From Haliotis rufescens (lineage: Eukaryota), in NCBI RefSeq assembly GCF_023055435.1, contig NW_025964223.1, positions 45,384,001 to 45,448,000 on the forward strand: a DNA stretch of 64,000 nucleotides. The letters are read 5' to 3'. The translations under genes were made by a program, and so were the position numbers. Positions 1-64,000 of this stretch are shown here, piece after piece. The notes under the pieces were generated by a model, which made no database searches, had not been told where the DNA came from, and saw only the letters and a program-made list of their open reading frames with translations. The first letter of the stretch is position 1. Every line of letters begins with the position of its first letter.

Positions 1-3000
1 GCATTTATGGTGAAAATTATATTGAGTGGCACTTCATTGTCACGAAGACACCCTTGAGAGAGAAGAGTTTGAAGAAGATATTTCGATTCATTCATTGCTA
101 TGAATACATTCAGTGACACTTCACTGTCACGAAGTCACCTTGGATGTAGAAGAGTTCTATGACATCTCGAGGCATTGATTGTCATTATGACATTGAATGG
201 CACTTCATTACCACGAAGATACCCTTGAGACAGAAGATATTGAAGGGGATATTTCTATGCATTCATTGCTGAGGATACGTTAAGTGACATTTCACTGTCA
301 CAAAGACAACCTGGAGGAAGAAGAAATCCGTGGGGACATTTCGAGGCATTGATTGCTAACTTTATATTGAATGGCACTTATCCGCCACGAAGACACCCTT
401 GAGACAGAAGAGTTTGAAGAGGATATTTCCATTTATTCATTGCTGAGGATACGTTCAGTGACACTTCGCTTTCAGGAAAACACCCTGGAGGCAGAAGAAT
501 TCCATCAAGACATTTTGATTCATTGATTGCAAAGAATACATTCAGTGACACTTCACTGTCACGAAGACACCTTGGATGCAGAAGAGTTCCATGATATTTC
601 CAGGCATTGATTGCCAAGAATATATTGAGTGGCACTTCACTGTCACAAAGACAACCTGGAGGCAGAAGAAATACCTGAGGACATTTCGATTCATTGATTG
701 CTATGAATACATTCCTTTACACTTCACTGTCACGAAGACACATTGAATGCAGAAGAATTCTATGACATCTCGAGGCATTGATTGCCAAGATAATATTGAG
801 TGGCACTTCACTGTCACGAAGACACCCTTGAGAGAAAAGGGTTTGAAGAGGATATTTCGATTCATTGATTACATACATTCAGTGACACTTCACTGTCACG
901 AAGACGCCTTGGATGCAGAAGGGTTCTATGACATCTCGAGGCGTTGATTGCCAAGATAATAGTGAGTGGCACTTCACTGTCACGAAGACACCCTTGAGAC
1001 AGAAGAGTTCTATTACATTCGATGAGGACATTTCGAGGCATTGATTGTCAAGATTACATTCAGTGACACTTCACTGTCACGAAGACACCTTGGATGCAGG
1101 AGAATTCTCTGACATCTCGAGGCATTGATTGCCAAGATTATATTGAGTGGCACTTCACTGTCACGAAGACACCCTTGAGAGAGAAGAGTTTGAAGAAGAT
1201 ATTTCGATTCATTCATTGCTATGAATACATTCAGTGACACTTCACTGTCACGAAGTCACCTTGGATGTAGAAGAGTTCTATGACATCTCGAGGTATTGAT
1301 TGCCAACTTTATATTGAATGGCAATTCACTGCCACGAAGACTACCTTGAGACAAGAGTTTGAAGAGGATATTTCCATTCATTCATTTCTGAGGATACGTT
1401 CAGTGACACTTCCCTGTCAGGAAAACACCCTTGAGGCAGAAGAATTCCATCAAGACTTTTTGATTCATTGATTGCAAAGAATACATTCAGTGACACTTCA
1501 CTGTCACAAAGACATCTTGGATGCAGAAGGGTTCTATGACATCTCGAGGCGTTGATTGCCAAGATAATATTGAGTGGCACTTCACTGTCACAAAGACACC
1601 CTTGAGACAGAAGAGTTCTATTACATTCGATGAGGACATTTCGAGTCATTGATTGTCAAGATGACATAGAGTGACACTTCACTGTCACAAAGACACCCTG
1701 GAGGCAAAAGAATTCCATGAGAACATTTCGAGACATTGATTGCTGAGAATACATTCCTTGACACTTCACTGTCACGTAGACACCTTGGATGCAGAAGAAT
1801 TCTATGACATCTCGAGGCATCAATGGTCAAGATTATATTGAGTGGCACTTCATTGTCACGAAGACACCCTTGAGAGAGAAGAGTTTGAAGAGGATATTCC
1901 CATTCATTCATTGATATGAATACATTCAGTGACACTTCACTGTCAAGAAGACACCTTGCATGCAGAAGAGTTCAATGATATTTCCAGGCATTGATTGCCA
2001 AGAATATATTGAGTGGCACTTCATCATCACGAAGACACCCTTGAGACAGAAGAGTTTGAAGAGGATCTTTCAAGGGATGTATTGCTAAAAATATATTCAG
2101 TGACACTTCACTGTCACAAAGACAACCTGGAGGCAGAAAAAATACCTGAGGACATTTCGATTCATTGATTGCTATGAATACATTCCTTTACACTTCACTG
2201 TCACGAAGACACATTGAATGCAGAAGAATTCTATGACATCTCGAGGCATTGATTACCAAGATCATATTGAGTGGCACTTCACTGTCACGGAGACACCCTT
2301 GAGAGAGAAGGGTTTGAAGAGGATATTTCGATTCATTCATTGCTGAGGATACGTTCAGTGACACTTCACTGTCACAAAGACACCCTGGAGGCAGAAGAAT
2401 TCCATGAGAACATTTCGAGACATTGATTGCTATGAATACATTCCTTGACACTTGACTGTCACGAAGACACCTTGGATCTAGAAGAAATCTCTGACATCTC
2501 GAGGCATTTATGGTGAAGATTATATTGAATGGCATTTCATTGCCACGAAGACACATTTGAGACAGAAGAGTTTGAAGAGGATATTTCTATTCGGTCATTG
2601 CTGAAAATACGTTCGGTGACAGTTCACTGTCAGGAAAAAAGCCTTGAGGCAGAAGAATTCCATGAGGACGTTTCGAGGCATTGATTGCTGAGAATACATT
2701 CCTTGACACTTCATTGTCACGTAGACACCTTGGATGCAGAAGAATTCTCTAACATTTCGAGGCACCAATGGTCAAGATTATATTGAGTGGCACTTAATTG
2801 TCACGAAGACACCCTTGAGAGAGAAGAGTTTGAAGAGGATATTTCGATTTATTCATTGCTATGAATACATTCAGTGCTATGAATACATTCAGTGACACTT
2901 CACTGTCACGAAGTCACCTTGGATGTAGAAGAGTTCTATGACATCTCGAGGTATTGATTGTTAACTTTATATTGAATGGCACTTCACTGCCACGAAGACA

Positions 3001-6000
3001 CCTTGGATGCAGAAGGGTTCTATGACACCTCGAGGCGTTGATTGCCAGATAATATTGAGTGGCACTTCACTGTCACGAAGACACCCTTGAGACAGAAGAG
3101 TTCTATTACATTCGATGAGGACATTTCGAGGCATTGATTGTCAAGATGACATTCAGTGACACTTCACTGTCACGACGACACCTTGGATGCAGAAGAATTC
3201 TCTGACATCTCGAGGCATTTATGCTGAAGATTATATTGAGTGGCACTTGATTGTCACAAAGACACCCTTGATACAGAAGAGTTTGAAGGGGATATTTCTA
3301 TTCATTCATTGCTGAGGATACGTTCAGTGACATTTCAATGTCACAAAGAGACCCTGGAAGCAGAAGATTTTCCGTAGGGACATTTCGAAGCATTGGTTAC
3401 TAAGAATACGTTCAGTGACACTTCACTGTCACGAAAACACCTTGGATGCAGAAGAATTCTCTGACATCTCGAGGCATTAATGGTCAAGATTTTATTGAGT
3501 GGCACTTCATTGTTACGAAGACACCCTTGAGACATGAGATTAAAGTGGATATTACGAGGCATGTATTGCTATTAAAACATTCAGTTACACTTCACTCTCA
3601 CGAAGCATCTTGGATGCAGAAGAGTTCCTTGAAATCTCGACGCATTGATTACAAAGATTATATTGAGTGGCACTTCACTGTTACGAAGACACCCTTGAGA
3701 CAGAAGAGTTTGAAGAGGATATTTCTATTTTTTGATCGCTAAGGAAACGTTCCGTGGTACTTCATTTTCAGGAAGACACCCTGGAGGTACAAGAATTCCA
3801 TGAGGACATTTCGAGGCATTGATTGCTAAGAATGCATACAGTGACACTTAAATATCACTTAAAGTCGCCATTGAAGGAGAAGAGTTGTAAAAGGAAATCT
3901 CGAGGCATTGATTGCCAAGAATACATTCCTTGACATTTTACTGTCACGATGACACCCTTTAGTCACAAGAGTTCCAAGAGGACATCTCGAGACATTGATT
4001 GCTGAGAATATTTTAAGTGTCACTTTGCTGTCACGACGACACCATGGAGGCTGAAAGGTGCCTAGGTATCTTCTCAAAAACATTGATGGCCAAGAGGATA
4101 GTCTGTAACAAATCACAAAAGAGACACAGACGAGTTGCAAGGAGACGTCTGGAGGCAATGGTTGCCAAGAGTCTGTTCAGCGGCAATTGACTGTCACGAA
4201 GAAACACAGGAAGCATTTGAGTGCCAACAAGACTTCTGGGGGCAGAAAATAACCAAGAAGACCCTCTATAGGAATATGTCTGCCAATAAGACATCCTTGA
4301 GGCAAAATGCATCACCAGGAGACTCTCCGGTACCAGGTTTCCCACCTTCCATGGTCACTAGTACCAAATAAGACCTCTGGAGACCTCTATCTAAGGGTCG
4401 GGTATGCTTCTGAGGCACGTTCGGTTCAGAGATTTAACACTGCACTAACCTGCACTAACCTGCACTAACCCGCATTAACAACCTGAGCTAAGGGGCATTA
4501 CTTTATAGAAAGACACTTCCCAATTCTTTAGATTTAGGTTCAAAATCGGGGATTGTTTGGTTGTCAGAGGCAGTGTCGGCCTCTTTGTATCCGCCTGAAG
4601 CATGCCCGACCACTGGATAACGACGGTCACACACTGGAGGCAAAAGGGGGTCAAGATGACTTATGAATGCAGTGATGCTGCTAATAAGATATTCAGTGGA
4701 CATTGACTGTCACGAAGGCACAATGGAGGCAGAAGAGATTGATTGCCAAGAAGATATTCAGTGACACTTCACTGTCAGGAAGACACCCTTGAGAGAGAAG
4801 AGTTTGAAGAGGATATTTCGAGGCATGGATTACCAAGATTATATTGAGTGGCACTTCATTGTCACGAAGACCACCTTGCGACAGATAAGTTTCAAGAGGA
4901 TATTACGAGGCATGGATGGCTAAGAATATACTCCTTGACATTTCACTGCCACAAAGACACCTTGGATGCAGAAGAGTTCTATGACATCTCCATGCATTAA
5001 TTGTGAAGATCATATTGAGTGGCACTTCACTGTCACGAAGACACACTTGAGACAGAAGAGTTTGAAGAGGATATTTCTATATATTGCTGAGGATACGACA
5101 TTTGACTGTCACAAAGACACCTTGGAGGCAGAAGAATTCCATGAGGACATTTCGATTCTTTGATTGCTAAGAATACATGCAGTGACACTTCACTGTCACG
5201 AAGACACCCTTGGATGCAGAAGAATTCTCTGACATCTCGAGGCATAGATTGCCAAGATTATATTGAGTGGCACTTCATTGTCACGAAGACACCCTTGAGA
5301 CAGAAGGCTTTCAAGAGGATATTTCTATTCATCGATTAAATACATTCAGTGACACTTCACTGTCACGAAGACACCTTGGATGCAGAAGGGTTCTGTGACA
5401 TCTCGAGGCATTGATTGCCTAGATTATATTGAGTGGCACTTCATTGTCACGAAGGCACCCTTGAGAGAGAAGGGTTTGAAGAGGATATTTCGATTCATTG
5501 ATTAAATACATTCATTGACACTTCACTGTCACGAAGACACCTTGGATGCAGAAGGGTTCTATGACATCCCGAGGCGTTGATTGCCAGATAATATTGAGTG
5601 GCACTTCACTGTCACGAAGACACCCTTGAGACAGAAGAGTTCTATTACATTCGATGAGGACATTTTGAGGCATTGATTGTCAAGGTTACATTCAGTTACA
5701 CTTCACTGTCACGAAGACACCTTGGATGCAGAAGAATTCTCTGACATCTCGAGGCATTTAGGGTGAAGATTATATTGAGTGGCACTTGATTGTCACAAAG
5801 ACACCCTTCAGACAGAAGAGTTTGAAGGGGATATGTCGAGGCATGTATTGCCAAGAATATATTCAGTGACACTTCACTGTCAGGAAGACACTCTGGAGAC
5901 AGAAGAATTCCATGAGGACATTTCGATTCTTTGATTGCTATGAATACTTTCAGTAACTCTTCACTGTCACGAAGATACTTTGGATGCAGAAGGGTTCCAT

Positions 6001-7385
6001 GATATTTCCAGGCATTGATTGCCAAGATTATATTGAGCGGCACTTCACTGTCAAGAAGACAGCCTTGAGACAGAAGAGTTTAAAGAGGATATTTCGAGGC
6101 ATGTATTACTAAAAATATATTCAGTGACACTTCACTGTCAGGAAGACACCTTGAATGCAGAAGAGTTCTGTGACATCTCGAGGCATTGATTGCCAATATT
6201 ACATTCGATGACACTTCACTGTCACGAAGACACCCTAGAGGCAGAAGAATTCCATAAGGGCATTTCGATTCATTGATTGCTAAGAAAACATTCAGTGACA
6301 CTTCACTGTCACGAAGACACCTTGAATGCAGAAGAATTCTATGACATCTCGAGGCATTGATTGCCAAGATTACATTCGGTGACACTTCACTGTCACCAAG
6401 ACACCCAGAGGCAGAAGAATTCCATGAGGACATTTCGATTCATTGATTGCTAAGAATACATGCAGTGACACTTCACTGTCACGAAAACACCTTGGATGCA
6501 GAAGAGTTCTATGACATCTCGAGGCATTGATTGCCAAGATTATATTGAGTGGCACTTCATTGTCACGAAGACCCCCTTGAGACAGAAGGCTTTCAAGAGG
6601 ATATTTCTATTCATCGATTGCTAAGGATACGTTACGTGCCAACTTGGAGGCAGAAGAGTGGCATTTATCATGAGGAGGCAACGACAGGCAAGGATATATT
6701 CAGTGTCAATACAATGTCACGAAGACACCCTGGAAGCAGAAGAATTCCATCTCGAGGCATGGATTGCCAAGAATATATTGAGTGGCACTTTACTGTCAAA
6801 AAGACACCCCGCATTCAGAAGAGATTCATAAGAGGACATTTCGAGGCATTGATTGCTGAGGATATATTCTATGATACTTCTTCGTCACGAAGACACCCTG
6901 GAGCCAGAAGAGATCCATGAGGACATCTCGATGCATTGATTGCCAATATTTTTAAAATGGCACTTCCTGTCACGAAGACATCTTGGATGCAGAAGAGTTC
7001 TAAGAGGCCATTTCCAGGCATTGATTACTAAAAAAAATTAAATGACACTTCACTGTCATGAAGACACCCAGGTGGCAGAAGATTTCCATGAGGACAAATC
7101 GAGGCATTCATTGCCAAGAATATATTTTGCGTAACTTCACTTTCACGATGACACCGTGGAGACAGAAGAATTCCAATCGGCCGTTTTGAGGCGTTGATTA
7201 CAAAGAATATTTTCAATGACACTTCGCTGTCATGAAGAGGTATGAAAGTTCCAAGAATGTTAATCTCGAAGCATTGATTGCTAAGTGATAATTCACTGTC
7301 ACGAAATTATTCGAGACCTCTTGAGGAAATGATTGCCAGAAGATATTCAGTGTCACTGTCACGAGGGCACCCTGGAGGCAGAACA
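1..7385. repeat. Complex satellite array of 84- and 87-bp monomer variants; continues off the left edge and decays at the right end
   Basis: The core (c/g)agt(g/a)(a/g)cacttcactgtcacgaagacacc recurs throughout, e.g. at 543 and 627 (84 bp apart), and the next unit is 87 bp. Three main variants follow the core: cttggatgcagaag, cccttgagacagaagagtttgaagagg and cctggaggcagaagaattccatgagg. The many short repetitive ORFs here are translations of the repeat. Confidence 0.95.
4300..4690. other. Non-satellite interruption inside the satellite, containing a (tgcactaacc)x3-4 10-bp tandem at 4441-4479
   Basis: The monomer pattern is lost between ~4300 and ~4690, and the flanking monomers (3850-4300) are more diverged. 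Confidence 0.7.
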
Positions 7386-9363
7386 GTGCCTTTCACTTCA
7401 GTGTCTATTTCTGCAGGTATTTGTTAGGTCACATTGACCTATTTTCAATGAAAAGCATGAACAATATTTTCGTTGTGACATAGAATTCCATCATGACACT
7501 TCATATTGGGTTTTATATACTGGTTAACCCTTGAAAATATTGCAGTTGATATTGATAATGTCAAGGTCACGTGTTCTCAATAATAAAACTCGTTCAATGT
7601 AGTTACAATTAATTGAAATGACGAAGACCTACTATAAGGTCTAAATGACTAGGCAATCAAATGCAATTTTCCATAATCATCCCCCAAATGTTTTCACGTC
7701 GAAGGTCAGCATTCATGTTTGTTTGTTTGTTTGTTTTTGTTAAGTGTATTCTAGATTATCTGGACATAGCACTGAAAAACATTAAAATGACAAACCAATT
7801 AATTCCTAAGATCGATTGGTTGGCACGTCACTAGTTCAGCAATTATGATTTTACAACCAGTTCTCATCACCAGTTGTGGATGGACGACGTCCTGAGGGTG
7901 GCGCTTTGAAGTGATGAGGTTTTGAGTGACCTTCTATGAAGATTAAGGTCACTGGATTGGTCTGTCTTAAGGTACTTCTGCTCCTTTCTGTACTGAGGAA
8001 ATAATGTGTGTGTATAACATGTTTGTAAGAGCTAACACCTATGTTTTTAACTAAAAATAATCAAACATGTGATTCTCTTAAATTGAGGTCAAGGTCATTA
8101 CACCAAAAGTGCTTATAACTTTCTGTTTATGGTAGCTTGTGGAATAACACTTTCTGTTTTGAAGTTGTCTTCTTTCCAAACGGGAAATGATGTCATTTAA
8201 CTGGAAGTGCCAACAACTTTCTTAGTCATGTTGATGCAGAACTGTTTTTAGGTTGTGATGCATTGAGCTTATGTTATGTTTGGCCTTTACTACAATTAAG
8301 TCAGTTTGTCTGTTTTCCCATTACAGAGGTGAAGTTATCAAACCAAGAGTGCTTACATTGACAGCTTGAGGAACAGGACTAATTTCTACTGCATTTGGCA
8401 ACATGAGGTATCCGTGATGAATCTAAAACATGTATTGATGAGAGCATCTGTCACTTGAGTAGATGGACGTTAAAATGGGTCATGATACACGCTTGTTGTG
8501 GTAAAGTTTTCGCTATTCAAGAAAAAATATGTAGGGACTAGTTCTGTGTTGCATGTAATTTAATATATTTATTCATATATGTTTTACATGTTTGTCCTTG
8601 CATCTGTAGGTAGTTGTAGAATAGCATTACTGTTGTAAATATGTAAGCTTAGTGCCATAAGGTAGAAATGGATCGATGCTGTCAGTGCCATTCAAATTGA
8701 TTAGCAGAGACAGATAGCATTAATTATGAGAAACAATACGCGCTGAAAATCAATGTTACGACAATACTAATTCTACATGTCACCAATTTGTAAGTGCTTA
8801 CTTGTAACGTTGTCTTTCTTTTTCATTCAGTATGAATCACTTGATCCACCAAGACTTGAACGAGCTGTGGAGGACAAGTAGTTGGTACCTGACAAAGGCC
8901 ACTGTGATGGGCATTACTTGCACCGGGTACCACCTGGAAAACTCGCAGTTGTGCCCCGAATGATTGTGCACCGTCCTCTAATCACTCGAACGTGATGCCA
9001 CACTTACAACTACTGTGGGACTAGGTGGTTTCAATATCATACTTGTGAGGCTGACTTTCATTAACTATAGTGTCACGCCATTTTTCTGTATCAAACCATG
9101 TATAATAAAAGTATGAAAAATCCACCATTTGGTTTTCATTGTAGCTAATCGGGCATTTGAAGCCATGAGAGTATGAAATGATTTGTTGAAAATCTTGATA
9201 TGATTCCCTAGTCTATCAGGCCAAATGATTTTCTCTTACTGCAAAATATATTGATTGACTACAGAGCCTAATGTTTCAACACCAACATGTTGTTTACTAC
9301 AAAAATGACTGCTGAGCGATATTTTGAAGTACATAATACAAAGTGGTAAATAATAAATGGCTG

Positions 9364-9410
9364 GCAGAAATTTCTGGAGGAATAAAAGAGATTCTTCCAG
9401 AAATTTCTGC
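9364..9410. other. 20-bp inverted repeat (hairpin) with a 7-nt loop
   Basis: gcagaaatttctggaggaat-aaaagag-attcttccagaaatttctgc has one G:T mismatch, and each arm contains the palindrome cagaaatttctg. Confidence 0.85.
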
Positions 9411-9735
9411 AGTACAAAACAAATCAGTCAGAATTTTCTTCAGAAATGCATTTAAGCTCATTTGAGGAACATAAACTTTCCAATGTTCCTGTGTGTTCCA
9501 GTAGGCTCGATCCCTTTATGGTCATGTTCGGACTGCTGACCATTCCAAAGTTGTATCGCCTCTCCTTCATGTAAGTTATATCCCAGCGTGTTACATGTAG
9601 GTTCATGCGGAGGAAACGTCTGAAGCGGTACAGAACGTAGGAGAACCCAAATGTCAATAAAATGATAAAATATAAAACCTAGCAAATTCGAAAATTAGGC
9701 TACCAAAAATACAGTGCTCTCGCTGTCAGTAGACA

Positions 9736-11810
9736 ATGCATTTGTTTAAAAACAACAGACAAACATTAGACCACATTCTACACCTAGAACAAGACATTAG
9801 GACTGCGCAATCAATGAAACAATACACCCTGACCATCTTTATAGATTTCAGCAAAGCTTTCGACATGGTTTGGCATAACGGCCTCCTTAAAAAACTCGAA
9901 AATAATCATATCAATGGGAGAATACTAAACTTCATTCACTCTTTCCTGACAGACAGACACATCACCGTTAAATCCCATCAAACCCTATCCGACACACACC
10001 CCATTGAAAACGGTACTCTGCAAGGAAGCATCTCATCGCCAACACTATTCAATTTTATGATAAATGACATCTTCTCAGATTCCAAAAATAAAGAAAAAAA
10101 TACCTTCGCAGATGACGTTTCCCTTTGGACCTCCTCGGCCTCAATCAATTTATTAAAAACCAGAATGCAATCTGCTTTAAACAATATCAAAAAAGGGCTT
10201 CCAACTGGGGATTCCAAATCAACACCAAAAAGACCATTGGCATGCTCATGAAAAAACAATATATGCAAAATTACACACCCAAACTTCACTTAATGACAAA
10301 GAAATTACATACCAAAAAGAAGCTAAGTTCCTAGGGGTTACATTTCCACCGACACCTTACATGGGGCCCCCATATATCAAAATTGGTCAACTCTTGTGAA
10401 AAGGATTTAAACTTAATGAGAGCTATTAAAGGTAACAATTGGGGGTCTGACAAACAAACCCTCCTCAACATCTACAAAACACTTATTCAATCCAAAATCG
10501 ACTGCGCCGCTCCGGTCCTAAGCGGCATTTCAACTACTAACTACAACAAAATAAAATCAATTCAAATATAAGGCCCTCAAAATAGCTACCGGCACCAGGA
10601 CTGGTACCTCACACCACGCCATACTCATGACCAACACTATCTCCATTACACACAGAATACAACAGACAATCCTCAACTACTGGGCTGGGGCACAACACAA
10701 TCCAATCTTTAAAATACACAAACAAAAATATAACAACATTAACAAACAAACGGCATTCAAATTCAATAAATCCCCTGACCAAGCCCCATACATGACCCAC
10801 CTACACAAGCTAATACACACCCACAATCTAGGCAATATATCACACACACACCCCTCCCTACAATACATAGCCGACCTCCCACCCCCCCTAGTTGACACAA
10901 CGCTCCACGAACTTTTCATACAAAGCCCCGGCACCCCAACTGCAAAAAAAGGCCGAAGCAACCCTTAGACACCTCCACAATAACTGGCCGACACACACTT
11001 ACATTTACACCGACGCATCCCAAACCAATGGAAAAACAGGACTAGGAATACACATAGACCAACAACCCCCCCCCCCCCCCCGTCACTTTCACTATAAAAA
11101 CTTCACTAACAATAACACAGGGGAACTATTAGCCATATCCTTACAGCAATACACGCTATCAAAACAAAACTTTCTAATAATATCAGACTCACTTATCAGA
11201 CTCACTAACATCAACAACATTATTACCCTCAGCAACCAACTTAACAACAACAACAAACAAATCAGTCTACTCTGGGCCCCGGGACACACAAATATACCAG
11301 GCAATAACACAGCACACATCGCAGCCAATATAGCCACCCAACAGCCCTCATTAGAAATCTATTTCCATACCTCCAAAGCGGAGATCAAGAACAAATTTAA
11401 AAAGTCTATAAAACTTCAAAACTACAACAATATAATCCAAAACACTAACTCGCAATGGCTCAAAACACTTTTTACGCAATACAATCTCAAATGTCGCAAC
11501 TATAACAGCTCTAACCATTTGGACAATATTATATCAAGAATCATCAGCGGAAATACCAACCTCAACCACAATCTACACAAACAAGGCAGACACCCGGACG
11601 GGAAATATACATATTGTAATCAACCAGAAGACTTATATCATATTTTTAACAGCTGTCCTTTCTATAACACCCTTCACTCCGAACTTTATCACGCTATCCC
11701 TCCTAACTATAAACAAAACCTCCCACTACTTTTCAACCCTTCCAACCCTATCTACATCTTCAATGCATAACGCAATTCATCATCAAAGCCGACCTTATAG
11801 ACCGAATTTA
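9736..11810 (+). mobile_element. 5'-truncated, frameshifted non-LTR retrotransposon ORF2 (RT + RNase H + C-terminal Cys/His motif; I/Nimb-like clade)
   Basis: RT motifs FIDFSKAFDMVWH, QGSISSPTLFN and FADD (9736-10251). RNase H motifs IYTDAS, GELLAI, IISDS and LLWAPGHTNIPGN (10892-11770). Degenerate YCNQPEDLYHIFNSC knuckle. Several frameshifts. Confidence 0.9.
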
Positions 11811-11889
11811 GAACCTCCCAAACAAATCTATACAACATAACTATGCCCTAGTAAACAAACACCCCAACTTTCGGATCGGGATCGAAATT

Positions 11890-12830
11890 TCCAACACGAG
11901 TCGCCCTCTCCGACGTCCGTGCCTATAACCCCAGTTAACCATACACTAACTCAATAGAGTCGTTAAGCCAGCCGGCGCCAACAACAAGCCCACACCGCAC
12001 GCCACCAAACCACGTCAAGATTGTTGTATTTTCTACCCATGACCAACTCCAAGCTTTGCAGTCTGCAGACACTGTATACATGGACGGAACATTTACATCT
12101 TGCCCAGATCTGTGGAACCAGGTATACATCATACATGCAGGAAGTCGTTCCTGTATGTGCCCACTTGTCTTCGCCCTCCTGCCTGACAGACAGACCACAA
12201 CTTACGCCAGACTGTTCAGCCGACTCAAAACAGAAGTCCAACAGAGATTCAACCGTCCCCTCGCTCCTGCCACTGTCCAGACGGATTTTGAGAAGGCTGC
12301 CATTCGTGCCGTCAACACAGAGTTCCCGAATGCCGACGTCAAAGGTTGTTTTTTTCATTATTGTCGGGCGATCTGGCGGAAGACACAGGATCTTGGATTA
12401 GCAGTACAGTACAAGGAAGGTCCTGGATCAGAAGAGCTGCTGGACTTGCCCTCCTGCCCTTGCGTGATGTCCAGGACACCTGGTTGGATGCTAAGCAGGC
12501 AACTCCACCAGTTCCGAGAACTGAAGACTTTAATGACTATATGGTCATCAACTATATGGTCATCAATTGACGATGATGCTCGGTTTCCAATACCTCTCTT
12601 GAATCACCACTCTCTTGAATCATCACAGCGGGCCCTCGCACCAACAACAATCTTGAGGGATTTCACCATGGCCTTAACAGAACCTTACCCCACCGCCACC
12701 CGAATATCTACCGATTTGTAGAAGTGATTAAGAAGACTGAGTGTGCAGACAGGACAAAAACAGTTAGACTTTGGTGCCGCCCCACCAAGTTCCTTGATGC
12801 TGTTGGTCATCTTCTCAAACTTGGTTAAGA
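11890..12830 (+). mobile_element. Decayed Mutator-like (MULE) transposase fragment
   Basis: YMDGTF...QVYIIHA...PLVFALLPD...DFEKAAIRAV...GCFFHYCRAIWRK is the canonical MULE DDE region. RTNNNLEGFH follows in another frame near 12640. Frameshifted. Confidence 0.88.
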
Positions 12831-14639
12831 GACTTGAAATATAGTAGTTTTAGTGCTGTATGTGACAGAGTGAGGCCAGTTGTGACATTAAATTAGTGTG
12901 TGTACTATTTATTTATACCATGCTATACATAAGTTAATTATAAGTTGCCATTTTTTAAACATTTTTTCATAAGATGAAAGAAATGATGGTGCAGAAAAAA
13001 GACTAGCAATTAACATTATAACCGTGATGCAAATGCGTTACTTAATACAGTCCACAAATAACAATATATAGGGCGCCTTTTTACTATTTATTCGTTATAT
13101 GATATCAATAATTCACTTATGGATACTAAAGAATGAATTTATATCACACATTTGATTGTGTTTTATCATGAAATGTTTATTAATATGGAAAATCGGTTTT
13201 TCGATATCAATAACTGAATTCATTATCAAATGATGTACTTTATCATCTAAAAAATAAAATATGGTATTGTATCTATAGCCTTCGTCTCCGTGAACTTTAT
13301 GCCCATTTTTTAATAATTCGTGAAGATAGGTACAGTTTCGTAACATTTGCATATATAGTCATATTCAGATGATGTCTCATTGTAGTTTAATGCGATTTGA
13401 ATATTATAATTTACTATCGTACTTACTTATTGTTTTAAATGAGACGTTTAAATTTAGATGTCACCACAAATTACAATTATTGCTTGTACGTTCACCACAA
13501 TTGACAAATACTCTAAAATCTTTGACTAGTAAACGTTGAAAAATATAATAATGTAAATGCCAAAATGATGTATCCAGGATCAAGTAGAAGATATATGGAC
13601 AGCAGCGCTGGAAATTTATTCAACAGGCCCGTGAAAACAACACTGCTTTAGCTCAATGTTTACCACTCCTGGCGACCATTGTGCGACGGCCATCTTACAC
13701 ACAACCCCGTGCTCACGTCTACAGGTCTCTTCCTGTGGTACGGTAATTAGTATAGCCCTCTCCCTCAAGTGTATCCTCCAGGATATATTCTACTCTCATT
13801 AATTAAATGCTGCCCTTTCCCAGCGTCACGGCTATGGAGCTGAGACGAAGAGGCCCAACCATCATAAAGTAATTAGGGTCCAATAAAAACAATGCCCCAC
13901 CAAACCTCATAAACATGATCACTGAAAGTCGTACTACAGACGCTTAATGTCAAATCACAAAAAAGCATTTGAATAGCAATAACATGTAACATGATCATGT
14001 ATTCTCTTAACACCATCGCAAGACACCATGTAATCACATCTAAAAATGAAACATCAGCAAGTACATATAATAAAATGTGCATTAACATTTTTCGTCAGGA
14101 AATCAAAAAGTCATCTCCTTGTTACCACGTCCAGGTTCAGGTAGACATGCCCGTGGTATTGGTCAAAAGTTTGTTCCCCCTCTAATGAGTGTGACACGCG
14201 TTGCACACGGGTATCACACGTGTGGCGTACGGGTTCCACACGGGTGACCAACGGGGTGAACACGGGTTGCGTAACGCGTTGCCCATGCGTGTAAGGGGAA
14301 TGAACTTCTAGGCAGTAGTGTAGGTGCAATGGAAACAAAATATGGCTTCAGAGATAAATGGTTTGTGCAACAAGAGGAAGGGCTGTTGGTTGAATACTCG
14401 GCAACATTTCACCATTCTAACCTTGCGTTGAAGGAAAAAATAGCATAACAAGGTCAAGCAGGCTCAAACCGTCCACTGTATAATTTTGGCCCTCTTGACA
14501 TGTGTGTCTGGCTAGAGAGGTACAATAATACTAAAGTGATAAGCATTCCCTTCATCAGTTCCGGGTTTGGACAACACATTCCTAATGAAGTACAGAAACA
14601 GAAACATATGAATGCCTGTAGTTACATGTACGTTACAAA

Positions 14640-15080
14640 CAAAGTTAGAAGCACTTCCGGTTCAGTAACGTCTCTTCCGGTTCGGGAAAAGACATGCCCA
14701 ATTCAGTAACAATTTCTTACAAAAATTCCCCTGCTTTCAGATTGCATAAAAACAAAGATTTAAACCCTTCCGGTTCAGTAAAATCACTTTCAGTTCGGGA
14801 AAGCACATGTCCAATGCAGTGCACCTTTCAAACAGATTTCCTTTGCTTCTAAATAGCTTGATAACAAAGTTGTAGGCACTTCAAATTTAACATCATGCAC
14901 ATCCGGTTTATATAAATGTATGCCCAATACAACTTTCAAACAGAAAGTCCCATTCCCCTAACTAATAAGGACTTCCGTTATAATGACGTTACTCTCGGTT
15001 TCGGGAAAATACATGCGAAATGCAGTACAAGAATGTAATGCAATTTTTTCTGCAACCTCCATAAGAAAGTTATAAGCTCT
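14640..15080. repeat. Diverged ~113-bp minisatellite (copy in duplication block 1)
   Basis: ttccggttcagtaa...ttcgggaaa.cacatg.ccaat.cagt recurs at 14655 and 14768, followed by weaker units. Homologous arrays lie at ~30150-30830 and ~49290-50140. Confidence 0.75.
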
Positions 15081-15820
15081 TTAGTTTTACGTTTCGTTCA
15101 ATGCAATATACAAAGGGGAAAATGAAATCAGTGTTTCAGTTTCAAAGCCTCCTTAACGGGTCTCGAATATGTGACGGAAATCACCAGGAATATTGTGACA
15201 ACTTATTCGGAACTGATGTAGAGTAGAAGATACGACACTGCTTGGACTTGAGTTCTGAGTTTACATAGAACTGTAGAAAATGTTACTTTAAATGCACTCA
15301 TGAGCTCCTCGAGTGGTTTAAGTGTTGAATACATAATATATATAATATAATCCTAATGATTTATTATATCCTGGAAATATTGTGTGTGAAGGTATTTTGA
15401 ATTTGAATCGTATAAACTTTTTTGTAATCATAATACATCTTCTAATCACTTGTTTGTTACAACATGCAAATTGATACCAATACAGACAGATATTGTTGTA
15501 ATAAATCTACGGCATGTGAATGTATATGAATCGATGATGAGAACATTTAGTTTAGTAGACTGAATAGGTTCCGTCTCTGAAGAGCATCGTGACCGAACCT
15601 ATCGACAACTCTAAATGACATGAACCCTAAAAATAATGCAGTGATAAGCTTTTCTAGACATGGACAAGGAACCGTGCATTTTGTGGATGTTCAATTTCTT
15701 TGTTATCACCACACTTACATAACAGCGCCATTCTTTATCATGTACATTTTTGAATGTCAAGTTCCAATTATTTTAACTATAAAGACACATCACTTCAACT
15801 TTTCATGAAGATATATTAAA

Positions 15821-16410
15821 TTCCAGAGACAATGAAATGCACACTGGTCCACCTATGATGATGGTCAGAGGAAACTTGATGGATCGGGTGGTCAGGGTCG
15901 GGGACTTGGCTGATGGCTTGTAAACGTACCCTTGCAGCGGGATCGTTGCTCATAATATCAATGACTGGATTGTTCATATTCGATTATTTACAGGCTGCGT
16001 CATGAAATGGTGGATGGTCTTTTTCGCCTTGAGCTGATAATACACAATAGACATGCTATAAACCAAGTCACCGAGCTGTCAAACATAATAATAAGGTGTC
16101 AACACTAAGTACCGTAAATCATTACATTTAAGTTGTATTGAAATGGACACTGGTCTTTCTCGCCTTGAGCTGATAATACACAATAGACATGCTATCAACC
16201 AAGTCACCGAGCTGTCAAACTTAATAATAAGGCGTCAACAGTAAGTACCGTAAGTCATTACATTTAAGTTGTATTGAAATGGACACTGGTCTTTCTCCCC
16301 TTTAGCTGATAATACATCATAGACACACTATCAACCAAGCCACCGAGCTGTCAAACAAAATAATAAGGCGACAGTGACAGGTTGAACAAACACAATGGCC
16401 TCGGTGGTTA
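15821..16410 (+). pseudogene. Decayed GH86-like exon-1 remnants, including a 3x ~137-bp tandem that contains the signal-peptide start
   Basis: ttccagagacaatgaaatgcacactggtc at 15821. tgaaatggacactggtctttctcgccttgagctgata at ~16003, 16139 and 16276 resembles atgaaatggacacaggtctttttcactttgagtctga. gacagtgacaggttgaacaaacacaatggcct (~16370-16402) resembles the DRWNKHNGL codons. Confidence 0.7.
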
Positions 16411-17990
16411 GGGGTTGCCCACATTTCCTTTGTCGCCTCCTATGCGTTTTTTCCTTAGCAAGCGTTTGGATCATCGAGCAAATAACACATATGAGAATTA
16501 CAGTAATGGTTGTTTGTGGTCCGGGTAGGTATTTTGCAGTATCGTTGACTTCCATGTGACAGAGAAATTATTATAAATCAAGACTTTGTGATACAATGTT
16601 AATGTATTAGTGTGATATACTTATCCTTTGCATAACGTCTCGAGTGACAGGGCGACATGCATTTATCTCAAGGCTATCCTGTCACCTGATCATGACCAAC
16701 TACGCATGTTCTTATCATATGCAAACGTTTATAGAACGGCAGTGTCAGGGTCACCAATAATTTCCATAAAATCTAACCACATCTTACCGCATGGAGTCCA
16801 GCTCGTTCTGTACAGACCAGTCGAACTTGGGCCGTCTTGTGAGTATGCCTTTTTAGGTTACATTCATGCCAGAGTGAATGATGTATGTCCAGGACTACTG
16901 GTTTAATAAACTTTGGCGGGATATGGGGTTGGGTTGAAGAGGGATTTTTTTTGTATGTTTCCTATATATACACACATTACTGTCAACACAAATTTGATAA
17001 CAGCAGCTGCGTTAATTCCATGGCACCAGCAGCAAGTCATGCACAGGTTAGTTAGTCAGAGAATGGCCGGTCGGTCACTGGTGTCTGGCTTTGTGAATGA
17101 GGTGCGGGATACTGCAGGCTGGCGATGCAAGAAACGTAATGTGACACGTGCCGGTCTGACAGTGATTCGCTTTAGAGTAAAAAGTAGAATGCAGCGGCTG
17201 GGCAGGTTAGGAATACTGATTTAAATGGATTTGGATGTCTGTCTTTCAAACACTGCAGTCCAACTTTGGGTCCCAAACACTTTTATTCGTTATACAAAAA
17301 ATACAGCTGCGCAATGATAATCGGACCGCAATGCCCATGGAGCATCTTCGAAGCGTTAGTCATCCAACCTGCCTGTCCGAAGCCCCGATCAAGTCTCTCT
17401 CACATCATTTGTGTAATACATTATTATTGTAGAGGTAAGGTATTGTATAATATAACAAAGAATCGACATCTCTTTTTAATTAAAAAGTACCAAAATGTTC
17501 AAATGGCGCCAACTACACGTGGTATAAATGGATATAATCAATGTATTTTGTGTATGCTGTAAGGGACCAGTGTCCAACGTCAAATGATTAACATCTCAGC
17601 TCATCTCAATATTAAACAGATCAGTGGAAACACTTACAACCACAGTGTCACTTACTTGATATGCACATATTTTTTACTGTATGCATCATGCTGACTTGAA
17701 TGATATTATACCACATATATCTATGTTAAGAGTCCGTTTTATTGTTAATAGTAAATATGTTTCGAAAATAAAATGAAACCAGGTACCGCAAGCTGGCGAT
17801 ATATATAAGGTAATATGAAGCGCGGCGATCTGACAGTGAGTCGAGGCGGTGGGGTAGCCTAGTGGTCTAAGCGTTCAATTTTAAGAGCCCGTTTTATTGT
17901 TAACAGTAAATAAGTTTCGAAAGTAAAATAAAACCAGGTAGCTGAATTGTAAACAAAAGAAATCATTGAATGGGATATTTGTTTCAGAAA

Positions 17991-20900
17991 ATGAAATGGA
18001 CACAGGTCTTTTTCACTTTGAGTCTGACAGTAGGCGGTGTATACACTGACACTACTGTCACCATCCACCCTCAATGGCTGGCACAGGGAGGAAGCGCTCA
18101 CTATGATAGTAATAGATGGAACAAGCACAATAACCTGGATCAAGCATTCCTCATTCCAAAATGTCGGAGCATTCGGACTGATAGTGGACGCTGGAGTGAC
18201 AGAGATTATAACGGTCGTCTCTTCCTAGATGTGAGATCTACTTATGAATAATGCAAAATATTACTTCCAAATGAAAACTGTCACTAGTATTGTTCAATGA
18301 AATACTTGACACCATCAAATTGAAAAACCATTTATGGTGATAACGTAATGGTATATATTCATTAAAACAAACATTCGACATACGTTGAGAAGCTCTGCTA
18401 TTTAGATTAAACTCAGATTCATCAATATTAGAAAAAAAATTAATTTAAGTCTTAGAATTTCTCCACAACCTGTTATGAAAAAGATATTGTAAGTTTTTCA
18501 GGCACGTGTTGCCATATCTGTCTAGTGAACTGACAAGAATGGCGAAGGGAGAATAACAGGTCAAATATTGCCTAACAGGTTACAACAGAAATGAAAAAAA
18601 ATATCTAAAATGAGAAAATATTGAATTTAAAACTGTTCGTAATTAATTTCAAAACTTTGATGGTGTATTCTTTACTATTGACAATAACAACGAATATATC
18701 ACTTCTTGGTGCCATATTATGGCAGCTATTCAGAATGACAGTAAATGTCCGTGCAAATATGCATTGGTAAATGTTCACAACATGGCACGAAAGTGGAATA
18801 CACTTTTACTAATATAATAAGCATATTGGTTGTAGTGGCCAGAGGACCCAAACCGTAGTGGCTACCCTGACCCCAACCATCTGAAGAACGTCACCAAACA
18901 GAAGGAACTGTTCTCCGCGTACATTGAGAACATCAACAGTGGTTATGAGAACGACATGATCATGATGGCGGAAGGTAAGATTGTTCGATATGATGGCACT
19001 GTAGCCATGGCGGAACCCAACATAAGCGGATAAGGCCAAAACAAACCAATATAATGTTTACATCACCACCGTGTTATTCTGTTTGTTCGCTGGAAATTTG
19101 GTAGCAGACATCACTTGGGTAATCGTGAATACCATATTTGGGCCAGCATATTGATTGTCTATTGATTCCCATTGTTGGTTCATCGTCACTTGGTATGCAG
19201 AAGCCACGTAGTGAACCAACGTCCATTAAACCGAAATATCCTACTGCGAACTAGAACTTGCCTCATGTTAGACATTTTGTTTACTGTTTGTTTGTTATGT
19301 AACGTCGCTACATGACAGTGGTCTGTAAACAATAGGTACTATATATGGAAATACAATGTTAAAGAAAAATTGCACTGTAAATAAAAAACTTTCGCCGAAA
19401 GTGTATACGTATCGCAGATATTGAAGACTAGGATAAGAAAAGTGTAAGATGCATAAGTATTACTTTCTGCCCCGCGGAGATTCTGGGTAAGAATTGGTCC
19501 CCAACAATCTGTGTAAGGATCAGATTGTCAAGCTCTGTTGATAGCATGTCACTCTATCTCGACGGCGTAGATCGCTGCACAACTATTTGTTTAGGTACAA
19601 CAAAACGAAATATATTAACATTCTATGCCCAAGCATGTATTTTGTTATTCTTTAAAAGATAAATCACTTGTTCAAAATTATATTTCTGTCCGAAACATTT
19701 TTTATTCATTTTCTCACAGAATTCAGGAACAATGACAGAACATCGGTTGTGGTGCAGTAATGTCAGGAAATGTCACCCTATCTTGGATGTCACAGATATC
19801 ACATCAAGTCTCATTCATTCATGTATCAACCCATCTGTATAAAAAATTAATGCAGAAACTCACTAATGGTATCAGCTCTACAAGAGTTAAATACAATTCA
19901 TATTACGAGCGGACAAAAACAATCAATTTTACAAACCCTTTTTATAGCCTTATGAAGCCACCTTGCATTAAGTGAGTGAGCTGGGTTTAACGCCGCTTTT
20001 AACAGTATTCCAGCTATATCGCGGCGTGTCAGCATAATATGGGAGGAAAGCCCGAAGTGATGCAGGTCTCAGACTTTTACCACTTCGATGAAACCAACGA
20101 GCACGGATATGGTCCTGGCAAACCTAGAAACATAATCGGGGCGAACCGGGATTCGAACCCACAATGATAGGTTTCTGTCGTACCCAATGGACGCAACTCC
20201 TCATAGCGAATCGCGGCGCCTCAGAAGACTGAGCTACCAGTGCCCCCCTACTTATATATAACACAAAACTGATATCATTGGTTTAATGTGTGTCCTGATA
20301 AACAAAATGAAAGCCAACCTGCTTTAAAAAAAGGACTAAGATGACCATGACCTTGAACATGGTATTTAATTCATTCCTACACCAGTCATTTTTTTATTAC
20401 ATCATTATTTTATTTTAAATTTAAATTTTAATCATTCATATGTTTTCAAACTGTTTCATTTCAATTCATTTTTGCCAGAACATGTATTTGTTTAACAGTT
20501 TTACTCTTATGCTGTTGACAGCTCTGTTTTACCCGAGTTGGATAGACACGTCTGAACACGATGGTCATTTCCCAAACAATGTCGATGCTGCTGCAGAGTT
20601 CATGATGTTGATGGTGCAAGGAGTGTATGACTACACCAAAGGACAGATGGTTCCACCCTACTTTGAGCCCATAAATGAACCGGATGGTAAATGGCATATC
20701 CTGAATTTCACGACTATCAACATCTTTCACAAATTAGTTGCAGAGAAACTCCATGCCAGATTTAACATCAAAGTTGCTGGTCCTACACTAACCGAAGAAA
20801 CTGGACATTCAGATGTAAACGACTTTTTGTATTGGCACAAAGTAGCAAATTTCATGGACGTCACTTTAGGCTATATTGACGTATTTTCTTTTCATGCGTA

Positions 20901-22011
20901 CAACACACTGGTTGCTTCGGGGAAATCTCACAATTTTACTGGAATAAATGAAGCACGTCTGATAGCATTTGTCGACCTGGTTGAAAACTATGCTTTTCAG
21001 AAGACCGGCAAGATTATCCCCCTTGTTATCAGTGAATATGGTCGCGGCGGCATCATAGGACGTGATAAATTTGCTCCATCGCCTATAGTGGACTTTTCAA
21101 CAATATACCAAGCCAATGCACACAGATTTACCCAACTAGGTCTCAGGGAATATATTGACAGAGCAGTGGTGTTTCTTTTAGCAAATGAAGAATGGCCAGG
21201 ACGTTATAGTCTCAACTATTCACTTTTTACACTTCAAGGAAACGCCACACGTATTGTCGACGTCTACGAGTTTTGGTATAAATTCACGTCAGACTTCTCC
21301 TTCTTAAGAACAACCAGCCAATATGATGGAGCGGAACGAACGGTGTCGCCGTTGGCAATGTCCAGTCCATTGATTAACGAAACCGTCATTCTCTTGCATA
21401 GCTATTCTCGGATGGCACAGGCGGTCAAGTTAGTTTTTCAAAAGAACTGGATCACACCAACCACTGGAGAAGCTACTTGTATCACACTCAAAGACGACTG
21501 GTTCCCAGTCATCACCTTCAATGAACCCATCAACATCCAGAAAACTCAAGGAGTGGTTGAACTTCCTCCTGAAGCAACGTGTCAGTTTACATTCAAGATC
21601 CCTTCCAACAAACTGCCTTCAGTCACTCTCAACGAAACCACATTCTACGGCGTTGATATGCTTTTACCAATCAAGGGCAACGTCACTGTGACAGCAATAA
21701 ATCTACCAAGTAGCCAATTTTACAGTGCAAGACTGAGAGTTTCAACCAGTTGGCCGATCAATGAAACAAACAGTGTATCACATCTTACCTTTAACCTCCA
21801 TCCCCTGGACTCTTTCTTTAAGCTGTATGATTCCGACAAGTTTACCAGCACCACCTATTGGCAAGTTTGGGAGTTTGTAGTCCCTACCTCACTGTTTGCC
21901 ACCGGGCCTAACCTGGTACAGGTTCACTTCTCCAAAAACATGACAGCGGGATATGTTTCTTCAGTAGCTCTTGTCGCAGCCAAGCTTGTCCCATCTGATT
22001 TGAAATCATGA
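17991..22011 (+). CDS. Secreted GH86-like beta-porphyranase/beta-agarase, copy A1, 622 aa; exons 17991-18230, 18836-18974, 20522-22011
   Basis: Exons join in frame through GT-AG introns (phase 0, then phase 1; 240+139+1490 nt). Signal peptide MKWTQVFFTLSLTVGGVYT. Exon 2 encodes WPEDPNRSGYPDP. Clan GH-A motifs YFEPINEPD, KVAGPT, IDVFSFHAY and VISEYG. The C-terminus ETTFYG...ARLRVS...WEFVVP...GYVSSVALV resembles the beta-porphyranase A C-terminal domain. ATTAAA at 22051. Confidence 0.88.
19972..20248 (-). mobile_element. tRNA-derived SINE (family 2) in intron 2 of A1
   Basis: The minus strand begins gggggcactggtagctcagtc (A box), contains gggttcgaatcccgg (B box) and ends in an (actc)n tail. 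It is absent at the equivalent site in A2 (ccattaag|tacttat, ~38290). Confidence 0.85.
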
Positions 22012-22115
22012 TAATGATAATAATTCTGACAAATTTCTCAAACTTTGATAATTAAACATATTCCACCAATGTGTCTAATGTCAGTTTTGATATATTCTTC
22101 TCAGGTCATCAGACA

Positions 22116-22165
22116 CGCAAGCACGCACGCACGCACGCTCACACGCACGCACGCACGCACGCACG
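22116..22165. repeat. (GCAC)n microsatellite downstream of A1 (paralogous copy at 40148-40203)
   Basis: Read directly from the sequence. Confidence 0.9.
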
Positions 22166-23594
22166 TGGTCTGGTGTTTCTGGTCTGATCCATTCTATATA
22201 CAGAACACCGTCCTGTAGGTGGACTATATCTGAGTCTGGTTTTTAACAACAAACGATGTTTTCAGAAAGTTTTGAAAGATACGTGAAGCTGATAACTGAC
22301 TCCGAAAATAAACCGCCCAGTATATAAGCAACGCATGAACATAATTTGGTTCTATGTCGGACACAAAATCATAAGAATTACGATGAACAGTCAAACAGTT
22401 ATCAAATGAGCAAACTCACAGTTACCGTGTGAGCAACCCTGGTAAGATGCAGTTCTTATGAAGCACAGGTATAAAAAAAACACTTTTGAGTACTTGATTC
22501 AGTATCGAAAAGTTCATCAGTATGTATGACGTGCATGTAACGGTCAGGATTTACCAGTCGGTTTTATAGTGCTATCAAACTGTGGTACCACAACACAGTT
22601 TTAAATGTATCCCGAGCTCAGACACAATATACAGACTCTGATCCGACCGCTTCTTGTTATAACCTCTCAATGCCGAGCACTACAGAGAGAGAAACAACAA
22701 GTCGCATCTGTTAACGTCTTTTGGTATGTCGCGTCCAGGAGATCGAACCACCGACCTTCTGCTCTCCGGATCTCTGGCCTGTTTGGTTACAAACCTTATA
22801 ACAACAACTAACCACCAGAAATGTTATATGCAGCAACCACGTGGTATGAAGAATAACATACAATACATTATTTTTGAAGATTGAGACCTTTGACTTTCAC
22901 GTTCCATCATTTATATCTCACCTGACGGAAAGTCAAGTATACTATCTGGAGCTGAAAATTTGTATGAGCGATCCCAGCTAGGGTATCTCTGAAAAGCGTA
23001 AACAAAATCCGATCCGATTATAAACCTTTGTGCCAACCAGTTAAACATTTCTGCACGTATCTTTATGGAATTGGATATGAAGGAAGTAAATGGTAGGCAA
23101 AAATAAAGTCTATGAACCTGAAACTGTGCCAAAATGATACCAGCAGTTGTTTCAAAAAAGTGTTTACAGAATTTCGATGCAATTAGAAACATGGACGCCA
23201 TGGTGGCCACACTGAAGAGTTCATCTTTTGACATTTATTCAGCCATTTCCACATGATGAAGTTTGATGAGCAGAATTTATGCTTCGACCTTGAACTTCAT
23301 GGGAAACATAAGCCGGAGTAGGTGCAAAAGATTCAAAATGCTGAAATTATGCCTGAATGACTTCACGTTTATTTAAGTTTGCTCAGAAAATCATGATATA
23401 CACTCATTAACAATGTTGCCAAAATGTTTGTTTTCCTTTCCCTGGAGCCTATTACACCCCCCCCCCCCCCCCCCCCCCCCTATATTTAGAGGCATATGTC
23501 CAAAAGAAATTTAATGTTCATCTATTTCACCGTATGTGATTACCAGATTGATATTCCTAGAGCGAGGGGCAATTCGTTGTCCAGGGTTCCATCT

Positions 23595-23805
23595 CTTGGG
23601 AACGCCAGAAACCGTTGGTCAGGGGTTCGAATCCTGGTCCGCCCCGATTACGTTTCAAGTTTTGTCATCACAAAAATAATTTTCACCAAAGAGGTGAACG
23701 TCTTAAGCCTGCACCACGTCGGGATTTTCTCCCACATTAAGCTGAAACGCTGTGATATAACTGGAATGCTTTTCAAAGCGGCGTTAAAGACAACTCACTC
23801 ACTCA
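23595..23805 (+). mobile_element. 5'-truncated, diverged SINE family 2 copy (duplicate at ~43128-43338)
   Basis: ggggttcgaatcctgg B box and aagcggcgttaaagacaactcactcactc tail. Confidence 0.7.
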
Positions 23806-23918
23806 GTCGTAAAGAACAACGATTGCATATTATGTTAAGACAACAAACATGGAAAGCACATAGGTTTTTTTATTGTTTTTTAGATCAGTTTCATATTCCA
23901 TTATGTATTGGCTTTTAG

Positions 23919-24540
23919 CTCATAACTGGGCAAGTTGGACGAAGCAGTCCGAACATATATATATATATATATGGAGTATATGACAATACCAAAGGAGAGA
24001 ACCCGCCCTACTTCGATCCCATAAATGAACCGGACACTAAGACTGACATCTGAAATTTTACTTTTGCCACTTCCACAAATTATTGCCAGATTTAACATTA
24101 AAGTGGCTGGTCCCACACTGCAGATAAAACAGTGATACTTAATGGAGCCAATGCAAAAATATCCAGGACGTGATAGTCTGAACTATTCACTTTCACTTTC
24201 AAAGAAATGCCACAGGTACATGTATGGTGGACGTTCTTCGAGTTTTGTACAAATTCACGTCAGACTACTCCTTTTTCGAACTACCAGCCAGTATTATGCA
24301 CAGGAACGAACCATGTCGAGGTTAGCACAACGAAATTGGCACAAACTGTGACTGTAAAGACGACAGGATCAAACCAGCCACTGGATGAGCTACCTGCGTC
24401 ACCATCAAGGACAACTGTATCTCATCGTAACCTTCAACGGGCCCTTTAACATACAGAAAACACAAAGAATGGTTGAACTTCCTCATGAGGCAAGGCCCCC
24501 TCACACAAACTACAAAGTGCCACTCTCATTGAAACCTCAT
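23919..24540 (+). pseudogene. Old, internally deleted GH86-like exon-3 pseudogene (psi1)
   Basis: Acceptor ttttag|ctcataactgg. Recognisable codons for GVYD.TKG..PPYFDPINEPD, RFNIKVAGPTL, YPGRDSLNYSL and MVELPHEA, with stops and frameshifts. The nucleophile region is deleted and an (AT)n tract replaces part of the exon. Confidence 0.85.
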
Positions 24541-24795
24541 AATAAGGCACTGATATGCTTATACCAATAACTGGCTCTGTTACGTGAAAATAAATAATTA
24601 CTGGAGATATGCAGTTTTGTGTGTTGACTGGGAGGCTTAGAGAAACATTTGTTTATTTGTTGTTTCACGCCACATTCGGCAACATCAGAGCTATATGACG
24701 GTGGTTGGTAAATAATGGAGTCTGGGCCAGACTGATTGTCAAACATGATGATGATGAATCAACATTCTGGAAATCATGTAAATTGTATCTATTTT

Positions 24796-24853
24796 GCACA
24801 GGGACGTAGTGTTCGCTATGACTGTGACAGGTGGAACAAGCACATGGCCTGGA
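24796..24853 (+). pseudogene. Exon-1 remnant of a GH86-like gene (duplicate at ~44356-44412)
   Basis: gcacagggacgtagtgttcgctatgactgtgacaggtggaacaagcacatggcctgga resembles the AQGGRVRYESDRWNKHNGL codons of B1. Confidence 0.75.
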
Positions 24854-25261
24854 TGATAAGGGCTTGACATACTTGCCTTTACAAATATTGTTACACCAAA
24901 CGGTCACCGTCTTATGCGTTTGTTTCCTTAAGCAAGCGTTTAGATCATCAGGGAAATAACACATATAAAAAGAACAGCAAGAGCTTTCTGAAAGCAAAAT
25001 AGTCCACTCAGGTATTTTGGAATATCGGTTTAGACTTTCGTATAAATCGGGCTGTCTTTTCAATGTTAGTGTATTGGTGTAATATACACATCTTCCCTTC
25101 TGGCGTGGCATTCACTTACCTCAAGGCATAGTATCACCACACCTACATACCTACGCATGTTCTTATCATGTACACACATTTATGGAACGTCACAAATAAT
25201 TCTCGTGAATTCTTATCATTAAAGCTGTTCAAGTCTGATGATACATTATATTCCAGTGACA

Positions 25262-28200
25262 ATGAAATGGACACAGGCCTATTTCGCTTTGAGTCTGATT
25301 ACAGACGGTGTGTACAGTGACACGACGGTGACGATCTACCCTCAGTGGCTGGCACAGGGAGGTAGAGTTCGCTATGAGAGTGACAGGTGGAACAAGCATA
25401 ACGGCCTGGAACAGGAGTCCCTTATTGCAAACTGTCGGAGCATTCGGACTGACAGTGGGCGCTGGATGAACAGAGATCTAAATGATCGTCTCTTCCAAGA
25501 TGTGAGATTTTCTTTCCAATTCGATTTTTTTACCTTGTACTTCATATATTAGACAGTGCTTTATAATTATGTCTTTATGTCATTAGGATAAACATTCATG
25601 ACTTGATGAGCCTACACGTGGAGGTTCTGGGTTAGCGTAAGTCTGCAACAACCAGTGGGCGCTGGATACACGAAGATTTTAGTCTCTTTAAAGAAGTGGG
25701 ATTTCTTTCTAACTCAATTCTGTATGTTGTCCCAACACGTCACATATTAGACAGAAACTGATGGTTTTCATTTGCTCATACTGTAATGTCGTAGTTATGG
25801 TTTCAAAAGTACGTTTTGACAGTAATGTTACATGTATTGCAAACAGACATTACTTGACAAATATATTGCTATGGTGATATTGCTCAGATGCATGATGGTG
25901 TTGGGATGAAATTGAATGTTGAGATCAACCTCAAGCTAAGGCAAAAGACACCATGTTAAAGAGTCAATGTCTATATTTCGTTGGGATATACAATAATTCT
26001 AAGATGTCCCATGTTCATCTCAGACAAGACAAGTGAAGTAATTAAGACTGATGTGGAGAAACCTACATGTAGGTCAAGAGCATTAGTGAGTGGGTATGGT
26101 TTTACGGCGCTTTTAGCAATATTCCAGCAAAAGCACGGCGGGGGACACCAGAAATGGGCTTTACACATTGTGCCCATATCGGGAATCGAACCCGGTCTTC
26201 GGCGTGATGAGTGAAATTGTTTACATGTTTATTGTTTGATATTGAGTAACAAATGAGCATCTTTGGAATATAACTCTTGCATTTTGTACACAATTTAATG
26301 TATTAATACTGTGATACATGTTATTTCCGTGAACCGTCAGTGGCATGAAATGGGTTGTATATAATATTAACTTGTTCATTGTATAGTGGCCAGAGGACGC
26401 ACACCGTAGCGGCTACCCCGACCCCAACTACCTAAAGAACATCAGCAAGCAACAGGAACTATTCTCCAACTACCTTGCTGACATTGACAGTGGCTATAAG
26501 AACGAAATGATCATGGTGATGAATGGTAAGAATAATCGGAAACAAAAGCGTTATTTGATTGGTAACGAAATAATCATGATGAAGAAAGGCACGACCAGTT
26601 ATGCGATAGTTAACATAATTAAAACGGCCGTGGATGTGTTTATATTTCTTTATCACGTGCCACAACAATAATAGCAGCAAAAAGTCCAAACACGATGAAA
26701 GAAATAATTTCGAGAATGAGACATAGTCGCGAATTTCTGCAATGAAGTGGTCAGATGTCCCATAGACAGATGAGTGTGTTCTTGTTCCATCACATACTGT
26801 TTAACGCCGAACCTAGCAATATTCCAGCTATATTGCGGAGGCTGCTAGCTCCATCGTCCATCGTAAGTGAATGTCAAGATCACACATTTACATTCTTCTG
26901 TGGAAAGGAAAGAGTGAGCGGGTGAGTTGGGTTTAACGCCGCTTATAACACCATTCAAGTTATATCGCGGCGTGTCAGCTTAATGTGGGAGGAAAGCCCG
27001 AAGTGATGCAGGTCTAAGACGTTTATTAGTTCGGTGAAACCCACGAGCACGGGTATAGTGCTGACAAACCTAGAAATATAATCAGGGCGAACCGGGATTC
27101 CAACCCCCAATCATAGGTTTCTGGCGTGCCCAAGGGACGCAACTCTGTACAGCGAATCGCGGCGCTTTAGACGACTGGGCAACCCGTGCCCCCGGAATGG
27201 AAAGAGGAAGATGATGTGCAGATGCATGTGGCAAGTAATGAGGTTAGGTTTCAAGTTCTATCTTTTGGCAATTGGTAGTAGGAAAAGCCAAAAATACTAG
27301 ACGTACTCTGGGGGGAAGGTACAAATGATTGGTGTGAGAGTCATTTAGACATGTAAGATGTCTTGAAAAGCTAGTTATTAAAGGCAATTAAAAAATCCAT
27401 GTATAAGATAATCAGTTTGGCGTGTTGTTTCTCTTCTAAGAAGATTAACTTTGCCTTTAAAACTAAAATACATGCGTATACTCTTGTAGAAGAAGCATAG
27501 ATGCATTTCAGTCAGTGTCATGTTTCGTTGTATTTGCATATTTCAGCTCTCAACTGGCCAGACTGGATGAACCAATCCGAACATGAGGGCCAATTCCCAA
27601 ACAACATCGATGCTGCTGCAGAGTTTATCGTGTTGATGCTACAAGGAGTCTATGACTACACACAAGGTCACATACCGCCATACTTCGAGGTCGTCAACGA
27701 ACCAGATGTTAAAGAGCAAATAATGAATTTCACGACCACTGTAGCCTTATTCCACAAAACAGTTGCCGAGAAACTCCATTCTAGGTTTCACATCAAAGTG
27801 ACTGGCCCGACAATGACGGGATATAACACAGTGGTAGACAGGAACGACTTTTCGTTCTGGACGAAACTGGTCGATTTCATGGACATAACTTTAGGCTATT
27901 TGGACGTGTTTTCTTTTCATTCGTACAACTCACTTATTGTTTCGGGGAAATCTCACCGATTTACTGGTATAAATGAAGCGCGTCTAGTAGCTTTTGTCGA
28001 CCTGCTTGAAAACTATGTTCATCAAAAGACGGGAAGGATTATACCTCTCATTATCAGTGAATATGGTCGCGGGAAAGTGACGGGAATAAGCTCAACAGCT
28101 CCATCTGGGATAGTCGACTTTGCAACAATATACCAGTCTAATGCCCATAGATTCACCCACCTTGGTCTCAGAGAATACATTGACAAAACAGTGGTGTTTC

Positions 28201-29039
28201 TATTGTCCAATCAACAATATCCAGGACATGATAGTCTCAACCGGTCACTTTTCACCCGCCAAGGAAACGCCACACGTATTGTCGATGTCTTCAAATTCTG
28301 GTACAATTTCACGTCAGAGTATTCCTTCATCAGAACCGCCAGCCAATGTGACGTACAAGAACGAACTGTGTCACCATTAGCAATGTCAAGTTCCTTGCAT
28401 AATGAAACTGTCATTCTCTTACACAGCTATTCTCAACAATCACAGGACGTCAAGCTAGTTTTCCAAGAAGACTGGATCACACCAACAACGGGAGAAGCTA
28501 CTTGCATCACACTCAAGGACAACTGGTATCCAGTCATCACCTTCAACGAACCCTTAGACATCGGTGACACTCGGGGAATGGTTACACTTCCACCCGAAGC
28601 AACATGTCGTTATACATTCAAGACCCCCTCAAGCCAATTACCTAAAGTCATTCTCAATGAAACAACATACTACGGAAGTGATATCATTATACCTATCAAG
28701 GACAGCATTGCTGTGACGACCATATTACTTCCAAAAGATGAATTCGACAGCGCAAGACTGCGAGTTTCAACAAGTCTTCCCATCAATGAAACAAACAGTC
28801 TGTCATCTGTTACCTTTAACCACCAACCTCTTTATTTCTTTTACAAGCTGTTCGACTCAGACAAACAGAACAGTCAAATCTACAACTTCATGGATGTTTG
28901 GGAGTTTGATGTCCATTCCACCTTGTTGAACACCACTTCTATCACGGTCCAGGTTAACTTCTCCAACAAGCAGGCTAAAGGATACGTGACTTCGGTAGCC
29001 CTGGTCACAGCCAAGCTCCTCCCATCCGATACTAAATAA
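25262..29039 (+). CDS. Secreted GH86-like beta-porphyranase/beta-agarase, copy B1 (second subtype), 623 aa; exons 25262-25501, 26387-26525, 27547-29039
   Basis: Same intron positions and phases as A1 (240+139+1493 nt, GT-AG). Signal peptide MKWTQAYFALSLITDGVYS. Motifs WPEDAHRSGYPDP, YFEVVNEPD, LDVFSFHSY, IISEYG and GYVTSVALV. ATTAAA at 29078. Confidence 0.88.
26084..26210 (-). mobile_element. Truncated tRNA-derived SINE (family 1) in intron 1 of B1 (shared with B2 at ~45646-45773)
   Basis: gtgagtgggtatggttttacggcgcttttagcaatattccagc...gggaatcgaaccc matches the full-length copies at 51789 and 55693. Confidence 0.8.
26914..27193 (-). mobile_element. Full-length SINE family 2 in intron 2 of B1, with a ~12-bp target-site duplication
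   Basis: Flanked by ggaaaggaaaga and ggaatggaaaga. The empty site is seen in B2 (tgtggaaaggaaagaggaag, ~46377). Confidence 0.88.
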
Positions 29040-30149
29040 TGATTAGGATAATACTGCAAAATAATAAGGTGGCATTGATTAAAGTGTATCATATATTTGT
29101 TATTGTGTTCCTAGGAGGTGATCTGATGGTAGGCCTGGTAACCCCGTGGGTGATACGGATCATGGAGATTCCCTTTATATTATAACCTTCCTGTGCTGAT
29201 ACCTTTAAGCTATTGATTGGAAGTAATGAGGGTGTTTCCTTGAGTGACATGTTTTCAGAAAATTGTAATCAAGCTTGATGCCATTGTTAGTACTAAAGGA
29301 AGACATTGGACTATTGCTATTACTATTATAGGTGTTATAGAGTGGTACACCAGCCAGAGAACTATACTTAGACGCAATGACTTCAAATTGCTGCTATTTA
29401 TTTATTACAGATCTGATAAATCCTTCTATACACCCTACTTAGTGTCATTTCCCTTGTGGGGGTTTTATAATTTTTGTCGGTAGTTCTATAACTTTATAAT
29501 AAGGGCATCTTCACGATCAACATTTATACCTCACGTACACAAAGTATTATCACATAACGGATTACAAAGCTTAATATAACATTAAAAGATTATAGTTTGT
29601 GCTGGTTATCAAATACCGTGTGCGAAACGTTTTAGCAAAGAATATAGAATAGCACATTACATCTCACTTTAATATGTTATCAACAGCTATAAACAATAAA
29701 CAGCTTTTACATGTTACTGTCAGATATTCAGTAAATATAATAGGTTTCTTGTTCCTACCTATTTCTTAACCATCACTTATAACCTCGTCGGGGTTTACTT
29801 ATCCAACATCGACCAAGAAGGATACGTCCTCTCACTTGGCCTCATCACACCCAATCTTGTGTCCTCCAACATGGACGAATTATAAATCTCAAACATTATA
29901 TCCACAATTATCATTATTATGAATTAAACAAGACATGATGTTTAGCGAAATAAGTGTTTCTAAATTTCATTTCCTTACCATAATTGTTAGGTATAATCTC
30001 AAACATGCAAATATAGAGAGGAAAACTAGAATGAGGTTTCCATTGCATGCAAAAACAGAAGCAGTGCCATCCTCACCTGTTCTTGAAATACCCCCTAAAC
30101 CTTCCCATTAAAAAACAAGTATCATGAACCATTGTGACTTTTGACGGGT

Positions 30150-30830
30150 GCCAGTTGAACTCACACATGCCCAATACAGTACAACTTTGAATGTCCTTTA
30201 CCTCTATGTACCTTAATAATAAAGCTATAACCACTTCAAGTTTAATAATATCAATTCTTGTTTAAGAAAGCACATGCCTAAGGCAGTATAACTTTTAAAC
30301 AGAAACGCCCTTGCCTCTAGCCAGAGAGTTACCATAATACTAAAGTGATAATCATTCCCTTCATCAGTGCCGGGTTGAGACAACACATTCCTAATGAAGT
30401 ACGACTTTGAAACCGAAACATATATGTATGTATGCCTGTAGCTACGTGTACCTTACTAACACAATTATAAGCACTTTGGTTTTAGTAACATCACTTACGG
30501 AAACACATGCCCTATTCAGGATAACATTGAAATAGAAAGTCCCATGCTTCTAAATATCTTAATAACAAAGTTACAAGCACTTCAGGTTCAGTAACGTATC
30601 TTCCAGTTCGGGAAAACACATGCCCAATGCAGTAGCACTTTCAAACAAAAATCCCCTTGCTTTCAGATAGCTTAAAAACAAAGTCCCATTCCCCTAACTT
30701 ATAAGGACTTCCGTTATAATAACGTTACTTCCGGTTTCGGGAAAATACATGCCAAATGCAGTACAAGAATGTAATGCAATTTTGCTGCAACCTCCGTAAG
30801 AAAGTTATAAGCTCTTCAGTTTTACGTTTC
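30150..30830. repeat. Diverged ~113-bp minisatellite (block 1/2 junction)
   Basis: Recurrent cacatgcccaat.cagta..actttcaaac and ttcc.gttc motifs. Confidence 0.7.
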
Positions 30831-31221
30831 GTTTAATGCAATATACATCGGGGGAAAATGTAATCAGTGTTTCAGTTTCAAAGTCTCCCAAACGGGTCTC
30901 GAATATGTGACGGAAATCACCAGGAATATTGTGACAACTTATTCGGAACTGATGTAGAGTGGAAGATACGACACTGCTTGGACTTGAGTTCTGAGTTTAC
31001 ATAGAACTGTAGAAAACGATACTTTAAATGCACTCATGAGCTCCTCGAGTGGTTTAAGTGTTGAATACATAATATATATATATAATAATCATAATGATTT
31101 ATTATATCCTGGAAATATTGTGTGAGAAGGTATTTTGAATTTGAATGGTATAAGCTTTTTTGTAATCATAATACATCTTATAATCACTTGTTTGTTGCAA
31201 CATGCAAATTGATACCAATAC

Positions 31222-31452
31222 AGTGAGTGAGTGAGTTGGGTTTAACGCCACTTTTTAACAGTATTCCAGTTATATCGCGGCGTGTCAGCTTAATGTGGGA
31301 GGTAAGCCCGAAGTGGTGCAGGTCTCAGACATTTACCACTTCGGTGAAACCCACGAGCACGGGTAAGGTGCTGACAAACCTAGAAGCATAACCGGGCCGA
31401 ACCGGGATTCGAACCTACAATTATAGGTTTCTGGCGTGCCTAAGGGATCGCA
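31222..31452 (-). mobile_element. 5'-truncated SINE family 2, associated with a local deletion relative to block 1
   Basis: (gagt)n tail, tttaacgcc...gggattcgaacc. The block-1 sequence ~15484-15852 is missing here. Confidence 0.8.
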
Positions 31453-33117
31453 ACCTATGATGATGGTCAGAGGCAACTTGATGGATCGGGTGGTCAGGCT
31501 CGGGGACTTGGCTGATGGCTTGTAAACGTACCCTTGCAGCGGGATCGTTGCATATAGCATCAATGACTGGATTGTTCATATTCGATTATTTACAGGCTGG
31601 TGGAAGGTCTTTTTCGCACTGAGCTGATAATACATAATAACTATTAAGCAAGTCACCGAGCTGTCAAGCATAATAATAAGGCGCCATCAACAAGTACCGT
31701 AAGTCATTACACTTAAGTTGTATTGAAATGGACACTGGTCTTTCTCGCCTTGAGCTGATAATACACAATAGACATGCAATCAACCAAGTTTTCCCTTAGC
31801 AAGCGTTTGGATCATCGCTGAAATAACACATTTGAGAATTACAGCAATGGTTGTTTGTGGTCCGCGTAGGTATTTTGCAATATCTGTGACTTCCATGTGA
31901 CAGGGAAATTATTATAAATAAAGACTGTGTGATACAATGTTAATGTATTAGGGTGATATAGTTATCTTTTGCATAACGTCTCGAGTGAGAGGGCGACATG
32001 CATTTATCTCAAGGCTATCCTGTCACCTGACCTACATACCAACGCATGTTCTTATCATAAGCAAACATTTATAGAACGGTAGTTCAGGGTCACCAATAAT
32101 TTCCATGAAATCTAACCACATCTTACCACATAGACTCCAGCTCGTACTGTGCAGACCAGTCGAACTTGGAACGTCTTGTGAGTATGCCTTGTGTATGTTA
32201 CATTCATGCCAGAGTGAATGATGTATGTCCATACATGGACTACTGGTTTTACAGACAGGAAATATAATATTACATCGCAGGTACTTTGGCGGGATATGGG
32301 GTTGGGTTAAAGAGGGAGTTTATACAGGTTTTGTATATTTCCAAATTTGATAACAGCAGCTGCGTTAATTCCATGGCGTGAATGAGGTGCGGGATACTGC
32401 AGGCTGGCGATGCAAGAAACGTAATGTGATACGTGCCGGTCTGACAGTGATTCGCTTTAGGGTAAAAAGTAGAATGCAGCGGCTGGGCAGGTTAGGAATA
32501 CTGATGTAAATGGCTTTGGATGTCTGTCTTTCAAACACCGCAGTCCAACTTTGGGTCCAAAACACTTTCATTCGTTATACAAAAAATACAGCTGTGCAAT
32601 GATAATCGAACCGCAATGGCCATGGAGCATCTTCGAAGCGTTAGGCATCCAACCTGCCTGTCCGAAGTCCCGATCAAGTCTCTCTCACATCATTTTTGTA
32701 ATACATTATTATTGTAGAGGTAAGGTATTGTATAATATAACAAAGAATCGACATCTCTTTTTAATTAAAAAATACCAAAATGTTCAAATGGCGCCAACTA
32801 CACGTGGTGTCAATGGATATAATCAATGTATTTTGTGTATGCTGTAAGGGACCAGTGTCCAACATCAAATGATTAACATCTCAGCTCATCTCAATAAACA
32901 GATCAGTGGAAACATTTACAACTACAGTGTCACGTACTTGATATGCACATATATTTTACTGTATGCATCATGCTGACTTGAATGATATTATACCACATAT
33001 ATCTATGTTAAGAGCCCGTTTTATTGTTAATAGTAAATATGTTTCGAAAATAAAATGAAACAAGGTAGCTGAATTGTAAATAAATAATTTCATTGAATGG
33101 AATATATGTTACAGAAA

Positions 33118-36100
33118 ATGAAATGGACACAGGTCTTTTTCACTTTGAGTCTGACAGTAGGCGGTGTATACACTGACACTACTGTCACCATCAATCCTCA
33201 ATGGCTGGCACAGGGAGGAAGCGCTCACTATGATAGTAATAGATGGAACAAGCACAATAACCTGGATCAAGCATTCCTCATTCCAAAATGTCGGAGCCTC
33301 CGGACTGATAGTGGACGCTGGGGTGACAGAGATTATAACGGTCGCCTCTTCCTAGATGTGAGACCTACTTCTGAATAATGCCAAATATTACTTGCAAATG
33401 AAAACTGTCACTAAAGAACTGTCGGAAATGCTAGAAAACTGCTTTTGTGGCTTTATTTAATAAATACGAGTCATAGAACTATAAAAAGAGCATATCTCAA
33501 AATAACGCGAATTGCCCTAATCTAGCCTGTCCTAACTGCCACTGTGATTACCCTTTAAATGTACTTTTACAGGTAAAATGATGATACACTTAGAAAATAT
33601 TGTCTGTTGTCATGCATGTATAAAATGGCCTATAACCTGAATTTATTACCTAACACCTAACCCGAGGTGAAGTCCTCACACAGTCCCGTGCATTCTCCCA
33701 GGTGCAAATGTCACCGAGTTGGGGGTGGTCTCAGAATATTGCTGTTATTGTACTTAAATGACATGCGTTGATGAGGTAGCAATTAAGGATATGTACTGCA
33801 TTATATTTGCTTGGAAACATGATGGACTAGTTAAGAGCTTTGAAACGGGATGAGTATTGAAGGTTGAGGTTTTGGAATCCAGAAGTATTTGTTGTTCTAC
33901 AGATGGTTTCTTGGGGTAGCATTTATCGCCGCTGATGACGTATATGAATCTGTACTTTTGAATGTTGTGTTATGTCCCGTCACGAACCCTGTACATTTAG
34001 CCAAGATAGACACAACGGGGTTGAGCTCACAATGTCTGACTGCCGTACGTAAGACAACGTAACCGTGTTGTGCCGCCAGCACATATGTCTTGTACTTTAC
34101 TGGTTTCTCATTCAGCCGAATTTCCTCCATGATCCTTATGATCTGAAGTCGACCAATGTCATATATTCCTGTATGGTCGCCTTCAGACTAATCATGGTTT
34201 GTGCGACAGTATCTGATTCCCGGACGTTATATTAACTGGCGTTATCCATGACAATCACACTGACGTTGTTTAAAATGGACAATAGCTGAAGTTCCAACCA
34301 GTCTATGAACACATCACCTCCTATAATTTCCTTATGAAAATCACCAGTTTTCTTTTCCGCCTCGAAAACTAGCACACATCTATCAATTAGCCCAATACCA
34401 TGGGTTGCAGCGTGCAAAACAATGACACGATTACCTTTACCTGATGGTACCATGGGTGCTTTTTGTCCATCTGCCAATAGCCACATGTAGTCAGTGGAAT
34501 GATTCACCAAGGTAAATTATCTGGACACCTTGACTGTGATTGTTATGAATGGTTCGGAGATAATGTGACCTCATAGACAGGATGAAATATTTTCCCCTGA
34601 AAAGTGCTCGGTCATCGCGACGCGCAGTGTATCGAAATCCCATCTCTTGGAGAGCAATAGTTAGTGCAGTCCGGGAAACATTAATTGTATCTTTAATTCC
34701 TCCCAAATTCTACTTCAAGTCAGGGTTACCTTCTGCTCATAAAGCTTGTACACTATACGCCTAATCACCCTGTATCAAAGCTGTCTAATATCCTTTTACG
34801 CCCCAGCCCTATACCTGTTTTGTATTCTTATCATACCGTAGTCTTGATGGTATGAATTGAAAACACCATAGCTTGGGCAGTTCGGTAATTCAACCTCTCT
34901 CAATTAATAAATGGTTTCCCATTATCTCTCTAAAGTGTAAAGAACTTGTATGCATTTCCAAGTACAGATTCCATAATTATGATGTACCTTGGTTATGGCT
35001 ATGCAAGTGTAATGTAACATGCATCATGGGAGCAATGTTAACAACAAAAAACGCAGCGTCATTTTGTCATTTTAGAAGATGCACATCTAGATTTTTTTCA
35101 AAATGATTTTAGTGTGTTGAGCAGATGTTTTATGAAGACGACATTATTATCATTGTAACGGCGTCACGTGCGCATATTTCTATAGTCCGTTTCAGACTGC
35201 CATCGTTGGACTTATAAATGTGAGCTTCCTGTTTTCGTTCGAATTTGTCTCCTGTAAACTTGTCGATAGGACTCCTTGTGACTGAAATACTTCAAACCAC
35301 AGGTGTGGCGATCGGTAGTTATTCCATATTTCAATAACAACAGTCTGTGAAAAATTATATATCTTTTTAACAAAAAAGCAGTTTTCTAGCATTTCCGACA
35401 GTGCTTTAGTATTGTTCAAGGAATTATTTGACATTATCAAATTGAAAAGCCAGTGATGGTGATAACGTAATGGTATATATTCAATAAAAACAAAGTTTCA
35501 ACATACTTGGAGTCACTCTGCTATTTAGATTAAACTCAGATTCTTCAATATTAGAAAAAACAAATTCATTTATGTCTTAGGATTTCTCCAAAACCTGTTA
35601 CGAAAAAGATATTTTAAGTTCTTAATGCACGTGTTGCTATATCTGTCAAGTGAACTGACAAGAATTGCGTAGGGAGAATAACAGGTCAAATATTGCCTAA
35701 CAGAAATGAAAACAAATATCTAAAATGAGAAAATATTGAATTGCGAATTGTTCGTAATTAATTTCAAAACTTTGATAGTGTATTCTTCACCATTGACAAT
35801 AACAGCGAACAATGTCACTTCTTGACGCCATATTATGGCAGCTATTCAGGCTGACAGTAAATGTCCGTGCAAATATGCATTGATAAATGTTCACAAAATG
35901 GCACCAAGTGGAAAACACCTTTACCAATCTAATAAGCATATATATTGTAGTGGCCAGAGGACCCAAACCGTAGTGGCTACCCTGACCCCAACTATCTGAA
36001 GAACGTCACCAAACAGAAGGAACTGTTCTCCAAGTACGTTGAGAACATCAACAGTGGTTATGAGAACGACATGATCATGATGGCGGAAGGTAAGATTGTT

Positions 36101-39100
36101 CGATATGATGGCACTGTAGCCATGGCGGAACCCAACATAAGTGGATAAGGCCAAAACAAACTAATCTAATGTTTACATCACCACCGTTTTATTCTGTTTG
36201 TTCGCTGGATTTTTGGTAGCAGCCATCACTTGGGTAATGCTGGATTCAATATTTGGGCCAACATCTTGATTGTCTATTGATTCCAATTGGTTTCCATTAA
36301 TGCGACGAGAACCCACTGTTGGTTCATCGTCACTTGGCATGCAGAAGCCCAGTAGTGAACCAACGTCCCTTAAACCAAAATATCTTACTGCGAACTAGAA
36401 CTTGCCTGATTGTAGAGATTTTGTTTACTGTTTGTCTGTTGTTTAACGTCGCAACATGACAGTGGTCTGTGAACAATCGCTACAATATATGGGAATACAA
36501 TGTTAAAGACAGAATGCAATGTAAATAAATATCATCAGCCGAAAGTTTATACGTATCGCAGATATTGAAGAAAAGGATAAAAAATGTATGATGCATTAGT
36601 ACTACTTTCTATCCTGCGGAGATTGGTCCCCAACAATCTGTGTAAGGATCAGCTTGTCAAGCTCTGTTGATTGCGTATCACTCTATCTCGACGGCGTAGA
36701 TCGCTGCTCTTAATATCAGCCACTAGTTTATTTGGTTACAGGTCGCCGTCGAGGACCTGGGATTTCGCTAAGTGCCGCGTTAAGCAACGAACATGTATTA
36801 CTCCTCATACGAGATTTGGAGATACGCGAGGACAATAACGTCTCTTTATTACTTCATGCTTGAGTTCGTGAGGTAATTTAACTGACTCAAACTTCAGCAA
36901 CTGCTGGTAGAGAACGTCGATTATCCTTATCTACATTTTAGGGGAGCTTTGGGGAACAGTTACTTGAGGAAGTAGATCTGATGTATGGAGCTCATCCAAC
37001 GTCGCTCCTTCTAGGCGACCTCAGTTGCAAATACCAAGTAGATTTGGTTTGGTCTATCACATCGATAACACTTTCCATCACATAAAATACTCACATCCTT
37101 GAGTATTTGATTTTTGGTGTCTCCCTATCCATTTCGTGACTCAAAATAATTTTAAAAGCAACCCTTCTCCAATATAGTAAAATGTTTATGTTGAAGTTAA
37201 AAGTATGATTCATTAACCTTAAAGTCTCCGTCGAGGACCTGGGATTTCGCCGAGTGCCGAATTAAACAGCAAACAATTACTACTCCTTATGAGACAATAA
37301 TGTCTCTTTATTACTTCATGCGTAAATTAATCAGAGTTCCCGAGATAAAACTCAGTGAAACTTCAGCAACTGGCGTCAGAAAATGTCCCTTGCCCTCACG
37401 AACGTATTGGGGGAAACTCGGGAAATAGTTCACTGAGGACATAGATATGATATGTGGAGCTCAAAGAACAAATGGTGGTGGTATGCTTCACACCAAAACT
37501 AAACTGAAAAATATATACTGTTTTAGAGAAGATAACGCAGAGGCTAATAATTTGAATTAATATTATCAGTAATTGTATTCACATTATAACTAGAATAAAA
37601 CTGTTTGTTTAGATATGACAAAACTAAATATTAGTATATAAACTGTCTATGCTGAAGCGATATCCATATATAATTAGCATGTATTTTATCTTCTAAAATC
37701 GACAAATCACTCGCTGAAAAGTTTGATTTTGTCCGTAGCCATTTTATCCAATTTCTCTAAGAAAAATCAGAAAAACAAAACTAAACATTGGTTCTGGTGC
37801 AATAATGTCAGGAAATGTCACCCAACCTGGGATGTCACAGATATCACGTCTTGTCAAGAGTCAAAGAAATATCATATTACCAACGGTTCCTTTGACACAG
37901 CTGTCTACGGTTCAGCCTAGTTCGTATAAGCCCATACTGTCCCTGTCCCTCATAAGTGTCCCACAACTATTCACAATTCCTCCTTGAAGATCCAGGTTAA
38001 AACTGCTCTTCAGCAACCATGTTGTCGTAAGGGGCAACTAACGGGATCGGGTGGTCGGGCTTGCTGACGTGGTTGATGCATGTCATCGTTTCCCAATTGC
38101 ACAGGTCGCTGCTCATGATGTCAAACAGGATTGTCTGGGGCGCTACACAATACGAAAATATATAAACACAAAGTTATAATTCAATATTGATTATCAAGTT
38201 ATTTATGTAAGGATATTGGATAAATGTTGGACAAAAACAAGCAATTTTACAAACCATTGTAATAGCCTAATGAAGCCACCTTCCATTAAGTACTTATATG
38301 TGACACAAAAATGATATCATACGTTTAATGTGTTTCCTGATAAACAAAATGAAAGCCAACCTGCTTTAAAATAGAGACTAAGATGACCATGACCTTGAAC
38401 ATGGCATATATTTCCTTTCTAAACCAGTCATTACATCATTATTTTATTTTCAATTTAAATTTTAATCATTCATATGTTTTCAAACTGTTTCATTTCAATT
38501 CATTTTTGCCAGAACATGTATTTGTTTAACAGTTTTACTCTTATGCTGTTGACAGCTCTGTTTTACCCGAGTTGGATAGACACGTCTGAACACGATGGTC
38601 ATTTCCCAAACAATGTCGATGCTGCTGCAGAGTTCATGATGTTGATGGTGCAAGGAGTGTATGACTACACCAAAGGACAGATGATTCCACCCTACTTTGA
38701 GCCCATAAATGAACCGGATGGTAAACGGCATATCCTGAATTTCACGACTATTACCATTTTTCACAAATTAGTTGCAGAGAAACTCCATGCCAGATTTAAC
38801 ATCAAAGTTGCTGGTCCTACACTGACCGGACAAACAGGACATTCAGATATAAACGACTTTTTGTATTGGCACAATGTGGCAAATTTCATGGACGTCACTT
38901 TAGGCTACATCGACGTATTTTCTTTTCATGCATACAACTATCTCGTTGTTTCGGGGAAATTTCACAATTTTACTGGAATAAATGAAGCACGTCTGGTAGC
39001 ATTTGTCGACCTGGTCGAAAATTATGCTTCTCAGAAGACCGGCAAGATTATCCCCCTTGTTATCAGTGAATATGGTCGCGGCGCCGTCATTGGACGTGAT

Positions 39101-40045
39101 AAATTTGCTCCATCGCCTATAGTGGACTTTTCAACAATATACCAAGCCAATGCACACAGATTTACCCAACTAGGTCTCAGGGAATACATTGACAGAGCAG
39201 TGGTGTTTCTTTTAGCTAATGAAGAATGGCCAGGACGTTATAGTCTCAATTATTCACTTTTCACTCTTCAAGGAAAAGCAACACGTATTGTCGACGTCTA
39301 CGAGTTTTGGTACAAATTCACGTCAGACTTCTCCTTCATGAGAACAACCAGCCAATATGATGGAGCGGAGCGAACGGTGTCGCCGTTGGCAATGTCCAGT
39401 CCATTGATTAACGAAACCGTCATTCTCTTGCATAGCTATTCTCGGATGTCACAGGCGGTCAAGTTAGTTTTTCAAGAGGACTGGATCACACCAACCACTG
39501 GAGAAGCTACTTGTATCACCATCAAGGACGACTGGTTCCCAGTCATCACCTTCAATGAACCCATCAACATCCAGAAATCTCAAGGAGTGGTTGAACTTCC
39601 TCCTGAAGCAACGTGTCAGTTTACATTCAAGATCCCTTCAAATAAACTGCCTTCAGTCACTGTCAACGAAACCACATTCTACGGCGTTGATATGCTTTTA
39701 CCAATCAAGGGCAACGTCACTGTGACAGCAATAAATCTACCAAGTAGCCAATTTCACAGTGCAAGACTGAGAGTTTCAACCAGTTGGCCGATCAAAGAAA
39801 CAAACAGTGTATCACATCTTACCTTTAACCTCCATCCCCTGGACTCTTTCTTTAAGCTGTATGATTCCGACAAGTTTACCAGCACCACCTATTGGCAAGT
39901 TTGGGAGTTTGTAGTCCCTACCTCCCTGTTTGCCACCGGGCCTAACCTGGTACAGGTTCACTTCTCCAAAAACATGACAGCGGGATATGTTTCTTCAGTA
40001 GCTCTTGTCGCAGCCAAGCTTGTCCCATCTGATTTGAAATCATGA
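33118..40045 (+). CDS. Secreted GH86-like beta-porphyranase/beta-agarase, copy A2, 622 aa; exons 33118-33357, 35951-36089, 38556-40045
   Basis: Exon sizes and phases identical to A1, intact ORF, NEP and SEYG motifs retained. AATAAA at 40084. Confidence 0.88.
33414..35406 (-). mobile_element. IS630/Tc1/mariner-superfamily DNA transposon (defective transposase) in intron 1 of A2
   Basis: TIRs of ~32 bp (aagaactgtcggaaatgctagaaaactgcttt / aaagcagttttctagcatttccgacagtgctt). TA duplicated at 33412-13 and 35407-08, with the empty site cacTAgtattg in A1. Minus-strand DDE remnants IIYLGES, PSGKGNRVIVLHA, VIVMDNAS and HCELNP. Confidence 0.93.
37985..38140 (+). mobile_element. SINE-like interspersed repeat core (family 3); other diverged copies at ~15858, 19475, 31455, 36615, 50980, 55270, 60120, 60965
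   Basis: Recurrent gtcgtaagg.gcaactaacgggatcgggtggtc.ggct.gctgac.tggttga...gctcatgat.tca..ca.(t)ggattgtctgg motif. Confidence 0.65.
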
Positions 40046-40163
40046 TAATGATAATAATTCTGACAAATTTCTCAAACTTTGATAATAAAAACATATTCCA
40101 CCAATGTGTCTAATGTAAGTTTTGATATATTCTTCTCAGGTCATCAGACACGCAAGCACGCAA

Positions 40164-40202
<39 letters not shown>

Positions 40203-42045
40203 CGTGGTCTGGTGTTTCTGGTCTGATCCATTCTATATACAGAACACCGTCCTGTAGGTGGACTATACCTGAGTCTGGTTTTTAACAACAAACGATGTTT
40301 TCAGAAAGTTTACTTTGAAAGATACGTGAAGCTGATAACTGACTCCGAAAATAAACCGCCCAGTATATAAGCAACGCATGACCATAATTTGGTTCTATGT
40401 CAGACACAAAATCATAAGAATTACGATGAACAGTCAAACAGTTATCAAATGAGCAAACTCACAGTTACCGTGTGAGCAACCCTGGTAAGATGCAGTTCTT
40501 ATGAAGCACAGGTATAAAAAAACACTTTTGAGTACTTGATTCAGTATCGAAAAGTTCATCAGTATGTATGACGTGCATGTAACGGTCAGGATTTACCAGT
40601 CGGTTTTATAGTGCTATCCAACTGTGGTACCACAACACAGTTTTAAATGTATCCCCAACTCAGACACAATATACAGACTCTGATCCGACCGCTTCTTGTT
40701 CTAACCTCTCAATGCCGAGCACCACAGAGAAAGAAACAACAAGTCACATCTTTTGGTATGTCGCGTCCAGGAGATCGAACCACCGACCTTCTGCTCTCCG
40801 GATCTCTGGCCTGTTTGGTTACAAACCTTATAACAACAACTAACCACCAGAAATGTTATATGCAGCAACCACGTGGTATGAAGAATAACATACAATACAT
40901 TATTTTTGAAGATTGAGACCTTTGACTTTCACGTTCCATCATTTATATCTCACCTGACGGAAAGTCAAGTATACTATCTGGAGCTGAAAATTTGTATGAG
41001 CGATCCCAGCTAGGGTATCTCTGAAAAGCGTAAACAAAATCCGATCCGATTATAAACCTCTGTGCCAACCAGTTAAACATTTCTGCATGTATCTTTATGG
41101 AATTGGATATGAAGGAAGTAAATGGTAGGCAAAAATAAAGTATATGAACCTGAAACTGTGCCAAAATGATACCAGCAGTTGTTTCAAAAAAGTGTTTACA
41201 GAATTTCGATGCAATTAGAAACATGGACGCCATGGTGGCCACACTGAAGAGTTCATCTTTTGACATTTATTCAGCCATTTCCACATGATGAAGTTTGATG
41301 AGCAGAATTTATGCTTCGACCTTGAACTTCATGGGAAACATAAGCCGGAGTAGGTGCAAAATTGGAAAAGCATATTTTAAACCCCATTACAAAACATTTG
41401 TCTTCGAATTATCTGCATACTTTGGGGAAACATTGGCGAAACGGAAGTTGATATGTATAGGTGCAATGGAAACAAAATTTGGCTTCATAGATAAATGGTT
41501 TGTGCAACAAAAGGAAGGGCTGTTGGTCCAATCTGTTCACGGACGGCGAGCTATACTTTTGGCCAACTTGACATGTGTCAGCTACCCCTTAGTCAAGGCC
41601 TTCACACGCACTGCGTCGGCCGTCGAGACAAGAGCAAGTGACCCCCAGTCCTTCAACGAGGGGATCTCTTCTCTGTAACGGACTATATAAACGGCACATG
41701 ACTCTCTAACCCCGAATTATTCTCCACAATGACCTTCGCAGATTCAGCATGCTCTTAAACATCTCCATTGATACTGCTTGACAAATGACATTTGTCATGC
41801 ACGTTCCTTGTAATGAAGACATATAATATTCCAAATCATTGCAGCTTTATAATAAAAAATGTTTGAAATATTTGAATATATCCTTTTTTTGGTAATTTCT
41901 TTCTTTCTTCCTTTTTATTTTTTGGGGTGGGTCCAAAAGATTCAAAATGCTGAAATTATGCCTGAATGACTTCACGTTTACTTAAGTTTGCTCAGAAAAT
42001 CATGATATACACTCATTAACAATGTTGCCAAAATGTTTGTTTTCC

Positions 42046-42186
42046 NNNNNNNNNNNNNNNNNNNNNNNNNNNNNNNNNNNNNNNNNNNNNNNNNNNNNNN
42101 NNNNNNNNNNNNNNNNNNNNNNNNNNNNNNNNNNNNNNNNNNNNNNNNNNNNNNNNNNNNNNNNNNNNNNNNNNNNNNNNNNNNNN
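42046..42186. other. Assembly gap (N run)
   Basis: 141 N. Confidence 1.
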
Positions 42187-42385
42187 GTGGGAGGAAAGCC
42201 CGAAGTGATGCAGAAACCACTTCGGTGAAACCCGCGAGCACGGGTATGATGCTGACAAACCTAGAAACATAATCGGGGTGTACTGGGATTCGAACCCACA
42301 ATCATAGGTTTCTGGCGTGCCCAAGGGACGCAACTCTGCACAGCGAATCGCGGCGCCTTACACGACTGGGCCACCCGTGCCCCCC
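42187..42385 (-). mobile_element. SINE family 2, abutting the gap
   Basis: gggattcgaacccac...gcgaatcgcggcgcc...gccacccgtgccccc. Confidence 0.85.
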
Positions 42386-43451
42386 TACTACTGTTGAAGT
42401 AACTTTTTCATCTTAAGCGTAGTTGGATATGTAGAGAGAAGGCTGCTGACACTTGATTGAGTCTTTGATGGGCATTCAGCTGTTTGAAGAACGTGACTAC
42501 CTGAAACTTTCCGGATAAGAACTGGTTTATTGTTTAGTGAAATAAAATACAAAAGTTGTTATCAATAAAGTTTCATGTCTTCATGTCGAAATGAAATTTC
42601 CATCTGATGAAGGAGGAAGACGTAGCCCTGAAGCGTTGTTACAAACAACAAAGAAGACCTGTATCCATATTTGTATCTCTGTCGCAAGTGTAATGACACA
42701 AAAAGAGTCCAAACAAAATGAAATCTACAAATTCACCTCACAAATTACTGAAATGATGGGGCCAGGCCTTTGATAGACAGGTGGGCGTGCCCTGTCCTAT
42801 CATGTATCGTGAAAGAATGTCAATACCGACCAGCCATAATGTATCTGTATGTTCCATTGATTGGTGCATAGAGACATTTGGGATATATTTTACTCAAATA
42901 TTTTAGGGATAATGAGATACGTCACTCTATTTAAACATACACTTGACATACTATAAGAATCAGTTTTCTGTATCCTGACCAAACATAAAATTACCCAATC
43001 AAAAGTGGAGTAGTATATTTAGAGGCATATGTCCAAAAGAAATTTAATGTTCATCTATTTCACCGTATGTGATAACCAGATTGATATTCCTAGAGCGAGG
43101 GGCAAATCGTTGTCCAGGGTTCCATCTCTTGGGAACGCCAGAAACCGTTGGTCGTGGGTTCGAATCCTGGTCCGCCCCGATTACGGTTCAAGTTTTGTCA
43201 TCACAAAAATAGTTTTCACCAAAGAGGTGAACGTCTTAAGCCTGCATCACGTCGGGATTTTCTCCCACATTAAGCTGAAACGCTGTGATATAACTGGAAT
43301 GCTTTTCAAAGCGGCGTTAAAGACAACTCACTCACTCAGTCGTAAAGAACAACGATTGCATATTATGTTAAGACAGCAAACATGGAAAGCACATAGGTGT
43401 TTTTAATGTTTTTTAGATCAGTTTCATATTCCATTATGTATTGGCTTTTAG

Positions 43452-44110
43452 CTCATAACTGGGCAAGTTGGACGAAGCAGTCCGAACATGGAGGTAAATT
43501 CCCAAACAACTCGATGCTGCAGTTGCATTCATGATACTGATATGCAGGGAGTATATGACAATACCAAAGGAGAGAACCCGCCCTACTTCGATCCCATAAA
43601 TGAACCGGACACTAAGACTGACATCTGAAATTTTACTTTTGCCACTTCCACAAATTATTGCATGATTTAACATTAAAGTGGCTGGTCCCACACTGCAGAT
43701 AAAACAGTGATACTTAATGGAGCCAATGCAAAAATATCCAGGACGTGATAGTCTGAACTATTCACTTTCACTTTCAAAGAAATGCCACAGGTATGGTGGA
43801 CGTTCTTCGAGTTTTGGTACAAATTCACGTCAGATTACTCCTTTTTCGAACTACCAGCCAGTATTATGCACAGGAACGAACCATGTCGAGGTTAGCACAA
43901 CGAAATTGGCACAAACTGTGACTGTAAAGACGACAGGATCAAACCAGCCACTGGATGAGCTACCTGCGTCACCATCAAGGACAACTGTATCCTATCGTAA
44001 CCTTCAACGGGCCCTTTAAAATACAGAAAACACAAAGAATGGTTGACCTTCCTCATGAGGCAAGGCCCCCTCAGACAATCTTCAAAGTGCCACTCTCATT
44101 GAAACCCCAC
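43452..44110 (+). pseudogene. Old, internally deleted GH86-like exon-3 pseudogene (psi2, duplicate of psi1)
   Basis: Near-identical to 23919-24540, but it retains the SEH.G.FPN segment that psi1 has lost to an (AT)n tract. Confidence 0.85.
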
Positions 44111-44838
44111 AATAAGGCACTGATATGCTTACACAATAACTGGCTCTGTTACGTGAAAATAAATAATTACTGGAGATATGCAGTTTTGTGTATTGACTGG
44201 GAGGCTTAGAGAAACATTGTGTTTGTTTGTTGTTTCACGCCACACTCAGCAGGTGGTTGGTAAATAATGGTGTCTGGACCAGACTAGCCAGTGATTGTCA
44301 AACATGATGATGATGAATCAACATTCTGGAAATCATGTAAATTGTATCTATTTTGCACAGGGACGTAGTGTTCGCTATGACTGATACAGGTGGAACAAGC
44401 ACATGGCCTGGATGATAAGGGCTTGACATACTTGCCTTTACAAATATTGTTACACCAAACAGTCACCGCCTTGTGCGTTTGTTTCCTTAAGCAAGCGTTT
44501 AGATCATCAGGGAAATAACACATATGAAAAGAACAGCAAGAGCTTTCTGAAAGCAAAATAGTCCACTCAGGTATTTTTGAATATCGGTTTAGACTTTCAT
44601 GTGACGGAGAAATGAGTATAAATCGGGCTGTCTTTTCAATGTTACTGTATTAGTGTAATATACACATCTTCCCTTCTGGCGTGGCATTCACTTACCTCAA
44701 GGCTATATTATCACCACACCTACATACCTACGCATGTTCTTACCATGTACACACATTTATGGAACGTCACAAATAATTCTCGTGAATTCTTCCCATTAAA
44801 GCTGTTCAAGTCTGATGATACATTATATTCCAGTGACA

Positions 44839-47800
44839 ATGAAATGGACACAGGCCTATTTCGCTTTGAGTCTGATTACAGGCGGTGTGTACAGTGACAC
44901 GACGGTGACGATCTACCCTCAGTGGCTGGCACAGGGAGGTAGAGTTCGCTATGAGAGTGACAGGTGGAACAAGCACAATGGCCTGGAACAGGAGTCCCTT
45001 ATTGCAAACTGTCGGAGCATTCGGACTGACAGTGGGCGCTGGATGAACAGAGATCTAAATGATCATCTCTTCCAAGATGTGAAATTTTCTTTCCAATTCG
45101 ATTTTTTTACCTTGTACTTCATATATTAGACAGTGCTTTATGTCTTTATGTCATTAGGATAAACATTCATGAGCCTACACGTGGAGGTTCTGGGTAGCGT
45201 AAGTCCGCAACAACCAGTGGGCGCTGGATACACGAAGATTATAGTCTCTTTAAAGAAGTGAGATTTCTTTCTAACTCAATTCTGTATGTTGTCCCAACAC
45301 GTCACATATTAGACAGAAACTGATGGTTTACATTTGCTCATACTGTAATATCGCAGTTATGGTTTCAAAAGTACGTTTTGACAGTAATGTTACATGTATT
45401 GCAAACAGACATTACTTGACAAATATATTGCTATGGTGATATTGCTCAGATGCATGATGGTGTTGGGATAAAATTGAATGTTGAGATCAACCTCCAGCTA
45501 AGGCAAAAGACACCATGTTTAAGAGTCAATGTCTATATTTCGTTGGGATATACAATAATTCTAAGATGTCCCATGTTCATCTCAGACAAGACAAGTGATG
45601 TAATAAAGACTGATGTGGAGAAACCTACATGTAGGCCAATAGCATTAGTGAGTGGGTATGGTTTTACGTCGCTTTTAGCAATATTCCAGCAAAAGCACGG
45701 CGGGGGACACCAGAAATGGGCTTTACACATTGTGCCCATGTCGGGAATCGAACCCGGTCTTCGGCGTGACGAGTGAAATTGTTTACATGTTTATTGTTTG
45801 ATATTAAGTAACAAATGAGCATCTTTGGAATATAACTCTTGCATTTTGTACACAATTAAATGTATTAATACTGTGATACATGTTGTTTCAGTGAACCGTC
45901 ATTGGCATGAAATGGGTTGTATATAATATTAACTTGTTCATTGTATAGTGGCCAGAGGACGCACACCGTAGCGGCTACCCCGACCCCAACTACCTAAAGA
46001 ACATCAGCAAGCAACAGGAACTATTCTCCAACTACCTTGCTGACATTGACAGTGGCTATAAGAACGAAATGATCATGGTGATGAATGGTAAGAATAATCG
46101 GAAACGACCAGTTATGCGATAGTTAACATAATTAAAACGGCCGTGGGTGTGTTTATATTTCTTTATCACGTGCCACAACAATAATAGCAGCAAAAAGTCC
46201 AAACACGATGTAAGAAATAAATTCGAGAATCAGGCATAGACAGAAGAGTGTGTTTTTGTTCCATCACATGCTGTTTAACGCCGAACCTAGCAATATTCCA
46301 GCTATATTGCGGCGGCTGCTCCCTCCATCATCCAGTGTAAGTGAATGTCAAGATCACGCAAGGGTTGACATTCTTCTGTGGAAAGGAAAGAGGAAGATGA
46401 TGTGCAGATGCATGTGGCAAGTAATCAGGTTAAATTTCAAGTTCTATCTTTTGGCAATCGGTTGTAGGAAAAGCCAAAACTACTAGACGTACTCTGCGGG
46501 GAAGGTACAAATGATTGGTGTGAGAGTTATGTAGACATGTAAGATGTCTTGAAAAGCTAGTTATTGAAGGCAATTACACAATCTATGTATAAGATAATCA
46601 GTTTGGCGTGTTGTTTCTCCTCTTAGAAGATTAACTTTGTCTTTTAAGCTGAAATACATGCGTATACTCTTGTAGAAGAAGCATAGATGCATTTCAATCA
46701 GTGTCATGTTTCGTTCTATTTGCATATTTCAGCTCTCCACTGGCCAGACTGGATGAACCAATCCGAACATGAGGGCCAATTCCCAAACAACATCGATGCT
46801 GCTGCAGAGTTTATCGTGTTGATGCTACAAGGAGTCTATGACTACACACAAGGTCACATACCGCCATACTTCGAGGTCGTCAACGAACCAGATGTTAAAG
46901 AGCAAATAATGAATTTCACGACCACTGTAGCCTTATTCCACAAAACAGTTGCCGAGAAACTCCATTCTAGGTTTAACATCAAAGTGACTGGCCCGACAAT
47001 GACGGGATATAACACAGTAGTAGACAGGAACGACTTTTCGTTCTGGACGAAACTGGTCGATTTCATGGACATCACTTTAGACTATTTAGACGTGTTTTCA
47101 TTCGTACAACTCACTTATTGTTTCGGGGAACTCTCACCGATTTACTGGTATAAATGAAGCACGCCTAGTAGCTTTTGTCGACCTGCTTGAAAACTATGTT
47201 CATCAAAAGACGGGAAGAATTATTCCTCTAATTATCAGTGAATATGGTCGCGGGAAAGTGACGGGAATTAGCTCAACAGCTCCATCTGGGATAGTCGACT
47301 TTGCAACAATATACCAGTCTAATGCCCATAGATTCACCCACCTTGGTTTGAGAGAATACATTGATAGAACAGTGGTTTTTCTATTGTCCAATCAACAATA
47401 TCCAGGACATGATAGTCTCAACTGGTCACTTTTCACCCGCCAAGGAAACGCCACACGTATTGTCGATGTCTTCAAATTCTGGTACAATTTCACGTCAGAG
47501 TATTCCTTCATCAGAACCGCCAGCCAATGTGAAGTACAAGAACGAACCGTGTCACCATTAGCAGTGTCAAGTTCCTTGCATAATGAAACTGTCATTCTCT
47601 TACACAGTTATTATCAACAGTCACAGGACGTCAAGCTAGTTTTTCAAGAAGACTGGATCACACCAACCACGGGAGAAGCTACTTGCATCACAATTAAGGA
47701 CAACTGGTATCCAGTCATCACCTTCAACGAACCCTTAGACATCGGTTAAACTCGGGGAATGGTTACACTCAAGACCCCTTCAAGCCAATTACCTAAAGTC

Positions 47801-48193
47801 ATTCTCAATGAAACAACATACTACGGAAGTGATATCATTATACCTATCAAGGACAGCATTGCTGTGACGACCATATTACTTCCAAAAGATGAATTCGACA
47901 GCGCAAGACTGCGAATTTCAACAAGTCTTCCCATCAATGAAACAAACAGTCTGTCATCTGTTACCATTAACCACCAACCTCTTAATTTCTTTTACAAGCT
48001 GTTCGACTCAGACAAACAGAACAGTCAAATCTACAACTTCATGGATGTTTGGGAGTTTGATGTCCATTCCACCTTGTTGAACACCACTTCTATCACGGTC
48101 CAGGTTAACTTCTCCAACAAGCAGGCTAAAGGATACGTGACTTCGGTAGCCCTGGTCACAGCCAAGCTCCTCCCATCCGACACTAAAAAATGA
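44839..48193 (+). pseudogene. GH86-like copy B2, recently inactivated; exons 44839-45078, 45949-46087, 46733-48193
   Basis: Compared with B1: a 5-nt deletion at ~47097 (gtgttttc[ttttc]attcg) causes a frameshift, GAC>TAA creates a stop at 47747-47749, and a 30-nt deletion removes PPEATCRYTF near 47768. Confidence 0.9.
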
Positions 48194-49289
48194 TTAAGAT
48201 AATACTACAGACTAATAATTTGGCATTGATTAAACTGTTAAGAATTTTATCAAATATTTGTTATGTGTTCCCAGGAGTTGACCTGAGGGTAGGCCTGGTA
48301 ACCCCGTGGCTGATACGGATCATGGAGATTCCCTTTATATTTTTACCTTCCTGTGCTGATACCTTTTAGCTATTGATTGGAATTAATAAGGGTGTTTCCT
48401 TGAGTGACATGTTTTCAGAAAATTGTAATCAAGTTGATGTCTTTGTTAGTTCTAAAGGAAGACATGGGACGATTACCTTAGCATCCATTCTCTAAGCATA
48501 TAGGTTTTATTGAGTGGTACACCAGCCATCATAGAACTATAGTTAGACGCAATGACTTCAAATTGCTGCTATTTATTTATTACAGATCTGCTTAATCCTT
48601 CTATACACCCTACTTAGTGTCATTTCCCTTGTGGGGGGTTTGTAGTGTTTGTCGGTAGTTCTATAACTTTATAATTAGGGCATTTTCACGATCAACATTT
48701 ATACCTCACGTACACAAATTGTCAACGTGTTATCACAGAATGGATTACAAAGCTTAATATAACATTAAAAGATTATCATTTTTGCTGGTTATCAAATACC
48801 GTGTGCGAAACGTTTTAGCAAAAAATATAGAACAGCACAATACATCTCACTTTAATATGTAATCAACAGCTATAAACAGCTACTTAATGTTACTGTCAGA
48901 TTTGATATTCTGCATAAGTGTAATAGCTTTCTTGTTCCTACCTATTTCTTTACCATCACATATAACCTCGTCCGGGTTTACTTTTTCCAACATCGAGACA
49001 GGGATTCGTCCATTATAAATCTCAAACATTATATCCCCAATTATCATTATTATGAATTAAACAAGACATGATGTTTAGCGAAAATGAGTTTGTTTCTAAA
49101 TTTCATTTCCTACCATAATTGTTAGTTAGAATCTCAAACATGCAAATATAGAGAGGAAAACTAGAATGATGTTTCCATTGCATGCAAAAACGGAAGCAGT
49201 GCCATCCTCACCTGTTCTTGAAATACCCCCTAAACCTTCCCATTAGAAACAAGTATCATGAACCATTGTGACTTTCCACAGGTGCCAGT

Positions 49290-50140
49290 TGAATTCACAC
49301 ATGCCCAATACAGGTCAACTTTTAATGTCCTTTGCCTCTATGTACCTTAATAATAAAGCTATAAGCACTTCAAGTTGAATAATATCCCTTCTTGTTTAAG
49401 AAAGCACATGCCTAAGGCAGTATAACTTTTAAACAGAAACGCCCTTGCCTCTAGCCAGAGAGCTACCATAATACTAAAGTGATAAGCATTCCCTTCATCA
49501 GTGCCGGGTTCGGACAACGCATTCCTAATGAAGTACGACTTAGAAACAGAAACATATATAAGGTATGCCTGTAGCTACGCGTACCTCACTAACACAATTA
49601 TGAACACTTTGGTTTTAATAACATCACTTACAGAAACACATGCCCAATTCAGGATAACTTTGAAATAGAAAGTCCTATGCTTCTAAATATCTTAATAACA
49701 AAGTCACAAGCACTTCCGGTTCAGTAACGTCTCTTCCAGTTCGGGAAAACACATGCCCAATGCAGTAGCACTTTCAAACAAAAATCCCCTTGCTTTTAGA
49801 TTGCTTAAAAACAAAGTTTTAATCACTTCCGGTTCAGTAAAATCACTTTCGGTTCGGGAAAGCACATGCCCAATGCAGTGCCCCTTTCAAACAGATTTCC
49901 TTTGCTTCTAAATAGCTTGATAACAAAGTTGTAGGCACTTCCAATTTAACATCATGCACATCCGGTTTATATAACTGTAAGGCCAATACAACGTTCAAAC
50001 AGAAAGTCCCATTCCCCTAACTTATAAGGACTTTTGTTATAATGACGTTACTTCTGGTTTCGGGAAAATACATGCCAAATGCAGTACAAGAATGTAATGC
50101 AATTTTGCTGCAACCTCCGTAAGAAAGTTATAAGCTCTTC
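49290..50140. repeat. Diverged ~113-bp minisatellite (block 2/3 junction)
   Basis: ttccggttcagtaa at 49714 and 49827. Confidence 0.75.
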
Positions 50141-50918
50141 AGTTTTACGTTTCGTTCAATGCAATATACATCGGGGAAAATGTAATCAGTGTTTCAGTTT
50201 CAAAGCCTCCTAAACGGGTCTCCAACATATGACAGAAATCACCAGGAATGTTGTGACAACTGATTCGGAACTGATGTAAAGTGAGAAATATGACACTGCT
50301 AGGACTTGGAGTTTACATAGGACCGTAGAAAAGTGATAGTTTTACTGCACTGTTTAGCTCGGCAACAGGTAAATGTGTTGAATACATAACATATACATAT
50401 ATATGTTATAATCATAATGATTTAATATATCCTGCAAACATTTCTATGTGAAGGTATCTTGAATTTGAATCGTTTAGACTTTTTCGTAATCATAATACAT
50501 CGTATAATCACTCTTTGTTACAACATGCAATTTGATACCAATACAGATTGTTGTGATACATCTATGGCGTGTGAATGTATGTGAAACATTTGAACAATCA
50601 TGAGAACATTTAGTTTAGTAGACTGACGGGGTTCCGTCTCTGAAGAGCACGGGTGAGGTAACCTTGAGACCGAACCTACCGGCAAACTTAAATAATGTAA
50701 CCCTCAAAATAATGCAGTAATAAGCTTTTCCAGACATGAACAAGGAACCGTCCATTTTGTGGATGTACAATTGTTTTACTTTATTTGCTATCACCACACT
50801 TACAAAACGGCGCCATTCTTTATCATGTTGATTTATAGAATGTCAAGGCCACAGATAATTTCCAATAATTTTAACTATAAAGACACATCACTTCGACTCT
50901 TCATGAAGGTACATTAGA

Positions 50919-51296
50919 TTCCAGGGACAATGAAATGCACACTGGTCTATTTCAGTCTGATGAAAGGTACCTCGCAACCTATGCTGATGGTCAGAGGCAA
51001 CTTGATGGATCGGGTGGTCAGGCTCGGGGACTTTGCCGATGGCTTGTAAACGTACCCTTGCAGCGGGATCGTTGCTCATAATATCAATGACTGGATTGTT
51101 CATACTCGATTATTTCAGGCTGCGACATGAAATGGACACTGGTCTTTCTCGCCTTGAGCTGATAATACATCATCGACACGCTTTCAACCAAGCCACCGAG
51201 CTGCCGAACATAATACATTTAAGTATTTATTTTGCAGGACACAGGGACGTTGTGTTAGCTGTGACAGTGACAGGTTGAACAAACACAATGGCCTGA
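50919..51296 (+). pseudogene. Decayed GH86-like exon-1 remnants
   Basis: ttccagggacaatgaaatgcacactggtctatttcagtctga (~50919), atgaaatggacactggtctttctcgccttgagctga (~51128) and acagggacgttgtgttagctgtgacagtgacaggttgaacaaacacaatggcctg (~51241). Confidence 0.7.
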
Positions 51297-51788
51297 GTGG
51301 TTATGGGTTAACCACATTTAATTTGTCGCCTCCTTATGAGTTTTTTTTCCTTAGCAAGCGTTTGGATCATCGAGGAAATAACACATCTGAGAATTACAGT
51401 AATGGTTGTCTGTGGTCCGCGTAGGTATTTGCAGTATCTGTGACTTCCATGTGACAGAAAAATTATTATAAATCAAGACTTTGCGTTACAATGATAAAGT
51501 ATTCGTGGGATATGCTTATCTTTTGCATAACGTCTAGAGTGACAGGGCGACGTGCATTTATCTCAAGGCTATCCTGTCACCTGACCTACATACCTACGCA
51601 TGCATGTTCTTATCATATGCAAACATTTATAGAACGGTAGTTCAAGGTCACCAATAATTTCCACGAAATCTAACTACATGAACACCCGCTCGTACTGTAC
51701 AGACGAGTCGAACTTGTGAGTATGCCTTGTGTATGTTACATTCATGTCAGAGTGAATGATGTTTGTCAAGGACTACTGGTTTTACAGA

Positions 51789-51974
51789 GTGAGTGAGTGA
51801 GTGAGTGAGTGAGTGAGTGAGTTTGATTTTACGCCGCTTTCAGCAATATTCCAGCAATATCACGGCGAGGGACACCAAAAATAGGCTTCACACATTGTAC
51901 CCATGTCGGGAATCGAACCCGGGTCTTTGGCGTGACGAGCGAACGCTTTAACCACTGGGCTACCCGACCGCCCC
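51789..51974 (-). mobile_element. Full-length tRNA-derived SINE family 1 with ttacaga TSD
   Basis: Minus strand reads ggggcggtcgggtagcccagtggttaaagcg...gggttcgattcccg, with an (actc)n tail. ttacaga on both flanks. The empty site is in block 2 (~32248). Confidence 0.9.
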
Positions 51975-53529
51975 TTACAGAAAGGAAATGCAATATTATA
52001 TCGTAGGTACTTCGGCGGGATATGGGGTTGGGTTTTAGAGGGAGTTTATACATGTTTTGTACATTCCCTGAGTGAAGTACAACGGCTGCCGTGGGTTGCG
52101 CCCCTGTGTCGTCGGAGGAAGGTGGAGGGAGGGATTCTGTCAGTTGATGGCACTGGAGCCAGGAACCTGACGTCACCTAGACGGGTGGTAAAATGGGTCC
52201 AGTGCCATTAATCGGATAGTTATTGCAAGCCCTATGTATGAATTTTTATATGGTTTGACTGTACACCTACCTTTTGAATGGTCTTTTTTATAAAGTTATT
52301 TTAGATACTTGCCCGGAGCATATTCGAAAAGGACGTGGTTCATAGGCCAATCTAGCCGCTCCTCTGGATCCGCTAGATTATAACATCCCTGTACCCCTAT
52401 GGTGTTAGTTTGCTGGAATGCCACTTACATATGACATCGTCCTCGTTGGTGCTCCGTGGCGAACTCTTCATTCTGATCTTGATTCATCTGACGATGCAAC
52501 AGTGACTTGATGATTGTATTCCTGTAGGGATACTTGGCCTTGGTTCCTTGTCATGGAAGCTAAGGAAGACCATACTCTTGCTTCTTACATTACGTTCTCG
52601 CATTGTTGTGATTTTGCGATTTTTCCATCTTTTCACCAAATTTCTGCAGCACCAAATTGTTTTCAGTATTCGGTATTATTTTCGTATGGATATCGGCAAC
52701 ACACGGTTATTGTATATTTTGCCAGAAGTTTAAAAGTAGTATATTTGTCATTTTACATTGATTGCTAAACTTGCATACAATCGCCGGCAGCTGGGTTGGT
52801 CGTGTACATCCTGTTGAGGAACCATGCCGGTAGCAGAGGTATTGTAAGTCCCTACGGTCCATAGTATGGTGGCCGAACTGTCTACCTGTCTATCGTCTAT
52901 TTTTATATTTCGTTGTTGAATAATAATTTCTTCTTTTTAAATGTTCTCAACTAGTTTTAAAATCGAAACTGTGATAATCTAGTTATTTTACTGTCCATCG
53001 ATGACAGGTTTTGATTCAATCTAAATATATTTATTATCAATGTACAGGTTCCGGTCACGACATCGCTGAAATATTGCCGATGTGACGTTAAAATGTAACT
53101 CACCCTCTCACCATGTATATTGTATATGCTGTTAGGTCCCGGTGTCCTAAGTTCACAGAATATACACTAAACAGCTCAGTCGAAACACTTACAATAACAC
53201 GTAAGTTATAAGACATTTAGAACGGTATGCACATAGTACACCATGTACTGTATACTATAAGAAAGTAACCACATCTTTTTTAATTAAAAATACTAAATTG
53301 AAATATTCAAATGGCACCATCTACACGTGGTGTAAATGAGAAAAATCAATGTATTTTGTGTATGCTGTCCTTCGATGTCCTTCGTCAACAGCTCAGCGGA
53401 AACACTTACAGTTATCAATATTGAGAGCCTTTTGATTGTTAATAGTAAATAATTGTCGTCAATGAAATGAACCCAGGTCACTATACTGTAAATAAATCAT
53501 TTCATTATATAGGATATTTGTTACAGAAT

Positions 53530-56500
53530 ATGGAATGGGCACTGGTCTTTTTCACTTTGAGTCTGACAGTAGGCGGTGTATACACTGACACTACTGTCAC
53601 CATCCACCCTCAGTGGCTGGCACAGGGAGGAAGCGCTCACTATGACAGTAATAGATGGAACAAACACAATGGTCTGGATCGAACATCCCTCATTCCCAAC
53701 TGTCGGAGCATTGGGACTGATAGTGGGCGCTGGAGTAACAGAGATTATAACGGTCGTCTCTTCCAAGACGTGAGATCAACTAATGAATATTACTAACCAT
53801 AACTTGCAAATGTAAGCTGTCAGTAGCATTGTTCAAAGAAACATCTGACATTATCAAATTGAAAAGCCAATGATGGGATAATGTAATGGTATAAATCATT
53901 TAATACAACCATTCACGAATTTGCTGTTTGCATTAAACTCAGATTCATCAATATTATTCAACAAATTCATTTAAGTCTTAGAATGTTTCAATATCAGTAT
54001 TTCAGGCAGGTGTTACTATATCTGTCTAGTGAACTGACAAGAATGCTGCAGTGCACGTAACAGGTCACATATTGCCCAACAGGTTACAACAGAAATGAAA
54101 ACAAATATTTTTAATGAGAATATTTTGGATTTTGAACTGGTCGTAATTAATTTCAAAACTATAAGGTTTATTTTTTACCAATGACAATGACAACGACTAT
54201 ATCACTTCTTGAGAGCAGATATGGCTGAAATATTGCCAATGTGACGTCAATTAATAACTCACTCACTCACTCTTGAGAGCAAATGTCCATGCAAAAACGC
54301 ATTGACGAATGTTATCTTATCTAATAGGTATTTTAATTGTAGTGGCCAGAGGACCCAAGCCGTAGTGGCTACCCTGACCCAAACTATCTGAAGAACGTCA
54401 CCAAACAGCAGGAACTGTTCTCTGCGTACATTGAGAATATCAACAGTGGTTATGAGAACGACATGATCATGATGGCTGGAGGTAAGAATGGTCGATATGA
54501 TGGCACTGTAGCCATTCCAGAACTCACTCACATGAGAGGATAAGGCCAAAACAAACCAAAACTATTTTTTAAATCACGTCCGTGTTATTCTGTTACCTCT
54601 GGGGCAATGCTGGTTACCATCTTTTGGCCCACATCATGTTTGCCCATTGATGCCAATCCGTGCGACATGAGCCAATATCAGATCATCGTCACTTGCCGAG
54701 CAGAAGCCCAGTAGTGAACTTCTATTCTCAAAGGCTGCCCACATTTAGAAATTGATTATCAACACTATGCCAGTCTCAATTAATGAGGCTTTGCTGTAGT
54801 CCTATGTGGGCCCACTTGTTTTGAGCACTATATAAGACGGGGGCTAGGTGGGCCCACATATTTAAAAATGGTTATCAGCACTAAACCTACCTAAGAAGAT
54901 CTAATGACATATGACACTCAACTTATGACAACTATCTACTTTCCGAAATGTGGGCACACAAATAAAATAAAGTGGGCCCACATTTTGGGAAAACTAGGTG
55001 AGTTATTAATTTAATTATCATGAACCGTTTTTAATTTTCTGCAAGTTACGGATGGAAAGATAAATATATAATGTATTCAAACATTTAATTAAGAATACGG
55101 TTTACCTTTGGGATTAGATTGCCAATTAATAGCTGGACCAACGTCAACGTACAGCGTGACTGACGCCATTTCTCGCAAATACGAAAACAATGGGGATAGC
55201 TCCCGATTGAAATTAGAGTGACCTCCCTTTCCCAATATGAACCATTGATAATGCTCCAATAATATAACGGGTTAAAACTGGTCTTCAGCAAGCCACCACA
55301 ATATGATTGGATGGTCGGGCTCGCTGATTTACTTGATGCATGTCATCGTATTGCAAATGCATACTTTTTAGATCGATGCTCATGATATCAATCATTGCAT
55401 TGTCTGGGGCGTGAAACAATATGCAAATCAATAAACACAGATTTGTAATTCAATACTAATTACCAAGTTATTTATGTAAGGATATTGTGAACAGGTCAGA
55501 CTAACACAAGCAATTTATTAAACTCTTCTATTGGCCTGACTTGCATGGAACACATATGTGACACTCAAATGATATGACGCTTTTACTGTACTTCCCGATA
55601 AACTACAATTGTGTTTAATTCTTTTCTACATCATTCATTCTTCATTACATCATAAATGCCTTGATGTTTAAAGTTTAATTCTCAGATGTTTTTGGGGCGG
55701 TCGGGTAGCCTAGTGGTTAAAGCGTTCGCTCGTCACGCCGAAGACCCGGGTTCGATTCCCGACATGGGTACAATGTGTGAAGCCCATTTCTGGTGTCCCC
55801 CGCCGTGATATATCTGAAATATTGCTAAAAGCGGCGTAAAACCATATTCACTCACTCACTCACTCAGATGTTTTCAAACTGTTTCACTTCTACTCATTTT
55901 TTACCAACAAAGTCATTAGTATCAATATTCACTCTTATGTTGTTGACAGGTCTTTATTACCCGAGTTGGATAGACACGTCTGAACACGATGGTCATTTCC
56001 CAAACAATGTCGATGCTGCTGCAGAGTTCATGATGTTGATGGTGCAAGGAGTGTATGACTACACCAAGGGACAGATGATGCCACCCTACTTTGAGCCCAT
56101 AAACGAACCGGATGGTAAATGGCGTATACTGAATTTCACGACTATCAACATCTTTCACAAATTAGTTGCAGAGAAACTCCATGCCAGATTTAACATCAAA
56201 GTTGCTGGTCCTACACTGACCGAAGAAACTGGACATTCAGATATAAACGACTTTTTGTATTGGCACAAAGTGGCAAATTTCATGGACGTCACTTTAGGCT
56301 ATATTGACGTATTTTCTTTTCATGCGTACAACACACTGGTTCTTTCGGGCAAATCTCACAATTTTACTGGAATAAATGAAGCACGTCTGGTAGCATTTGT
56401 CGACCTGGTTGAAAACTATGCTTCTCAGAAGACCGGAAAGATTATCCCCCTTGTTATCAGTGAATATGGTCGCGGTGCTGTCAAAGGATTTAACAAATAT

Positions 56501-57439
56501 GCCCCATCACCGATAGTAGACTTTTCAACAATATACCAAGCCAATGCACACAGATTTACCCAACTAGGTCTCAGGGAATACATTGACAGAGCAGTGGTGT
56601 TTCTTTTAGCAAATGAAGAATGGCCAGGACGTCATAGTCTCAATTATTCACTTTTCACTCTTCAAGGAAACGCCACACGTATTGTCGACGTCTACGAGTT
56701 TTGGTACAAATTCATGTCAGGCTTCTCCTTCATGAGAACTACCAGCCAATATGATGGAGCAGAACGAACGGTGTCGCCGTTGGCAATGTCCAGTCCATTG
56801 ATGAACGAAACGGTCATTCTCTTGCATAGCTATTCTCAGAAGTCACAGGCGGTCAAGCTAGTTTTTCAAGAGGACTGGATCACACCAACCACTGGAGAAG
56901 CTACTTGTATCACACTCAAGGACGACTGGTGTCCAGTCATCACCTTCAATAAACCCATCGACATCCAGAAATCTGAAGGAGTGGTTGAACTTCCTCCTGA
57001 AGCAACATGTCACTTTAGCTTCAAGATCCCTTCCAACAAACTGCCTTCAGTCACTCTCAACGAAACCACATTCTACGGCGCTGATATGCTGATACCAATC
57101 AAGGGCAACGTCACTTTGACAACAATAAATCTACCAAGTAGCCAATTTCACAGTGCAAGACTGAGAGTATCAACCAGTTGGCCGATAAATGAAACAAACA
57201 GTGTATCATATCTTACCTATAACCTCCACCCCCTTGACTCTTTCTTGAAACTGTTTGATTCCGACAAGTTTGTCAGCACCACCTATTGGGAGGTTTGGGA
57301 GTTTGAAGTCCCCACATCCATGTTTGTCACTGGGGCTAACCAGGTACAGGTCCACTTCTCTAACAACATGACAGCGGGATACGTTTCTTCAATTGCTCTT
57401 GTCGCAGCCAAGCTTGTTCCATCTGATATGAAGTCATGA
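53530..57439 (+). CDS. Secreted GH86-like beta-porphyranase/beta-agarase, copy A3, 622 aa; exons 53530-53769, 54343-54481, 55950-57439
   Basis: Signal peptide MEWALVFFTLSLTVGGVYT. Same exon sizes and phases (240+139+1490). NEP and SEYG intact. ATTAAA at 57472. Confidence 0.88.
55693..55862 (+). mobile_element. Full-length tRNA-derived SINE family 1 in intron 2 of A3, with a 12-bp TSD
   Basis: A box tagcctagtgg, B box ggttcgattcc, (cact)n tail. ctcagatgtttt at 55681 and 55863. Confidence 0.92.
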
Positions 57440-58696
57440 TTATGAAAAAAGTTCTGACACAAATGTATATCATTAAACAATTTCCATCTATTTGCCTCAT
57501 GTTATTGCGAATGTATGTCCAGGTCATTAGACCAAATCAATTTTAACAGCAGCGATTGTTGTCCTGAGTTTGAATGTTATGGTAACCAGCATGTCGTTGG
57601 AAAGGGTTACAAGGGGCCGTTTGAGCGCGCGCACGCGCACTCAACACAATATTCTGCATGGTGAGGTGAGGTAAAATGATGTTTAACATCGCGTTTAAGA
57701 TTATGCAACTGAATTAGTGAGGTGCATGCAAGTGCGTGTGATTGTGTGCGTGCATGCGTGCGTGCATGTACCAGTCAGGACTTAGGCCGGTTTTATAATG
57801 CTAGCTTACTGAGATACCACCCGCAGTTTTAGAAGGACCCCCACCTCTGACACATTATACACCTCGGACTCCAGGCCGACCACTCCTGTGTTTTATTCTC
57901 TCAATGCCGAGCGCTGCGCAGGGGAACGACACATACGATACTGTTTTGTATGAAGCTGTCTGCGGATCGAACCACCTATTTTTCGCTCTCCGGACTTTGT
58001 AATGTGATATCTGCCCAATTTAGTTAATTATTAGAAATGTTAGATGCAGCAAGCATGTGATATGCGGAATAACATATAATACGTTATTTGGGCATATTTA
58101 GATCTTTCAGACAGGTAAGACCTTTGACTTTCACGTACATTGTACCACAATCTTTTTCTCACCTGTCTCAAAGTCAGATAACTTTATGGAGCTGACAGTT
58201 TGTATGCTAAGGTGTCTGATGATAAGCGCTCACAAAATTCCGATCCAAGTATAAGCATTTGTGACAGTCAGTTGGACATTTTTGCATGTACCTTTAAGAA
58301 ATATGATATGCAGTAACTGTATGGTATGCGAAATAACATATATTTTGGCATATATTGGTGTTTGATCAAGGTACGATCTTTAATCTTAACGTAACCCTGC
58401 TGCAACATGTTCCTCTTCTGTGAAACTATGAAGGTCTATGAAGCTGTAACTGTTCCTGGATGATCCCAGCTATATTGTTTCCACAAAGTGATCACAGAAG
58501 TTCGATCCAATAATATATTTGGACACCATGGTGGCCACACACTAAAGATTTCACTCAGCCATTTCCACTTGTATGCAACCTTTAAATTTCACGTAGTCCC
58601 GCATTTTCTACTGTTCCTGAATCTTCGAGAGCTGGAATTTTGCATGAAAGATCCCTGCTATAGTCTCTCACAAATGCTCTAAACAAATTCAATCCA

Positions 58697-59002
58697 AGGA
58701 AGAGAATTTATGGATGTCAACTTCTTTATTATGAAGAAACACATAACCATTAACGCCAATTACTGTAAAGTGATATCTTCTATTGTCTCTTGCTAATCAC
58801 CCATCAGCGGCAATTATCAGTTGTCTCCCCTTGTTACTTTCAACCTTTTGGTATCTTATTACTTTTGTTGTCCTTGCATGTATGCTCCCTGCCTCGTAGC
58901 ATTCATTCACCTGATAAAGGAATAAGCATAAACTCCGAAACGTTGTTTCATAATAATAAAGAAGTTGACATCCATCACTTCTAAATGCCTTTCAAAGACT
59001 TC
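58697..59002 (+). mobile_element. Penelope-like element 3' remnant with an inverted terminal segment and a degenerate hammerhead-like motif
   Basis: 23-bp inverted repeat at 58710-58732 / 58953-58975. cacctgataaagga...tccgaaacgttg at 58908-58945. 10-bp direct repeat attcaatcca at 58687 and 59003. Confidence 0.65.
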
Positions 59003-59844
59003 ATTCAATCCATTTTGTTACAAGGGCACTGCATCAGCCATATTAATGAACCTATAAATGACCATTACTAAGTATATCTTAAACCGCATCGCGAATTAGC
59101 CATATGTAATCGAATTATCTGCATACAGTGGGAAACAATAGCAAAAAGGAGGTTTTGCATATGGGTGTCATGGAAACACAACTTGACTTCAAAGATAAAT
59201 GTTTTTGCAACACAAGGAAAGGGTGTTGGCTGAATACTCAACAGCATGTCAGCAGGTTAACCTTGTGATAAAGGAGAAATAGCAAAACAAGGTCAGGCAG
59301 GCCCGATCTGTCCACGGACGGCGAGCCCTAGTTCTTGGCCCATTTGACAAGTGTGTCAGCTGCCTGACTCACTGATATAGAAGATTTAACGTGCGCTTTC
59401 CGACTGTAGCGTATTTCGCACACGTCAGCTGCCCCTTGGTCAAGGCCTTTATACGCACTCCTTCAGCCGTCGGGACAAGAGCAAGGGATCTCCCCTGATA
59501 CTGCTTGAGAAATGAAGATGACATTTGTCATGCACGTTCCTTGTAATAAAGACATCTTATATTTCAAATCACAACAACAAAAATATTAAAAACAAAAGGC
59601 TCAAAATGCTGAACAATTGCATGAATAACTTGATTTTTCACTCTGCAACGATGCCATTAAAAATTTTGCAAAAAAAATTGTTTTCCTTTTCTTTGAACCT
59701 ATTGCACAAATTGATATTTTTCACGCTATAAACACCAAAATAAGGTTGAAACTTCATAAAACTATTGCTTCATACTTCAGCTTTGTGACATATATTCCTT
59801 TAGCAAGGAATACAACGCGTCAGCATAGGTACTTTGAAATATTA

Positions 59845-60950
59845 GTTTAGACTTGCCCGAAAAAATAGAAACTATTCTCTGAGGCATGTGCGTAACAAAT
59901 TGTGAACATATGTACAACTGGTTGATCTACAGTGACTTGCACTTCTTGGCTACCGTGAGACCGCACCACATGTAACATGTAACATGTACATAACATGCCT
60001 TTATCATTTACAGACATTTTTAGAACAGTAGTGTCAAGGACACAGATAAGTACCAAGAACTGTAACTATAAAGATCACTTTCCAGCGACAATGAAATGGA
60101 CATCGATAATAAATGTAGGCCATCCTATGCTGATTGTAGGATGCAACTTGATGGATCGGGTGGTCAACCTCGTGGACTTGACAGCCGCTTCGCGTGGTCT
60201 TGTGGACATCTTATATTTCAAATCATTGCAGCTTTATAACCAAAAGGTTGTTCATAATACTTGAATAGATCCAGGTTTTCTTTCTAAAGAACCACAAGGC
60301 TCAGAATGCTGAACATGTGTATGACAGATAATGACTATACGTTTATTAAACCTTCTTCAAGGCAGATTTGCACTCAGCATCGATGTCATAAAAAATGTTG
60401 CCAATATCTTTCCCTGGAACCAACTGTCTAACGTTACTTTTACGCACTACAGATCTGTGTCACAAAAAAAAGGTGGAAACAAAATCAAATTATTGTTTCA
60501 TAATTCGGGTGAGGTACAGAGCTTTGTGGCTCTATTTGTTCCTTAAGCAAGCGTTTGGAGCATCAGGAACACAATGGATCTCAGAATAACACTAAGGGCT
60601 GTTTGAACAAGACAAATATCGTCAGTAATGGTATTTTTAAATGTTAGTTTAGACTTGCCCGAAAAAGTAGTAAATATTCTCTAAGGATGAAAAATGTTAA
60701 AGAATGAACAACTAGTTGGTCTACAGAGACTTGCACTTCTTGGCTACCGTGACATAACTTGTACATAAAATGCCCCTATCATTTACAGACATTTTTAGAA
60801 CGGTAGTGTCAAGGCCACAGATAAATTCCATGAATTCTAACTATATTGACTGTCGCTCCCTTGAACATCACATCAACTTTATGAAGGTACATTACATTCC
60901 AGCGACAATAAAAAGGACACTGGTCTATTTCACACTGAGTCTGGTAATAG
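59845..60950 (+). pseudogene. Two tandem decayed GH86-like 5' modules (upstream region plus start of exon 1)
   Basis: A ~250-300 bp unit is duplicated at ~59845 and ~60645. The copies end in ttccagcgacaatgaaatggaca (60080) and ttccagcgacaataaaaaggacactggtctatttcacactgagtctg (60897). Confidence 0.65.
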
Positions 60951-61272
60951 GTCCAAAGCAAACTATGATGAGGATCGTAAGAAGCAACCTGGTGACTCGG
61001 AGACTTGGCGGATGGTGTTTAAAAGTATCCTTGCGGCGTCGATTGTTGCTCATAACATCAATGACTGGATTGTTCATTATTTACAGGTCGCCGTCATACA
61101 GCTAAGATATTGCACAACCCTAAATGCTGACAGTAACTGCACGCAGTGTACATTTTCTTTAACTATTTGTTATTAAAAGTTAAACGACTATTTGATGTTG
61201 ATAGTGTTAAAAAATACTTCGCATATGTACGAAGTCAGATAACCGGCTCGGGATTTATCAAGGATATTTAAA

Positions 61273-61450
61273 NNNNNNNNNNNNNNNNNNNNNNNNNNNN
61301 NNNNNNNNNNNNNNNNNNNNNNNNNNNNNNNNNNNNNNNNNNNNNNNNNNNNNNNNNNNNNNNNNNNNNNNNNNNNNNNNNNNNNNNNNNNNNNNNNNNN
61401 NNNNNNNNNNNNNNNNNNNNNNNNNNNNNNNNNNNNNNNNNNNNNNNNNN
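61273..61450. other. Assembly gap (N run)
   Basis: 178 N. Confidence 1.
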
Positions 61451-61489
61451 ACGCACACTCATACGCTCAGATACAATCATAGACAAACA

Positions 61490-62345
61490 AACACAAAAAT
61501 GAAGGTGTAACTTCTGTCAAAAGATTCACTTTGAAAGATGAGGATGCTATTTATTTTTTTAAACCACCTACCTATTTACGTTTGTATTGTCTTCTTGTAT
61601 TGTCTTCTTCGGTCAAAGCCGGATAATTCAACATCGTAGTGGATGTATACATCCCACTCCGCTGTTTTAAATGTCAACAGTTCGGATATAGAGCAAAATC
61701 CTGTCGCATCTCACAAGTTTGCTCCCGCTGCGGTAAAAACCATGATTGCACTGATTGCACAGATAGCATCAAATGCACAAACTGCAACGGTGAACACATG
61801 TCCTTTTCCAAACTATGCCCCACTTTTGTCAGACAAACTAAACTTCTTAAAACTATGTTGACTAATGACATCTCTTTCACAGATGCAAAGAAATTTGTTG
61901 AAAAGGAGTCATCCTCTTCCACTTCGACTCTGTCTCTTTTGCAGTTTCCTCTTCACCTCTCAAAGTAGATCTAGAATGCCAAACAGCAATTAACTGGGTT
62001 TCAGATGTCCAGACCATTTCATACCAAATTGATGCTGAAGTCACCAGTACTTCATTTACATCAGGTTCCCAAACGTCTGCCTGACAATGAAACTGTGCCT
62101 GAGCCTGAAACTCTACCCGAACCCGTCTTTGTTATGAAATGAAATGTAACCCTCACTAAAGAAGAAAGGAAACAACAAAAGAAAAAAGAAACCAAGGCTC
62201 TAAAACATGTCGAGGTGCCTTCACCATTGACAGTCTCTCTGGAGATTCATAGCTTTTTTTAACCTCTAGATATGGAGGTCACTCCTTCGCTACCATTACC
62301 CTAGAGGACCTTCCCCCTCCTCATGATCTCCAATTGAACCTCCAT
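61490..62345 (+). mobile_element. Decayed LINE ORF1 (gag-like, three zinc knuckles)
   Basis: YIPLRCFKCQQFGYRAKSC...CSRCGKNHDCTDC...KCTNCNGEHMSFSKLCP is the triple CCHC array typical of I/Jockey-group ORF1. Frameshifted on both sides. Confidence 0.85.
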
Positions 62346-62533
62346 GAGTTGCTCTTCCAGTTTAAACTCTTGGGAGTAACGACGTGGTTTCGGACAATTG
62401 TAAACACGTTTGGCACGTCTCACATGACTAATGATGAACACATAATGCATTTGTAATATATACGACTAAAGTGTGTTTGTTCTAAAGTAGGACATGGGAA
62501 GATAACTTTGTACCCATTCTCCCTCAGCACATT

Positions 62534-62536
<3 letters not shown>

Positions 62537-62564
<28 letters not shown>

Positions 62565-62890
62565 TTAATAATAATAATAATAATAATATTAATAATAATT
62601 GAATTGTAAAGCGCCTAATATCCAACGACAGTTGCTCACTGGCGCTGTGACAAAGTTAAAAAGTAATGTCTATGTACATATGCCAACAATCAGGAGATCT
62701 ATTGAAAAGCTGAAGTGAAGAAGTGGGTTTTGAGGAGAGACTTAAACGTTTCCTTAGAAGCAGAGTTTCTCAGATTCAAAGGCAAAGGGTTCCATAACTG
62801 TGGACTTCAAAAGGAGAAGGCACTTCATGGTTCTCAACATAAGATGTCTTACGTTACACCATTAAGTGATGGGGATGTATCATCTAGAGA
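62537..62890 (-). mobile_element. 3' end of an L2/CR1-group LINE with an (ATT)n tail
   Basis: The minus strand encodes SPQLWNPLPLNLRNSASKETFKSLLKTHFF (typical L2/CR1 ORF2 C-terminus). It is followed by an agcgcc...ggcgcttt stem-loop and the (aat)n run at 62537-62598. Confidence 0.8.
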
Positions 62891-64000
62891 ACTGTAATTA
62901 AATTATTGCTATTTATTAAACATATGTCGGATAAATCGTACTATACAAACTACTACATAATGTTGATTCCCCAGTGATGGAAATAGTGGACCCCCATTTA
63001 CCTCATCACATCCTCAGTGCTGGGTTTGTAACAATCGTAGCATTCCATAGCACTAGAAAATATATATTTATATACCTTATCAACATTTATATTACACATG
63101 AAGAAATCCACAATATGAATGACAAAGTCGTTCTTTCCTGTTTAGTCTACAATAATAAGAGGATTGTGGTTTCTGGTTATACACTGAAATACCAGGAGAG
63201 AAACGTGGTTTTGAGAAATCGTAAGATTTGAAGATAGTAAGATGCACCGCTTAGGTGAATCGGACGAACACAGGTATGGTTCTGAAAAGCTCTGAAACAC
63301 AATCAGGGCGGACAATCATAGGTGTCTGACACACCATGTGGATAGCGAATTGCTACGCTTTAGGCGACTGTGATACCTGTTTCCCCATTACATTTTGAAA
63401 ATGGCGCTATGGGCGAATGTCTCAAGAATGTCGAAGATCTAAAAGGATTATGATTCTTGTGTTCCAAGTGTACTAATACAAATGGTGTGTTTGTGGGCTT
63501 CGGAACAAGGGATGAGGCTTGACATATTGCAGTCCGTTTTCATTCGATCTGAATATATTTCTTCAGGAATCATCGTGTTCCTCACATTTAAATGGTTGGA
63601 GAAAACTCTCAGCATTAAATAGTATTCTCACTCACCCCAACACACCCATCCCCCCACGCACAATCGCGCGCATACACCCCCGCCCAAACCACCCCTAGAA
63701 ACACGTACACGCACACGCATAGACTCAAATACGTGTAAATGTTATAAGTATTCATTCATAAGTAATGACTTGATCGTTGTCTTCAGCAATGCAAATGATA
63801 AAAGGTTATTTGGAACTTCTTTTCGTTCTGTTCTCCGTTCGATGTGCAACATATTTCTTGAGGAAACATCATGATCCTCACAGTTCGATGGTTAGAGAAA
63901 ACTCTCAGCAACAAATACCAACCAATACCATTCCCCTTCAACCCCCTCCTAAGCATCATGCAATTAGTTTTATTAATATACTTAATGTCAGTACCATTAC

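What the first reader, a model, noticed from the sequence alone, without database searches (positions are those of the whole stretch)
17991..57439. Animal-encoded tandem array of secreted GH86-like agarase/porphyranase genes: a candidate endogenous red-seaweed digestion system of bacterial origin
Seen in sequence: four intact three-exon genes plus pseudogenes, with signal peptides, GT-AG introns at identical positions, polyadenylation signals, and animal SINEs inside their introns. They are therefore host chromosomal genes rather than bacterial contamination. Established knowledge: NEP after beta-4 and SE(Y/F)G at beta-7 are the clan GH-A catalytic glutamates. The EDPxRxGYxDP segment and the C-terminal (E/K)xx(F/Y)YG...ARLR...GYVSSVAL sandwich resemble bacterial GH86 enzymes such as Bacteroides plebeius porphyranase BpGH86A and Pseudoalteromonas AgrA. 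Agar/porphyran breakdown is normally attributed to marine bacteria and gut microbiota. Inference: a bacterial gene was horizontally acquired, domesticated and amplified in an algae-grazing mollusc.
Basis: partly seen in the sequence, partly recalled or inferred. Interest (0 to 1): 0.95.

Follow-up and report, generated by a model that had tools for sequence, protein, structure and literature searches.

The report
Abalone-encoded GH86 seaweed-galactanase gene array
An abalone chromosome carries a tandem array of intron-containing genes for secreted enzymes of glycoside hydrolase family 86, so far characterised only from bacteria that break down red-seaweed agar and porphyran, which suggests the animal itself may digest these sugars; no activity or expression was measured here.

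Summary
Window 17991-57439 holds four intact three-exon genes of 622, 623, 622 and 622 aa. It also holds one near-complete pseudogene and two decayed fragments. All genes have GT-AG introns at identical positions, AATAAA 33-40 nt after the stop codon, and host SINE copies in their introns. The assembly gap at 42046-42186 is intergenic, and its flanks are colinear with the paralogous repeat unit.

GH86 membership is well supported. A profile of the family hits only GH86 structures in the PDB (E 1e-48 to 4e-34, nearly full length). An AlphaFold model matches all GH86 structures at TM about 0.8, against 0.48 or less for other families. Both catalytic glutamates are conserved. Pairwise dN/dS between paralogues is about 0.3.

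The interpretation needs correction in three ways.
- The genome, inferred to be Haliotis rufescens, carries about 55 uninterrupted copies in several arrays. The scan's first readers had flagged other arrays in this genome.
- The family also occurs in mussels, a pearl oyster and a chiton, and forms one deep molluscan clade.
- The nearest relatives in the tree are two protist transcripts. No bacterial donor is resolved.

Horizontal acquisition is therefore inferred, ancient and not specific to abalone. RefSeq already names these genes "beta-porphyranase A-like". I found no paper describing them.

The parts
17991..18230 (+). G1 (A-type) exon 1: start codon, putative signal peptide, first barrel strand
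   Evidence: an in-frame ATG also lies upstream at 17970
18836..18974 (+). G1 exon 2 (139 nt; ends in phase 1)
20522..22011 (+). G1 exon 3: most of the (alpha/beta)8 barrel with the NEP and SEYG motifs, plus two beta-sandwich domains and the stop codon
23934..24522 (+). Decayed GH86 gene fragments (psi-a)
   Evidence: three tblastn pieces at 32-52% identity
25262..29039 (+). G2 (B-type, 623 aa): exons 25262-25501, 26387-26525, 27547-29039; 67% identical to the A type
33118..40045 (+). G3 (A-type, 622 aa): exons 33118-33357, 35951-36089, 38556-40045; introns enlarged to 2593 and 2466 nt
42046..42186 (.). Assembly gap, intergenic, inside an insertion in the second repeat unit
43460..44092 (+). 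Decayed GH86 gene fragments (psi-b), the counterpart of psi-a in the duplicated unit
44839..48193 (+). psiC: B-type pseudogene with three exons recognisable; 5-bp deletion, in-frame TAA and 30-bp deletion in exon 3
53530..57439 (+). G5 (A-type, 622 aa): exons 53530-53769, 54343-54481, 55950-57439
55694..55865 (+). tRNA-derived host SINE in G5 intron 2; other copies or parts at 19971-20026, 26085-26215, 45647-45777 and 51802-51974
22051..22056 (+). Poly(A) signal after G1; equivalent signals start at 29078, 40084, 48229 and 57472
   Evidence: offsets 40, 39, 39, 36 and 33 after the stops

Best explanation
The region is part of a large host-encoded multigene family of GH86 glycoside hydrolases in an abalone genome, inferred to be Haliotis rufescens. 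Each gene has three exons. It encodes a protein of about 622 aa with an N-terminal signal peptide, an (alpha/beta)8 barrel carrying the GH-A acid/base Glu (NEP) and nucleophile Glu (SEYG), and two C-terminal beta-sandwich domains. The array grew by segmental duplication of a unit made of an A-type gene, an old fragment and a B-type gene. The copies are under purifying selection and one copy has recently died. The most likely mechanism, by inference, is a retaining endo-beta-1,4-galactanase secreted into the gut lumen. There it would depolymerise agaran-type sulfated galactans (agarose, porphyran, funoran) of red algae, independently of gut bacteria. The family entered an early mollusc or an earlier eukaryote long ago, most probably from bacteria, gained two introns, and then expanded strongly in Haliotis.
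For: Gene models, splice sites and poly(A) signals. Sequence: the window's own exon 3 hits BpGH86A at E 2.7e-9 and BuGH86 at 1.5e-6. Profile: the family profile hits only the four GH86 sequences in the PDB, E 9.9e-49 to 4.3e-34, over profile positions 71-610. Fold: an AlphaFold2 model of the 91%-identical homologue P0001 (pLDDT 89, pTM 0.90) has all GH86 entries as its top seven Foldseek hits (E 8.8e-40 to 1e-35, TM 0.73-0.81, about 640-665 aligned columns). The next family, GH30, is at TM about 0.4. Catalytic residues: E152 and E279 of BpGH86A (the ORF in L071) align with NEP and SE[YF]G. N182 and E183 are invariant and E302 nearly invariant in 31 sequences. The equivalent E322 is the proven nucleophile of BuGH86 (PMC5849685). 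Selection: dN/dS is 0.27-0.31 in all six paralogue pairs. Host origin: host SINEs in the introns, a reverse-transcriptase/RNase H element and a MULE transposase in the flank, and a 63-Mb contig. Expansion: 85 matches in the genome, about 55 of them full-length exon-3 frames without stops, in arrays on seven contigs. Shared structure: deep paralogues at 38-48% identity have the same two intron positions and phases. Duplication blocks are 96.3%, 91.7% and 90.6% identical.
Against: No activity or expression data could be obtained. Identity to characterised GH86 enzymes is only 17-20%, so substrate cannot be transferred with confidence. The window genes themselves miss the Pfam cut-offs for BPA_C and Porphyrn_cat_1. 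Filter-feeding bivalves keep the family, which argues against a function tied strictly to grazing on macroalgae. The tree does not place the molluscan clade inside a bacterial clade.
Confidence: 0.7

Rival explanations
1. They are genuine host GH86-fold enzymes whose substrate is not an agaran. Candidates are other algal or microalgal galactans, carrageenan-type beta-1,4 bonds, or endogenous or dietary mucus glycans. The many paralogues would then reflect diversified specificities.
For: Identity to characterised enzymes is 17-20%. Paralogues within one genome range from 37% to 95% identity. The family is present in filter-feeding Mytilus and Pinctada. In BpGH86A the residue at the sulfate-pocket position is Ser. 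It aligns with Ala in A-type proteins and Ser in some other paralogues, rather than the Met of the agarase, but that alignment is unreliable.
Against: As far as I know, every characterised GH86 acts on agarans. BuGH86 and BpGH86A are documented in PMC5849685. The catalytic machinery and the three-domain architecture are fully kept.
Confidence: 0.22
2. The family is an old eukaryotic GH86 lineage, either inherited vertically with massive loss or passed between eukaryotes such as protist to mollusc. It would not be a direct bacterium-to-mollusc transfer.
For: Molluscs plus two EukProt protist proteins (P0086; P0139 from the foraminiferan Bolivina argentea) form one side of a branch with 98% SH-aLRT support under a site-mixture model. 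Besides itself, the only hit of P0086 is a Mytilus protein, E 9.5e-26. The protist proteins share the SGRW...N-x-D-L motif with molluscs.
Against: The two protist rows are very long branches and the tree tool flags them. They come from transcriptomes that may hold contaminants. Bacteria hold hundreds of diverse lineages: 687 clusters at 50% identity and 267 loci in PVC phyla and Bacteroidota. The tree is unrooted.
Confidence: 0.2
3. The array is bacterial contamination or an assembly artefact.
For: Two N gaps lie in the window. Repeat units of 90-96% identity could be mis-assembled.
Against: The genes have GT-AG introns in conserved phases, poly(A) signals and intronic host SINEs with hundreds of genomic copies. 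GC content is about 40%, like the flanks. Annotated homologues exist in four other Haliotis species on chromosome-scale contigs.
Confidence: 0.01
4. It is a vertically inherited animal clan GH-A family such as GH30, GH39, GH5, GH59 or GH79.
For: There are weak sub-threshold Pfam hits to Cellulase (GH5), Glyco_hydro_cc and Glyco_hydro_39.
Against: All those hits are below the curated cut-offs. Foldseek gives TM 0.48 or less to GH30, GH39, GH51 and heparanase, against about 0.8 to GH86. The profile search of the PDB finds GH86 only.
Confidence: 0.02

Closest known systems
BuGH86, the beta-agarase of Bacteroides uniformis NP1 (PDB 5TA1/5TA0/5TA5), and Aga86A_Wa (PDB 8H97)
   Same: Same three-domain architecture of an (alpha/beta)8 barrel plus two Ig-like domains. 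TM is 0.79-0.80 over the whole chain. The nucleophile Glu lies in an I-S-E-Y context and the acid/base Glu in N-E-P.
   Different: Only 19-20% identity. The abalone genes are eukaryotic, with two introns, a eukaryotic signal peptide and many N-glycosylation sequons. They are not in a polysaccharide utilisation locus. Activity is untested.
BpGH86A, the beta-porphyranase of Phocaeicola (Bacteroides) plebeius (PDB 4AW7)
   Same: It is the best direct sequence hit of the window's own exon 3 (E 2.7e-9). E152 and E279 align with NEP and SEYG. The C-terminal G-x-V-S-S motif is shared. A small residue (Ala or Ser) aligns with the Ser at the base of the sulfate pocket.
   Different: 17% identity. Alignment around the -2 subsite is uncertain, so porphyran specificity cannot be assigned.
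Host-encoded algal-polysaccharide enzymes of abalone, for example the alginate lyase shown to be host-derived in H. discus hannai
   Same: An animal-encoded enzyme for a seaweed polymer that is usually credited to gut bacteria (PMC6181387).
   Different: A different fold, mechanism and substrate (a lyase acting on brown-algal alginate). I found no paper on a host GH86, agarase or porphyranase.

Membership tests
GH86 (CAZy glycoside hydrolase family 86, clan GH-A) | Significant sequence similarity to characterised GH86 enzymes over the catalytic and C-terminal domains | tested here: met
   (window exon 3: 4aw7 at E 2.7e-9, 5ta1 at 1.5e-6). (family profile: 8h97, 5ta1, 5ta0 and 4aw7 at E 1e-48 to 4e-34, with no other family at E <= 1e-3).
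GH86 (CAZy glycoside hydrolase family 86, clan GH-A) | (alpha/beta)8 barrel followed by two Ig-like beta-sandwich domains | tested here: met
   The model is of homologue P0001, 91% identical to G1. The architecture is as described in PMC5849685.
GH86 (CAZy glycoside hydrolase family 86, clan GH-A) | Two catalytic glutamates: acid/base after strand 4 and nucleophile at strand 7 | tested here: met
   NEP and SEYG are present in G1, G2, G3 and G5.
GH86 (CAZy glycoside hydrolase family 86, clan GH-A) | Pfam BPA_C (PF18040) and Porphyrn_cat_1 (PF18206) above the gathering score | tested here: inconclusive
   The window genes and P0001 do not reach these models. The Haliotis paralogue P0043 passes BPA_C at 44.5 bits against a cut-off of 26.2. 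Others come close.
GH86 (CAZy glycoside hydrolase family 86, clan GH-A) | dbCAN/CAZy GH86 HMM assignment | not testable with these tools
   No dbCAN library was on hand. NCBIfam gave no hit.
GH86 (CAZy glycoside hydrolase family 86, clan GH-A) | Hydrolysis of beta-1,4 bonds in agarose, porphyran or funoran | not testable with these tools
   This needs an enzyme assay.
Horizontally acquired bacterial gene in an animal | Integrated in host chromosomal DNA with host gene features | tested here: met
Horizontally acquired bacterial gene in an animal | Patchy distribution among animals | tested here: met
   Named hits come only from Haliotis, Mytilus, Pinctada and Liolophura. This holds within the limits of a word-indexed search.
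Horizontally acquired bacterial gene in an animal | Animal clade nested within a bacterial donor clade in a rooted tree | tested here: inconclusive
   Molluscs are monophyletic (100% support) but lie on their own long branch with two protist sequences. The trees are unrooted.
GH30 / GH39 / GH5 / GH79 (other clan GH-A families) | Best profile and fold match to that family | tested here: not met
   Pfam hits are below the cut-offs. TM is 0.48 or less.

The most novel reading that the evidence does not exclude
Molluscs, and possibly some protists, carry an ancient and so far undescribed eukaryotic branch of GH86. In abalone it has expanded to about 55 genes with diversified specificities. This would give the animal a way, independent of its microbiota, to depolymerise agar, porphyran and related sulfated galactans of red algae.
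Probability: 0.45. Interest if true: 0.85.

Novelty: new variant of a known kind. Interest (0 to 1): 0.74.

Why it matters
Breakdown of agar and porphyran is textbook bacterial chemistry. In abalone it is credited to gut bacteria (PMC5870069; PMC6181387). A host family of about 55 secreted GH86 genes under purifying selection would change how red-seaweed digestion by a farmed and ecologically important herbivore is understood. It makes the question of host versus microbiome directly testable. It offers eukaryote-expressible agarases or porphyranases. It also adds an old, intron-bearing and massively amplified case to the list of carbohydrate-enzyme genes that animals share with microbes.

Tried and rejected
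The contigs of the unnamed ENA and Logan homologues (P0064, P0074, P0226) could therefore not be read. Intron positions in Mytilus, Pinctada and Liolophura could not be checked either.
Exons were used by reference, and the database homologue P0001 stood in for the full-length protein.
- The IQ-TREE mixture model on 106 rows did not finish. I used FastTree on all rows and the mixture model on 44 rows.
- NCBIfam gave nothing.
- Pfam on the window genes gave only sub-threshold hits (CUB_2, Cellulase, Glyco_hydro_cc), which I read as noise or distant clan signal.
- Ten literature searches found no paper on an animal GH86, agarase or porphyranase gene.
- A weak resemblance to a B-type exon 1 at 60770-61105 was not significant.
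- Mapping of the -2 subsite residue F77 of BpGH86A was too uncertain to use.
- Positive selection between G1 and G3 is not supported. Differences do cluster between the catalytic motifs, but dS is raised there too, and omega is 0.28.
Full report
**What is in the sequence**

A tblastn search with the best database homologue was refined by direct reading of the junctions. The homologue is P0001, named "beta-porphyranase A-like" from Haliotis cracherodii. This gives five three-exon gene copies on the + strand.

| Copy | Exon 1 | Exon 2 | Exon 3 | Product |
|---|---|---|---|---|
| G1 | 17991-18230 | 18836-18974 | 20522-22011 | 622 aa |
| G2 | 25262-25501 | 26387-26525 | 27547-29039 | 623 aa |
| G3 | 33118-33357 | 35951-36089 | 38556-40045 | 622 aa |
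| psiC | 44839-45078 | 45949-46087 | 46733-48193 | broken |
| G5 | 53530-53769 | 54343-54481 | 55950-57439 | 622 aa |

- Exon lengths are 240, 139 and 1490 nt (1493 in G2).
- Intron 1 is phase 0 and intron 2 is phase 1.
- Donors are GTGAGA (GTGAAA in psiC) and GTAAGA, and all acceptors end in AG.
- The four intact copies have no in-frame stop.
- AATAAA or ATTAAA starts 33-40 nt after every stop.
- Each protein has 9-11 N-x-S/T sequons.

psiC is 97.5% identical to G2 in exon 3. It carries a 5-bp deletion near 47094, an in-frame TAA near 47750 and a 30-bp deletion near 47768. Two much older fragments lie at 23934-24522 and 43460-44092.

**Array structure and the gap**

Self-comparison shows a segmental duplication of a unit made of an A-type gene, an old fragment and a B-type gene.
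- 20249-23329 matches 38291-41361 at 96.3%.
- 23481-26914 matches 43014-46392 at 91.7%.
- 27194-30762 matches 46380-49879 at 90.6%.

G5 is a third A-type copy, about 91% identical to G1 and G3 in exon 3.

The assembly gap at 42046-42186 lies between the first two blocks, 2.0 kb after the G3 stop. Its left flank matches 23315-23436 of the first unit. The match resumes at the equivalent of 23481 after a SINE-like insertion next to the gap. The two sides are therefore colinear with the paralogous unit, and no exon or intron is affected. With units this similar, hidden copies cannot be excluded.

**Host or contaminant**

- GC content is about 40% throughout the window.
- A 172-bp tRNA-derived SINE lies in G5 intron 2 (Rfam tRNA hit). 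Copies or parts of it lie in the introns of G1, G2 and psiC.
- The same element has at least 380 candidate copies, 90-98% identical, on many contigs of the genome.
- The upstream flank holds a reverse-transcriptase/RNase H element and a MULE transposase.
- The window sits at 45.38 Mb of a 63,335,689-bp contig.
They are 63,335,689, 1,438,139, 32,727,429 and 94,228,061 bp. I therefore infer that the genome is red abalone.

Contamination is excluded.

**What the proteins are**

- The window's own exon 3 hits the GH86 porphyranase BpGH86A (4aw7, E 2.7e-9) and the agarase BuGH86 (5ta1, E 1.5e-6).
- A profile of 31 family members (alignment A1) hits only GH86 entries in the PDB: 8h97, 5ta1, 5ta0 and 4aw7. 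E-values run from 9.9e-49 to 4.3e-34 over profile positions 71-610.
The full-length fold was predicted for P0001, 91% identical to G1, using A1. It gave pLDDT 89 and pTM 0.90.
- The top seven Foldseek hits are all GH86 structures, with E 8.8e-40 to 1e-35, TM 0.73-0.81 and about 640-665 aligned columns. GH30, GH39, GH51 and heparanase follow at TM 0.39-0.48.
- The published GH86 architecture is a barrel plus two Ig-like domains, and E322 is the nucleophile of BuGH86 (PMC5849685).
- The P. plebeius locus L071 gave me BpGH86A itself. Its E152 and E279 align with the NEP and SE[YF]G motifs of all the molluscan proteins shown except P0063.
- In A1, N182 and E183 are invariant and E302 is nearly so.
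- The window genes miss the Pfam cut-offs, but paralogues pass BPA_C.

I consider GH86 membership established. The rival animal GH-A families were tested and not met.

**Are the genes functional?**

Pairwise Nei-Gojobori dN/dS on exon 3 is 0.27-0.31 for all six pairs. dS is 0.08 between G1 and G3, 0.15-0.18 to G5 and about 0.76 to G2. This indicates purifying selection.

The amino-acid differences between G1 and G3 do cluster between the two catalytic motifs. Synonymous divergence is raised there too, and omega is 0.28. This looks like uneven divergence or gene conversion, not positive selection.

**Family size and age**

In this 1.33-Gb genome the exon-3 protein finds 85 matches.
- By my count of that table, 61 matches cover essentially the whole exon, and 55 of these have no stop.
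- They lie in arrays on C445 (39.93-40.11 Mb, 45.28-45.44 Mb and one copy at 5.9 Mb), C601, C599, C11, C190, C90 and C1.
- Some small-contig copies have identical scores and may be haplotype duplicates.
- The scan's first readers had already flagged several of these arrays on other DNA of this genome.
- Deep paralogues at 38-48% identity, on C90 and C1, have the same two intron positions and phases. The introns therefore predate the Haliotis radiation of the family.

Named homologues outside Haliotis occur in five Mytilus species, Pinctada imbricata and the chiton Liolophura sinensis. No other animals appeared, within the limits of the word-indexed search.

**Phylogeny**

- A profile search of 1.84 billion representatives gave 687 hits.
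- The genome-contig scan gave 267 bacterial loci, with identity of about 35% at most. Most are Planctomycetota, Verrucomicrobiota, Lentisphaerota, Kiritimatiellota and marine Bacteroidota, together with P. plebeius.
- In a FastTree of 106 rows and an IQ-TREE mixture-model tree of 44 rows, all molluscan sequences form one clade with 100% support.
- The base of that clade is unresolved. It holds chiton, bivalve and at least three Haliotis lineages.
- The clade is not nested in any bacterial group.
- It joins, with 98% SH-aLRT support, two very long branches that come from EukProt protist transcriptomes. One is the foraminiferan Bolivina argentea.
- For one of these proteins, the only database hit besides itself is a Mytilus protein (E 9.5e-26).

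A single old acquisition followed by vertical descent, duplication and loss fits best. The bacterial donor and even the direction of transfer are inferred from distribution only.

**Mechanism**

The following points are shown here:
- the fold;
- the catalytic pair;
- the secretory-type N-terminus, by inspection only;
- the sequons;
- the purifying selection;
- the amplification.

The following are inferred: retaining endo-hydrolysis of beta-1,4-galactosidic bonds in agaran-type galactans in the gut lumen. The position of the sulfate-pocket Ser of BpGH86A aligns with Ala in A-type proteins and Ser in some other paralogues, not the Met of the agarase. This is a weak hint towards sulfated substrates.

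**Novelty**

RefSeq's pipeline already names these genes "beta-porphyranase A-like", "beta-agarase-like" or "funoran endo-beta-hydrolase-like". Ten full-text searches found no paper on an animal GH86. Abalone studies attribute red-algal polysaccharide degradation to bacteria. I rate this a new, eukaryotic and massively amplified variant of a known enzyme family.

Noticed in passing
window 21-7238: A large satellite array with a basic period of about 87 bp and higher-order periods of 171 and 258 bp. Copies are 66-82% alike. It is interrupted around 4056-4737.
   Followed up: partly
window 9736-11770: ORFs of a non-LTR-type retroelement (RVT_1 at E 8e-21; RNase_H at E 1.4e-8) in a stretch with extreme strand composition (GC skew -0.45, AT skew +0.29). 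A MULE transposase ORF follows at 12056-12721.
   Followed up: partly
window 14638-16090 and 49697-51215: An 84%-identical segment lies 2-3 kb upstream of both G1 and G5. It may be part of the A-type duplication unit or a shared regulatory or repeat element.
   Followed up: no
window 33358-35406: Intron 1 of G3 is about 2 kb longer than that of G1. The extra DNA holds a minus-strand ORF (34232-34510) that looks transposase-like by eye. It has no Pfam hit.
   Followed up: partly
window 61273-61450: A second assembly gap lies outside the finding. A Cys-rich ORF at 61639-61968 looks like a retroelement zinc knuckle but has no Pfam hit.
   Followed up: partly
P0063 (Haliotis asinina paralogue): This paralogue has Ala where the nucleophile Glu should be (S-A-Y-G). 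It may be a catalytically inactive family member.
   Followed up: no
P0086 and P0139 (EukProt transcriptomes; P0139 from Bolivina argentea): These protist GH86-like proteins group with the molluscan clade and share its SGRW motif. They may mark a wider eukaryotic GH86 lineage, or they may be contaminants or long-branch artefacts.
   Followed up: partly
G000 contigs C445, C601, C90, C1: The contig lengths equal those recorded for Haliotis rufescens proteins. The window's genome is therefore most likely the red abalone reference assembly.
   Followed up: yes

What the first reader, a model, noticed from the sequence alone, without database searches (positions are those of the whole stretch)
25262..29039. 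Two divergent enzyme subtypes (A and B) are interleaved and co-duplicated as a pair
B differs from A throughout the loops near the catalytic motifs: EVVNEPDVKEQ vs EPINEPDGKWH, GPTMTGYNTVVD vs GPTLTEETGHSD, GKVTGISST vs GGIIGRDKF, and SNQQYPG vs ANEEWPG. The catalytic Glu residues and intron positions are kept. The order is A-psi-B-A-psi-B(psi)-A. Inference: the subtypes have complementary specificities, for example sulfated porphyran versus neutral agarose, or different product sizes, like a small eukaryotic counterpart of a polysaccharide utilisation locus.
Basis: partly seen in the sequence, partly recalled or inferred. Interest (0 to 1): 0.7.

Follow-up and report, generated by a model that had tools for sequence, protein, structure and literature searches.

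The report
Abalone seaweed-enzyme gene array, passive duplication
The A and B genes are two expressed members of a family of more than 50 abalone genes that resemble bacterial red-seaweed-digesting enzymes; B was likely copied along with A by one chance recombination and the new B copy then broke, so the pair is ordinary, while the large animal family, predicted to cut algal galactans, is the interesting part.

Summary
Observation confirmed: five three-exon GH86-like genes in the order A1-psi-B1-A2-psi-B2(broken)-A3; A and B are 68% identical and keep both catalytic Glu. The 'pair' comes from one tandem duplication with a junction at 30,890-30,901, where A2's upstream DNA switches from A3-like (82 vs 10 sites) to A1-like (80 vs 22): the mark of unequal crossover. 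B lay between and was carried along; its copy broke, A's survived. A and B are not a two-subtype system: this Haliotis rufescens genome has 59 open GH86-like exon-3 frames (53 distinct at 99%), and B's closest relative lies in another array 5 Mb away. Both types are spliced and under purifying selection (dN/dS 0.29). A/B differences are enriched on the cleft face (41 of 102 vs 38 of 150), so some difference in specificity is plausible, but both carry Leu where the bacterial porphyranase has its sulfate-pocket Ser; a porphyran/agarose split is unsupported, as is a PUL. The larger point is a mollusc-wide GH86 family, hugely expanded in abalone, nearest to protist proteins; nine targeted literature searches found no paper on it.

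The parts
17991..22011 (+). Gene A1, GH86-like; exons 17991-18230, 18836-18974, 20522-22011; 622 aa; acid/base Glu179 (20677), nucleophile Glu298 (21034)
   Evidence: A-type splice joint 18974^20522 in 4 of 4 runs (contigs may come from any A-type paralog)
23918..24641 (+). psi1: decayed exon-3 remnant of a third paralog type, closest to the genes at C445:39.976/39.986/40.019 Mb (71-73% nt); an exon-1 remnant follows at 24796-24854
25262..29039 (+). Gene B1, GH86-like; exons 25262-25501, 26387-26525, 27547-29039; 623 aa; acid/base Glu178 (27699), nucleophile Glu298 (28059); exon 1 and exon 3 have different closest relatives
   Evidence: spliced contigs across 26525^27547 in runs X1 and X2
30890..30901 (.). 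Junction of the tandem duplication: DNA is like A3's upstream region to the left and like A1's to the right
   Evidence: 82 vs 10 informative sites left, 22 vs 80 right (switch point fitted to the same data)
15165..30890 (+). Duplicated unit, copy 1 (A1 upstream DNA, A1, psi1, B1, B 3' flank)
30901..50212 (+). Duplicated unit, copy 2 (A2, psi2, B2), 96.5-98.7% identical to copy 1 in six blocks and 90.9% in the seventh; longer through insertions
33118..40045 (+). Gene A2; exons 33118-33357, 35951-36089, 38556-40045; intact, 622 aa
43451..44107 (+). psi2, copy of psi1; exon-1 remnant at 44355-44413
44839..48193 (+). B2 pseudogene; 97.8% nt to B1; 5-nt deletion after 47094, in-frame TAA near 47747, 30-nt deletion after 47768
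53530..57439 (+). Gene A3; exons 53530-53769, 54343-54481, 55950-57439; intact, 622 aa; older sister of A1/A2

Best explanation
A and B are two intact, spliced paralogs of a large abalone GH86-like gene family, predicted to be secreted retaining beta-galactan hydrolases, and their repeat as a pair likely comes from one unequal crossover that copied B passively. Steps. (1, shown) Each gene has three exons and encodes a protein with a hydrophobic N-terminus, 9-11 N-glycosylation sequons and a predicted (beta/alpha)8 barrel plus two beta-sandwich domains with both catalytic Glu. (2, inferred from GH86 chemistry) It would cut beta-1,4 galactosidic bonds of red-algal galactans in the gut. (3, shown as a sequence pattern; crossover inferred) An ancestral A1-psi-B-A3 cluster mis-paired between the related upstream regions of A1 and A3 and crossed over near 30.9 kb, which gives A1-psi-B1-A2-psi-B2-A3. 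(4, shown) A2 stayed open, B2 broke: birth-and-death turnover, with no sign that the 1:1 pair is kept. (5, inferred) A and B probably differ somewhat in substrate or product preference, as most old paralogs here may, since the cleft loops vary across the whole family and exon 1 has a different history from exon 3. They are points in a spectrum, not a porphyranase/agarase couple.
For: Junction: 82 vs 10 and 22 vs 80 informative sites, no N there. B2 lesions. A second sample, run X18, has a different 23-nt frameshifting deletion in B-type exon 3, one contig at depth 7.7. Family size: 87 matches among 96 candidates; 59 open exon-3 frames of 480 aa or more among 68 loci examined, 53/45/33 groups at 99/95/90%. 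B1 is sister to C445:40.064 (83% aa, dS 0.35) and 39.968, while A nests among other genes of that array. A fourth A copy (A0) lies 120 kb upstream with no B in the 40 kb read around it. B1 exon 1 sides with gene 39.976 (31 vs 7 sites), exon 3 with 40.064 (176 vs 68), Fisher p 3e-10. Fold: pLDDT 91.5; Z 40.7 (rmsd 2.8, 525 aligned) to 4AW7, Z 34.5 (rmsd 2.9, 564 aligned) to 5TA5, best other family Z 20.0. dN/dS 0.21-0.39 in all 18 pairs computed.
Against: In H. rubra, B-type proteins (P0005, P0270) are on the same 1.56-Mb scaffold as A-type proteins (P0025, P0037 and others), so A-B linkage may be old, which selection could also explain; orthology among B-type genes is unresolved (support 51-66). 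A1/B1 is among the most divergent 5% of pairs in the 21-gene clade. Identity to characterised GH86 enzymes is only 16-20%, so the substrate is an inference; filter-feeding bivalves have the family too. Subsite mapping is by alignment, not by superposed coordinates. Tissue of expression was not seen.
Confidence: 0.72

Rival explanations
1. One reading: A and B are a co-selected complementary pair, one cutting sulfated porphyran and one neutral agarose (or giving different product sizes), kept together like a small PUL.
For: Cleft-face enrichment of A1/B1 differences, 41 of 102 vs 38 of 150, p 0.018; residue 69 (aligned at low confidence to T82 of the agarase, F77 of the porphyranase) is Ser/Gly in A, Met in B; residue 351 (aligned to the Trp after the pocket residue) is Trp in A, Tyr in B; A- and B-type joints occur in the same runs X1 and X2; shared scaffold in H. 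rubra.
Against: One duplication, B copy lost; sulfate-pocket position is Leu in both; dozens of other loop combinations in the same genome; A0 stands without B; no other enzyme family among the 25 ORFs of 120 aa or more, three of which were scanned and are transposon parts.
Confidence: 0.12
2. The family is real but its substrate is not agar or porphyran: at 16-20% identity the mollusc proteins may cut another beta-linked glycan (microalgal, biofilm or the animal's own mucus glycans), and the loop variation is relaxed drift.
For: Low identity; presence in Mytilus and Pinctada; nearest non-mollusc relatives are protist proteins; codon-model omega is nearly equal for cleft loops and core, 0.315 vs 0.275, never above 1; Pfam porphyranase domains not hit by B1, A2 or A3 at E 0.05.
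Against: All solved sequence matches are GH86 agarases/porphyranase (4 of 4); the full three-domain fold matches GH86 far better than GH5/30/39/51; over ten disjoint paralog pairs pN/pS is 0.37 on cleft loops, 0.22 in the core and 0.12 on the opposite loops, p 1e-4; the expansion is in an algal grazer.
Confidence: 0.25
3. The second A-psi-B unit is an assembly artefact: two haplotypes joined in tandem, so A2 and B2 are alleles of A1 and B1.
For: Units differ by only 1.3-3.5% in most blocks; this assembly holds identical copies on small contigs elsewhere (C599/C601); a mis-join at a repeat would give the same hybrid junction. Public contigs over the junction did not settle it.
Against: No N at the junction; the two upstream regions are only about 77-87% alike, easy to tell apart; A1-A2 distance (0.053) exceeds that between A3 and its H. 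cracherodii orthologue (0.035).
Confidence: 0.08

Closest known systems
BpGH86A beta-porphyranase, Bacteroides plebeius (PDB 4AW7)
   Same: Whole three-domain fold (Z 40.7, rmsd 2.8, 525 aligned); NEP acid/base, HxY and SE(F/Y)G nucleophile motifs aligned.
   Different: 16-17% identity; the sulfate-pocket Ser326 aligns to Leu346 in both A and B; animal gene with two introns and many N-glycosylation sequons.
BuGH86 agarase, Bacteroides uniformis NP1 (PDB 5TA0/5TA1/5TA5) and Aga86A_Wa (8H97)
   Same: Best profile matches (E 7e-40), TM 0.77-0.81; a bulky residue fills the pocket position (Met in BuGH86, Ile in 8H97, Leu here).
   Different: 17-20% identity; BuGH86 works in a PUL with GH16, GH117, GH2, sulfatases and SusC/D (PMC5849685 passages); no such partners seen in the window.
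NCBI automatic annotation 'beta-porphyranase A-like' in Haliotis, Mytilus, Liolophura
   Same: B1 is XP_046359334.2; the family is already labelled in the databases.
   Different: A name by similarity only; no functional, phylogenetic or copy-number study found in the searches run.
Tandem birth-and-death arrays expanded by unequal crossover (general knowledge, recalled)
   Same: Head-to-tail paralogs, hybrid junction, pseudogenes, exon-level mosaicism.
   Different: Nothing in the mechanism; only the gene family is unusual.

Membership tests
GH86 | (beta/alpha)8 barrel with two beta-sandwich domains | tested here: met
   AlphaFold model of B1, pLDDT 91.5, pTM 0.91; top 7 Foldseek rows and top 5 VIA rows are GH86, Z 34.0-40.7 against 20.0 for the next family
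GH86 | Clan GH-A catalytic pair: acid/base Glu in NEP, nucleophile Glu in SE(Y/F)G | tested here: met
   Glu178/179 and Glu298 align to the GH86 motifs, including the position mutated in BuGH86 E322Q; Glu178 in 96 of 96, Glu298 in 91 of 96 mollusc proteins
GH86 | Sequence relationship to characterised members | tested here: met
   Profile search of the PDB gives 4 sequences, all GH86, E 6e-27 to 7e-40; hhalign to bacterial homologues probability 100, 587 columns
GH86 | Pfam BPA_C / Porphyrn_cat_1 domains | tested here: inconclusive
   Not hit by B1, A2, A3 at E 0.05; PF18040 is precomputed for many Haliotis, Mytilus and chiton relatives
GH86 | Hydrolysis of beta-1,4 bonds in agarose or porphyran | not testable with these tools
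   needs enzyme assay
GH86 beta-porphyranase (BpGH86A type) | Small residue (Ser326) at the base of the 6-sulfate pocket in subsite -2 | tested here: not met
   By alignment the position is Leu346 in A1, A2, A3 and B1; anchored without gaps between Phe344 and Trp/Tyr351, but not by superposed coordinates
GH86 beta-porphyranase (BpGH86A type) | Bulky Phe77 (Thr82 in the agarase) in subsite -2 | tested here: inconclusive
   Maps at low confidence to residue 69: Ser/Gly in A, Met in B, nine residue types in the family
Polysaccharide utilisation locus | Several complementary enzyme families plus transporter and regulator in one cluster | tested here: not met
   Only GH86-like genes and transposon parts recognised among 25 ORFs of 120 aa or more; genes made of short exons would be missed
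Polysaccharide utilisation locus | Co-regulation by the substrate | not testable with these tools
   only assembled contigs without tissue or diet labels were available

The most novel reading that the evidence does not exclude
Abalone carry their own large battery of GH86 red-algal galactan hydrolases, a family regarded as a bacterial hallmark. It comes from a eukaryotic GH86 lineage shared with foraminifera and Picozoa, was present in the common ancestor of chitons, bivalves and gastropods, and grew in Haliotis to 50 or more genes whose cleft loops are diversified and re-assorted by exon exchange to cover differently sulfated and methylated agars, with a conserved nucleophile-less subgroup serving as glycan binders. 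The host, not only its gut bacteria, would then open red-algal cell walls.
Probability: 0.4. Interest if true: 0.72.

Novelty: new variant of a known kind. Interest (0 to 1): 0.47.

Why it matters
The A/B pair itself teaches little: it is a normal tandem duplication. The family behind it matters. The abalone papers read here look to gut bacteria for agar and porphyran breakdown (PMC5870069 and PMC6181387, passages; the second names a host alginate lyase). A host-encoded, intron-bearing, expressed GH86 family of 50 or more genes would make the question of who digests red algae in grazing molluscs directly testable, would give a natural panel of cleft variants for mapping agarase/porphyranase specificity, and bears on feed design in abalone farming.

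Tried and rejected
Expression level: the runs are assembled contigs, so depth cannot rank A against B; no holder is on record as RNA, and only splice joints were used. B2 expression: no contig with B2's deletions was listed, which is no proof of silence; listed B contigs spanning those sites had no gaps (records 7 and 13; records 17 and 29). Junction in other animals: one contig of X16 spans it with 41 differences and could not be assigned. Positive selection: no partition gave omega above 1; no site-wise or branch-site program was on hand. Direct transfer from bacteria into molluscs: not supported, since protist proteins are the sister group (FastTree support 1.0, midpoint root, 160 sequences); no direction of transfer was tested. 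Origin of the window cluster as a copy of the adjacent 40.072-40.064 genes: only patchy flank similarity and psi has no counterpart there, left open. A second fold (of A) was not run because no coordinates are returned for comparing clefts. The protein atlas gave no result. Three look-ups of earlier scan findings returned nothing. The original BpGH86A paper was not seen; residue roles come from PMC5849685 section 10. No supplements were read; supplements of abalone genome or transcriptome papers could list these genes.
Full report
Observation. The quoted motifs are in frame on the + strand. Joining exons at GT..AG sites gives five genes with the same two intron positions and phases: A1 (17991-22011), B1 (25262-29039), A2 (33118-40045), B2 (44839-48193) and A3 (53530-57439). 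A1-A3 encode 622 aa and B1 623 aa without internal stops. B2 is 97.8% identical to B1 but has a 5-nt deletion, a 30-nt deletion and a TAA. Decayed exon-3 remnants lie at 23918-24641 and 43451-44107. A/B identity is about 68%. The protein search names the host: B1 is identical to the Haliotis rufescens model XP_046359334.2, 'beta-porphyranase A-like'.

What the proteins are. B1 exon 3 matches BpGH86A at E 7e-9. A profile of 13 mollusc proteins matches four PDB sequences, all GH86. The AlphaFold model of B1 (80-sequence alignment, pLDDT 91.5) aligns over its whole length to 4AW7 (Z 40.7, rmsd 2.8, 525 residues) and to the GH86 agarases (Z 34.0-34.5); the next family reaches Z 20.0. Both catalytic Glu are present in A and B. 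A hydrophobic N-terminus, no later 19-residue window above 1.3 and 9-11 N-glycosylation sequons suggest secretion (inference). Identity to the characterised enzymes is only 16-20%, so galactan hydrolysis is inferred, not shown.

How the pair arose. Self-comparison shows the block from A1's upstream DNA to B1's 3' flank repeated once. A three-way alignment of the upstream regions of A1, A2 and A3 shows A2's region siding with A3's at 82 of 92 informative sites up to 30,890 and with A1's at 80 of 102 sites from 30,901 on (the switch point was fitted to these data). This is what one unequal crossover between the related upstream regions of A1 and A3 would leave: everything between them, psi and B included, is copied whether useful or not. 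Six of seven blocks of the two units are 96.5-98.7% identical, the seventh 90.9%, in line with a single event. Afterwards A2 stayed open (dN/dS to A1 0.27) and B2 broke. In another sample (run X18, label organism F) a B-type exon 3 carries a different 23-nt deletion, in one contig of depth 7.7. A fourth A gene 120 kb upstream has no B in the 40 kb read around it. So 'co-duplicated as a pair' is literally true but gives no evidence that the pair is selected. An assembly mis-join cannot be fully excluded, but the junction has no N and A1-A2 are further apart than A3 is from its H. cracherodii orthologue.

Not two subtypes. A search of the own genome scored 96 candidates and gave 87 matches (a lower bound). 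Of 68 loci examined, 59 have an open exon-3 frame of 480 aa or more, forming 53, 45 and 33 groups at 99, 95 and 90% identity; some identical copies on small contigs are probably haplotigs. Contig C445 has a 184-kb array of 17 long copies and several remnants at 39.93-40.11 Mb. In the exon-3 tree (63 sequences of 415 aa or more; 5 shorter ones left out) B1 is sister to the gene at 40.064 Mb, which shares EVVNEPDVKE and GPTMTGYNTVVD, while the A genes nest among other genes of that array. Among 21 open paralogs of this clade the four quoted loops occur in 17, 13, 16 and 10 versions. Psi is closest to a third type. B1 is also a mosaic, or the donor of one: its exon 1 sides with gene 39.976 (31 vs 7 sites), its exon 3 with 40.064 (176 vs 68; p 3e-10). 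A- and B-type proteins exist in H. rubra, H. asinina and H. cracherodii, so the split is old (dS 0.77).

Do A and B differ where it matters? With loops defined from the predicted barrel, A1 and B1 differ at 41 of 102 cleft-face positions and 38 of 150 core and opposite-face positions (p 0.018); the C-terminal sandwiches differ at 81 of 233. Over ten disjoint paralog pairs pN/pS is 0.37 on the cleft face, 0.22 in the core and 0.12 on the opposite loops (p 1e-4), but a codon model gives 0.315 against 0.275 and nothing above 1: modest diversification or relaxation, family-wide. PMC5849685 (section 10 read in full; other passages) places agarose/porphyran selectivity in subsite -2: F77 and S326 in BpGH86A, T82 and a Met in BuGH86. 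By the chain alignments that Met is the residue two after the PF motif (M369 by my count; the paper prints M396). Through a bacterial intermediate this position is Leu346 in A1, A2, A3 and B1 and in 80 of 96 mollusc proteins: neither has the small pocket residue, whereas paralog 39.976 has Ser and C601:1.029 has Ala there. T82/F77 maps at low confidence to residue 69, Ser/Gly in A and Met in B, and the Trp five residues on is Trp in A, Tyr in B. Some difference in preference is thus plausible; a porphyran/agarose split is not supported.

Expression. In runs X1 and X2, contigs join B exon 2 to exon 3 at the predicted sites with 1 and 12 differing letters, and listed B contigs cross B2's deletion sites without gaps; an A-type joint at 18974^20522 occurs in 4 of 4 runs. 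The runs are RNA by guess only, but the joints show spliced transcripts. Tissue and level are unknown.

Where the family comes from. Named animal hits in three searches are all molluscs: four Haliotis species, four Mytilus species, Pinctada and the chiton Liolophura. A profile search of 1.84 billion representatives gave 589 hits, the best 150 listed. In a tree of 160 of these proteins the mollusc sequences form one clade (support 1.0) whose sister group holds proteins from the foraminifer Bolivina argentea, a Picozoa cell, another EukProt entry and one unnamed protein; two of the remaining sequences were named and are bacterial, the rest are unlabelled. The direction of any transfer was not tested.

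Literature. Nine searches aimed at animal or abalone GH86, porphyranase or agarase listed no paper on this family; I saw listings and abstract starts, and passages of PMC5870069 and PMC6181387, which discuss bacterial GH86 and bacterial agar breakdown. The library lacks most subscription journals and I read no supplements, so this is no proof that it is unpublished; NCBI already names the genes by similarity. Older reports of agarase activity in mollusc gut extracts exist as I recall, unverified here.

Verdict. The layout is real; the pair is a by-product of one crossover in a birth-and-death array, and the PUL-like reading is weak (about 0.12). The surrounding fact, a large expressed animal GH86 family with variable cleft loops and a nucleophile-less branch, is a new variant of a known kind and is worth an enzyme assay. 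Interest 0.47, nearly all of it from the family and not from the pair.

Noticed in passing
G000 C1:5.72, 76.83 Mb (two); C90:25.15, 26.23 Mb; C285 (L060-L065): Six of 59 open paralogs lack the nucleophile (SEYG becomes SAHG, SAYG or SAFG) but keep NEP/NEV; the change is shared with H. rubra and H. asinina proteins: a conserved, probably inactive or glycan-binding GH86 branch.
   Followed up: partly
window 25262-25501 against G000 C445:39,978,483-39,978,722: Exon 1 and exon 3 trees disagree for B1, 39.976 and 39.986; exon 1 carries a putative -2 subsite residue, so exon exchange could re-assort cleft parts.
   Followed up: partly
G000 C445:39.976 Mb (L011); C601:1.029 Mb (L044): Paralogs with Ser or Ala at the position aligned to the porphyranase sulfate pocket: better porphyranase candidates than A or B.
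   Followed up: no
proteins P0104, P0128, P0167, P0145, P0279: GH86-like proteins in a foraminifer (Bolivina argentea), a Picozoa cell and another EukProt entry form the sister group of the mollusc family.
   Followed up: partly
window 28568-28591 laid with run X18: A 23-nt frameshifting deletion in a B-type exon 3 in another sample, different from B2's lesions; one contig, depth 7.7.
   Followed up: no
G000 C599, C601, C285: Identical or nearly identical paralogs on small contigs, probably haplotigs or duplicated assembly, inflate the raw copy count.
   Followed up: partly
window 16139, 16275, 24796, 31724, 44355, 50930, 51127, 51240, 60908: Short remnants (31-60 nt) resembling exon 1 lie upstream of the genes and beyond A3, traces of more lost copies; the array at 40 Mb has similar remnants.
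   Followed up: no
window 21-7238: Diverged tandem array, unit 84-87 bp with higher periods 171 and 258, no frame open beyond 132 codons; looks like satellite DNA.
   Followed up: partly
window 9733-12721: Broken retrotransposon (reverse transcriptase, RNase H, zf-RVT) followed by a MULE transposase fragment.
   Followed up: partly
PMC5849685 section 10: The text gives the BuGH86 pocket residue as M396; by the chain alignments the Met equivalent to BpGH86A S326 is residue 369.
   Followed up: yes
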